A program made the translations under genes and the position numbers. The notes below the pieces were generated by a model. That model had not been told where the DNA came from. It saw nothing but the letters and a program-made list of their open reading frames with translations, and searched no databases. Source: Moniliella sp. 'wahieum' (Eukaryota). Taken from it: a stretch of 64,000 bases of DNA. The stretch is taken from positions 434,001 to 498,000 of the forward strand of contig RSEE01000029.1 in the NCBI GenBank assembly GCA_003971905.1. Reading direction: 5' to 3'. Below, piece by piece: positions 1 to 64,000 of the stretch; the first letter of the stretch is position 1, and each line of letters starts with the position of its first letter.

Positions 1-693
1 GGGTGAGGGGCGTGGGAGGGTGGATGGGGGCAGTGGCGCCAAGCGGAGGCGGGGCGGGGCAGCAGCAGCAGCAGACACCAGGCACGACGCCAGCGGGAGC
101 GTTGCGCCGATTGACGACGGAAGCTTGAAGCGCTGAAGCGGAAGCGCTGAGCCAGCCACTTGCCACACCAAAGCCACCCCAGGTGGCGGCGGCCCGCAGA
201 CGGGCACTGTCGGGTGGGCTGCAGGGTCTGTGTGGGATGGTGATCGAGTGGGTGATGCCGCCGAGCGGGATGCAGATGCAGATGCAGGGGGCAGGACGCA
301 GGGTGTGGCCACCCACCCAGCACGCCCCCTGGCAGCGCGCCCACTGGCCGGGTGCGGGCCGAGCGGCAGGGCCTGGCGTGGGCTTTGCCTCGCAAGCCCC
401 GCTCGGGAGCATACATGCGGAGCACTGGCCATCCGAGCGCCTCAGCAGCCCAGACGCCAGCGGCCAACCATCGCAGCGCCTGAGAAAAAAACAGGCCAAG
501 CCAAGCCAGCACCCTGCTCGGCCACGCCCCCATCCTCTTCCACCCGCACCCCACCACCTCTTCCGTCCCGCTCCTGCGGCCCCCCGATGCGCTTCGCGCG
601 TCCGCTCCTCTCCCACTCCCACTCCCACTCATACTCCCACTCATACGCACCGCTGCCTGCCCGCCCACCTGCTAGCCCCCACACCCACACACC

Positions 694-3181
694 ATGGCCG
701 ACACTGCCCCGCCCCCCCTCTCTTCCCACCCCACCCTCTCCGGCTGGCCCACATCCGTCCCCCCCCTCGACTCGTGCGACCTCCTCGCCCCCTGCGCTTC
801 CCCCTCCCACGCCCTGCCGCCCTCCATGCACGACACCGCTCCACTCGCCCCTCGGCCCCAGTGGCCCCACCCGACCAAACATTCGCACTGCCCATCTTGC
901 CTCCCCACGACACCAACGTATGTTCCCTCCTCCCTCCCATCTCTTTCTTGCCCTTGCTGACGTCTGCCCCCGCTGCTATTTTCCTCCAGACTCCCGCTCC
1001 CCACTGGCCTTGGCAGAGTAGCGACGGTCTTGCCACCCCCGCCGATGGCCTGCCTCTGGCTCATGTTGCGTACGAGCCCGACGCGGACTATTTCCACCCC
1101 ACCCCGCCCGAGTACAGTACCCCCCAGCCTTGCTCCCCCCTCCCTCCGCTCCGCCCGCTCCGTCCCGCTCGCCCAGACCCCGCGCCTCGGCTCCTGTCTC
1201 GATGCCGCCCCCGCGCTCCATCCCACAAGTAGGGAAACATTCCCCCCCTGCCCTGCGTTCCCGCTTCCTCCAGCCATCGCCTCCGCAGGCGGCTGGAGCG
1301 GTATACCGCCTGCCGGTGCGGCCTTCGCCCCCCTCGAGCCGACCTTTCCCAGGCCGGTTATCCGAGTCTCCCCCATGCCCGCTTGCGCACTTACGACGAT
1401 CCAGCCAGGCTCCTGTGCATGCTAGGCACCACGACTTTACGCACCCCCTCGACCCGCCTCCGCCTCGATCGCCCGCTTCGCCGTGGGAGAAGGTGGTGCC
1501 GGCTCATCCGCCTCCTCCGTCCGGGTCAGATTCATCGATGCTGCACCCCTCGCTCAGCTCACCTACGTTGGCCACGTCGAGAGATGAGGTTGTATACGAT
1601 CTGGCAGTAAAACGGAGCCAGGCAGCGCTTGCTGCGCCCCCTGGTCCCTCCCTTGCTCCGACCGCCCGCGCAACCGGAGCTACAGTGTATTTACAGGTGA
1701 CGCTACCAACCTCCTTTGGCCCTGGCGCTGGCGCTGGCGGCGGCGGCGGTGCGATGCCGCCGAATCCGAATGATGTGCTTGCGGCCCGGCTGGGACAGTT
1801 GTGCATTTCGCCCTCCAGCCAGGAGGAGGTGCGACGGTCGTTTGCGCGGCGCCAGACCACGGCCAGTACAGCTGCTCCGCCACAGAGTCTCGAAGCGTTA
1901 CGTACGAGCCACGAGTGTGGCTGCTGTGCTCCGCACGGCCCCTGCTGCGGCGGCAGCGTCGCAGGCGCACCCGACTCGGTTAGCATGGGCACTTGGCCGC
2001 ACCTCACTCATCCGGCTTCTGCGCCTCTGCCCCTCTGGCCCCGGAACCAGCGTCGCCCCTGGACCATGCCCTGTCTTCCTCCACACGCGACACGGCGTAC
2101 GACCAAGTCAGTCAACTCACTCCTCCGTTACTTCCTGACCTTGTGACTCGGCGACATGAGATGGGGTTGCCCCGGACCGAGGACAGTGCACCAGCTTCCA
2201 CTTCGCCTACCTCCACCTTCCCCCATGCGCACCCTGATCCGATCGTGCCAGATCATGGAGCCGGCGCAGCGCAGGCCGGAGCAGGCCTTGGAGCCGGGAC
2301 AAACACTGCACCCGCTCCCGTACCCGTACACACCCGCACCTGCACCCACAACAGCACCAGCAACAGCAACCGGACACCCGGCGGCCCAGGACAGGCGAAT
2401 GGAGCGCGCAAGACCGAGCTGTACAAGACCGAGCTGTGTCGGAAATGGTCGGAGCGTGGCAGTTGTCGCTACGGCGCCAAGTGTCAATTTGCTCATGGCG
2501 CACAGGAACTGCGCCCCGTGGAACGTCACCATCTGTACAAGACACAGGGTGTCGCACGTTTGCCAGTACGGGCGTCTGCCCGTACGGGTACAGATGCTGC
2601 TTTATTCATCCGGACCCTTTGGCAGGTGTAGGTGCGCCTGGTGCGGTAGGTGCTAGTGCGACGGCTGCTGGGGCCCCGCGCGCCTCCCCGGCTCTTACCT
2701 CCGATACTGTTACCACCCTGACCCGCCCCGCCCCACCGACACACACAGCTCCCACCCCCGCCTCCGCAGCGGAAGCAAGTCGGCGCGCACCCATCGTCGT
2801 GCTAGTCGTACCTCATGTTCAGGCTCAGGCTCAGGCTCCGGATCGGGACCGGGATCGGTTGCTGCTGCCCCTACTGCCAGCGGAGCAGGTGGAGCAGGTG
2901 GATCAGGATCAGGCGGAACGAGCAGTGTGCATGTCGCCATCACACGTATGCACGAAGCATTGCACCAAGCCCGCACGCATCCCGGTAGCGCCTCTTTGTC
3001 CTGTACCGAACCTGAGAGCTCTAGTTCCAGTTCGCCCGTACCCGTGTCCGTGCCCGTGCACACACACACGCCCATGTCCATGTCCAAACCTTCTCCCCCA
3101 CTCGGTTGCCCCACCGCCGGTCTCACACCACTGACTCCCCCGCCCGCTCGCATCCGCATCCGCGCCCGCATCCCCATCTGA
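694..3181 (+). CDS. Tandem CCCH zinc-finger RNA-binding protein (TIS11/Cth2/Zfs1 family), multi-exon, frameshifted
   Basis: [27 protein letters not shown] (~2420-2500) is followed by [25 protein letters not shown] across a frameshift at ~2548. A GTATGT..CTGAC..CAG intron starts at ~918. Start and end are approximate. Confidence 0.85.
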
Positions 3182-4273
3182 CTAAGCCCGCCTGCGCCAC
3201 CTTGCCTCCCGTCCCGCTTGCCTCGGACCCCCGGGAGAGCAAGTAAGCTAAGGCGTAAGCGCGTGCCGCGGGGCTTGGCTTGCAGTTGTGTGACTTGGCT
3301 TGGGCTCGAACGTGGGCTTGGTGTGGGCTTGGTGTGGGTTAGGTTGGGCTTGGCTTGCTCGAAGCCTGCCGAATGCAATCCAAGTGCGTCAGTATGCTTT
3401 TCTCTTCGCTCTATTTACTTTTGTTGGTCCTCCGCTGCCAGCCAGCGAGACGCCCACGACCACGACGAGAACACACCCCCATCTAAACGCGAAACGCGAA
3501 ATGCTGAACGCTAAGCGCTGCAAGCCCAACTGCACCCTCCCTTCGAGGCCTTGGTCTCGACTTGGTCTCGTCCCGCATCCTTTCTATTCGTGTTAAGCGC
3601 ACCACCCTCAAGCGTTGGTCCGTTCAACATATGTCATTGCCTTGGGCTTGGGTCCGCCAGCCTCGGATCGGATCCTGACCCTCAGGCCTGAGCCTCAGCA
3701 CGCTGCAAGTCCCTCCAGCGTTTCCAGTTTCTCTACTGCTTCCAGCTCCGCAAGCTTCACCGGATCAACGTTCTCAATCCTCATTCTATCGTCACTCTAT
3801 CCACCCACCGTTCTGTTCCGACTCGATTTGATTTGATTCGATTCGATTCGATTCGACTCGACTACCCTTTTTTGCGGTTTGCGCAGCCGCGCTATATGCT
3901 ACGATTCGTACTCTCTATATCTATCCGAACCCTTTTTTTGCTCTGCCTGCACGTTTTGCTTTGCTTTGCTTTGCTTTGCTTGGGACCCCATCTATCTCCT
4001 ACCGCCGCCTTTTTCTCTTTTCTCTTTTCTCTTTCTTCTCGTGTCTCTTTTCTGTTTTCTCTTTTCTCTTTCTCCTTGTCCAGTGCTCAATGCCCAGTGC
4101 CCAGTGCCCAGTGCCCTCTCCCCCGTTTCTTCTCTCCCGGTGAGAAAAAGATCACTGTACTCCCCTCCCCCCCACGCCCCCTCACCCTTCTCATTCGTCT
4201 TTTCTCCCTCTTTTCCATTTCCCATTTCGTGCTTGTGCTTTGCTTGTGCTTGTTCTCCTTCTCCGTTGTTTGT

Positions 4274-4347
4274 TGCTTTTTGCTTTTTGCTTTTTGCTTT
4301 TTGCTTTTTGCTTTTTGCTTTTTGCTTTTTGCTTTTTGCTTTTTTGC
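4274..4347. repeat. (TTTTTGC)n 7-bp microsatellite in a long pyrimidine-rich region downstream of the CCCH gene
   Basis: About 10 tandem copies are directly visible, and they generate spurious ORFs on both strands. Confidence 0.9.
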
Positions 4348-7300
4348 ACCTTGCTCCTTGCTCTTTGCTTTTTGGTCTTTGCTCCTTGGTCCATGCTTTT
4401 TGCACCTTGCTTTTTTGCGTTTTGCGTTTATTTGCGTCCGTGTTTTGGATTGGTTTGCGGGCTCGTGCAGCCAAGCTCTTTTTCGGACCCGCCGAACCGA
4501 GCGTCCAGCGGGGGGCTGCAGTGGCACCGCGGAGCAGGAAAATCCAAAAGCCAGAAAAGGCAAACACAAAAGCAAGCCAAAGCAAAAGTGCAAGACGACA
4601 ACTCAAACGCTCTACCTACCTACCTACTGTTCCCGTTCTCGTTGTTTTTGTTTTGCCCCCCCCCTCCCCCCTACCTGCTCTACCGCTCTCCGATCTGTAC
4701 CACAGCGTGCCATCTCTCTCGATCCTCCCCTTCCTCCCCTCTGCCTCTCCCCGCACATTATCCTGCTCGTCGCACCGAATAATTTTGATTTATCTCTCTC
4801 AGAAAACCCCTACTGAGCTATGCGCTCCCAGAACAGGATCGATGCGGATAGGATAGGATTGGGTAGGATAGGACAGGGAGAGGTTACTAGGATGATTCAG
4901 TGGTTATAGGATTTTGGAATGTAGCCGGTGGAAGGCATGAATTGGTTGGTGGAGTTAGGTGGGTAATGGTGAGGTCACAATCTAGCCACTGTACTGTACT
5001 GTACTGTACTGTACACGCTGCACAGTGACACAGAACACACGCAGATACGCGCTCAGCTGCTCACGCTAGGAAAGTTGGTGAGAAACGTTAAGTCCGAAGC
5101 ACCAGAGAAAGAGGAGCTTGGTGCGCCGCGCGGGACCGGTGATCCGTGACCAACGCGCCGCAGTCGGATGGCCGAGGGAAAACGTGATGATCACGAGCAC
5201 GCGGGGGGACCGTCGGGGAACGGGGAACGGGGAACGGACGAACCGGGCACGGGGCACGGTGCACGAGGGACCGAGGGCAAGCCTGTCGGTCGTGGAGAGA
5301 ATGAAGGGATAGACGCGAACCCAGCATCCCAAAAAAAGAGGAAGAGCTAGCGCGTAGCCCTCAGAAATTAATTGTTAGTAGTGCCACCGTCGCACAGGGT
5401 CTAGCTAGGTCAAGTTGTCTTCTCCACGTAACAATTCCCCCTCGAAAACGTTCTTAGACAAGAGCAAGGAGGAGGGAGGGAGTTCGACCAGGACGGCCGA
5501 GGCACCAAGGCGAACACATGCGAGAGAGATGAGCGTCCCGCCACGGCAGCAGCAGCCACATAAAAGAAGAAGCCCGAACAAAACAATGAATACTTCGGGT
5601 AGAGGGAGGTATCCGGAAGGTGTGGAAGCAGCGTATGGCCCATGTCGAGGCAGGGCTGAGATAAATGCAAATGCGAGCGATCATCTGATCGATCCATAGG
5701 CGCGTTCGGCACTTAATACGGTCCTCTCTTCCAGCACGCCATGCCTAGCGGGTGCCCTCAGAGACATAACCCGAGTCGAAAGGTAGAGAGATGGTTTGAT
5801 GCTTGGGCGTGGCACTCGCAGAGCTAAAGCAGCCCTGCTGTAGGGCATTCGCACTGCACACCATGGTCGCCTCTTGGGCTGAGAGCTATGGGTCTCAAAC
5901 CGGGTTGCCCAGTGCTCCTTCTCGCGAGACGCAAAAGGTCCTGGGCCAGGACAATAAGAGACGAACCGTAGGAGCAACGGGATGTTCGGGATGTAGGGAG
6001 GCTAAACGTGCGGTTGAGAGGGAAGGGCGATGGAGCGATGAGAGACAGAGGAAGCGGGATGTAGTGATGTGAGGGTTGGTGCCCGTCCGGGGAGAGGCAC
6101 CACTCCACTCGATAAAAATCTGTTGCGCCATGATCAACTGGCCGCAATTCATTAATCAGATCAATCAGACCGCTTCCCCTCGGGGTACTCATCGATACTC
6201 TATACTCCGTTCACTCCGTGCTCACAATCAGCTCCTTAGCTCTTTCGGTCAGTAGGGGCCATATGATTGCGGCCACTGGTCACGCGCACGGCGCAACAAG
6301 GTGGCTGCCGAGAAACGTGAAGAGTGAAGCTCTTGAAGCTCGCCGGTGAAGCCTGAGTATGGCCTGAAGGGCCTGAGGGCTAGCAGGCTGTGGCGCCTGG
6401 GCTCAGCGCTCAGTGGAGCAGAGCCCTCGCTGAGGCCCAGCCCACTGGTACTGATGATGTACTGATGCCTAAGCTCCAAGGGCCTAAGGCCTAAGGGTAG
6501 TTGGATTGTGCCACTGTCTTGTCGTCAACAGGAGCGTATTGTCTGCGGGCGTTGAACGTACGCGGTACGTTGAACGTTGAGAGAACTGAGGAGTTCAACG
6601 TACCTCCGACCAACGTACCTCCTCACTCCAACGTTCATCGTTCAACGTGCAGCGAACGCGTAGGTTCAACATGCCAAAAGCATTCGCTTGTGCAGGGTCA
6701 CAGGTCGGTGTGGGGTGGGTCTCTGTGACCGGGTTGACCAGAGCCAAGCTAGTGGGGCCATGCCAAGTTGCTGCGGTGTGTACGGTTGGAGAAACTATGA
6801 GGGTGGCCCTCGGTACCGCGGGTATATAAAAACCCCACACCTGTCAAATTGCTTATCGGTCAACGTACAGCCAAAAGGTCCTTGGTGACGTGTGACGCGT
6901 GACGCGTGACGCGACGTCAAAACATCTGTCAAGAACAAAAGTTTTCGGCAGGCACCGGGACCATGCAACTGCCTGTCCATCGACCATCCAAAGTCATCTA
7001 GTCATTGATAACGATGCATCATATATCATACATCATGCATTGTGTCACCTGTCACCCTCACATGTATTAACATGCCATACCATAGTATGCTATTGATAAT
7101 CTCTCGCCTGGAATGAGATCTGTGGTGTATATCCGATCGGATCTTGTACGGTGCGACTGTGTTATAGACCAGAGAGCAGGCAGTTGGTAGTGTATTGCAT
7201 TGCACATGAGCTGCAGAGTCTAGAGAATCCTACCCGCCAGGAAGGACTATATATTGCACGGAACAAACCAAAAGGTTCTGGACTTGGGCTGCTGGCGCCA

Positions 7301-9309
7301 CTACACCAGTGAGGCGTCACATGTCTCAGACTGATGAGATCGACAGATAGGGAGCGGAGTTGGGCGGACTTTGGGGCTCAAAAAAAGGGTACGCAACTGA
7401 TTGCCACACACGTCCAACTTCGATGACGTAGAACGTATTTTGAACGTTAGTGAATGAGAATAAAGCTATAGCTAATCAAGTGCAACGCTGATGCAGGTCA
7501 TGGCGCTGATGCGTACAACGCCCCTGCATAATATAACCGTAGGACATGTATACGTTGAGTATAATCTACGTGTGTGGCCACCGGTCGTTTCCACAGATGA
7601 AGGAGATATAGGGTAGATTCGGTAACGGTCGGAGATAAGCGAAGAGGAGGCAAGCGAAGAAGAGCATGTGCGAGGAAGAGGAATGATATAATGATGCGAG
7701 GAAGAGGCGTGCGAGGAAAAAAAGCAATAAAAGCGGGGAAAGAGGAAACAAAAACAATTGAAGCGGGAGAGGGGAGGAAAAACAAACGAGGAAGATGGCC
7801 GACACTGGGTGTTGGTGGACCCGAGAGAAGTACAATCTCCCTCTTTCTTGTCAATATAGGTACAACAGTCATCCAGTCATAGAGATGTGCGTCGTATCCA
7901 TTCCGATAAATCCCGATTGGCCAAGATGTGTTACATGTTACATGTGAGCCACACAGCGCGTCGTCGCTCTAAAAAAAGCGCCAAGCTTCTCACGTTCAAA
8001 AAGTATGAAGCTTCAAGCTTCAAGCTTCGCAGTCCAGAGCTAGCAATCGATAGCCCTCTAACTCTTTCTTAGCATCCTCTTTGCTGGCGTCGCTTAAAAA
8101 TATCATTTTTTTGCTGTTGTCATGGAACCCGCCGCCGTACCCCGCCTACGCCCCGCAGCACCCGGCGGGGTATAGGGGGTTGGCAAGGCGGATCCTATTA
8201 TAGCGCACCACCGCGGGCTAAGCACTGACTCGACAACGCGCCTACAAAGTTCACCTGCACGGTCGTCGCCCATAGTGGTGGAGCCAGCACGACAACTCCG
8301 TAGGGTTCATCGATCATCAAGGCATGTTGATGAAGCTTGAAGCTTGGAGCGCAATTGCCCTCTGCTTCGGTTGGAGCAAAGCTGCGTAGCCCTTTTCGTC
8401 TGCGGCTCTGCTGGCTGACCGCTGCAGTGGGGTTACCGGTTATATAAAGAGTGAGATGAGTACTGAGGAGTGGCCTGAGGTCTCTCCAGGAAGGAGACCA
8501 GAGGGATTGAGGCCCTCAGCCTGAGATGCCTAATGCATAATGGGACCGCCGCAGGCCGACGATTCCTGCAAGTATACGCCGTGATCGTCGCCTGCTCTGC
8601 GCAAGTCAGTTGTGCTCCGCAGTTGTAAGCATGGCCTTCAGGCTGATAGATATCCGACCCTGATACTCCGCTTCGCCGCAAGCGCACCTACTGCGGCGCT
8701 CTCGATGCCTGTCTTCAGTAAGCATTGCCCTCCAAAGAGAAAAGCCAGCCAACAGGCGCTTGTGAATATCCGGCGGCCGAAAAGGCAGGCAATTCGCAGC
8801 AACGCCCCGTTATTACCATGTAATGCTACTGGAAACGAAGTTCACTGCGGAAGACCAAGTTCAGTAGCAGCATCCTCCACAGTCTTGCCACAAAACGCTC
8901 GCTGATCTGCCATGTCTTATAGCGCCGATTGCGACAGAGCAACTCCCATTATATACAGGGTCTGTCCCGAGCTTATTTGACTGATCCACCCCCGTTTCCC
9001 GCTCGCTTTTCGCACACCGCACACCGTGGGTGGTGGGCATTACAGCAAATAGGGCCAACGCTCGCTACTATATCGCATCTCGCTCTTCTCCACGCCCGTC
9101 CGTCCGTTTCGGTCACTACTCCTCCCCTCCAACTCCGTACACTGTGGCCATCCTCCCTCTGCTCGGCTCAAGTGCAGTCCAGCCATTTCATTTCAGCCCA
9201 GCCTCGGAAGCCTCTTTTTCCCACCCCCAAATCGGATCTCGCCTAGAAGCCCCGGGACACCGTATACACCACCAGCTTTGTCGCCACCCACGAGCCAACC
9301 TCCGTCATC

Positions 9310-11464
9310 ATGCTTGTTAATCCCGGGTCCATGGCGTCGTTGATCTCCCAACCCTTGTTATCTCCACCTGCTGCAGCAGCCTGTGAGGCTGGTGGCCGTA
9401 TTGCTATAAGCTCACCACACCCGTCGGCGCCAACGTGGGCACCTGCTTCCACTCTAAAATCGCCTCGCCACCGATCGTGGTCTGACCGACATTCTGGCTC
9501 GTTCTACCTCTCCTCCTTACACTTCTACCCCTCGCCAACACACCAAGCTCTCGCACCAGGTCTATTCTCCGGCCCCACCTCTTGATGACCAAGCTTCTTT
9601 CAGCACCCTGCTAGTGCACTCTGAACAAGACTTGATCGCGGCATGGGCCATTCTCCCCACGGAATCCAGTCCTCCCTTCACAACCTCTTCATTCGCCTGT
9701 CCCTTCAACAGCTCACTGGTTGCCATGCCCCCCTTTGCCTCCTCGCATGAGGACGGTACAGCTATGGGCAAATTGACCATCCCTGCACACGCGCTACCGC
9801 ACCCGCTACCACGGCGCTTCCAGCTACTACCGATGACACCACAAATGCCCCGTCTCCACTTTTACCATTTAGCACTCTCCCGCCCCCCTCGTCCTCGTCT
9901 GAACCTACTTTCAGCCCGGCCCGCGTCCTTATGAATGTAGCTTACACCGACCTCCACGCAAGGCCATCTTTGGCCAGGGACATGGCCATGGCCTCTCTTC
10001 CTGATTCTCACCTGACGGGATTTGATGAGCTCCTCCAATCGTCCGTCTCTTTGATGGGAGCTATAGAGACAAGAGAAATGGTGCGCTGAGCAATACGCGT
10101 TCCTCCTCTCTAGGCTCATCTACTCCTCGCCCTTTTTCCCACCATTCTAGGTTTAACCCCAGCTTGCCTACTCGCCTTGACTCGCATCCTTCGCCGACCG
10201 CCAACTCTGCCTCCATTCCGTGGCCACCGTTGAACGAAGAAGAAGACCAAAGACATGATACGGATGCCTCATCTCCAGCATCCGTTGGCTCCACAGGTTC
10301 TGAGTTTCTGGCCACGGGCTCGGGCTCGGCATCTGATCCAGCACCAAGGTCAGCGTCTGGATCCACCTCCGTGGCAGGTCCAGCTTCTGTTTCGGCGTTG
10401 TTGGAAGTCGTTGACACCGAGGACAAAGAACCATCTGAGGCTCGTGTTCGGACAGGAACGAAGCGACAGGAAAAGTTTACCCGCAGCCGGACTGGATGTC
10501 TGGTTTGCCGCGAACGTAAAGTCAAGTGCCCCCAGGATGGTATGCCATGTACCAAATGTGTTCGTGGCAAGCGTATCTGTGCCTATGGACCGTACCCTCC
10601 TCCCGGACGACGGACCCAAAAACGGATCAAGCGAGAGCAGGCCAAAGCCAATGCAGCGGCTGCTAAGAAAGCCAAGGCGGCCAAGCGGGCCAAGAGGGGG
10701 CTACAAAGAAGGCAAAGGGAGCCGAGGGGTACAATGTGGACAAGAGGGCTAAAGGGCGCAAGGGGCGCACTGAGGGCAATGAAGACGAGAGGGGAAATGA
10801 CAACAAGGGGGACAAGGATGACGAAAAGGGGAGCATTGAGGACAAGGAGGGGAACGGTGACAAAGGAGATCAAACCAACGCGACTACTCCTGTTTTGTCA
10901 CAACACTCTTCTCCCCCGCTTTGGGAGGTAGGCGACGGATCCATTGCTAGATACGGCGCTTCCCTTTTGCCCCCCAACCCCCCTGGGTCGAATAGGTCTC
11001 TTACACCGGTGTCAGGCACCATTACAAACGGAATGCAACCGCCCAGTACACCTTTCCCCACTCCTCCCAGCAAAATGGGCGGCAGTTCTTTGCGACGTTT
11101 ATCCTTTCCTCGGCCCTTATCCGCCCGATCTCCCGAGATGGTGACCAGTGCGTTTGGCAATAGCTACTTTAATACTGCCCCTCCCCTTCCTTGTCTCATC
11201 CCCACCGAGGACGGCAGCGCACCGTCCATGTTCCGACGTCGGGGCGAGGGGTACGCCGGAGCGGGGTGTTATATGACGTCCAGCTTGGCCACGTCGCAGA
11301 CCAGACCCCGATCAGCAGGAGATCCTTCCCCGCAAGCCCAGAGAGGGAGGGGCAGTAGATTCCATTCTTGTACTTCTTTTGGATTGGGGGAACGAGACAG
11401 TATATGGACTGTCTCCTCCCCGACCTTGTGCCAGGGTGCGTTGAGGGGTAAGCACATGCTGTAG
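9310..11464 (+). CDS. Zn(II)2Cys6 fungal transcription factor, frameshifted
   Basis: RSRTGCLVCRERKVKCPQDGMPCTKCVRGKRICAY at ~10482-10586. The reading frame continues in ORF 10736..11464. The 5' exons and start are uncertain. Confidence 0.75.
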
Positions 11465-12400
11465 TTTTGATTGTTCTCTCCGTCCCCGTCTCGCAACACC
11501 CAACAAGCCTCTTTTTTCACTTGTGTTTGCATCATTGATACAACATTGCGATATGTGGGTTATAAAAGTGTAATACCACGTAGAGGAGACGGAGGAGGTG
11601 GCGAGAGAGGATCAAACAGAACAGAGAGTCTTATGTGGTGTTGTGGGCTTTGGTATACTTACTTGGTGACCTGTCGCTTGTCCGCCTGTTGTTCGTAATA
11701 CTGAGCCTGTGTGTGGCGCGTGGTTTCTGGAGCACACAACTTGCGGTATGGGATGAAGATCTTTCCACTCCCTATCCTTTCCGCCACTCTTCGTCCGTTC
11801 ATGGTACCAGACTGAGGGAGTACCACATAAACCCACACGCTAATGTGCAGAACGTCCAGAGGATTCCAGAGCAAACAAGACAAAAAAGGTGAGAGAAGAG
11901 AGCCAAGAACAGTTGACACAACATCCACAAAACCTGGCTCAAGTAGAGGGGGGGGGGGTATAGATAACCCCGAGCAACCTCTTCTCGTTTCTTCTTCCCA
12001 ACCTCTCTGCTCCTAGCCGTAAAACGCGTAGGTTCGCAACCCTAGAGCTTCGTAGGCACTCGTCTGTCTACTTTCAGGGTGCGTTGGACCGACAAGAAAG
12101 GAACTTAAGGAGAAAGAGGCCCTCATTACACAATAATCAAAAGAGAGGTTATTATGTTCTCGAGGTACATATACATAGTATAGGCGGAGGCGAAAGCTCT
12201 TCTCCTTTACTGTGCAGCAGTACCGTGGAGAGAGGCGGGAGGAAGAAAACAGGCTGGTCGAACACATGGTAGTCCAATCATAAATGGGGGTGTGCTCAGC
12301 CGTGCCTCAAAAAAGAAAGGGGAGACATGAGGAGGTAGGCCTCTGTTTACACAAGGACAGTAGAAAAAATGACCAGGTGTCGGGATTGGTGCAAAAAAAA

Positions 12401-12495
12401 TGCTTCAAAGGGGAATCGAACCCCTGTCACATCGACGTCTCACAGGCACAGGGCCAGTCTGGCAACGATGTAGTATACCACTAACCCATTGAAGC
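12401..12495 (-). tRNA. tRNA-Gly(GCC) with a 24-nt intron (12436-12459)
   Basis: The minus strand reads GCTTCAA TGGGTTAGTGGTATACT ACATCG TTGCCA [intron] TCGATG TGAC AGGGG TTCGATT CCCCT TTGAAGC A. Acceptor, anticodon and T stems pair, the mature length is 71 nt, and a T8 Pol III terminator follows immediately. Confidence 0.93.
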
Positions 12496-12739
12496 GTATA
12501 CACTGCTATGCGCGAACCATTTTTCCCGATACCGCGTCTGGCAGAATAACACCCAAACTCCACACGCTCGGCAAGATGGAAGGTACCCATGGTTCAGAGA
12601 AAAGGTGTGTGGTGGTGGTGGTGGTGGTGATGGATGGAAAAATATTCTTGCCTCTATGCTGGACCTGGATGCTGGTCGCATCTCTCAGGATCTCCTATCC
12701 CCGTTGGCGATGACATTGACCTCATCGCGAGCTGGGTCG

Positions 12740-14831
12740 AACATTGAATTATTGATGAACTCACGTTCAGCTCAGGACTCAGGCCTCTGAGCTACGCAGT
12801 CTGGGGTCCGCAGGAGGAAGAGGAAGGGGGAGGAGGAGGGGAGGCCTGAGCAGGGAGGAGTGGCAGGCTTGCTTGTGGGGTCTAAGGTATTGGGTACGAT
12901 TAGAGATCGGCAAATTGCGCCGCAGCTTGGCGCACCAACTTGGTCTGAGTGGACGGGACAAGGGCCATTGGGCCTGGGGGGGGGAATGGACTGGTCTATA
13001 ACAAGGCGGAATGGGATGGGGTGAGCGTGGCTGGATCAAACCAAGGAAGAAAAGCGACGAGGGGCGGAGGGAGCGGGATTAGGGGACAGGACGTACTCAA
13101 TCATCTCAAACAGAGCCAACCACGATGACCTGGGCCACTTGTACGGTTGCTCCAGCTCGTGCACACGGACCACTACGCCACCCACATCGAGCGCAGCTTG
13201 TTGGCCATCTGTCAGGCCGCGCTTTGGTCTCGCTTCCCCGCCCGAGGGAAGAAAGGTAGAGATAGGAACCCAGAAGTAGAGCCAGGGCGAGGGATGGGTG
13301 TCTCGTGCAGAACTGTCTCGCTCCGGCACGCTGCCTCGCCGTCGGACTTCTCCTGCTCTGTCTGTAGAGGTAGGAACAAGAGGAGAGGGGGGCTGTACAC
13401 GCGCGTGCGCATGATCTTGGCCGGGTTATGGTTTAGGTTTTGGTCCTGGTCCTGGTCTTGGTCCTGGTCTTGGTTTTGGTCGGAGTGCTGCCGCTCGGCC
13501 TGGCGCTTGGCCATGCGGGCCTTTCGTTGCCACCACTTTTCGCGTTCGCGATCGATCGCCAGCGTGCCCTGAATGGATTGTTTCCAGGTCATCCACAACA
13601 AAGCTACCAAACCCCCCATCACCGTTCGGTCAGCATTCTCTCGCGCCCCGCCCCGGTTCCCCCAGCGCCCGAACCAACCACGTACCCAACGCAATCGTAC
13701 TGAGCATCACGCCAAAGAAGAGCACAACAAGGGGAAAGATGGTATAGGGCCGAGTGGGGTTCGTCTGGTTGAGCAGTTTCTGGGCTTGAACCAACGCTCC
13801 CCCGTAACGCAACGTAGGTCCTCCAAGCCACGTCCATCGCTTGGCCCACCACAGTTCCTCCATCCTCCCATCGGTCCAGGCAAACGTTCCAATCGCCCGC
13901 GTTTGCTCCAGCGCGTACCGCCCCATCACAGGTACAAGGAACAGTAGCAGCGCAGGTGCACTCACGAGAAACAGGAGGAAACTCCCCATGTGTGTTTGGC
14001 CACAATGTCATGGTCAAACTGCGCGCAATGGATCACGTCAGATTAGATCAGGTCGAGGAAGTAGGTAGGTAGGTAGGTAGGTAGGTAGGGTAGGATAGGA
14101 TAGGAGGCAGCAGGGCAGGTTAGAACGTACCAAAGGACAGTGATGGTCCAGGCCGAACCGGCACGTTTGACAGTCTCCACAATGCCGTGTTCTGCTCTCA
14201 AAACAAAACAAAAGGTAAGATGGTGAGTACATGGTGCGCAGCACGAACCCACAAAGAGACACGGGGAAAGGAAGGGTAGCTAAAACCCACCGGGCTGGTT
14301 TCCATCGACCTTGGCACCCGTCCCGAACAACGGGGCAGACTGCCGTCGGGCTCGCACTGATGAATCATGTGTTTGCGCACCGCTTCAAACCCATCCTCGT
14401 CCGCCGGCGCCGGCAAGGAATCCCGAAAGCGAAGCGGGAAAAACGTACGTCTCACCCACCGTACCCACGCCCACGGCGACCGCGGCACAGCCGTATCGGG
14501 ATCACAGTCAGCCTCCACAGGCGGCAGGGGCGTCGCACGTGCTCGCGCCCAATATACCCGCGCATAGCTCGACACGGTCAGCAGTAACCAGAAGTTGATG
14601 TAGGTGAGGCGGAGTACGTTGGGTCCCAAGGTGCGGGGGGGATTGGGCGGGTGCAGGAGGTACCGCACTACGCACCGGTACGCTGTGCTGCGACCGTGTG
14701 GCCGCGTGAGAGCGTAGCGGGTACGCAAGGTGGACAGGATACAAGGTACGGGAGATGGTCATGGTCATGGTCATGGTCAGCGTTGCGGTGCTCTGACCGC
14801 GGGAAGGGGGGGGGTTCAACCTACACGCCAT
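12740..14831 (-). CDS. DHHC palmitoyltransferase (zf-DHHC), multi-exon, frameshifted
   Basis: IHQCEPDGSLPRC..., RTRHCGDCQTCRFGLDHHCPL and hydrophobic segments. Introns with GTACGT donors are present. Ends are approximate. Confidence 0.8.
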
Positions 14832-16289
14832 AGACCACCAGCAAGGACGGGATCAGCTTGCCTGCCCACCAGTTGAGACGCGCCAGACGTGACTTGGCGC
14901 CCATCCGCGGGCCAGCGAGGGAGTGGCCAGGGCCGATCATACGTGCCACTGCGGCGGGGGGCAGAGGAGTGCGAGGCTAGTAGTGTGTGCTGCCCGATGT
15001 GGATCGCTGGCGCCTGGCGTGGCCGAGTGCTCCGAGTCCCGAGTGGGGCTGCGCCCATGCGGAATTTCAAGCGGGTCGCGCAGGCTGGTCAGGTGACCGG
15101 GGGTGGGCTGTGATGAACGTGTGATTCACCATTCGTGCTGGTGGACGCAGGGGATGACGTCAGCACTGTTACTCGCGCCTGCAGGCGTCTGCCGTCTGCG
15201 TGTGTTGGACATACATAGGGTTACGCTTATCCAGTCTCGATTATCTCGAGTATCGTGCATCAGTAATCAGTGCATCAGCCATCAGTGCATCAGCCATCAG
15301 CTGATGGCTCAGCCTGATTGCTGAGCTGAGCCTGAGATGCGTCTGCTTCCACCCTGGTTCGGTTGTGCTCCTGTCCTGTTTGACTGGTGGTAGTTGGTAG
15401 GCACTAGGGAGGAAGATGCAGGATCGATGACGTCGAAGCCGCCGCGGACGCAGACCCAGCGCCCAGCGGTTGCCCCGTGCTAGTACTTACACTGGCCTCG
15501 TGCCTGCGCTCCCTTTGGTCCGCTTTTTTTTTTTACGAAGTTCAGACTTGAAGTTCTGTAGCTTGCTCCATTCCCAGAACCCGCCAGACAGACCCAAGGC
15601 GCAAGCCATCCAATGGCCCACCCGTGTGCCCCCCTTTCACACCAGTGCCCTTTAAGTACCACCCGCACACCCCATAGCGGCAGCCACATGCGCGTCATGA
15701 CGACGCGCATGACGCAACTAGAGTGCTGCCCTCGGCCTCAGCGTCACCGACCATAGCGACCATCGACCATCGCTCATCGATCTATCTGCTTTGCTGCCCA
15801 ATGGCCTCTCACTGCAATGCGGTCATTCATGACGTCGACGCAATCCTCCCTCCTGTTGGGCTCAGCCTAACCCATCCCTCTGTTCTGTGCTCCGGCAGAA
15901 CCCCACTCTGCATCATCGACATCATCGACATCATCGAGCATCATCTTCAAGCAGCCCTCGCATCGTCTCGCACCAATTGCTCTGCGCATCCCCCGCGCGC
16001 ACTGAACGCACACCCCAGCCTCAGGCCTGAGGCTGCGCGCCTGTGCGCACACACTAATGCAGTGCAGTTTTTTGCGTTTTGTGATTAGGGCAATATAATC
16101 CACTTGGGCGCCGCTCAGCCACTCAGCACGCCGCACCCGAAATGGCTTGGATCAAACTCCCCAAATCCATATGCACTCACTGGCACATACCCAGCATACC
16201 CAGCACAGGGTCTCCGCTTCCTCTCCACACACCATCCACCACCTCCCCAATCCTTGCCCCACCAGAAGCCGCCCGGCCGCTCCTGCTCC

Positions 16290-17072
16290 ATGCGTGCTCT
16301 CTCCCCGGCACCGTTCTTACCGTTGCGGCCGTCTTCCTCCTTCTCTCGGTGGCCCTCCCTGCTGTGCTTGCCCAGGACGAGTACGGGTCGTCGACATGGA
16401 CCTCTCGTGGCTATACCTGGACCGCCTCCTTGGATGAAGATGGCGACCCGGTTCATCCTGGCGTTGCGCATCTCTCCACCACCACTTCCTTGATCTCCTC
16501 CCCTTCCGCCTTATCCTCCCCTTCCTCCGTATCTCTTGCCTGGTCCCAGACGCGCACCCGCGGTGGCCACACCGTCGTAATTGGGTACGACGATGATGAC
16601 GATCCAGTCGAGACCAGCACCCTGGTGGCGTCCTCCCATGCCCATGCGCCCACACCACAAAGCCTATTCCAACCGTGCCTGCTGCAACCCCCACCACATC
16701 GACCTCTTCCTCGATCAGCTTCACTACCATCTCGGCCCATTACCAGTCCATCTCGGGCTACTGGCCACCCAAGGCGTCCGCCGTACCCCTCCCCACCGGC
16801 TACACCTCCGGCGGCATCCTCGCCTGAGTCAAATCCCAGGCTACAATGGCGCAATCACCAGTAGCGATCTCTCCTATGCGTCAGGTCGTCCCATTTACGG
16901 AGGTAGCCGTCGGCTCCTCGTGCCCAACCCACAATCGCTGCTCGTGCTCTTGTCGCCCCTCCTGGTCGCGCTGCCGCCAAGTGAGTTGGCGCTAGTTTTG
17001 ATCATCTTCCCTTTTTTCCCTTTCCCTCTCCAATCGGTTGTCATGTGCATATCCAGTTGTTCAGTCGAGTAA
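16290..17072 (+). CDS. Small secreted Ser/Thr-rich protein, possibly GPI-anchored
   Basis: Signal-like VLTVAAVFLLLSVALPAVLA|QDE, an S/T-rich body and a hydrophobic C-terminal SLLVLLSPLLVALP. Frameshifted. Confidence 0.5.
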
Positions 17073-17474
17073 CGTCCCCACTGCCTTTGGAAACGGTCTT
17101 GACCCCGCCCCCCACCACCCCCCCACCCTCCATCCTATCTCGCGCATGTTTTTTCTTCAAAAAGGTCCCCTTCTCCTTTGTTTTGTTTATCTTCACTTGT
17201 TCACTTGGTTCTCGTTTGTTTTACCCCCCATCCCTCCCCTCCCATCGCACTGCCCTTTCTGCTACGATATTATGCATTATGGAAGATATGGGACGCTTTT
17301 TACATAGCGCAAATGCAAATGCAGTGGAAGAGCGTTTCCTACTAGCCTTCCCTGGGCCACGTAGCACTCCGGGCAGAGACAATCAATAAGTGGCAACACA
17401 TGGCAGGGGAAATGGGACGGGCAGTGGGACAAGCGAGCAGCCAAGCCGCTCCCAACGATCCCATGGTTCCTCCC

Positions 17475-18394
17475 TTAGAACCAATAGCTCAGAATCGCAA
17501 TCGTGCCCAACCCCAACCCAATCCCACAATCGCCGAGTCGCGTCGGCGACGTCGATTGATCAGCGTGATGACCTTGTCGATCCCAGGCATTTGCGCAGCC
17601 GTCTGGCCTAACCGCGCCACAGCTCCACTCATGGTTTCCCGCTGCGCCACCAAATCGTCTCGTACCGCGTAGGCAGCTTGGGTCGCCTCGTCCAACATCC
17701 GGCCCGAGTTGTCCAGCCTGCCTCGATCGGCAAGGTGATGCGACGCATCGTCAGTTGCCGTTGCGGTACGACCTGACAAGGCAAGTGGCGATTGCGTGTC
17801 AGCGAGGCGGATGGATGGAGGCCTAAAGACAGAAGAAAAAAAGGGGGGGGGGACGTACTGAATGTCAGAACGGACATTCCCGAGCAAATCGCGTTTGGCT
17901 TGCGCATCGCGCAAGTTGCTGTGCAGCCGCCCATACTCGGTTTCCAAATCGCGCAGCACTTCTCTGTGTCGCCGTAAGGCAGCTTGGACCGGGACCGAAC
18001 TGAGGCCTCTCCCATCCCGATCCGCCATCTCCTCCATCCGCTCCACCGCACCGGCCAACTCCGATAACAACGTCTCCATCTCCGTTTCGTCATCCGCAAT
18101 CTCCGCTGCTTCCTCCTGTGCTGCTCGTGCCGCCGCCCCACCCACACTCATATCCAACACCACATCATCTTCTTCCCCCGTCGCGGTATACCCCGCCCCA
18201 CTAGCCCCGCTCAAAAGCGGATACGCGCCGTACCCACTTCGTCGCAGCCGTCCACTCGCGGCACCAGTGGCAGAATGGCCCGAGGCAACGCGCGTCGCTA
18301 GACCACTGTACAGAGCTAACTTGGCATCCAGCGACGTCTCCAGCACCCGGATCCGGCGCCGCAGAGCTTCCCACTCGGGATTGGAGCTGGTCAT
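17475..18394 (-). CDS. GOS1: Golgi SNARE Gos1/GOSR1
   Basis: WEALRRRIRVLETSLDAKLALYS, LRRHREVLRDLETEY, QMPGIDKVITLINRRRRRDSAIVG plus a C-terminal TM segment. Intron at 17773-17858. Confidence 0.88.
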
Positions 18395-18815
18395 GCGCGG
18401 CGGGGGAACGAGACAGAGCAAAGGGAACACACTTAAGGACTTGGACGAGGTACAACACACAGAGCCAACCCAGGCAAGTAAGAAGGGCGATGGCGGTGAC
18501 GGTAGCGGTAGCGGTGGCGATGGCGATGGCGATGGCGATGGTGGACAGAAAACTGCCTGTGGCGCAGGGCGGACCGGGTCAAAGGCCAGGCAGGCTCCAC
18601 GTCGCCTCCGTCTCCCAGCGCAAAGCCTCAGGCTGATGCGCTCCTGCCCCAGATCGACGCCATGGCTGCAATTGAAATTGAACATCTCCTTCGTCCCGCT
18701 GACAAGGCGGGATTACCTAATGCCCGGGGCAGACCACCTCGTTTACCTTTTGCGTTTGCGTTTGCTTGCCTTGTTGCCTTGCCGCTTCACTCGTCCACCT
18801 CGCTCGCTCCCCACC

Positions 18816-19824
18816 ATGCCGCCATCACGCAAGCGCTCCTCACCCGCTCCTACCTCATCCGCACCTCCACCAAAACGGAAAGCGTCTCGCTCTCCGGACG
18901 AGGAGCCTCCCCTTCCGGATGAGGAGCCTCCCCTTCCGGATGAGGAGCCTCCCCTTCCGGACGAGGAGCCTCCCCTTCCGGACGAGGAGCCTCCCCTTCC
19001 GGACGAGGAGCCTCCGCTGCCGGATGAGGAGCCTCCGCTGCCGGATGAGCAACCACCACTACCGGACGAACAGCCTCCGCTTCCGGAAGAGGAACCCCCG
19101 CTGCCTAGCCATGACACCTTCTCTTCGACTCGGGAGCTTTCCTCCACCGATGCCGAGGCTCAGGCAGCGGGTCAAGCTGCTACCGCAGCCGGGTGGCGAG
19201 CAGGTACGTTTTGTTGTTGTTGTCTCTTCTCGATGAAGCGAGTGATGAATCATATTAACCCTGCTGTACCCGTGCTATGCCATACCAGTTTGGGATCCAT
19301 CGGCGGGGGCATACTATCACTGGAATGCCCATACCAACGAGACGACCTGGACTGTACCGCATACGAACCCTGCATCTGCTGGAGTACGCACCACGTCAGA
19401 CAGCACTCTTACAACTCAACCCCAACTTCAACCTCAAGATGACCATTCCCTCCTCTCACAATCCACTTCCTCCGCCTACCCTCAGGAGGTAGATCCCGAC
19501 TTGGCCTATCTCGATCCAGGCACGTACGATCCAGCCATCGCTGCAGCGCGGGGGGCATCGGCGTATGGCGCGCTATGGGCGCGTACCCAGGCGCATGGAC
19601 CTGAAGGTCCCAAGGATGCTATGGAGAACGATAAGGTGTACGATCCATCCCAGTTGGCCCAGCGGGCACGAGACCAAGTGTATGCCCAGGGAGCCAGCGG
19701 TGGCGCCGCTGTTCAACGGTCTGCTCATGACGTCCATCGCCATCCGACCAAAAAGCAAGTCAAAGAATTTCAGGCACGCAAACGGGCGCGCAAAGCGGCC
19801 AACCAGGCGTGGCTACGTGACTAG
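18816..19824 (+). CDS. WW-domain protein with an N-terminal (PDEEPPL)n repeat
   Basis: Splicing the 19204-19288 intron gives GWRA-VWDPSAGAYYHWNAHTNETTWTVP (WW). The basic C-terminus is HPTKKQVKEFQARKRARKAANQAWLRD. Confidence 0.75.
18894..19107 (+). repeat. 21-bp coding minisatellite (CCGGACGAGGAGCCTCCCCTT)n, about 10 copies
   Basis: The tandem units are directly visible and encode PDEEPPL. Confidence 0.92.
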
Positions 19825-20515
19825 CACCTCGTCACACCATGCTGGCACCAGCTTTAGTCACAGCCTCGATGAGAGGTGAGGGTTGCCACAGAGAAGGTCC
19901 AGAAACCTAATTGCCACACGAATGAACCGAATGGGGGGGACCTCTTGTATCAACTGTTACATGCCAACTACCAACGCTCTACTCGCACAGATGAGCAGAC
20001 CAGGAGCGCAGGGGGGTTCCTTTGGAAGGAGCATGCATATGCTTCTACCTCGGTCCTCTTCTCGGGGAGGGGATACACCAGTACCCCACACCATCTCGCG
20101 AACTTGTTCTGTGTGACGCTCGTGACCGATTCGACGGGGACGCTGCCGACCCGGCTGTTAGTTACCAAGGCTCGAAGCGCAAGCTGCCTTCCCCATTCCG
20201 CTGCATCCGCACTGGGGACCTCGGGCCATATGAGCAGCGAGTAAGAGATATTAGCACCCACTTGTGCAAGGGCGCATCGGCTCTGCTCCGCTTTGCCCAA
20301 ACGCTATTATTTGCAGCGACGTGAGCGAGGGAGGAGGGGAGGAGGGGGGAGTGACTGGTGTGGGCATGGGACCCAATGAGAACGTTTATGGACGCAATCG
20401 AGCACTGGACATAGATCAGCCGTGGGGAGGATAGGTCGCCGTCGATGGATGGGGGTGTTATCATGGCAATCACGTGACCCCAATCTGGGTGCTGTTTAAA
20501 TTGCACACGCGGGGA

Positions 20516-22105
20516 GATGAAACTTTCACGCTGCTCGCTTCTCTGGGTGGATGCGCTCGCCGCCACCATCTCCCCCAGCTGGGGGGGAGGCTCCCGCTGT
20601 CCCGGTTACGATCGAGAGGATGGGCGCCCACCCCTCGAGCCCGCGTCCGGTGCCGCCGACGACCGTTACCACCATCGAGCTGCTGAACCCGTCCTGCTCT
20701 CCCGCGGCTGCCCATCGAGGTGCGCATGGCCGTGTACCGCGCCCTCACCCAGCTCGCCCGTCCCGCTGGCTGCGCACCCAGCTGGCCTGCACCGAGCGCG
20801 CAGCTGCCGAGGTTGTCCGCGCCCATCTCTTTCAGCATGTGGTCACGACCAGTGTCGCGCGTCTCCGCCGCTGGTCCCTCGCCGCTGCCACGATGCAGCC
20901 CGAGACGCTGTACCAGACCCGGTGCCTTGTCTGCCTGGCGGACCTCTGCCTTCTCGGCAGACGAACGGCGCAAGGCGAGAGGTAGTGCGTTGTTTGATCA
21001 TCTGGCTGGGCCTCGAAGGCTGGCCCAGGCGGTGGACCTCGTCCCTTTCAATCGTCTTCCCCGCGTTGAAACGCTTGTTTTGCAAGCGCCTCCTCCCTTC
21101 CCGCTCCGGACACTGCATCACCTTGTCTTTAGCACCGAGCTGAGCGGGATCGGGTGCGGCGACCGTCTCTGGGACGAAAGGTGGGTGAGCCTGACGCATC
21201 TCCATCTGATTGGTCCGAGGATGGTGTTGGGTCCGGGCTCGTTGCACGCGATGGGCCACTTGCCGCAGTTGGATCACTTGGTTCTGTCTCTTCCTGGCTT
21301 GAAAAGCGGGTGGTCCCCCACCGACCTACTCACCACCCTCCTGGCCCTCGTTAAGGACGGGGCTTTTCCCTGTCTACAGCAACTCACCTTGGTCCTCCAT
21401 CGTAAATCAGATTTTGTTGGTTCGGCCACACGCTGGCTCGATGCCGTCCCGCCCGTGGTGGCGTTGGCAGAATGGAGGTTTGCCCGCTACCTACGACAAG
21501 CAGAGGATGGAGAAGAGGAAAATCAGATTGAGTCTCTAATCTGCCTCTGTCTTCTTCTTCCACGTTGGGCTCCACACGTTCCTTGACCCTTCGACTTGTC
21601 ATCCTCCCCGATCAAGGAGAGGGAATAGGGTACTACAATCGCTACCTTTTCGCCCGCGCAGCCAAGGGTGCTGCCACTCACTTTGGACACGGAGAGGTGG
21701 AGGACGAGTGGGGAATCTTCCCTGAAGTACAGGAATGGACGCTTCCCATTCGCGTCTTGCCCTTACGCCCGGTACGGCAGGCGGGAAGAAACTGTCGCAG
21801 CGAACGAAACTAATGAACCCAGCGAAGGAACAACAGGGGATAGGAGGGCCAGTTCGCCGGCTCACGCTTCCTTTGGGGTCGAGGTGGCCGAGGCACAAGC
21901 TACCGAGTGGGTGGTGAACCCCATTCTCCTTCAGCAGCTTGAGGGTACCCGTCAACGACCCCCACCTACTGTGCCTCTCAGGCCGATCCAGCCTATGCAG
22001 CTCGACCCAGACCTGGGCCTGGGCTACGCATTGGCACGTATGACCGCCGCCCCGCCCCCGGACCCAACGTTGGCCCAGCTCGAACTCGAACTCGATCTCG
22101 CTTGA
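20516..22105 (+). CDS. Hypothetical F-box/LRR-like protein, frameshifted
   Basis: F-box-like QL(P)AEVVRAHLFQHV at ~20800 and LRR-like segments LTHLHLIG, LPQLDHLVLSL, FPCLQQLTLVL. Chained ORFs end at 22105. Confidence 0.45.
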
Positions 22106-22149
22106 AACAATTGGTGGTACGGTAGAATCGAGATGAATTCGACCCGAGT

Positions 22150-23923
22150 TTAGTCTACCAGACTGCCATGGTATTGAGGTGCGTGCTTCGTAGTGGTGGT
22201 GTGGGAAGAACGTTTCTTGCCCTCCTTCGGCTTGGATGCCGCTTTGTCCTTCTGGGCCTTTGGGGCCTTTTTGGCGGTCTTGCCTTCTTCCCGTCGTCAT
22301 TTTCGTCCCAGCAGCTTTGCTGCCCTGTCCCATCTCTGACTTTGCCGCCTTTTTCATTCGTTTCCGCTCCTTTCTCCGCTCTTCACGCGTGCTCTTCGAA
22401 GCCTCGGTGCCACCCTCGGATACAAGAGGAGTATGGGTCCCGGATGAAGGGGCACTCGTGCTGCTCCTGTTACCGTTTGCCCGCGCTGTGTCCAGGCCAA
22501 ACGTGAATGCAAATGCCTCGTTCTTGCCAAACTCGGGCGCACCGGCCGGGGTACCCCCAGTCTTGCCTCGAGAAGGCGGGGCCTTGGAAACACCCCGATC
22601 TTTCCCCATCGGTCCTTGCTTCGGCGGAGGGGGTTGGTGCCGTTTGGTCCCGGTAGGTCGGTGTTTTGCTTCCCGCGACGGATCCGCCTGCTGCGCCTTG
22701 GCCCGCTTCCTTTCGGGCCCATCTTCCCTCTTCTTCGACGCCTCCTCCTTTTCCCCATAGTCCAGTCCACCCCTTCCCATTCCGGAGCGAGGCGCATCCA
22801 AGTCCATTCTGCGCCCTAGCTCGGATCCCGGCCACCGGGAAGACCGAGGTGCGTCGCCCCGTCCCCGGTCGCCCCGTGGGTACGAGTAGGGTACACGTCC
22901 TTCCACCCGTGCCCCCAGCCGGTCTTGCAGCAGCGTTCCAGGCTTCCCTTCTGCCCTCGGGGCCGTGCGCATGCGCTTGCGCCCCATGTACTCGTTCACC
23001 ACACGATCCATCTCGTGCAATGCGGCACGTTCGTCCTGGTAGATTGAAGGGGCGAGTTTCGGTGGCGGCGGCAGAAAGGAAGTAAAGGGACCGGTACGAC
23101 TGCCCACTTCGCTCCAGACCGTTCGGTCGCTCAGCGGAATCCGACGCGGTTCGGGACAATCGTCCCCCCAATGGTTGCCCCGTGCCGCGCAGTTGTAACA
23201 CCACCTCGTGGCTGGGTCCCACTCGGGTGGCGGCACCGCCCGCTCTTGTCCATCAGGAGCAAGCCCTTCCTCAGCAAACAACGCTTCTCGTTCTTCCTCC
23301 ACCTCTTCCTCATCAAAGTAGGTGTAGATGCGCCAGAGGGTGGGACAGGCGGTGGCAGTATGGTGGAGCGATTGACAACGCGAACACAAGTTCCGACGCG
23401 GTCCACGGTACGTGCAATCGCGGATCCGGTGGCCTGCCAAGCCGCACTTGTGACATACAATGCCCATGGTACAGTCGCGTGTGCTGTGCTCGTCGACCGC
23501 ACCACAGGTAAGACAGCGTTGGTGCGGACACTTTTTCATCATGTGACCTTCTTCGCCACAAGCCGCACAACGCGCCACTGGTCGTCGCTCCGTCTCGGAC
23601 GCTTGTTCGTCCGAGTCGTAGTACCGCTCCCCATCCTCTTCCGCTGGCCCTGCTTCCAACTCCTTTGTCACACGCGCATTCTCAGGAAGGAGGAGACCCT
23701 GAGGCGCGGCATCAGCATCAGCCTCCTCGCGACCGGCGTCCGATGCAGCACGCTCGGGATCGTGATGCAGAAACGAGAGGCTGGGGGGAGGGGGCAAATG
23801 CGCATCGGCCGCGAACAACTGGTCGCCCTGCGTGTCAAGAATGAATCCCTGGGACTCGTTGCTGTCGATGTGGAAGAGCACCTCGTCGCACTCGGGCGAG
23901 GAAGAGGGGGAGCGAGACGCCAT
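22150..23923 (-). CDS. Air1/Air2-like CCHC zinc-knuckle protein (TRAMP component)
   Basis: Five CCHC knuckles (CAACGEEGHMMKKC, CLTCGAVDEHSTRDC, CHKCGLAGHRIRDC, CSRCQSLHHTATAC, CYNCAARGNHWGDDC) and the PTLWRIY motif. The likely stop is at 22150 after a frameshift. Confidence 0.85.
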
Positions 23924-24519
23924 CTGCGTACTTCCCAGGTCAGATGGGTCTAGGAACTAGCAGTAGAGCTGGTGGGTTGGTTGCCGCTATGAGGTTTCGC
24001 TATTCCAAAAAAAAAACTGTCGTGGGGCTGAGAGCGGAATTAGGATTCCGCTTTCCATCTATCTGCTAGTTGATGCGTTGATGTGATAAGCGCTCAGGCT
24101 GAGCACAGCTCAGCAGGAGCTGTCTGGAGGAAAGAAGGCGGGGAGCAGGCCCTGTGGACGAGTATATATCGCGGAGGGAAGACAAACAAGAATTGCAAAG
24201 GAGGGAAGATCCTCACAGCAGATCAAGCGCATGGAAGGGACGGAGAGGGGAGAGGGGAGAAGATGAGAGGAGGGAAGGGAAGGAGAGGAAAGGAAAGGAA
24301 AGGAAAGGAGAGGGGAGGGGAAGTCCTCACGTCCTCGCCCGGGCAGAGGGTGAGGTGAGGGAATAAGCACAGTCCATTAGCCAAGGCGTTGCCATCCACA
24401 GAGGCCGCTCACGGGTCTGCCTGGAGCGTAGCTGAGCGTCTGCTAAGCACCAGCAGCCGCTTTCCAAAATGAAGGACCGAGCCCCACGTACCACAGCATC
24501 CATAGCGAGCGTCCAGGAC

Positions 24520-26475
24520 CTAGACGAAAAATTGGGTAAACATGCGCGACGAAGGGGCGACCGGCATCTCCTCCATCTTGTACGCGTTCAGTTCCTCTTT
24601 GATCTGCGCCAAGACGGAGGAGTGAGACGATTGGCAGTCGTTAGTTCTCCACGGCGATCGTAAATGTGAGCAGGCCAGGTAGAATGCATTTGCGCCCGAG
24701 GGGCAAACACGATCCGTCTCCCGCCTCCGCTCATGCTCTGCGCCGGAGACATGGCAAAACAGAAGCAGACGGCATACGAGGCGGGGGACTTGTTGTGGTC
24801 CCCAGGGGCGGCGGCGGGGTGCCTGCATGTAAAGGCAACGAGGCAGAAGGTGGGGTGGAGGTAAGCGAGGGAGGAGCGGACCCTTCCGGAGTCGGGACAG
24901 AGCTGAATGCGCCCTCCCGTTTCTTGAGGATGCTGCGAGGCGTCGGGGCTCGAGCGGCGGAAAGACGACCGCGCTCAATCCCCTCGGCCCATTGGCGGAG
25001 CGAGTCTGTCTCGTGTGCGACAGAGGGAGCGGAGGAGTCGGTGCCCAAGCTATGCAGACTGGCCACCGAGACGACGGAGCCGCTTGCGGGGTGATGGCGA
25101 TGGGGGGCGTAAGCGGAGCAGGAGCAGGAGCAGCGCGGGGTGGAGTGAGCACCTCGATGTTGGGGTCCAAAAGCGGATTGTCAGACAAATCCAGTGGGGG
25201 TAGCTCAGGGGCCCAAGATTGGTCCACGTCGTAAAAAGAAGACGCATTGCGTTCATCACGCTGTTCCTCTGTCCGGCGCTCGTCCCGCGCCAGGGCAGCT
25301 GAGGGAGCTGCATCCGCCTGAAGGTCCGCCGCATGGCGCAGAAGAGCATCCGACATCTCTTTTGAGCTGCGGGTAGAGGAAGAGCGTTGGGGGCCACCTT
25401 GCAAGGCGGCTACCTGGTTAGCACTTAGTGTTGGCCCAGAGGCAGTGGGCGCGGGTATCTTCTCCTCCCAAACACGCGGGCTGTCCATCGCGGCTTGTTG
25501 CCCTCTGCGACTTGAGCCGCTGTTTCTCTCGCTCCACCATCGCTTCCCGCGGGCTGAGTTCGGGGCCATGCTCCGATCCCGAGGAGGCTTGGTGCGACTG
25601 CACCGCGCTTGTTCAGCCTCTTGCATTTGCCGCACATAAAAGGCAGCAGGCGTAAGGCCTTGCCGCGTGGCCGCGGCCGCGTCCGACTCGATGGTCATGT
25701 GGGACACAGAGACACCCGCACTGGCGGCACGCGAGGTTTCCCCCGATGGAGAAATGGTGGTTGGAAGAGGGTGGCGTTTGTTTGGAGTGCGGAAGTAGTA
25801 GTAGTAGTAGCAGGAGGAGTAGGAGTAGTAGTAGTAGCAGGAGCAAGTGGGGAAAGTGTAGGGCGAACATCCTCCTTCTTTTGTCCTTGGAGAAGATGTT
25901 GGAGATGCCCATGATGGAGTGCTTACTCGCACGGGAGATCTTGGTGCGGCTGCGCGAGACGCCGGCGCCGATGGAATGGGCGCTGCGCCGGATCATGACG
26001 CTGGCGCTCGAGACAGTAGAGGAGATGGAGAGGCGGGAGGAAAGGGAGATGTTGTCGGTGGAGGCATTGAACTTGCGGTGGAAGACGCCGCGGCGGGGCG
26101 GGGCACCTGGATCGCCAGCAGGATCGGACCCGGCGGGGGGGGGAGGCCCTGAAAACGAGGGGGGCTGGTGGTCGAGGGTGGAAAAGGAGCCGATGGTGCT
26201 GGCGGCCCGAGGGAGGGCGACGGCCCAAAGTCAGTGCGGCGGCGGGGGTGTGTTGTAGGCAGCAGAAGTGGAGAGGGGCGGGCGGGAGGCGGGCAGCGTC
26301 CGGGGTGCGAGGGCAGAGAGGCGTCGGAGGGCAGGGGCGAGGGCTTGCGGCGCACATGGGGCATGCTCCCGGCCGGCAGGGACATGGGTGTGGGCAGCGC
26401 GGAGGCAGAAGAGGGCGGGGCGGCGGGGGCGGGGGAGGAGGGGTAGACGCGCAGGGGGGCAGCAGCGACCGACAT
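24520..26475 (-). CDS. Bni4/Phactr-like PP1 (Glc7) targeting subunit
   Basis: The C-terminus, read across frameshifts, is RSILKK...RRIVFAPRAQMHSTWPAHIYDRRGELTTANRLTP-VLAQIKEELNAYKMEEMPVAPSSRMFTQFFV, with SILK and RVxF motifs. The start is approximate. Confidence 0.78.
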
Positions 26476-27499
26476 GGCGCGTGGGCGGTTGGGGACGATG
26501 GGCGGGCAAAGGGAGGCGGCGGGCAGGCGCGAGCGCATGGCGCCGGCGCCCAAATTTTGGCCGCGGGTGGGAGCGGCGGGTTAGACGAGGACTGCTGGGA
26601 TGCATTAAAGTGGCCGCCCACCGCCACACGCCCCGTGCCCGGGCGGCCCACCCCCACCGGCCTGACCCGCCCACACTGCCGCCGTGCGCCCGCATGCTGC
26701 GCCGGCCGCAACCCTACCCGCCAGGGCCCCTTCCACGTGCCGATCACTGGCCAGCACGCATCGATCTGCATCACCCATCCATGCACGTGTCCCTCCGTCC
26801 ATCCCTCCCTCCCTCCATCTACGCCCTCCTCATCGCCTGGAAACGACGCTACGCCGCCGACGCGGCTTGCCTGCATCAACAACGGTCATGGCGGGAGGCA
26901 AGCCAAGGCGGAAGCCCATCAAATAAATGATGCGCATAATCATTAATCATGGTATCGTGGGTTGGGCGGAAGATCCGCACAGGAACAGTGTGGAGGGAAA
27001 CGCCAAGCTCATCCCACGTTGACTGGCAGCTCTTCTCATTGCGTTCTCCCACAATTGGAAGGCCAGGGCTAGTGACGTTGCCGCCAAGTCAAGGCCCTTT
27101 CGCCCTCCCCATTCGTTCCCAAACCGAATATCGCGCGTGTGACGGCCGACCGGCACACCACACCTGCAAAGAGAATCTTCACCGACTATGAATTAGTTCA
27201 TTTCTTGGTGTGCGGGGTCACAGTCTGCGGGGTCAGTGTGCGGAGTCAGTGTGTGGAGTCAGTGTGTGGAGTCAAACATTTTCTCATTAGTCTTGGTAGC
27301 ACCGTCGTCATTGCCACCAGGGGGGGAAACGGATTTCAGATGAGCACTCTCTTTCCTGCCGTACTCTTAGACTCTTCCCGCTAAATTCTCACCCCCCTGG
27401 ATCAAGCTTCTATCACGGGCGGGCCCGGCCAGGGGCTCGTTCAGGTTTGTAGGGTACAGCCCCTTAGCAGACGGAAGGACGACTTACGGTAGTTTCGGG

Positions 27500-29800
27500 T
27501 TTGGGCTAGTTGGTAGAGATCCGAATGGAGCTCGGAACGAGGAGAGGCCTTTTGTACGTGAAGCGGAGGCGGCTGCATGATGTGTGGCAAGGCTGCGTGC
27601 ACCCCGGCTCGGACGGGAGTACTAACGTGTCTTATTAAGCCTCCGGGCCATGAGGAAGGGTACAGAAGCAGTGGAGGACAACACTGCCATCAGAGCTGGG
27701 ACTGAACAGAGCAGTTGACAGGGTGGCTGGAAAGGAACCCGCGCGACAAGGTGGTACCGGGACTCGACGCGGCTAACGAAAGGCTCGCGCGACAGGGCGG
27801 ATGGAACGGGTTTATTAGGTGAGAAGTCGGAAGATGAGGAGGCAATTAAGTGGAGACCAGGTTGCCTGGACCGAATCAATTGGCTGGAAACGGTCAGGAG
27901 TTGGACAGGTGAGGAAAGTATCCCCATCAACCACAAGGGTACAGGCTATAGATCGAAACTGAAAAATAGATGCAATATACTAGGGGTATAAAAAGTGTAA
28001 CGGAGTTGCTGGCTTCCCAGGCGGGACCTTCCCTGCCAATCGGAGACAAGACTCACGGAGGACTGATCGCGTTTCAGATCGAATGTCCAAGGAACAAAAC
28101 ACGGGCGTGAACGTAGGAGGGTCGCGAATATAGCTTTGCTGTTCGTCGGGCAGATCCAGGCAGCGTGAGCAAAGGAGGTTGCACGTTGGAGGGCTGGATG
28201 AGGAAGCGGGGAGCTCCGATGGGCGAGGGAGGACAAGTGAGCTGATCGAAAAGGTATAGTTCTTCTAGAATGGAGCTTGCCTAATAGAAGAAGGGTGAGG
28301 GGAAAGAATTGTGAATGACTTAGGCCATCACGATTGGGTCTAAGAACAGGCTGGTTTTATAGAAGAGAAGGGAATCAAAGGAAAGACGAACAGGTCTGCA
28401 GCAAAAGGGGAAAAAGTCAAAGGGAAGAAGTCAGGATCAAGCACGAGAGGCACGAGGTGAGAGACGAGGCGAGGGTCAAGGGCCAAAAACGGACCCGATA
28501 CCAGAAACGGAAGAGTCGAAACCATATATAGTTTTGGGTTTTAGACGTGCGCGAGCGGAGAAGAGACGATTGTTGTGTGGGTGTTGTAGGCAGGCCGAGA
28601 ATCCGAATCACGATAGCGAGAGCGATAGCGAACGATAGAGAACTTGACTATAGTGATAGGAAGAGGAGCCAAGAAGAGAGGGACGATAAGGGAGTGAAAG
28701 TGGCTGTGTGCAAGGCGACTTATCGTCGCCCCGTGACAGAAAGGAAAAAGACATGTCGAAAAGGAGGGATCGGTTGCAACAGGCGCGAAGGACAAAGATA
28801 GAGTAAGTGGGGACGGGAAGACAGTCCTCACAGAGATACCGGGAACTTGTTGGCCTCATGTAGGCCAACCGAATTCGACTTGGGCGGGTTGGGAGAAGAA
28901 ACTCTTGTCGCGGGGATGTGCGTGACCGTTTGCCACCGTACATGGTTTCCACAACATCACATCAAACTTGGCTGGACTTCGGAGCGCGCCATACTGGGGA
29001 TGTGCATAGCAGGCGGGCCTCTTATCTTGGACCATATCAGCATCGCCACACGAGCGAGATGCAGCTCTCCTTTCTTCTGCTCTTTCCAAAGACAAAGTCT
29101 TATAGTCATAGCAGGGACGATATCTTTGGGGGTGTGGGCACTTCTGCCTCGGCTCTTTCGCGGCTTCCCGGGAATTCAACTCGCCAAACAAGGTAGGGGG
29201 TAGCAAGGTCATGACCAGTGTAAGCGTAAAAACGTACCGCCAAATCGAAAATGCGACGACGCATGGTTGACCAAGTCGGCTTCAGGAACACCGTCAACAG
29301 AACTTGGACAAACTTTTGTCACACGACCGAGATATGGGCCAGGAGTTGTCCGTCAAAAGGGAACTCTTCCAGACCTCCGGGGAACAAGCCGCTTGCGGAC
29401 GGAAAACCAAGCCTAAATCCTTATTGTTGCCGATCCTGCTCTAGGGATGCAGACAAACCCATACCGCGAAGAGTCATTTGTACCATTTCTGTCAGTGGCG
29501 AGTCAGTATAGCAAAAAGTAATCCTGGGGTGTGCGGCGAGAGCTGATGGTCCTGACCTTTTTGTGCTCCAGCAAGCGTTTGAAATGCTGGCGTGGTTTGG
29601 ACACGGTAAAGCCCCTAGCCAACGATTCCTGCTTCGCATTGCTTGACAAAAGACCACCCGAAGAGTCTGATATCGCATAGACTTTCCTCGATAAGATGCA
29701 TGTTGCCCTTGTAACGAGCGGATCGATGAAATACGGATCCAATTCTCGGGAAAAGGGCCACATCAGAGGGGGAATGCAGCAAATTCGTCCTGATTAACGG
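27500..29800 (-). mobile_element. Highly degenerate retroelement-like relic
   Basis: Broken ORFs carry weak RT-like words (RYRPCYDYKTL, HPQYGALR) and weak tyrosine-recombinase-like words (LKRDQ, LSREPFVSRV). A purine-skewed LTR-like block lies at ~28330-28830. Confidence 0.3.
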
Positions 29801-30724
29801 AGCTCTCTTCATCAGTGCCCATTGTGCGGGGAACAAGGTGTCAGCGTCAAGACCCAGCGCAAAACTTATTAGTTGTTCATCGTCGTCGTCTGCGGGTTCA
29901 ATTGACCCCGCATAATCATTTCACGAACCAACACGGGAACGAGGGGGGGGAGGAGGGACTACAACATAACTCTCGGTTCGTAATACTCCTTTTTCCCTCT
30001 CCTCCGTCGGAGCGCTGCCGGAATCGCTGTTGACCCCATTGGTGCCACAGGTGGTCTTCAGGGGACGGTTCGTCACCTTCGAAAGCAGTCTCCACCACGG
30101 GCTCCGGTTCAGGGTTAGTTCATATTACGTCGTGTGTCCCTCGGGCGGCGAGCGGTGTTGTTGGTGCGAGATGCCAGGGACGTCCTGATGGTGCGGGAGG
30201 GAGGCATTGTAGAGTGGCAGTACTGGCTCAACAGAAACATGGCGGGAAAGGTGGTGGGTGGGGGCATGCAGCTCGCCTAAAAGGGATGCAGCTGTGTGGT
30301 CGCTTCCCCACCAGGGGTCGGATTCCCAAGGGTCGATCGAACTGAGATTTGCGGAGCGTGAATTGACTTTACCACCTCAAATTGAGGCCTGGGGCCGCTC
30401 TTTCAGCGATCATCCTGCATCACCCCCAAAACAGAAGCATGGGCTGGAAGAACACGCTGTGCTGCCCTGCGACGTGAGGCGGCTGAAGCCCGTGCGGGGC
30501 AGGGTCGCTCCGACGAAGCATGTTAAAGTACGTTAAACGTTAAACGTTAAACGTTAATGGTCACCGCTCACTGGTAGCCGTTACCCTCAGCCTTCGGGCT
30601 CCGGCTGGGTGCTCAGCGAGCGCCCAGCCCTGCAAAATAAGATCCGCATACTGCCTGGCATGGGGAGAATAGGTAAACGGACAGACAGATCATGTTGAGC
30701 CATCCGGTGGCTCGTGCTTTGGCC

Positions 30725-30935
30725 AATGTCCCTTCAGTTCCTCTCAGGCCTGGGAGTTCTGTTGTTTTCTCTCTCCTGTTTTCCTGTTCCGCAGCTTAAC
30801 CCCTGGTGGCGACTCTGCTTGCTGTTCCTTTGTAGGTGTTGCTGGTTGGCTTAGACACCACCACACCAGAGCGATTGCATCACCCTCAAAGACCATCCAC
30901 ACTCCAGGTCTCATCAGTTCAAGCCCACTTCCGGA
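30725..30935 (+). repeat. Dispersed repeat copy A (homologous to 37911-38140)
   Basis: AATGTCCCTTCAGTTCCTC..GGAGTT..TGTTTTCTCTCTC..CCGCAGC..CCCCTG.TGGCGACTCT..ACCAG.GCGA.TGCATC.CCCT is shared and collinear between the copies. Confidence 0.85.
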
Positions 30936-33900
30936 CAGAGACACTGTTCACCTAGCTGAACTCTCCTACAGCGACACCATCACCATTCCCCAAGAAACAA
31001 AATCTGCCAGCCGCATGCGATATCGCCAGAACCTTCCCTCAATGGCAAGGAAACAAGAGGGCACAATTCCTTCGCCCCAGGTGCGCCGAATCTGATCGCT
31101 CAATGCTTGGCTGATATCGGATCAAAAGAACGCCTGGTACGCTCCCTCCGCAAAACATTTGGCGATTCAATGGTTGCTCGAGGCTAACCGCGCGTGCATT
31201 GCCTGACAGGATATGTTACCTTCAAAACCATCGATCAGCCAAATCTTGGTTTAAATCGGTACTATTCGGCATGTTGTGCATCTCAAGCTGTCCTGGTGGA
31301 GTACGCATTGAAACCCCTCCAAAGGGCCACAGCAACCTCAATTTGCGCCTGGGCAAGCGAGCACAGAGCAGCGCGAAGCCTACATACTGGCCCAAGTGAT
31401 AAGCTCAACGCCGCCAGGTTGCTGTGGGTGCGGCTCCTTCAGCATACCTCCAGGAGGGGGTGAGACGGCGTAGGCCCATTACGCGGACCATTCGCCCATC
31501 CCACGCATCTGTTTTGGACGCTACCAAAGAGGATGAAGAGGCTCAATAGGAATGCCGCATCAACTGTGAAGCAGGTGTATATGAACCACCAGCGGCGAAG
31601 AAAAACTCTATCTGTTGGGTATATAGAGCACTGGAACACCCGTGGCGTTGATATTTAGTAGCTAGCATGCATGCTATAATAACAGTGGAGGAGACGATGT
31701 CTGCCTTTTGTTCGCCTTCTACCCTTTTGGTTTGTGCTTCGCAGCGGAGGCTCTCTGATCCTACGGCTGCTATCGCAGCTCGATGGCGTAGTGGTTAGAA
31801 GAGCCAGAACATGGAAATTCTTATACAAAGTCCGCAGCCGTGTAGAATACATTGCGCCTTTCACAGCTACTAAACCCAGTTATTCTGTGTGCCCCCATCG
31901 CTCTCACTGTCGTTTCAAAAGTGCCTGTGCGCCGATAGTCCTATAGGGGTTACACTTGGTTAGAGGAGCCGTGTTCGTTAAAGTCGTAAGACCACAATTG
32001 AAGGGGTCCAGGGTCTCCGAAGTTACTCTGTTCCTTGCGGCGCGTTACCACACTCGGTACGATAGTTGGTGGGAAAGACAGAGTCCTAAAGAAGAGCAAG
32101 CGCTCAGACCAGTGACTGTAATCGCGACTTGCAGAGTGCTCGACGTAAGTCGTAAATTCGTAAGCGTATAAAGGTGAAGAATGGAGAGGGAAGTCGGGGG
32201 TACAGACGTGAATTGACGTAGGTAGACGTGGGTATAGACGGGGGTTGGGCGGTGAGGATCACCGCCAGCAAGCCTCAGACTGGGCTGTTAGTATACTTAT
32301 ACCGTATCATCAGAATAGGCATCAACAGATGGAAGGGGAGTCTACAATAGTAAAAGGTAAAGGGTGGCCTGTTCTGCCTGGCAGACTGCGATCCGGTGGG
32401 CCGCAGTCGATGTGGAGTTCTATCAAGACCGACGACGCCGCGGATAGAAGCCTCATACCGCTAAGTCCAGTCCTTTCCTGGTCTCCGCGGTAAGTGGTCC
32501 GTGCTGACTCTTTAGTACTCACAAATGTCAAGGGGCTGGCGTGTGCTTCGATGAGAGTTCTACGAAATGGGGGCTCGGTTTCCGGAGAGATGACCGGAGG
32601 CGCCCCATAATCATGGCAGTGACGGGTGGGCGCTGGCTGGCGGTGGGTGCCAGCGGAGCGCGCCTATCCCCTCTGCCAGCCTCCCCAGGCCCGTGTAGTC
32701 GTGCGGGCGAACATTGTAGGCGAGACAGCGGAGCCCTACTCTCCCCAAGTCCCAGCGAAGCGAGCACTGGCCGGCGGTCACCACCAACAACGCCTCTACC
32801 CCCTCCATTTCCCTCATCCCAAGATGGCTTGACTTGGAACCCCGACGACGGAAGGAAAGAGGGGCATGTGAGCAGGAACTCCTTTGGATGGCATGCCAAC
32901 GATCGAAGGAGAGGGGGACGTGCCAAGTATCCAAAGCATTCACTCAAAGCTTCAAGTTTGATCGTCGGCGCAGGCATGCGGTGTTCCTCTGCACCCGTCT
33001 CTATCTGTTCCGTTGTTTTCCCTTGTTTCCTCTTTAGCCCATGTCTGTAAGCAATGGTTGGTGGATTCCCTCACTGTCCATCGTTGGCTCTCTCCCAATT
33101 TTCCTCGCCAACTGATCATTCCACTACAAGCAACACCTCCTCTAGTTGCCCCCCCGGTTCTCGACTTCGCCTCCATGGATCTCCGATCCCGCCTCAGTTT
33201 TTAGCCAATCAAATCGGGGGAGCGCTCTTGGGGCTACATCCAGTCCGTCCTTTTGCCCGTTAGTCACGAGACCTCTTTAGACTTATGTCATCATGTGACA
33301 CCATGTGGGGGGATGACACGACCGCCTTTGTGCCAATTGTAAACTGCACACACCGTTGCTCTGTAAGAGTGTATACTCGGGGAAGGCTGGTTCTGGCCAG
33401 TGTTACATTGGGTCGAGCCGACACCTTGTTTAGCAAATACCCCTTAAAACTTTATACGATCCACCACCAAAGAACACCTAATCGTTAAAGCTGTACCTTA
33501 TCGCACTGTTTGTTTTTGAAAAGGATCAAAGACTGACTTCAACACATGATGCCCAGAATATATTTCGACCTTGGATTGCATTCAGAGTCCATCCAGACAA
33601 AATCAACATCGGATTGCCTCCTGCCGATGAATGGGGTAAATGGTTTGTAGATCAACTTACAACTAACATAGCCGGTTTTGACATGTGCATCACAGGTTAC
33701 TGTTGTGCTGATGAATTGGGTGTTACACTGGTGCATGCAACCAGTTGAACTGCAGGCGGCAGCAGCAGTGTTCTTATTTTCTCGTGCCTCTGTCATCTTG
33801 TGAATGAGAGTATAGTCTTGTGGGAGCTACGTAGGAATGTTATGTATGACTTTTCCACCTCCAGTCCCAGTAGTTGCACAATAGTTACGATTCTCTGTTA

Positions 33901-36900
33901 GATGCCGAACTATACACAAAGCGTCACGGGCGAGTGCGCTACCATTAGATGTAGTAATGGCAATCGAATTATTGTCGCCGTTGGCCTCAAATTCGTTCCC
34001 GTGGGCTCCCTCTCCGCATGTCATCAGCTGAACGGCGGCATATGTCATGTTACCATGCGGCTCCTGTTCCCACCTCCCTTTGACCAAAGATCAGATTGCC
34101 ATTCTATTAAGTGCTATGTTTCTATTGAGACCTACATGAAGTCAGAGCAGATGAGGTTGAAAGCCGTGAACGTGTCAATAGGCATGCCAAGTTGGGTAGC
34201 GTGGTGAAGGGCGAGACAAACATTCCAAACATCTCCCTGATCCAGACTTGGACAATAAGACTTCCAGAAAGCATGAAAGTGTAGTCAATGAGGAGGCCGT
34301 AACAATTCGATGCACCCCCGGCGCTTAACATGAACAGGTGGGTCCAATGCAAATAGTGACACCTAATAGGGAGGAAAAATCATTTTTTTGCAAGTCACCG
34401 TTTCTGCACTTCCCACCACCTTGTCTGTGGTCCGCCAGTAGAGCTGAGATATCTGCATCCCAATGAACACATAATGCACAGATCATCTGGGAGCGAGTAA
34501 TATCTACCAATCTATTCAACCCATCCTTTTGCAATCAAGTGTATTCTCGACCGATGGAAAAAAATAGTCGATTTCGCGGAACAACACTCATGAACTCCGT
34601 CCACATGACAATTTGTTGGTTCGTGTGAGAAGCCCAGAGCCAATATGTAACGCCTGGGGTGACATCGAACTCGTTGTCGACTACGTCCTGATGCACGTGA
34701 TATATTCGCTACAATCAATTACGGCTGAATTCCCTTTCAGCCTCTATGCGCTGCTGCGATAAGTTATAGCTCTCGACAGATGTCATTAACAATGCTCATT
34801 GCGTGACAGTAGAAGGTAGGGATGGCACAGACTAAAAGAAATAAGTCATCAATAACGCAGCCATATCCGGAACACTACCCACCAGTTGTGACTTCAAGTC
34901 GTGCTCGTGGCTAGGAGTAAGGTTCACATCGGGTGATCACTAAAATGTTGACTAGGTGCTTTGATCAACTGAGGAAGGAATCTACTGATGGCAAGTCTGA
35001 ATACAAATTTGACGGCCCAGGTACTCTGAGTCAAGCAATGAATTAAGAATGAATGTATTCAGAGCGAAAAGGCATGCCAACCGGTGAATCGGTTGCGACA
35101 GACCCTTCCCGTTGTTTCCCTTGTTCCACGTTGTCGAGTTGAAAGCGTTGCAAACGGGGAAAGAACATGTAGCACAATCCTCTCTCACATTGGGAAAGCA
35201 AATATCAAATAACAATCCTCCTGATCTCTTATGCTGACTAGTTGGTGCAGTGATTCAGTCCATCTTTGATTGGAATGGACTGTTGCAGTTCGTACCATCG
35301 AATTACCTTTTCGATTAAGAGCCTAAGGTTCATCAGTCCTAGAATTCTGATGGCCTATTGAGATTGAGTGGGACAAGGGCGGTGCAATCGGGCGGATTCG
35401 GGTTGTCCATAGTCTAGGATCGGATATTCCGTCAAGGGACATGATCATCGTCGGTCTGATAGTGGCAGCGCCGCTTGCTCCAATCATTGGCAGCAAAGAT
35501 TGGAACGGGGGGGTGATTTGTGCCTGCTTGTCAACCATCGTTCACCGGTATGATGTCTTGGTTCAAGGTTCTGCGCAGATAAGTTCGTCATTGAGGAGTT
35601 GCTGTGCGTTCACCACGAGATGGCTAACACCAAGAAACATACATTGCTTTTACTATCCTGTTTCATCATTACTAGTGCTCGAAGACGAAATCGATCGTGT
35701 TCCCTAAAATGCGAACCGTCTACGGAGGACCGCAGCACTGTTCGAAGTTGAAGACACGGGTTATTTTGCAGCTAACTTGGGGATGGAGGGGGTAACGTAT
35801 AGCATTCGCTGCATACTCCCACAAGGGCTACGATCCATTTACAGCAAAGGTTCAGAATAAAGAAAAAAATAAACCCCTGCTGCAGTGCCGACTTGTCGCA
35901 TGTCCCTGCGTAGCTCGCAATTAATCGGCGCAGCATATATGAAGCGTATTGCAATGTTGATAATCATCAGTCGACTAATGTTACCCTTTCTTTTGGGCAC
36001 AACGTCGTTTGGACAGAAGCGTCGATTCTATATCGGTCATTAACAACTGGTGATACTTGGTATTTAGGTGTGGTGGGAATTTTGAATGAATGGAATACCG
36101 TGTCTTGCGAAGTGTCGTGCGCTTTGGAACCCGTACACCCCCCGACCGTCCTAGCCTGACGGTACCCTATTGTACCACATACAGGTATAGCCTTGTTGAG
36201 CATCAGCTTGCACTGCGCTCTCGCTTGGGGTGTGAGGGGAAGATATTTATTCTTGGTCTCAGCAACAACATTGAATGTTGGCGACATGACGGGGTTGCAA
36301 AATATATCTATACAGATGGTCATCTATTGAAGTCCGGTGGGGCTTACCCAACCAGTGTTTTATACCTTTCCAACACTTTTGCTGGTAGGACAGGGAAGCG
36401 CCCTCTTGCTTGTTAGGTTGTGTTTCCGTAATCTACATTTCTTTAGCAGACGGTCATTCATTATTATGGACGAGAACGAAACGAAAGACACAGAGGGAGT
36501 AGTCACAAGCTTCCGTATCTTAGCAGATGAGGAGGATCGTTACTGGTACACAACCACGCATGGCGTCGATGTGAAACTATATAACAATCCGATTCCTTTC
36601 TATTAAAGCTACTTTCTACCATTGGATGAAGCTACCCACTTGCGCATACTAAATTTGTACATAAAGAGGTAGGAAGAGGATGGTGGATGGTATTCAGAGG
36701 TGAGGCAGTACAGGAAGTCTGCACGCGAAAGTCGAACTGGGCGAACTGAGACTAAAAGCTAGAGCAAAGCTCACCTGGGACTGGATACTGGAAAACCGCT
36801 AAACACCGAGCGGCTGATAAGCTGGAGTGGGAGATGGGTTGCGGAGAGGGAAAACAGATAAACGAAGAGAAGAGAGGAGACGAGGAGTTGCCCCTAGCTG

Positions 36901-37910
36901 TATGAGTTAACTAAAATGGGGACGCCAAGCAATCGTGGGTGACCGGTGAACCCACAAAAAACATCCCATACACAGGCAGGGACAAAGGTGGAAACAGCAC
37001 TGCAAAAGAAGAACGGAGGTATCACAGCGGATCAACGAAATCGATTTAAAATATCAGCGGCTGACATCGGCGACGTGTTTGCATGGTTTGAAGGAAATGA
37101 TGTCAGCGGGCGTCGCAAAGAGGTCGTTGATGTCAGCGACGACGCGCAAAAGAGGTCGTTGATGTCAATGATGTGCAAGCGCGGGGGGCCAACTGCCGGC
37201 TACATGTGAAGCTTTGCATCGTTTCGAAATCCCACCCGGCCACACCATTTCGTGTCTTCTGCTAGCAAATGCTACCAGAACCACCTAGTCAACACGCGTC
37301 CTTCCTATACGCGCTCACGGTAGCTGGCCGAGGGCAGGGAATCGATTTGGAGTAGTCGCAGCACGCAAGGGTGTGCTCTACGGGGACATGCGTCTTCAGA
37401 TTAGCCAGGGGAACATCGGCAATCAGTGGTGTGGCCAAGATCTAGTCGTCAGGTAAATCATGTGGAAGCTCATTTCATGTAGACCAACTAAAGGCAGGCC
37501 ATGGTGTTGGATGAGGCCGGAAATTGGGCCCCACTGGTCCGTGTAGTATATACGTCCTTCATCGCAGTGTTCTGACTCCGCCGGATACTCATTGGACCAG
37601 ATCAATTGTCGGTGGTCGCAGAATGACCTCGTCGTACGGACCAGAGCGAACGACACCACTGTTCGACAATGAACACGGGTAGCGACAGGTTTTACATTTG
37701 CGGACCGGCTTGCCCTTCAACTGTTCCTTCAAGCAAAAGTCCACCTTTTGCTTAATGAACGCTGTGTTGCGTGTGCAACCTGTCCCAATGTTCCGGAAGA
37801 TTCAAATGGCTGTTATACAACTGGTCCCGCAGTATCGTCGGGCGATCCTGAGTCGCAGCACTCCATATCATTTGCATAAAGTATTAAATCGGGTGGTTCG
37901 TGCTGTGGCG

Positions 37911-38140
37911 AATGTCCCTTCAGTTCCTCCTCAGGCCAGTAGGAGTTCCGGTGTTTTCTCTCTCATGTTTTTTCTTGTCCCGCAGCATAGCCCCTGATGG
38001 CGACTCTCTGCTGCTTCATGTTCCTGTGTTTCAGCCACATTGGTGGTTGCCACACCTCCACCACCACCACCACCAGTGCGACTGCATCGCCCTGGAGAAC
38101 CATCAGGATTCCCGGTCTCTTCATAGAGGTTAAGGTTCCG
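37911..38140 (+). repeat. Dispersed repeat copy B (homologous to 30725-30935)
   Basis: Same collinear blocks as copy A, with substitutions and indels. Confidence 0.85.
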
Positions 38141-39727
38141 GGGGTGGAGCACAGATGGCGCAGCGCTCTTCTCACAGGCTCTCGCTCATCCGATGTGTGC
38201 TGCCGATTCGTGTCCACCCACGCCGAGGCCATTGGGTCACCACAGCCGATCGGGTCCCTCTGGCCCTCACCACATATGCGCTTCCAAAACGGATGGAGAA
38301 TGCCAGCATGAAGACATGTCAGTGAGAGTTCGTGATGATGAACCAACGATCTCCAGTGAGTCTTTACTTCAACAAGGGGTTTCCAGTACTCCGACTTGCC
38401 CTCTTTTGGTGGCATAGTACCGCACCGTCATGACCAGGGGGAAAAAAGTCTCTTGCTGAGGGCGTTCCTCAAGTGGTACTTGGCGTTCATGCCTCCGACT
38501 CTCCACTTTTTGCTTCAGCAGTCGAAGCCACTCTTCTCCCGGCGTTCCACATTAGGCGTTGGGTGGGTTGCCTCGTCTACCCCCTCTTCCCACACCCACA
38601 ATCACATGTCAGCCCCCATCGACCCGAGTCCCTCAACAGGGTACTAGTATGGTTTACCTCTATGCTTGATTCTCCGAGTGCGGATGACCCCATCGCTTCT
38701 CGTTGTCGGCAAGCCTAGTCTAGCCTCGCTCTCATGCTGTGCCTCGTCTTCTTCTCCCGCTCGCTGAGAATGTGGGTGTCCACTGGGACGGAGCGCATAG
38801 TCTGACGTTGGTCATCCTCGCACACACCGCCGCCTCGTGCAACACGCCAAATTTGCACTAATTGTTGCTGCAAGCCAAGAGTGCTCAGACGGTAATATCA
38901 GACCACACTTACAGCTGTGCGCGAAGAACTGCCCAGTGCGCCGAGCTGGAGACCAATTTGAACCTGTTTGAGCATTGATCCGATGCTCTATCCGATATAG
39001 TTCTCACGTTGTTGGGAGTAGGTTTCTCGTCTTCCACTCTAATGAGGTTAATGAGGAGACAGCATTCATGTCGTTGGTCATTCGACCAACCTGGGTTCGG
39101 GGTGTGAGGAACGCGAAGAGAGACCGGTATAGGCTCAGCCTGAGGGGCCAGCCCATTTTCGCCCGTGACACGCCCAGCCAGGCGGTTTTCGACTTCAAGT
39201 ATCTTTGGCGACGGCAATCGCCCCTTGTTTGATTTTCTGTTATTCAATACTCACGTTTCGTCCCCTCTGCCTTTGGGGAAGGACCATTCCTAGTCCAGCC
39301 TGTTTCCTTGTTCTCTACCCTATCCAGAAACTGTCTCCTTTGTACTACTACTACACCCCAGTCCCTTTTCTAACAGGCATCGGTACTTCCCTGGGCCTCT
39401 GACGCGACGCGACGTGGCTCTGCACACATCGCCTTTATTTTCCAGACGGCCAGCTGATGAGCGGAGACTTCCAATGACAAGTAACAAGAATGCAAAGTAG
39501 TGAGACGAGTCCTTCATATGCACGTCTCTGGAATGAAGAAGGCAGAGGAAAGAGAAGGGAGATAGAGAAAGCAAAAGTGTTGGGCAGCCGGCGAGCCCTT
39601 CCGCCCACAACTACTAATAAGCCAGCCGGTCTCCAATTAGCATGTGCATGAGAGCTCTCAGTACTACCTCAGTGCTGAGCTTCAGTGCGTTGGGGAGATG
39701 CATCATGCCATCCTGCGTGATATTAGG

Positions 39728-39850
39728 CATCACCCCTCCTGGTATCCGTCCAGACGCTTCCTCTCTGCTCCCACGTATATACCCTCGGTTATATAAGGAA
39801 CTACTCTTATCATATTAGCCTGCTGTACATCTCGTCAGAACCACATCCTT
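39728..39850 (+). repeat. LTR-like dispersed repeat with TATA core, copy 1 (homologous to 55137-55243)
   Basis: Shared blocks GACGCTYCCTCT, CTCCCMCGTAT, CCTCGGYTATATAA, TAGCCTSCTGTAC and GAACCACMTCC occur in the same order in both copies. Confidence 0.7.
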
Positions 39851-40586
39851 CATTCTCCTTCTCCAGCTTCAACTGTTTCAACAAGGCCCATGTGGTGTGT
39901 GGCAGAGGAGCCCCAGCATGAGGTCCTCTCTCAGATATCTCGCATGCCACAGATCTCGCCAGTGGGTGGAAACTAATGATCCTAGTTGTCTAGCGATGTA
40001 CTAAGTGCAGTTATGCAGTGGTAGAAGAAAGAAGACAGGAGCTGGGTTGAACGTGTTTTTGAACCCAGCCAGACTGAGGATCAGAAGAGAAAAGGAGAAG
40101 AAGGAGGAGTGGCGCAAAAGGCCAGAGGATAGGGATACTGGCGTGTGGTGCCCGGATGAGTAAAATGATCAGGATGTCCTCGGAGGTGGCTGGCCCACAA
40201 CCTTAGTTAACAGTAAGTCTAATCTAAAAGCAACTAGTATACGGCCCGGTCTGCTGGGGTCACCAATGCCATCTTTTTAGCCACCGTGGCGTCGTCGCTA
40301 CCGTCTTCTCCAACAGTCATAGAGATAAAAGGAGAGGCTCTCTATTAGCGCTGTTTCATGTTACCGATTACCGGTGTCACCGATTATCGATTATCGATTA
40401 CCACAGTTACCGGTTATAACCGACCGCAGCTACCCCGCCCCGCCGAGGCCGGCCGTACCGCCAGACACCGGTACTGAGAGTGCTGTGATTCCAATTGTAG
40501 GTCGAGGTCGGAGAAATCAAACTTCGATCTCGTCACGCGTCACGCGTCACAGGTATCATGTATCACACGGCGGTTATGTCAACAGA

Positions 40587-40770
40587 TGTCACATGTCACA
40601 ACTGTCAAGCATGTCAAACTTCAAGCTTCAAGAGCTTCAAGCTTCAAGAGCTTCAAGCTTCAAGAGCTTCAAGCTTCAACCTTCAACAGCTAGCTTCAAG
40701 AGCTAGCTTCAAGAGCTAGCTTCAAGTGAAGCTTGAGATCTGAGAAGCTTGAGATATAAGAACTTGAGCG
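40587..40770. repeat. Compound tandem array of palindromic heptamers (CTTCAAG family)
   Basis: (TGTCACA)2, then (GCTTCAAGCTTCAAGA)3, then (GCTAGCTTCAAGA)~3. Confidence 0.9.
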
Positions 40771-41600
40771 CGTCACCACGGACTCAACAGTTCAGCGGGA
40801 CAGCGTTCAGTAAACGTTCCAACTCTTCCGTACACTCAGTACTCAATGTACTCGATCCTCAGTGTCACAGCGTCACACGTCAATATTTACTCAAATCCGT
40901 GGTGATTACTCCTGTACCTGTCGGGTGGCGGCTTGGCATGGCCGAGAATGCATCGATAAAATTTGAAATTGAGTATCTATGAAGAAGATAGGGCAAGCAG
41001 CAAGAGCTGAGAGCCACTGCTGAGTGCTGAGCCGGTCGAGAACTGGCTCAGCTGGCACGCCCGCCAGGTCGTAGGATAAAAAATGGGACACACCCGACGG
41101 GACGCAGCGAGGCTGGCTGGCCGTGGCTGCGTCAGCGTCACAGCGTACCGGGCGCGTACCAGGTACCAAGCGGGCAGGGGTAAGTCCAAGTGTGGTCGGA
41201 AACCGCATAGGTAGCCGTACTCAAGGTAAACTAGTAACCGGCAGACTTGGTTGCTGCTTCTGGTGGCGAGAACTACCTCGGGGGCGGCAGGGGTTGCAGT
41301 AGCTGCTGTCTAGTGCCGCACCAAGTGCGCCCGCACAGCGCCCGCACGGCGCCCCACTCAGCCCACCCGGCGCGGCAGCAGCGACCCTGGCCTGGCGGCC
41401 TAAAAGGCTGCAGGCATGGCGCCTGTGTGTCAGTGGCGGGCGGAATCAGAATCTCCTGGTTTTAATGAGCAAAAACGTACCTTGAAGCTTCAAGCTTCAG
41501 TGCAGACGGCAGCGTCTTTCTTTCTTTCATTGCCGTTCCGCCTTTCAACCGCCCTGGCGTGCCACCACCACCACCACCACCACCACCACCACCCACCCAC

Positions 41601-43127
41601 ATGCCCGAGGCCAGCCAGGAGCCTCCACCTTCCGGGGATGCTGCTGCTTCTGCATCTTCTTCTGCATCTCTTTCTCCTTCTGCTCCAGTGGCTCTTGCTC
41701 CCATCCCTCCTGCATCCGAGTCCACGCCCGCCACGGCCGTCCCCCATGCTCCGCTCGCGAACCAGATGGCCCAGTTGCAGCTCCAACCCCCCCTTGATGG
41801 CGAAAGCGAGGTGGAAGTAAGCTCAACTTCTGCCCCCACCGCACCCTTGACAGGGGAGGAGGCCCCTGACACCGCGCCGGGTACCACCGAACCGTCCCCT
41901 CAAGCCACACCGCTGGGCTCGGCCATCTCCTCTCCCGACGCCGGCCAAAAGGACGGACAAAATGGCGGTCTGTTGTGCATCAATTGCGGAACAGATACCA
42001 CCCCTCTCTGGCGCCGGGACGAGGATGGCAGCCCACTGTGCAACGCATGCGGGCTCTACCACAAACTTCATGGCATCAACCGCCCGATTACGATGAAAAA
42101 ATCGGTTATCAAGCGACGCAAACGCACAACCCATTCTGCCTCGGCAACGGCCCCGACCGCCCCACCGCCTCTATCGCATGTTCCTTCAGTTGTTGCCCCA
42201 CCACCGATGGTGCCCCCCTTCCTACCAGATCCGCACATGGCGCAGCAGTTTGCCCAGGCTCAAGCCCAGGCCCAAGCTCACGCCATGGCCATGCATGCCC
42301 AAGCCCAGGCGCATGCCCACGCCCAAGCGCATGCCCATGCGCAAGCTCAGGCCCAGGCCCAGGCCCAGGCCCAGGCCCAAGCTCAGGCGCAGGCTCAGGC
42401 GCAGGCGCAGGCGCAGGCTCAGGCGCAGGCTCAGGCTCAGGCTCAGGCGCAGGTTCAAGCTCAGGCGCAGGCTCAGGCGCAGGCGCAGGCACGGACGCGC
42501 GTTGAACCCAAAGAGCGAGAAAACGCTGCGCTTGCACTGATGGAGGTGAGTGCTCCGCCACGTCATCCTCCTCGCCCGGCAGGCACGTCGCTGAGCCGGG
42601 ACGAGTCCCGGACCAGGGGGGTAAAGCGCGCAAGGGAAAGAGGGGGATATGACGAGGATGGGCGACAGGCGGGTTCGCTTCTACGCTCTACCTCCCAGCC
42701 AGCCCAGCGCTTCCTCCGCTCCGAACGGATGGAGTGGGAGCGCCCCGACCGGTTGGTAGAGCGTCTATCCCAGGCATGCGAAGAGCTGGAGTTCGCTCGG
42801 GCTGAAGTAGGTCACCTTCTGGAGAGATACACAACACTCTTGCAACATGCTCAAGAGGCACTAGGGAGCTCAGCGGCCACCACTCCGCCTCGCTCGCTCT
42901 CCCCAATTCGGACGTCGCAGCTGCGGAGGCACAATGACGATGTACCGCGACAATGGGCCGGAGCGCTTGCGCGATCCGTATCGGAAAGCCGATGTGCGAG
43001 GGAAGCGCGGGAGTACCCACGAGAGGCGAGGGGAACAAAGGAGGAGCGAGTAGGACGCAATCCCCTCCCTCGCCCCGTATGGGACGAAGAACGTGGGCGT
43101 CAGCCCGCTCGCTGGGGTGGGGGTTGA
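41601..43127 (+). CDS. GATA zinc-finger transcription factor with a long poly(QA) tract
   Basis: [50 protein letters not shown] in an intact ORF. The start could be upstream. Confidence 0.9.
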
Positions 43128-46100
43128 TGTGGCAAACTAGTACAAAGACATTCATGCATATTGTCATGACGACATTCTCAGTAGAATAGATCTAGAGCGA
43201 CGCATACGGCATGATTGTCGAAACACCTAGTCTCGGGAAGAGGTGGTGATGGCGAGGACACGATGGTAGCAGTCCTGGGTTTACGAGGCAAAAAAGATGG
43301 TGCATCTTGGAGCCCCCCCCCACCACCACAGGCCTATAGTCTCAGAATGATTAATCGAGATTAGATGTCGTTGCAGTAATCCGGCTACAGGAACACAGGC
43401 TTGGAAGCTGTCGCATCGAATATATGCAAAGATCCATAGAACCAATACCTTGGTACATGCCCGCTGAGGATGATAGTCGAACATATTCCCACCCTTGGAA
43501 GGGGAGGTTGGGGATGGGTTGTAGGCTTTATGCAACGTATTGAATGAACTATAAAACATTCTGGTGCCCTAATGGTATCAAACTATCGAGATCCTTGTTC
43601 TGTTGATTCAAATGTCCCCCTTCCGCCCCACAAAAGAGTTCAAGTTGCAACGTAAGGGTTCCAAGAAGCGCTAGTATAGGAAGAATTCCAAGATAGAGAG
43701 GTCATTTGTTGCCAGTGTTTCCTAGATGCAAGAAAGACAATAACCTGTGATCTAGGGTTATCAACAAACTAAAGACCTGAAGTTGCTATCGACTTGGTGA
43801 ATCAACACGCGGATCATATGGTTTGCATCGTACGCTTTTCAATAGTGCCGGACGCTCCAGGAAGCGTCCTCAGCGCTAGAGCCGGCTTCACAACTAATGC
43901 ATTCCCTTCGGATCATCACTGATGTCTTTAACGATGAATTAAGCAATGAAAGGGGGAGATCCGTATACAGGCCCGCATCGTCGGTCACTGAAATACCGTC
44001 GTGTTGGCATCAGGTTCTCCTGGCCAATATAACCACGGACGGGTACTGGACGAGTTCCACTACTACGCTCTCTCCGAGGTGGAAGCGGATTCTACTACGA
44101 GAATTTCGTGGTTAGTCCTCATCCTGGAGGCCTATCCAACAATGATTTCGGCATACTGGGATCACTTGTAAGACTTTTGCAGTTATCTTACAGTAGGAGC
44201 TATAGCCGACTCAATTATATCGGTGTGATGGCTCAAGCAGCTAGGCGCCGAGGGGGTGTAGGAGGGGAGTGAAGCGCCACAACGAAGGATATAGACAAAA
44301 TGAGGCGTCGCAAGCAAGAACGGACGCACGGACTTATATGTGGCAAAAGGCAGCAGGGTCGCTGGCTGAGGAAGTATAGCAACATGTCTGTTGATGATTG
44401 CACATATGGCGACGGAGAAGAGTGGCAAGAGAAGAGGACCGGATACGAGACCTGGAAGAGCAACGAGGGGTGAATAACAGTTCCCGGTGATCCAAGGAGA
44501 GGAGCAGCGAGGGCCACAGAAACTGTGAAAAGGCTATACAGAGACTCAAAAGTCAGAAGATGCGCCTAGGAGAAAATGATGTTGCCTTCATCCGGTTAGT
44601 TGAATGAAAACCCTCCGTCATAAGGAAACCCCCATACGGCCACAGAGTTCTAAAAGAACACTAGCGCAAATAGAGAAAGAAAGGGAGGAAGGAATGGAAC
44701 CCGAACTTACAGGGGTGAGTTCCTCGTGCAGAAGAAGCCACGAACAAACAGTCGGGATACTCATAGTTTCTCTGGAGGGAAAAGCGCGCTAGATATGAAA
44801 AATGCTAGGGGATACGACGGGCCATCGCTCTCCTGTTTCCAGGAGGAATACGTGAGGTATATTTTCACACATTCCTCCATCGAGCAGGGTGCCGATTGAC
44901 GAGTGATTGGGCTCAGGTAGCAATCACAGGAGTGAATTAATAGTGGGTTTCGTTGAGATCAGGCCTCATGACAGGAGAGGAATAGTGGAAGTCAATAAAA
45001 TGGGCAACGACTAGGCAAACGAGGCATATAGACTTAACCGCCTGGTTAGCCATACAGTCCGTCTTCGTTTGCAATAGATGAGGGGACGCAGACAACGCGA
45101 CAACGGGTGTTGCGTTGCTCGTTCAGTATGTACTGCACATACTTCTTCATGCATGCACCATGCACTCCCACAGTTGAGATGAGAATACAAGTCTCACGAA
45201 TGTAGACGTGCCTATGTGAACCAGCCTTGGTATATCGCAATCGGCAATGAATCCGAAGCCATACCATAGATGCCACATTTTACTACCACCAAGATTGTAA
45301 ACGCTAATACTGGAAAGCTTTTTGATCAACAGAGGACTGTGGCTGAAGATGAGATTCTCGGTGCACAGTTCTCTCATATCATTCACGGTCTCACAGATGA
45401 TCGATGATCGATGATCTGAGATCTGATCGATGTGGGTCATCATTCAGCAAGGTCTATACCGCCCACGCCTCCATCCCTTGTTGCGCATCCCAGCGCTCCC
45501 AGCCTTCTCTCTCGTTTCCGAGCCATCACATCGTAGGAAGACAGTGCCTGGTATTCGGGTCTGAGATCTGAGATCTGATAACTGACATCTCTATCAACGA
45601 ATTGTGCACACATATAGTTTGCCATTAAAACCTCTCATTTCGGGTGGAACGCCGATACACGTCACATAATAACTCCTTAGTATATGAATGGCTTCTCATG
45701 TTCTCTTCCGTCGCTCATCGAGCTCATCAATGCATTGTGTGTGTGGGTGAACATCTGTGCTCGAAACTGTTTAACAGTTCGACGGCGGGCGGGTGTATAC
45801 ATGTGTACACATCTTCGCGCACCCGTTTTCACATCGTGCGTTATGTACGCCATACTAAGTACAAACGCGTTAAGCGCTTTAGCGCCAAGTACTAAGGAGA
45901 GTCTTTTGTTTGTTGGGACAACGGGGCGATATCAACTGTGAATGAAATGACAGTTCAAAAATACAGAAGAGAGACAGGACAGAAGGCCAAGTCAGTATGG
46001 CGTAAGAGCTTATGCCTTGGACCCTCCACCCCATAAACAAGAGCTCATAACGAGTGCATCGCGTACAGCTCTCCCAAGTTCATTCATGCCATCATTCACG

Positions 46101-47929
46101 AACCAGTTCGATCAAAAAGGCCACTTTTTGGTGTATTAGCCAGACGTGACGCCCTCTGTTGGCTTCCCTTTCATCGCTTGCTTGGACGCTTTCAGATCTT
46201 CATATCTCACCTCTCACCGATCACCTGCTCTCCCTTCCTCTCCCAGGGCGGACACCCCCGCTGTGCGATTAGGGTTAGGGTTAATTCACACTCGCCAGGT
46301 CGCATGATGCCTGTGACCATACGTCTCTCGTACAGCCTGGTGCTCTGAGAACATGGGAACACCTGAACGGCCGGAATGAACGTTGAACGCCTGGCCGGTC
46401 GGTGAGCGGTCGGGGGCGGAGAGCGTTCAAGACGTTCAAGTTGAACGATGGTAGACCGAAACCCACAGTAAATCGCGTTCAAAGAAAGCGAACGAACACG
46501 TGGCGACCATCCACCAGCACGATCCTGAGATGATGCTATCGGAGCTTAGATGTGAGACCTGGTTCAGGGCCAAAGTTCATATCACACACTGCTCATCGCA
46601 TCATGCATCATGAGTACATGAGTGCATGAGTAGTGTCCGTAGGCCTGCAGTCGTTCTCTGCCTGGTCCCGGTCAAGCTTCAAGCTTCAAGCTTCAAGCTT
46701 GACCCGGTCGAATTGCAGACGTTCGCGTAACGCGTAACGCTTCAACGCGTCCAACGCATCCACACCTCACCATCTCACACCACGCTGGTGAGCGCTTGCG
46801 CGCACCCACGGCATCACCGTCAGCATGGCGGACTTAGCGCTCAGGCCCAGGTGAGGCCGTCTCGGGCTGGCAGGCTTAGCGCTAGTCAGCCTGACTGGCT
46901 CAGCTGAGCGCGCTCAACCCGTCAGCGCGTCAGCTGACGCTAGTGAGTTCGGCACGTCTAAGAGCGTTCACAAACGTTTCACATTCAACGTTCAACCAGC
47001 GTTCAATGTGCACTCGCCTCAAGCTTCAAGCTTCACTAGTTCACTCTTCCTCCCTAGCTCTAGTTACTAGTTACTAGTCACTAGTCACTACTAGTCACTT
47101 CTGAGCAGATCTGAGATCTCGCATGTGACATGTATATGACAGCTGGATGACATAGTGGCACAGTCTGGCGCTGCGCGACTGAGTACTGGGCGCTGACATC
47201 GTGTGGCAACTGTAACGTGGAACATGGAACACATGTAGCACATGCAATAGAGCGACGCGGCACCTCGTCACCGCCACCGCCTCCCTGTCCCAGTGACGCG
47301 GAGACGGGTCGCCGGTCGAGGTCCCGGAGACTTGCCGGGACATGCCTCGGTAACGCGGAGACAGGCGGGTCGCCGGTCGCCGGACACACTGCCGCAGTCA
47401 CTAGTCACTTCTGCAGCGCAGACGCCTTAACCGACTCAACCCGAAGGCAGCCTAACGGCCAACGACCAACGTCCATCGGAGAAATACGGTCGAAAGCAAA
47501 CAGGATCAAGAATGGGCCGAGTATCATGCACATGCGCTATGATTCAACCACCACAATAGGGATTCGATGCTACGTGTGGAGTATCAAGGGAGGGAGAAGG
47601 GGAGCAATCGTTCGTGCACGAAATTTTTTTATTCCAGTAAAAATAGTGTGTTCGAAAAGAGAGAAGTGAAAGCATGAGTGCGAGTTAAGAAGGAAAGGCT
47701 CCAGGGCAACGAAGGAGCAGAGTTATATGGTCCGATGAGCGCGATGAAAGGGGGCACACAATGAGGAGAGAGAAACATGGACCTGGAGACTAGACGAGCG
47801 ACCAGGGGGTATAATGGAAAGAGAACCGTACGCGAGACGGTAAAGAGTGAAAGACGATGCGTGCGAGCTGCGCGAAGAGAAGGAAGAGAGGGGTTCATCG
47901 TTTAACCCAAAGATGTGTAGGAAGCAAGC

Positions 47930-49292
47930 TCAGGAATACGGCATACGACTGGAAAACCAGCGCGAACCAAGGTCCAGGCCCTCAACCGAAGCCAGGGTGG
48001 GCTTGGACCATGACGAAGACGGGTGGACTCCATTTTCGTATTCGCCCTGTGCCAAAGGGGTGTGCACATACCCCCCCTCGACCAAGGGAGACGAAGAGGC
48101 AATGGTCAGAGTGGGCGTTAGTGCACTTTCCTTGCCCGTCAAGGGAGTATCGCACCCGTCTGTGCCATCGCCCCGCATCACTTTCCCGTCGGTCGAGGGC
48201 AGGTTGCAGAGCGCCTGGGCTTGAGCCAAGGCGTGGGCATACAAGCGCGAGTTGAGACGAGGCGCGTAGGGTTCGGGGCAGACTGGGACACGGACAGGCT
48301 GGGCGGGCGAGAGGCAATCCCCTCAGGGCGTTGTAGGCGTAGTGGGGAGGATGAAGAACGAGTAGAACGAGTACTGTGAGAATGGGAAACGGTGCGCGGT
48401 GAAGGTTGAATCGAAGAGCGGACGGTACGGGAAGAAAAGTTACTAGACTGATTCTCTGAGGGTGCGATTTGGTGGGCAGTCAGAGCGGACGGGGCCACGG
48501 GCGGGCGCAGGTGCGGTCTGTTGGGCGTCGGTATTAGGACCAGGAGTGGGGATATAGAGGGCTTCTTGAACCCGATTTTGCTCAAGTAAGGCAGCAAAGG
48601 ACAAGAGTGACTCGTGCTGGACGTTGACGCGGTATCCGAGGAAGCCAAACAGCTCCTGCTCCATCATGTTGATGTCGCGTAGGGTGAAGAGACCCTGGCC
48701 AACGATGGTCCAAGATTTGTTGGAGTAGGTGTCGTCGCAACTGGCCTTGCTGGCCAGCATGAGAGCCGAAATGAACAGACGATGACCGCTTCCGCGCGAG
48801 GGGGGAAGCGCAGCTTGAGCCGCTTGAGCAAGTAAAGCGCCTGGTATATGACAATGGTGGGGAGGCGAGTACGGTGGAGAGCATAGGCGATAAACTGGAG
48901 CAGCGGTTTGTGCTGACCACTGGAGGGACTGCTGCTAGAGCGCGGGCGCCCGTGGATGCGGCGGGGGAGACGGGAGGGTGCTAGGGCAGGAGAAGAGGGC
49001 CATGACAACTTGTTGACACACATGGGCATATCTGGGGCGTGTTAGTCAAGAAGGCGAGTGTGTCAGTCTCTGGCGCATGCTCATTAAGCCCATGTGGGCG
49101 CGTCAGATCTCAGACCCCGCAGGTGCTGGGGAGGATGCAACGGCGGGCGGAGGTTGTGAGTCAGAGACGTACCATCAAAGCCGTACAGGTTGAGGGAGGG
49201 GGCGGGAGGAGCGGAGACGGGGGCGTGGGCCGCGGGGGCGATGGACGGGCCGTGGGTGCTGGCGCGCGGCCTTGTGGGTGGGATGGAGACAT
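47930..49292 (-). CDS. Pho85-type cyclin (Pcl/Clg1-like), frameshifted
   Basis: LLQFIAYALHRTRLPTIVIYQALYLLKRLK..HRLFISALMLASKASCDDTYSNKSWTIVGQGLFTLRDINMMEQEL. An intron acceptor lies at ~49032. The start is uncertain. Confidence 0.85.
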
Positions 49293-52200
49293 GTGGGACA
49301 GAGAGGGGCAGGAGGTGTGGGGGGGTGGTGGGGAACGGGAGCAAAAGCGAGTGGGATCGGAGCTTAACATATACGTTTGCGTCAACGACGGGTGCGTCGG
49401 TGAGTCGCAGGACGGAGGAGGGGTGCGCTGCTGCGAGCGGCAGCGTAGTCAGCAAGGCAGCATAGCCACACCAGGCCACTCTTGTCCGCCACTGCCTGCC
49501 ACTGCCCGCCACTGCCACATCCCAACCATCGGCCAACGCCGGAACGGAGAGAGCGTGGATGCAGGGCCCTAGTGGGACCACCTCATCGATCATCCATGGT
49601 CGATGATCTGCAATTAGTGATCGGTGACCAAGTGACTGCTCGCCGGTCACCGGTCACCGGTCTTACCTACTGGACTGGTACGAGTCGATGGATTGTTCGG
49701 AGCAGCGAGGAGGTGGCGTGTGACACGTGACACGTGACGATGTGCGTAGGACATGCATGATGTGGCCGGCACGGGTGACCGGTGACCGGTGACCACTGCT
49801 GCCCGGTCACAGGGACGCCGCCGTGGGGGTTGGCGGCATGCTGGGACAAGGCAGCGGGTGGGCAGGGTTCGGTGGGCAGGAGGGGATGCCTCTTGTCCCC
49901 TGTGCTCCCGGGTCCTTGCTCAATCATGAATCAACGACATTAATCATCGACATCAGCCAGTAACTAATCAATCATCGATATCGATCATCGCGTTAGGAAG
50001 GCTTAGGATCCCTTTGAACCGCCCCCTGCCACCCCTCATTTTGGCGTCCGGAAAGGGTTCTGAGAGGGAGAGACCACAGATGGAATCCGAGAGTGCTCGG
50101 CCGCTCAGCGTCAGTTGGAACACAGCAGTAGGCCGCGTACCCGCGGTACATCATTATGTGCGCCAACGAGTCTGCCGCCCGCGTCCCGTCTCGCCATTTT
50201 TTTTGCGATGGCATTCCAATGCAACGCCAGATTCGCGACCTGTGGGTCTAGGAGCTGTGCATAAGCGCCAAGCAAAGAGCCCTGGCAGTTGGGGTTGGGA
50301 AGATTGCCACGCCTCTCGGCTCTAATTCTAAGGCCTGAGGCTGAGGCCTCACGCGTGACGCCTAACGTCAAATACTCCAGAGCAGTGGCCAGTGAGTACT
50401 AAGTTCACGCGTCACGTGTCACGCTCAATATCCAACGTTCAATTCAGCTGGTGTGGCTTCGGAGGTCCTGGAAACAGGGTTCAACGTCGGCGAGCCGCGG
50501 CTGGGCTGAGCCGCTGAGCCCTGGACGTGGCCCCCGAGCGCCTGAGCGCCTGAGCCGCTGAGCGGTGGCTACGCGCTCTGATCCTCAGGAAACTGAAGAC
50601 TGAAGGCGACAAGCGCCGACCGGCTGTACATTCAGCAGAACTTGGAACGTTGAACGTTGAACAGTTGAATCAACGCTAGGGCAGTCAGGAAGGTGTTGCG
50701 GGATGCGATGGAACGTGGACCCGAGGCTGATACAGGTACCATGGCCCGGAGGGCCATGCATCCGCACGACAATAGTCCCCCCCCCACTCAAGTCCAAGGG
50801 GGTGGCCAAATAAGGCCATCGAGCTTCCGTATCGTTGTTGTGACGACTGCCGCCTCTGTCCCCGTTTCCTTTTCCTTTTCCCGGTTGCGACCGGTAACCG
50901 GGGTAACCCCAACAGACCCATCTAGTATACGGAGCAATTCATCAATGCAAAAGTACATCAATTCAAAACACAAGTGCAAGTTCAATACCAGTGCGTGCCC
51001 GGAATAACTATAGTAACTAGCCACTTGAACATGTAAACAGTGACTAGAGTGAATAGAATAACTATGTACGTAGTGGCACCCTTGGGAAACTCGGGGAATT
51101 ATATTAACACAAGTTGGCAAACCTAGCACGAGTGCAGTGCTAGCCAAGTCTCAGGATCTCAGGCTAGCTGTGCTGGTGCCGGGGTCCTCCCATGATCATG
51201 TTCTCACTGTCCCCCCCCCCCCACCCCTTCCCCACGTTGTGACGTGTTGCATGTTGCATTGACATGTTAGCATGAAAGTATCTTAGATCTTAGCCCACCT
51301 GGCGGAAAAGGGCGGCACAAAGGATAGGCGCCCGCTTCAGGTCCTTCAGGGTTCAGGAGTTTCTGAGCCCCACAGGACCTCAGAACCTCCACTTGAGGCT
51401 GCGAGCTTGAAGCTTGAAGCTTGAAGCTTGAGGCTGGTTCACGTTCAAGTTCAAAAGCTTAGTGTCGAGTCTCCCATTTATCTATGCACTCGGATGCTCT
51501 CGACGCGTAAAACATGAAATCGCGTAATCGAGTAACTAGTAATCGACCTAATCGAAAATCGGCAATCGATGAAAATCCAATAATCGCCAATCTAGTACTT
51601 GATCATCGATTATCGGTTCCATTTAAGTTGTACATTTAAAACCCAACAAGTCAATCTGAGACTGGGCGAAGCGGTTAAGCGTTAAGCCTTAGGCACGTTA
51701 ACGTGTAAAAGCGGCAAGGCCGGTAACCAGTAATGGTCGCGTGGATCGAAGAATGGGGAGGAACGAGGCTTCTCACCGGTTGGCATGACCCGCATTGCCC
51801 TCATGACCCTACACGCCCAGACGCCCCCCACGCCACCACAACCTGCCACAACAGACCTCTAACAGTAGACCTGAAAACTAAAGGCCTATAACAAGTAATT
51901 GTCAACCTCGCATTACTATAATGTGCAAATGGGTGGGCTCTATTGGACTAAGAAGCTCCTGCGACTGAATTGTCCCTGCGAGCTCGGATGGACGGAAGAG
52001 CTTTTTGAAATGACACAGGGTCCACACACAGCTGATGGGATGGATGCCAACACAATAACTCATCGTATCCGCTCGTGCTACATCTGAGCGAAGGCGGGGA
52101 AGGTGTCACCACGGGTCACTAGCCACTAGTCAAAGGACCCCGAACACTTCCTGGGGTCTCCACATTGTGGTCTCATAGTTCGGTTGGCACATCGTTTACA

Positions 52201-55136
52201 GAGTTTGACGTTGAGGCTGTGGGGCAAAGAAGCGCTGCGCTTAGCCGATCGGTAGAGTTACAGTTCTGTAAAATCTATAAAGGCCAACAGAACAAGGTTG
52301 CAAAAAGGTTACCGACTCAAGCAACAGTTTTATTAAGCTGAGAAGGGAAAGAAAGGACCCACATCAACAGGAACCTCTACAATTAATCAGCTTCTCCGCG
52401 CTCTGAGATATCAGCTCAGGTCAAAGAGCCTATCATATATCAGCCCGCCGGGGTCGAAGATCGAGCCTTGGCGCAAAGGGGTCGGTCCGTCGGCCGAACC
52501 ACTCTTTTGGAGACGAGCCTCGAACATATAACGACTCAGTGTTAATAACGAGTTGAACTCTCAAAAGCCGGGCGAGAGAAGAGACAGGCAAGGGTCGAAC
52601 ACAGAGGGGGGTGCACCGTTGACGGGCCCGAAGAGCCCTCTCAGCCACATCGTGGTGTATGGTATGGATCAACAGGGGAAAGAGTGCAGGAGAGAACCCT
52701 GAAGCACTACCCTGTCACCGCATTGTTGTGAGAACCCTTACCGGTTACCGGTTACCGGCTATACCGGTTGCCAAAACAGTCTTTGTCCAAGTGAGACGAG
52801 CTCCAAAAAGTCACAATGGAGAATGTCGAATGCATATACCAGCTGCCCTCTCGTTCGGCGCGCTTGCGGGAACGCCTTGGAACGGGTCTACCATTGCTTG
52901 CACCCCTGAAGAGGCTCTGAAGCCGAGGCCAGTGATGCATGATGTAGGAGGATATAGGCCTGATATCGATAATCGATAATGGTTGGTGAATGATGCACGA
53001 GACGGGTGACGTATTCAGGGTCTTGAATACCAACACCTGGACATGTCTCTGATCGCTGCAGCCATGTCGACTTGAAATACCCGTGGACCCGTGAACGGCT
53101 GTGCACCCGAAGGAAGATCGGTTCCGAAGACAGCTGCTCTGTGCACAGATGGATGGGGGAAAGTCTTAGGCCTTAGGCCCCTTGGGGCTTAGGCGCTTAA
53201 GCCTAGGTCTTAGGCCTTTGGCCACTTATAAGCCCTGAAGCTAGCGCTGAAGACCCTAAAAGGCTTTTTTTATAAGCTTGACGGAGAGCTTCGGCCGGCG
53301 CTTAGCGCTTACTACGGCTTCAGTGTTGTTACAAATATTGTTACAAAACTCCCTTATACAAGTCACTCTGTCACACCACTGTACAGCCTGCAGCTCAGCC
53401 CTCTCTCGGTACACACATTCCATAGTCTGCTAGTAGTGATTACTATAGTTCAGGTACCCATGACAGGTGCTTAGAACTCATTAGTTGAGTGACTTTCTCA
53501 GTACAGAGTCTCAGTACTACTGATACTCGGTATACTCAGTTGAGTTCACGCGTTCACACGACTTCCAATGCAATCATGTTCCTTCAACACGTTCAACAAT
53601 TTTCAACGCGTTATACGTCCAATATCCAAGCTTCAAGCTTCAAGGCAACCTTCAAGCTTCAACACGTCAACGTTCAGATCGACCGTTGAGACGCTGTGAC
53701 TTTTGTCGTTGTTGCCTGCGTCCAGTACAGTTGTGGCAGGCGAGCTTGTCGTGACCGAGAGCGCGAAACTAACGCCTTTCGCCGTCTAAAACTGTTGGTA
53801 AAGCTCACTAGCCCCTACAAAGACCAGGTCCGGTAGAGAGTCCACGGATGCAAAGCGTTGGAACAATAACGTTGTTCGGTGAAATGCGCCCTCTCAGCAT
53901 CCATAAAGCGAACTGAGTACCAACAACACCATCCTTAATATGAGCCAACTGGACTGCTGTAGAGGTTCCAACACGCGTCTGTCCAAGGTCCCGGCTGTAT
54001 CCGTATGATGCCTGGTCAAAAAGACAGACACAACAAGAGTGGCCGGGGCTACGCCACGCCAGATAGGTACTACATCAAAGTTACACCCACCATCAGGAAT
54101 CCGGTAGCCAAGGGAGTCCAGCACCTTTCCGCGAACTATGCTGAAGTCAGTCCCGCAGGGGGTGGTGAGCAAAGTGCAAAACTTGCTCCACTACCGCGGT
54201 GGCATATCGCTAATAAAGTGAGCAAACCCTGAGTCACCGACAGCCGTGCGCCAGCGCAAAGTTAGTTCAGTGTTGGCACGTCCACATGGAGCAGTGCCTC
54301 GGGGGTGGCTAATAGAAAGTTGAACCCCTCACCAACACCGGAAAGGGCAGCCGACTCGTTGTTCATGTTACTGCGAATGGCGGGCCCATTGGGGCCAAAC
54401 GAAGAAGCAACAGGAAGGCGAGCATAGCACACCAGGATCATTCTTCTGACCAGGGTCGCAGGTTCAGGGTGAAGGGTCGCGTGCGTCGTGTGTCGGCAGG
54501 GTGGCGTGGAGCGCGGCCTGACCAGGGGGCGTGGAGCGCGGCCTGACCGGGGGGCGCAGCCTGGAAGAGAATCCTGGCTTGGGCGGACGGGCGCCATGGG
54601 CGCGGGTGGCGCGGGGGGTACCGTATTCCCGGAAGCCGGAGCTGGGCCAGACCATGTTCCATCTGGATGAGGCGCTCGTGGAACGCGTTCCGCATCTCGG
54701 TCTCCGATAGGTAGTGAAGGTCTCCACCTGGGTAGCCAGCAACCCGTCACAGTCACACCAGCCGTTTTCCATTCGGATTCTCTTTCTACTATCCATTGAT
54801 TGTGTGGATGTGCACACCCATCTCGGCATACAATAATCAGGGAACAATCCCCTGCCCGACACCTTGAGACAAAAAGCCAGCCCAATCTTGACGTAGACCT
54901 AACCCAGGCAAAAGGAAGACGAAAAGGGGGGCTTAATGATGGGATCGATCAGCCGGGCTCGTTATTTCTACCGCTCTCTCGCCCGGGGAGGGACACCATG
55001 ACACGTTCCTTGAGCGTCCCCCTTTTTACTATAGGCTAAAGCTTCAGATCATGTCAACAAACGCAGTTGGAAGGAGAAGGATGAGATCCCTCGGTTCAAT
55101 CTTCTCACCATAAAATCTTCTCTTCGGCGTTACCCA

Positions 55137-55243
55137 TCATTAACCCCTCTTATTCGCCCGGACGCTCCCTCTACTCCCCCGTATCCTCGGCTATATAAAG
55201 GTTCTGATAGCCTCCTGTACCTTTCCTCTCCGAACCACCTCCA
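55137..55243 (+). repeat. LTR-like dispersed repeat with TATA core, copy 2
   Basis: Collinear match to 39728-39850. Confidence 0.7.
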
Positions 55244-56753
55244 CATCAGTTTCTCTCGCTTCCCTTATTGGCATATGCTTCCACTCCCATATCGCGGTTG
55301 AAAACACGTTATCAACATTGATGAACACCAACAGTACGGATTCTGGGCTCTATATATACCTCAACTTGAGACAAGCATTGTACCTTCGGAAGACGCACTA
55401 TAAGGGATGACACTCACGAATTCATCCAGCCAATCAAACTCGACTGAGGTAAAGGGACACAAAAAACCGCACCTGTGTATTAGACTTCGCATTTCCACTA
55501 ATGTGGACATGGGCTGCATACACTACCACGCCATCAACGATGAGCTTGACGAGCAGGCGCACGAATCTGGCTATCGAACGTTATATATACACTAAGTGCA
55601 CACAATGGTCACAGCATAATAATGCAGGTCGTAGGTGTAAGGGGCGTCCTTCTGTACGTCTTCTATACCACCGAATACGGCTCGGGCACTTTCCGTGAGC
55701 TTGTTAAACGGTCTTGAAGGGCCACCAGAACGGGTTCTGGTACCTCCTATGAAAACCTTCATGTAGAAGACCTTGCCACCTCATGCGCCACCGAAAAACG
55801 TATTGCTGTGGCATCGTTGTGGCTCTGGAATCATTAAGGCAATACTTGCACCCTCCCCCCCTCCTGGTGCACTTCTTGCCATTCCTATGGCCCCTGCCTC
55901 TCCTGGTAGGGCGTGGCATCTGGGCAAGGGGGAAAATGGTTTTGATACCACTTGGTTTTCCTTCTCTCTACGAATGATCTTTTCCCCAGTCCTTCCCCCC
56001 TCTCCTGCAGCACTGCTCAGTGCCAACATGGGGTAACCTACTTCGTTGTAGCCCGCTAGAGCAGGTGGGATTCCTTCCATTAGTAGTGTGATATATCGCA
56101 ATCCAATCTATTTTTTCTCCTGGACTTACGTCCAAAGGAGGCGGCTGAGAAGACCCGCGGAATGAGAATAAGCAGGGGAGTGCAACATTTACCACAGTCC
56201 CATATGGACCTTGGCCACATAGTCAAATGATCGCATCAGCCCTTATTCTGTGTCGGGCCACGCTATTAGGGATATATGGACGCAAAAAGGTCCTGGGATA
56301 TGGTCAACCTTGGGAATGCAGCTCCGGTGCGTTTCAATGTATTGTTCTAGGAATTGTGCTGCTCTCGAGTAGGGTCGTAACCCCAAGTTACTCTCTCTTC
56401 CCAGATCTCTCAGATCTCAACCTGATCTCAGCTCTCAACGATCATCCTGATGGTCACCATCAGCTCTCATCCTCAGCTCCCATCCTCAACAGGGCGGACC
56501 AGCGTGCGGAAGTTCAAGATACCACGCTTCAAACAGCTCCGAGGTATCAACAGGTCCAGGTTAGGGGACTGTCCGGCTATCCTATCGCTGTTCTACGGCC
56601 GCACCTCAGGGTTGAGCCTCAGCGCTCAGCAGTCTACCGACCTTGGAGGAGCAGTGCAACGTATCTCTCCAGGTAGGTAGCTTCTTGTGCCCAAGGACCT
56701 CAGCCCCTACACCTCAACACACATCCAAACGCAACAGCATGGGGGCACATGAA

Positions 56754-58151
56754 TTAACGCAACCAAGAAACCCCGAGGTAAATGTGATGCGGAGCATGGG
56801 CAGTCGGGCTCGCCACGAGTGATTGATTGGCGCTCGACCAAAGCCTTGTGGTACACCAGTCCGGGGAAGAGTGGGAACTGGGACGCAGCGCAAGGACCGG
56901 AAGGGCTGGAAGGAAGGTGAGGTTGTAGTTGTTCCGGCCCATGTCGCGATCCAAGGCTGGATGCAACAAAACAAGGGAGCACACAGCTCGTCCGGGGCTT
57001 ACTCGCGTTTGAACGCAATCTTCTTGGCTTGGGCGCGGTCCATGCCCTTGTCCATGAGCTTGCGCATCTCCTTCTGGTTCTCCCGGGCTTGGGTGGTACG
57101 TTCCCTCGGTGTCCATCACGTAGTCCCACCACCGGAAGGAGGAAGCGTAGCAGCCAATGAACGCTTGGTGGTGGTGGTCGTGGTGGTCCGCCCCCGCCCA
57201 GAAGGGCAGGATGTGGCGAAGACTAAAGGGGAAGTCATAGCCGCTGTGCGAGTCGATGGCTTGGAACAGGCGGCAACAATCCATAGGTAGACTGTGACAA
57301 GGTGCACGTTGCCCGCCACGACAGCGAGGAGCAGGGGTCCTCCAATGGTACCCGTGCCCAAGATCAGCGTCTCGGCGGGGTGCGCGTACTCGGCAGCCAA
57401 ACCAAAGGGAGCTGGGAAAAAGTTAGCATGAGAAGCAAAGCAAGCAGGAAGGAAAGGAAAGGAAAGGAAAGGAAAGGAAAGGAAAGGAAAGGAAAAGGAA
57501 AGGAAAGGAAAGGAAAGGAAGAAAAAAAAAAGGAAAGGAAAGGGAAAGGAAGAAAGGAAAGGAAGAAGGAAAGGAAAGGAAAAGAAGAAGAAAAAGTGGG
57601 AGGATGACATACCACGTACTCGTGATGCTTCTTGTGAATGTGGCGGTAAAAGGGTCCCCAGTGGAAAAGGCGGTGGGCCCAGTAATGCCACGTGTCCTCG
57701 ACGACAAGAAGAGAGCGATCTGCCAGGCAATGGTCCAGATGGGGGGGAACGGGACTTGGTACGTGGCCAGGCCAAGGTACTGGCACATGGGATGGAATCC
57801 CCAAATATGAGGAAGCTCAACAGTAAAGTGACTGATCAAGACGTATTTGGTGCATCCCACTGGTCCTTCCACGACGGCACCTTCTCGTCCTGGATTTGTA
57901 CTTGCGCAAGGCCGGGATGTGGTCGATGACGACCCAGGGAGCTGCACGGCCAAAGTACAGGAGCTCGTGGAGAACAAAGCTCATAATGCCGGTAGCGATG
58001 ATGGGATTGTCCCACAGACGTACCAGTTCATCCACCCTTTCTCGAGGAAGTGTGAGGCATGGCTAGTCGACGCCCTGGTACAAGCTCGGCCCGTGGACGT
58101 CGACGTGGGGGTTGAGATGCCTCGAGGAGCGTGGTGGCTGTTGAGCGACAT
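56754..58151 (-). CDS. ERG25: C-4 methylsterol oxidase (fatty acid hydroxylase family), frameshifted
   Basis: [99 protein letters not shown]. The 3' end is approximate. Confidence 0.93.
57447..57595. repeat. (GGAAA)n microsatellite within an ERG25 intron
   Basis: Directly visible between the minus-strand donor (~57612) and acceptor (~57412). Confidence 0.9.
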
Positions 58152-59395
58152 GGCAGGCAGAGACGGACCAGCTGGCGGGACACACAGGCGGGTGGTGGGG
58201 CTTAGCTTTATACGAGGTGATGCGATATGCGCCCGCGTGCGTCGCTTCCGGGGTTACAAACAGGCGAGGCGTGTGGCAGCTGGAGGGCCCAAGCCCAGCC
58301 GGCGGCAGGCGAAGAACGGGGGCGGGATGATCGATGAGCGCTGGGGCGACCGGTGATGGTGCTGGCATTTGACCTTGGGCAGCGCACGCCGGCCGATCTG
58401 ATGCCAGGCAGCCGCACGGGGCCAGTGTGGCGCGCTGCCACCAAATGACTGAGCAGGCCCCCTCTGCCCCCGTGCCCCAGCGCACGCGCGCGCCAGCGCG
58501 CCGCTGCTGTCTTGGGTTAGTAGTTACTCAACCTTAGTTCGCGCCTCTGCGGCCTGCTGCCTCGGCGCACCCGACACTGCCCCCCGGCGGAGCGTCCCAC
58601 GCCGTTTCCACGCGACACGTGATGCATAGATGGGCGTAAGCGCGTAAGGCCTACCGGCGCCGGGCGGCACAGATGATTAAGGAGCCCAGGATGATTGGTT
58701 TGATCTAGCCGCATGAAACGTTCAACCCAAGCCCCGCGCTGGTCGCTCCCAGCACCAACCAGATCCCCATCGGATAGATCTTCGATTGTTCAACGTTCAC
58801 TAGTCACTAGTCACTTGCTTGCGGGCCGCGCCTTGGTTGCCATACGGCAAACCAGGTCGCCGTTAAGGAGGGGGGGGACGGCAGAGCCACTCTGCCACCC
58901 CTGCTCGGGGATTGAAAAGATACCTCGTGTCCGGTGGCTGCTGCAGCGATCCTGGCATCGCAACAGCGGCCAGCGCAACACACATACGCGACCATCCATA
59001 TGGTGCATGCCCACCGTACCGATCGTATCAGCGCCCCAATGCAGTTACCAGGATGCCAGACAGAACCAATTCCGCATCCGAAACTCGATGCCGCCCACAA
59101 CTCAAAAAGGGGGGGACGGCATCAAGTACCAACGTTCGCCGTTCGCCGTTCAACGTATCAACCCCTCTCCCACAACAAAGTAACTACGACTTTAGATACC
59201 ACCCACCCGCTTGCCACCAAACGCAGAGAGAAAGGCCGACGGCCCCAGATGATGCGATTTTGGGGTGGGACAAGCTGCCTATCGCGGTCAGGGCGTAGCA
59301 GAACCCTAACAGAGGGGCGCAACCACATGCGCGGGGGCAAGAGAAGCACGCAGGACGGTCAAGCACCCAGGACCGCCGAGGGAAGCGGAAACATC

Positions 59396-59898
59396 TTAAA
59401 CCACCGTGCCAGCGTTGGAGGCAATACGGGGCCAAAGGTCCGCGCACTCCTTGGCCACGGGGCCCGTGATGGCCGACCCCTTCATTTCACCCTTGGGGTT
59501 AACAATCACACCAGCGTTGTCCTCAAAGTAGAGGAACACGCCGTCCTTCCTCCGCCACGTCTTGCGCTGGCGAATGACAATGGCCGGCATGACTGTCGCG
59601 AGAGCAAATAAGATAGGTCAGTACGAACTCTTCTTTCTTTTTTCCTCTGTTTTCCAAAAGGGTAAAGTGGGAACAAATAACGCACCCTTCTTGCGCAGTT
59701 CCGGCTTGCCCTTCTTGACCGAAGCGACAAACATGTCACCGGCCGAAGCGGCGGGCAGACGGTTGAGGCGTGCGCCCGTACCGTGCACAGCAATGACAAA
59801 GAGGTTCTTGGCCCCGTGTTGTCGGCGCAGTTCATCACGGCGCCGACGGGCAGACCGAGGGTCATGCGATACTTGGTTCCCTGCGCTCCCTTGGGCAT
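59396..59898 (-). CDS. RPL23: 60S ribosomal protein L23 (uL14)
   Basis: [29 protein letters not shown](A)KNL...[64 protein letters not shown]. Intron at ~59593-59684, and a 1-nt homopolymer deletion at ~59813. Confidence 0.96.
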
Positions 59899-60923
59899 GG
59901 TTACGAGTCTGGACACAATGGAAAAGCGGTCAGCTGGCTGTCCAGCACATGTGTCGTTGATGCGACAACAAAAAAAGGAGAGGAAAGGCGGGCTAGCGTC
60001 GCTGCGTCCTGGCGCGGACGCAAGGCCACCTTACAGGGGACGATCGGCTTACCTTGCTGGTTGGCGAGCGAAAGGGGACGGCCACTGCAACCCACGAAGC
60101 AGGGATGGGGGGGGAGGCGCTGGCGACAACCCTATCTGCACCCTCCTTGTTCTCCTCGGCAACGGGAGGGACCTAGGGCTGGTCGACTGGCGCAGCGCCC
60201 AGGCAGCTTACGCCTTGCTGCGGTAGCTTCCTCCCGTGCAACCCTAGGTCGATCAAACGGAACCCAGTACTCACGACGTACTCACGCGTCACCGGAACGA
60301 TCACAGTTTTGTGAAACTTTCCTCCCAGTCGATGCTGCAAGCGGAATGCTTTGATGGGCCTGCCGTTCCGTCCATCGGTCAGAGTTACGACGGAATGGAA
60401 CCAGGGGGCGAGATCGGTGCAAACGTGTGCACGCCCGCGGCGACATGTGGCATGTGAATGTGACATACATGTGATGTATAGCGTGTGATGTAGGACACAT
60501 GATGCATGATGGGTGTGTGACTGGGCCCGTGCGGGGTGCTTGGAAAGGGGAAGCGGGAAGCAGGAGGGGCCACGGGGAGTGTGCGTGTCGCGCCCGAGCG
60601 ACGGCGGGGCACCAGCGCACTTTGGTGTCCCGCCCAGCAGCGCCCAGCAGCGCCCAACGCCCCCGTCGGACCAAGGGAGCGTGTGGTGGCGCGTGGTGGC
60701 GCCCACGGGGCCTCAGCCCCAGGGTGGGCGCCCAGCCTGGGCCAAAGGCCTCAAACTCAATCGCAGCTTAGGCTTAGCGGTTAGTTAGCTAGCTTACCCG
60801 CCCGCCGATCCCCTCGGGTCCGCCCTGTCGCTCCTGGTTTTGCTGCTCTGCTCTTCCATCTCATCTCCTCTCTCTCTCTCTCCTCCCCGCCCTCACCTTC
60901 AGCCCCCCCCTCCACCAGACAAA

Positions 60924-62052
60924 ATGGACTCGTGGAAGACATTCACCAGCAGCCTGTCCGACGCGGCCGCGAGTGCAGCGGCGAGTGCGGCGCCCGTGGG
61001 CACGCGGCTGAGCAAACAATTTGGGCACTTATCGCAGCAAGCGCGGGAGCGGTTGGGTGCGGTAGACCCGTCGGACCTAACGGAACTTCCGAGCGAGTAC
61101 CGGGCTCTGGAAGCGCGCGTCGATGGACTACGATCGGCCCATGCGACCTTGGTGCGCGTACTCAAAGTGTACCAGACGGAAGGGTACGATTGTCCTGTTA
61201 GCATCCAAGACTCGGTGAGCGATGCGTCGCGCTCGGTGGTGCAGACTGTTGGTGCTTGGACTGCCCAAGCACGCGGGGTAGCTGCGCCCACACTTCCTCT
61301 GACCCGGCTGTCCGACGTACGTTGGCCCATACGCTTTCGCGCGCCATGGCCAGTGCAGCGGTGGAGGTGGGCCCAAGTCCCAGTCGACGGGTGCGAGTGG
61401 GGTGCCAAGTGAGCCAAGTGACCAGGGGGAAACGGGATCGGCGTTGGCTGCAGCGTTGCGTTCGGTGAGCGTGGCGAGCAACAGTGGGTCAAGCGCGGTT
61501 GCACCAAGATGGAGAGATTCAGGAGAAAGTCAGTGCGCCATGGGTGGCGTTTGGCAAGCAGATTCAGTTGGCTGTCCAGGCACGTGGGGAGGTGCAGGAG
61601 GCACGGTTGACGTTGGATGCGGTCAAGCAGACGCTGAAGAGTGTCGAAGTGCAAGCGGGACAAGGTACGGAGGGGGACAAGGTGCAGCATGCGCGAGCGG
61701 AGGTGGAACGTGCGGAGGATGTGTTGGTGGCTGCACCGAGCAAGCGATTGGACTGATGAAGAATGTGTTGGAAAACCCCGAGCCGATCCGGATGCTGGCG
61801 TTGTTGGTTAAGACGTACGTTTGGTTCCTGATTTGCTACGAGCAAAGCGCGATGGAGGGCAGGTACTGATACAATCTTTCTCTTCTTCTCTTCTCTTCTC
61901 TTCTCTTCTCTTCTCTTCTTCTCTTCTCTCTCTTCGACTGCAGCCAAGCCGAGTACCACCGCACCGCAGCCGAGGCGCTCGACACGGCGTTCACCCAAGT
62001 TTCGGCGGATGCGCGGGGGGTGGAGGAGACGTTCCGTGCGAGTCGGGTGTGA
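60924..62052 (+). CDS. BAR-domain protein (Gvp36-like), frameshifted
   Basis: MDSWKTF..QQARERLGAVDPSDLTELPSEYRALEARVDGLR..YQTEGYDCP..ARLTLDAVK..EVERAEDVLV..AIGLMKNVLENPEP. Intron at ~61815-61942. Confidence 0.82.
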
Positions 62053-62495
62053 AGCTTGAAGCTTGAAGCTTGAAGGTGATAGCAGGATGCATGAAACGTG
62101 AAACGTGAAGAAGGTAACAGAGGGCTTGGTCGACTCGACAGAGACCGTATCAACTGCCTCGCCAGAGGGGTAGGGGGTAGGGGGAGGAATCTACACCTGT
62201 GTAGAGGTAGGAGCGCAAGGTGGACTATAGGTTTATGTTGTGCCATGCCTACCCCCATCGACCGCATCCTTCCACGCGCCCGTACCGGTTACCGACTCTT
62301 TCTTTACACTATCCAATTCAATTTAACCCTTGGCACAAAGGATGACAGGTGCAATCTCCCTAGCCAAGGGGAATGGACAGGTGCGATCTCCCTAGCCAAT
62401 GTGACTGGACAAGGTACAATCTCGCTAGCAAATGTGACTGGACAAGTGCATCTCGCTAACCAAGACCGCTACCGCGTACCGGCACTCCCGTCCCC

Positions 62496-62644
62496 TTATA
62501 CCTCACGTGTGTCGCGGGGGGTTGTGGTGGGAGGCCGAACCAGCCGAACCGGGCGCTTGGTGATAGAGTGTAAACCCACGAGGCTTTGCACGAGGGTTGG
62601 GCGTACGCTTAGCCTCCGACGGAGACAGGGACTTAGACGGAGAC

Positions 62645-62727
<83 letters not shown>

Positions 62728-64000
62728 CGGATCGTTAAGGCCAGGACTGGGCACCGACGGAGACGGGGTCCTCCTTGATCCTGATCCCTCGTTCTCGTTC
62801 TCGTTCTCGTTCTCGGTTGTTCCTGTTTGTGGTGTAGGAGATGGAGGGTACGGAGCAGGAAGGACGTTTGGGTAGGAGACACGTCGCGCAGGAAGGATGT
62901 TTGGGTAGGAAGCACGTCGCGCATCGTTCCGTATCTCCTTGGACTCTGCAACGGGAGAGGTAGGTCCATCCTCGTGCCCGGGGGCAAGGTAAGGTGCGCG
63001 GGGAGGAGCAGAGGGGCCAGGATCAAGATCACGGTCAGGACCAAAGTCAGGATCAAGGGCGGTAGGACTAAGCTCCTGCTGCTCCGGACGCTTCTCGGGC
63101 TCGACCTCGGGGTGGATGAGGTCCGAGGAGAGGGTAACGTCCGTGTGTGCCTGTTCCTGGGCAAGGGCAGGAGCAGGAGCAGGGGGTGCTGTTTGAGCAA
63201 CAGGTGTTGTAAGTGAGCATGAGCTGGTCGAGTCGGACAGCAAAATGGTCGGTATCGTGCGCAGCATCGGCACATTGAGTCAAGGCGGAAATGATACCTC
63301 GTACCTCATCGTTTCTTCCCCCTCCTACCAGGCGCGCACCGGCATGGAAAAAGCCCGCGCGCATCAAGCCCGGGTCCACTTGTAGGTACCGTTGGGCGGC
63401 CATGGTTTGGGCCACCATCGCGATGCGTCCGGCCAACTCGATGGCAGCACGACGGATGAGCGCACGCAGTTCGTCCGCCCGTTCGCTCTGCTCGGGCACA
63501 GCGAGAGGATTTAGGCCAGCAGGACCGGACGCTAAGCCCGTCGGACCTGGCGCGTTGGACCCAGCGTGTCGCCCGCCACGGCGATCCCATGTTCGTTCAC
63601 TACGCAGCTCAACGCGATCCAGGTAGCGGCATAGACCACTTCGATAAAGCACGCTTGGAACACGGTGGTCAAATCCCAGGACGAGGGCCAAGCTGGGGGC
63701 ACGCCTACGGCGGCCAAGTGAGCCGCTTTCCATCCATGTACCGCCGCGACGGCCGTTTCGAGCGCACTGAGTTGGACACCTTGCTTCATTGCGCGAGGGG
63801 ACCAAATGGTAGTGTAGAGCGTAGCGCGTACCTCGGCCAAATCCAGCACGGCCGCCACCCAGGCACCCCAGCGTCGAACGGCAGGTAAATCGGTAGGTAC
63901 GGGTGCGGGGGAAGGGGCGGAGGCTAAATCGGTCCAGACGACACCCGGGACAGGTGGGGCAAGTACATTGTAATCTTCTCTTCGAATCGCAGGGGCGGTG
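62496..64000 (-). CDS. 3' part of an uncharacterised protein (possibly a fungal TF C-terminal region) with an (SH)n tract; runs off the window edge
   Basis: Chained frameshifted ORFs (AVLDLAEVRATLYTTIWSPRAMKQG; ELRALIRRAAIELAGRIAMVAQ; MPMLRTIPTILLS). (GAGAGT)n at 62646-62727. Confidence 0.5.

Follow-up and report, generated by a model that had tools for sequence, protein, structure and literature searches.

What process leaves tandem palindromic heptamers with a common T-n-A core (TnA) between the genes of Moniliella sp. 'wahieum'? The window studied here is the whole stretch of 64,000 nt taken from contig RSEE01000029.1 (assembly GCA_003971905.1, positions 434,001-498,000 of the forward strand), and the palindromic heptamer repeats between its genes were confirmed as real. 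The window contains 73 exact tandem runs of period 7 with at least two copies, whereas 30 order-3 Markov simulations gave 4.1 on average and never more than 8. At the neighbouring periods, 8 such runs were found for period 8 and 10 for period 9. The unit is an odd palindrome, in any rotation, in 40 of the 73 runs (0.37 expected), and its core is TnA in 39 of these 40 (binomial p = 1e-22). Runs with a symmetric unit number 18 at period 5 (11.7 expected) and none at periods 8 to 12 in the window, where short palindromes as a general class are not enriched. Outside the arrays, single TnA heptamer palindromes show a mild excess (195 versus about 156, z around 3). The sole palindromic period-7 run without a TnA core is GTGACAC at 49720.

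A preliminary description had listed 14 of these arrays, and all of them were found again, no more than a few bases from the positions given. It had placed them outside coding sequences, and all the palindromic arrays do lie in non-coding DNA, where neither long ORFs nor a 3-base periodicity is seen. The 12 different arms that it counted also occur, although its remark that only all-A/T arms were missing is not quite right, AAT being present. Period-7 runs were found for (CCTAAGG)2 at 6481-6496, which forms the chain TAA-GGCC-TAA and whose period continues into both flanks, for about three copies of (CGTGACG) at 6892-6913, for a (CTTCAAG)3-type array at 8008-8028, and for (GATTATC) at 40381-40400, upstream of a GATA-factor ORF, followed by (CGTCACG) at 40531-40550 and (TGTCACA) at 40586-40600. 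A (GTTAAAC) array of four periods at 30530-30557 is the sole long one in the otherwise array-poor 27-40 kb. The composite at 45396-45426, both run and chain, joins (GATGATC)3 (45396-45416) to a partial (TCTGAGA) array; further runs are (TCTGAGA) at 45560-45578, (CATCATG) at 46598-46612, (GTTGAAC) at 50645-50662, (CTTGAAG) at 51404-51431 (four periods) and 62050-62075 (3.7 copies), and (GGTTACC) at 52738-52758. At 46672-46702 four periods of (CTTCAAG), the last with G at its centre, sit inside a larger near-palindrome, and (GGTGACC)3 at 49774-49794 is in exact palindromic register.

The arrays obey a simple rule, TnA plus any 4-bp palindrome plus TnA with identical n, which is found 86 times in the window against 2.1 expected, while AnT, CnG and GnC cores around 4-bp palindromes stay at background there. 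The 7-bp periodicity of TnA noticed in the preliminary description shows in 151 same-n pairs at lag 7 versus 28.8 expected. All 16 possible 4-bp palindromes serve as fillers (79 chains listed), so that these are templated locally and not derived from the ends of an element; their usage roughly follows composition, and only T and A are fixed. Unlike palindromes may alternate in one chain, as at 40727-40743, where identical TGA triplets are separated by AGCT and GATC, or at 58788-58815, where, between four TCA triplets (GTTCAACGTTCACTAGTCACTAGTCACT), the filler on the left and those on the right each derive from the flank on their own side, ACGT being built on flank GT and CTAG on flank CT. Unlike ANNNNT hexamers exactly 7 apart number 9, versus 0-4 at other lags.

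The 151 14-mer windows holding two same-n TnA at lag 7 were sorted into classes. Exact palindromic ones number 34 (0.00 expected), those with a 4-bp palindrome built from one flank number 24 and 20 for the two sides (0.10 and 0.23 expected), and exact non-palindromic ones number 8 (0.05 expected). The similar numbers of left-sided and right-sided forms are what a symmetric process predicts. Chain ends coincide with module borders, in such a way that extensions of 0, 1, 2, 3, 4, 5 and 6 nt past the last TnA were counted 40, 16, 43, 8, 15, 7 and 5 times (chi-square p = 7e-15).

The decisive signature is a direct duplication of the 7 bp nnTnAnn with TnA exactly central (T at position 3, A at position 5), and it can be read from the sequence itself, as can the P-nucleotide-like fillers and the flank origin of the palindromes. 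Of the exact period-7 runs, 33 are not palindromic and 8 of these contain TnA; among the 14-bp ones that carry it, it is exactly central in 6/7 (binomial p = 5e-5). Examples are TGTCACC x2 at 7043-7056 (TCA central, TnA phase 2), ACTGAAG x2 at 50592-50605 (TGA central), GTTAAGC x2 at 51674-51687 (TAA central), and the exact centred duplication of CTTCAAC that ends the array at 40619-40687.

The duplicates are often linked by one or two added bases that form an inverted complement to the adjoining repeat end (P-type), with 17 P-type fillers versus 2 others between TnA-centred 7-mers. Single-base fillers between exact copies complement the adjacent end in 7/7 cases, and 2-nt fillers are the inverted complement in 10/12 windows, or 7/9 distinct loci, whereas between all other 7-mers only 2/103 are P-type (2 versus 101; Fisher p = 6e-11 by windows, 3e-8 by loci); under the Markov model about 0.07 would be expected in each class. 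TC, the inverted complement of the last two bases of the repeat, links two AATCAGA at 6154-6169, GA links two GCTCATC at 45713-45728 (maximal repeat exactly 7 in both), and P-type fillers also occur in AATGAGG x2 with TT, from the right copy (39041-39056), GTTCAAG x2 with AC (46425-46440) and GGTAACC x2 with GG (50893-50908). Three CATGAGT copies at 46609-46631 (CATGAGTACATGAGTGCATGAGT) are linked by A and then G, each complementing an adjacent repeat end, and at 50505-50555 copies of GCTGAGC are linked by C and copies of CCTGAGC by G, both P-type, with period 8. The array at 40619-40687 is of higher order (periods 16 and 9), with CTTCAAG pairs separated by AG, the inverted complement of the first two bases of the unit, and at 47060-47099 a period-7 part, (AGTTACT)2(AGTCACT)2 at 47060-47090, is followed by AGTCACT copies around the 3-nt P-type filler ACT. 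In 18 fungal-like metagenome contigs this filler signature was not reproduced (1-nt, 1 P-type versus 2 others; 2-nt, 0 versus 1).

In our opinion the arrays are probably excision footprints, left at TnA by a cut-and-paste DNA element that inserted and excised again many times. The agent would be a mobile element, and hairpins together with insertion and excision would lie at the origin of the arrays. The element, or a transposase-like enzyme, would attack the strands at points 7 bp apart and symmetric about the TnA triplet, so that nnTnAnn would be duplicated on insertion, and at excision each flank would be sealed as a hairpin, blunt as implied by fillers that are even palindromes. Host enzymes would then cut the hairpins, either right at the tip or at a distance of 1-3 nt, the latter giving short self-complementary overhangs (P nucleotides); enzymes of this kind cut some 2 nt away from the tip. 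End joining could produce an exact 7-bp duplication, a duplication lengthened by 1-2 P nucleotides (giving periods 8 and 9) or, when both hairpins are opened 2 nt off the tip and only one of the two 4-nt palindromic overhangs survives, TnA plus a flank-built 4-bp palindrome plus TnA, also a net gain of 7 bp. With a palindromic target the two overhangs would be cohesive and give a perfect tandem copy, and since each one-sided product would always create a new palindromic target, sites would expand into arrays of palindromic heptamers, probably assisted by ordinary slippage. The inferred targets are palindromic in 18/67 chains, versus about 1 in 16 by chance, an excess that requires symmetric targets to be preferred or arrays to grow by slippage.

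Two classes are not predicted by the footprint model without extra events: 8 14-mer windows (1.85 expected) hold a 4-bp palindrome that matches neither flank, and about 15/134 chain ends halt just after a complete 4-bp palindrome.

Excision through hairpins of the flanking DNA is described in PMC5499845 for hAT, Transib, RAG and the MULE Muta1, with opening by host enzymes such as Artemis and end joining into footprints. The arrays share with footprints of this type a fixed-length duplication with a symmetric target and the P-nucleotide-like fillers. Precedents for the 7-bp target duplication are the fungal hAT7 and Kyakuja families, as reported in PMC12730594, and Galileo, whose palindromic consensus is given as GTANTAC in PMC4168063. 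As the duplication and the fillers fit a hairpin-excised element of 7-bp stagger, the earlier idea of hairpin-excision footprints is supported in kind, and its Ac-type details are not.

The element itself was searched for in the window. The 217 ORFs scanned contain no transposase domain and no hAT or other element was found, TnA-centred 7-mer pairs flank no inverted termini except array-to-array artefacts, and no dispersed repeats occur beyond one 130-bp pair. The 77 footprint loci are unevenly spread within non-coding DNA (at 44-54 kb 39 per 591 TnA sites, at 28-38 kb 2 per 525, p = 2e-9), as would be the case if the element favoured DNA that is accessible or close to genes. That no element appeared in 64 kb agrees with a host process, in which a nuclease or a domesticated hairpin-forming transposase would break accessible intergenic TnA with a 7-bp stagger and repair would leave scars; we consider this unlikely. 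The density and regional clustering of the footprint loci agree with it too, and the signature points to a chemistry, not to the owner of the enzyme. However, a plain staggered cut with fill-in gives the 7-bp duplication and not the P-type fillers, which need covalently closed hairpins as known from the transposase/RAG chemistry described in PMC5499845. The ORF scan yielded no candidate gene in the window. To our knowledge, no such hairpin-forming host system exists in fungi.

Replication slippage of hairpin-prone heptamer microsatellites, with palindromic units stabilising slipped strands and favouring birth and expansion of arrays, appears less plausible still. Other heptamer repeats are abundant, as 25 period-7 runs lack both TnA and a palindrome (e.g. 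4273-4344) where about 4 runs in all are expected, so the genome has another route to heptamer microsatellites too; arrays of 3-4 copies exist, and a tandem palindromic heptamer would be self-complementary at 6/7 positions. Nevertheless, slippage predicts neither minimal non-palindromic duplications centred on TnA nor the 1-2 nt of inverted complement that separate exact 7-mers, nor unlike 4-bp palindromes in adjoining units or chain ends at module borders, nor the lack of symmetric arrays at periods 8-12 in a window where short palindromes are not enriched. In the commonest single-link chain no more than 5 bases recur at lag 7, and this form cannot derive from duplication of a 7-mer. The centred duplications, the fillers and the mixed palindromes disfavour slippage as the origin of the arrays.

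The preliminary description had proposed an Ac/Hermes-type hAT, with an 8-bp nAnnnnTn target and 1-nt-offset hairpins leaving footprints of 7 bp whose central base is altered. Such elements do excise through flank hairpins, according to PMC5499845, and an 8-bp duplication minus one base could give a 7-periodic product. The repeat is instead 7 bp with symmetric T3 and A5, the maximal direct repeat being exactly 7 in 10 and 8 in another 5 of the 21 structures with a filler. The complemented junction bases typical of Ac/Hermes are nearly absent (both bases in 0/151 windows, one in 3/151), adjoining centre bases are identical 86 times versus complementary 7 times, and the even-palindrome fillers imply blunt hairpins. 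These observations largely refute this model, which we regard as very improbable.

It is just as improbable that the arrays are clustered sites of dimeric DNA-binding proteins held by selection in regulatory DNA. They are exclusively non-coding and concentrated close to genes, for example within the 1.2 kb on the upstream side of the GATA-factor ORF, and the unit CTTSAAG recurs at about 9 loci of the window and in >121 metagenome contigs; however, the use of all 16 palindromes roughly by composition leaves only T and A fixed, and the fillers and centred non-palindromic duplications are mutational signatures, not a grammar of sites. An assembly or sequencing artefact is scarcely credible, as the pattern of the window, although known from one assembly only, respects coding regions, we know of no artefact that yields locally templated palindromes, and comparable palindromic arrays with a TnA core are also seen in metagenome assemblies of independent origin (e.g. 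L012, L021, L038, L043 and L057).

As many as 73 exact period-7 runs were counted in the window, against 4.1 on average and at most 8 in 30 order-3 Markov simulations, and periods 8 and 9 gave 8 and 10 exact runs, respectively. All 14 heptamer arrays named in the preliminary description were recovered, by reading the sequence and by listing the exact period-7 runs of at least 14 bp. The unit is, in some rotation, an odd palindrome in 40 of the 73 runs, where 0.37 was expected, and 39 of these 40 palindromic units carry T and A beside the centre (p = 1e-22), supporting the fixed T-n-A core (TnA, n being any base) that had been proposed. Symmetric arrays of this kind were absent from the other periods tested in the window, and a general richness in palindromes was dropped as an explanation because short palindromes are at background there; lone TnA heptamer palindromes outside the arrays show only a mild excess, 195 where about 156 were expected. 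The arrays lie at sites without long open reading frames (ORFs) and without 3-base periodicity, in agreement with the earlier remark that they avoid coding DNA. All these window counts come from one assembly.

Another 25 period-7 runs of the window have neither TnA nor symmetry, indicating that heptamer microsatellites of another origin coexist with the probable footprints. A pyrimidine-rich microsatellite field at 3800-5300 holds long heptamer and pentamer arrays, again with no TnA and no heptamer symmetry, among them about 10 exact copies of TTGCTTT (4273-4344) and further units TTTTCTC, CCAGTGC, CGATT and ACTGT; period-7 repeats are therefore also made by another route in this genome. Only one palindromic heptamer array lacks the TnA core, (GTGACAC) in 2.7 copies at 49720-49738. 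When shifted by one base it is GTGAC-rich and resembles its neighbours; it may be a shifted relative and not a true exception. A CTTCAAG array at 46665-46710 lies inside a larger near-palindrome (flanks CCGGTC ... GACCCGG), and the centre of its last unit is complementary to the remaining centres, as though a portion of the array had been copied inverted.

The object that is enriched is larger than the heptamer, consisting of a TnA, any 4-bp palindrome and a second TnA, which we call a chain. With the same n in both cores, 86 cases were found where 2.1 were expected, and with differing n, 19 where 5.5 were expected. The preliminary description had proposed weighing TnA against other centres, and in the window the AnT, CnG and GnC analogues are all at background. 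Every one of the 16 possible 4-bp palindromes is present as a filler among 79 chains. Among 6-bp palindromes of the form ANNNNT, successive copies exactly 7 apart were of one hexamer in 30 cases and of different hexamers in 9, the latter with 0-4 cases at other lags, so that the pattern is not merely one unit copied in tandem. The ends of the chains are quantised (134 ends of 67 same-n chains; p = 7e-15 against a uniform distribution), the period carrying on past the last TnA by 0, 1, 2, 3, 4, 5 and 6 nt in 40, 16, 43, 8, 15, 7 and 5 ends, respectively, which identifies the building blocks as TnA, a dinucleotide and the inverted complement of that dinucleotide. The commonest single-link form repeats only 5 bases at lag 7, and it cannot be produced by tandem duplication of 7 bases.

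The length and phase of the duplication were read from the non-palindromic period-7 runs, 8 of 33 of which hold a TnA. In 6 of the 7 TnA-bearing non-palindromic runs of 14 bp the TnA sits exactly in the middle of the unit (nnTnAnn twice; p = 5e-5), in such a way that the third base of the duplicated 7-mer is T and the fifth is A, a symmetric centred target, with no preference at the other positions. Exact TnA-centred 7-mers abut in 42 windows. Where 1-3 nt separate the copies, this filler is nearly always P-type, that is, the inverted complement of the adjacent repeat end: in 7 of 7 cases with 1 nt, in 10 of 12 windows (7 of 9 loci) with 2 nt, and in 1 of 2 with 3 nt. Pooled over 1-2 nt, TnA-centred 7-mers gave 17 P-type fillers and 2 others; among the 7-mers of every other kind that recur across 2 nt, the filler was P-type in just 2 of 103 (Fisher p = 6e-11). 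Two different 1-nt joints link the three copies of a 7-mer at 46609-46631, each joint being the complement of an adjacent end. Of the 21 filler-bearing structures, 10 have a maximal repeat of exactly 7 bp and 5 others have one of 8 bp. Three features by which hairpin-transposon footprints are recognised were thus found at these loci: a direct duplication of fixed length retained at the scar, P nucleotides at the junction, and a symmetric target centred on the duplication.

Sorting of the 151 14-mer windows that have two same-n TnA at lag 7 gave 34 exact palindromic copies, 8 exact non-palindromic copies and 44 one-sided forms, 24 of them left-sided and 20 right-sided, whose 4-bp palindrome is made from the dinucleotide of one flank. 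Another 8 have a palindromic filler matching neither flank, 13 have one junction base changed, and 44 are others, where 28.8 were expected. Two further duplication schemes were rejected. A 3-bp duplication of TnA with 2+2 nt of element termini is discarded because all the 4-bp palindromes serve as fillers. A 5-bp duplication with 2 P nucleotides fits the 12-mers but would call for an asymmetric target, the first base being T in 122 of 164 and the third A in 124 of 164; the symmetric 7-bp model superseded it.

By analogy with known systems, a fixed-length duplication with a symmetric centre and inverted-complement additions is the residue to be expected of hairpin-type cut-and-paste transposition, and we consider that the loci are probably excision scars. 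Staggered strand transfer creates the duplication, excision hairpins the flanks, host nucleases open the hairpins and end joining leaves the footprints (PMC5499845). For the window, the proposal is a 7-bp stagger around TnA with blunt hairpins on the flanks, as the even palindromes of the additions imply. Opening at the tip would give the exact 7-bp duplication, and opening of one hairpin 1-2 nt off the tip would give the period-8 and period-9 forms. If both hairpins were opened 2 nt off the tip, two 4-nt self-complementary overhangs would arise; keeping one and losing the other would yield the one-sided product with a net gain of 7 bp, and at a palindromic target the overhangs would be cohesive and would yield a perfect tandem copy. 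Hairpin openers cut about 2 nt from the tip. Each one-sided product would make a new palindromic target, so that sites could grow, and the chain at 58788-58815, whose left filler is built on the left flank and whose right fillers are built on the right one, agrees with successive events at a single TnA.

Some of the data need more than this scheme. Additional events are required in the model for the 8 windows with unmatched flanks, and for the chain ends, about 15 of the 134, whose last module is a complete 4-bp palindrome. In 18 of 67 chains the target deduced is itself a palindrome, which is above chance, either because symmetric targets are preferred or because slippage has inflated their number. 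We infer the hairpins, the insertion and excision and the mobile element itself from the sequence signature.

A host enzyme with the same chemistry as a transposon would leave the same scars, and we regard this as unlikely. A more specific proposal, to which we give a slightly smaller chance, is that the cutter is no ordinary resident transposon. It would be a hairpin-forming transposase domesticated by the host, or else a host-controlled element of very low copy number, and would break and reseal accessible regulatory DNA at TnA again and again. If so, promoter-proximal heptamer arrays would be a built-in, fast-mutating layer of the intergenic DNA of this lineage, and the 7-bp stagger, the T-n-A target and the hairpin geometry would be readable from the scars with the enzyme itself unseen. 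Ordinary slippage of hairpin-prone repeats may have lengthened arrays at a later stage, but we think it improbable as their origin, since it accounts neither for the locking of the phase and the templating of the fillers nor for the mixed neighbours and the 12-mers. Slippage should give a phase free of landmarks and growth by whole units only; instead, the phase is locked to TnA, the ends fall at module borders, and the period-8 and period-9 variants carry templated fillers. A grammar of binding sites explains neither the use of all 16 fillers nor the P-type additions, and it appears very improbable. The Ac-type hAT transposition of the preliminary description, with hairpins offset by 1 nt, is equally hard to sustain, failing on repeat length, target positions and the absence of complement flips: the duplication is of 7 bp with T3 and A5, and not the 8 bp of nTnnnnAn or of the nAnnnnTn put forward there, and the complemented junction base that defines the Ac/Hermes type was found at both junction bases in 0 and at one in 3 of the 151 windows. 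The footprint idea itself is supported in part, by the fixed-length duplication, the P nucleotides and the symmetric target; the 8-bp target and the flips are not supported.

For the excision reading, the element itself was searched for in the 64-kb window, and none with terminal repeats or a transposase and a flanking duplication of the same type was found. Identical 7-mers flanking inverted termini gave 0 cases in the window at a cut-off of 12/14 matches, a looser cut-off applied to 1982 TnA-centred pairs gave array-to-array artefacts only, and Pfam scans of 217 window ORFs (8 + 131 + 78) revealed no transposase domain. Dispersed repeats are absent from the window except for one 130-bp pair with 84% identity, at 30702-30827 and 37888-38017, in direct orientation and 7.19 kb apart. 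This pair may represent the two ends of a decayed element.

Among known systems, the closest in mechanism, by analogy, are the footprints of hAT, Transib, MULE and RAG, and in the geometry of the target the nearest are Galileo and two fungal families with 7-bp duplications, hAT7 and Kyakuja. Footprints of hairpin elements (the hATs Ac/Ds and Hermes, Transib and the MULE Muta1) and V(D)J coding joints share with the window the retained target duplication and the flank-derived inverted-complement additions, as described in PMC5499845. By contrast, the window scars have a 7-bp duplication, an nnTnAnn target and even-palindrome additions; unlike hairpin-element footprints, they show no junction complement change of the Ac/Hermes type and no visible element, and they are dense enough to form microsatellite-like arrays. 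The hAT7 (Pucciniales) and Kyakuja (Agaricomycotina) families also have 7-bp duplications in fungal hosts according to PMC12730594, a likeness of length and host. No relatives of either family were found in the window. To our knowledge, the excision chemistry of Kyakuja is not known; Abr1 of Agaricus reportedly makes a 7-bp duplication as well. ABR1 is termed hAT-type in PMC10051438.

Galileo and 1360, of the P superfamily in Drosophila, have a 7-bp duplication and an odd-palindromic target consensus, with an A-N-T core and specified arms, whereas the core in the window is T-n-A with free arms. Excision of the P type leaves remnants of the element ends, not P nucleotides. The consensus of Galileo and 1360 is GTANTAC, inside a 15-bp palindromic motif (PMC4168063). 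PIF/Harbinger elements resemble the window in the T-n-A triplet at the target dyad, but they would give few filler types and chains ending at TnA. Their target is a TNA/TWA triplet at the dyad of an extended palindromic target. Duplications of 3 bp are given for them in PMC12730594, and footprints made of such a duplication plus terminus remnants were rejected, since the 16 fillers of the window are matched to the flanks and exact 7-bp repeats are present. What sets the window apart is a T-n-A core whose arms are free, the signature of blunt hairpins, and scars so dense that they become arrays. We found no published description of TnA-centred palindromic heptamer arrays in the literature searched, which is not proof that none exists.

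If the excision reading holds, a large share of the intergenic short repeats would come from transposon traffic and not from polymerase slippage, with up to about 7 in 100 TnA sites scarred in some stretches, and the window would be a worked example of excision footprints seeding palindromic microsatellites. The scars appear clean enough to deduce how an element absent from the region staggers its cuts, which target it follows and by what hairpin chemistry it leaves, and 7-bp nnTnAnn duplications provide a search image for it. They would also make up a class of indel-prone sites adjoining genes, which may affect regulation.

The content of the window is eukaryotic and fungus-like by Pfam, with a V-SNARE match at 17489-18685 (minus strand), a GATA factor at 41559-43127, a BAR_2 domain (a family that we take to be fungal) at 60789-61409, and further matches to a CCCH finger and a piece of a fatty-acid hydroxylase. 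The named relatives of the GATA-factor ORF, among which fungi of several phyla are numerous, match its zinc finger only; the homologue search gave no close named relative, and no relative was found in metagenomes. Two coding repeats are unrelated to the TnA scars: a 21-bp minisatellite of 9.6 copies (18893-19093) in a long plus-strand ORF opposite the SNARE ORF, and a long GCCCAG-type hexamer repeat inside the GATA-factor ORF (42252-42490). The scar loci number 77 and cover 1,187 bp of the window, and they are unevenly spread among the non-coding stretches, with 39 of 591 TnA sites scarred at 44-54 kb against 2 of 525 at 28-38 kb (p = 2e-9). A 13-kb stretch at 27000-40300 is nearly scar-free, has a lower GC content (0.46-0.57) and gave no Pfam match among its 78 ORFs of at least 70 aa. 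An interstitial telomere-type TTAGGG repeat of 2.5 copies lies at 46269-46283, inside a scar-rich intergenic stretch.

Metagenome contigs were scanned for three units of the commonest heptamer (CTTSAAG), and at least 121 contigs matched. Among the matches listed, 18 contigs with a common name prefix encode fungal-type proteins, namely NLR-like NPHP3_N proteins with ankyrin repeats, ICE2 and pieces of polyketide synthases. Further palindromic arrays with a TnA core were found, among the matches listed, in contigs L012, L021, L038, L043 and L057, and arrays other than that of the seed heptamer are palindromic in 19 of 169 non-seed period-7 runs there, about as many as expected by chance, 11 of these 19 having a TnA core. 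The 18 fungal-like contigs contain 10 non-seed chains where 4.6 were expected, and the P-type fillers are not visible in them, with small counts there. In the only near-identical pair of metagenome contigs with an array (L026 and L048, 99.1% identical), the copy number is the same and the array is unchanged. These counts indicate that the density of the arrays is special to the organism of the window, and that the type of array is not unique to it. The bacterial-looking contig L030, which encodes a DUF5686 protein with CarboxypepD_reg domains, has ten period-7 arrays around one gene (240-570 and 3240-3520), including CTTCAAG, CCTTAGG and ATTGAAT units, so that palindromic TnA heptamer arrays are not confined to eukaryotes.
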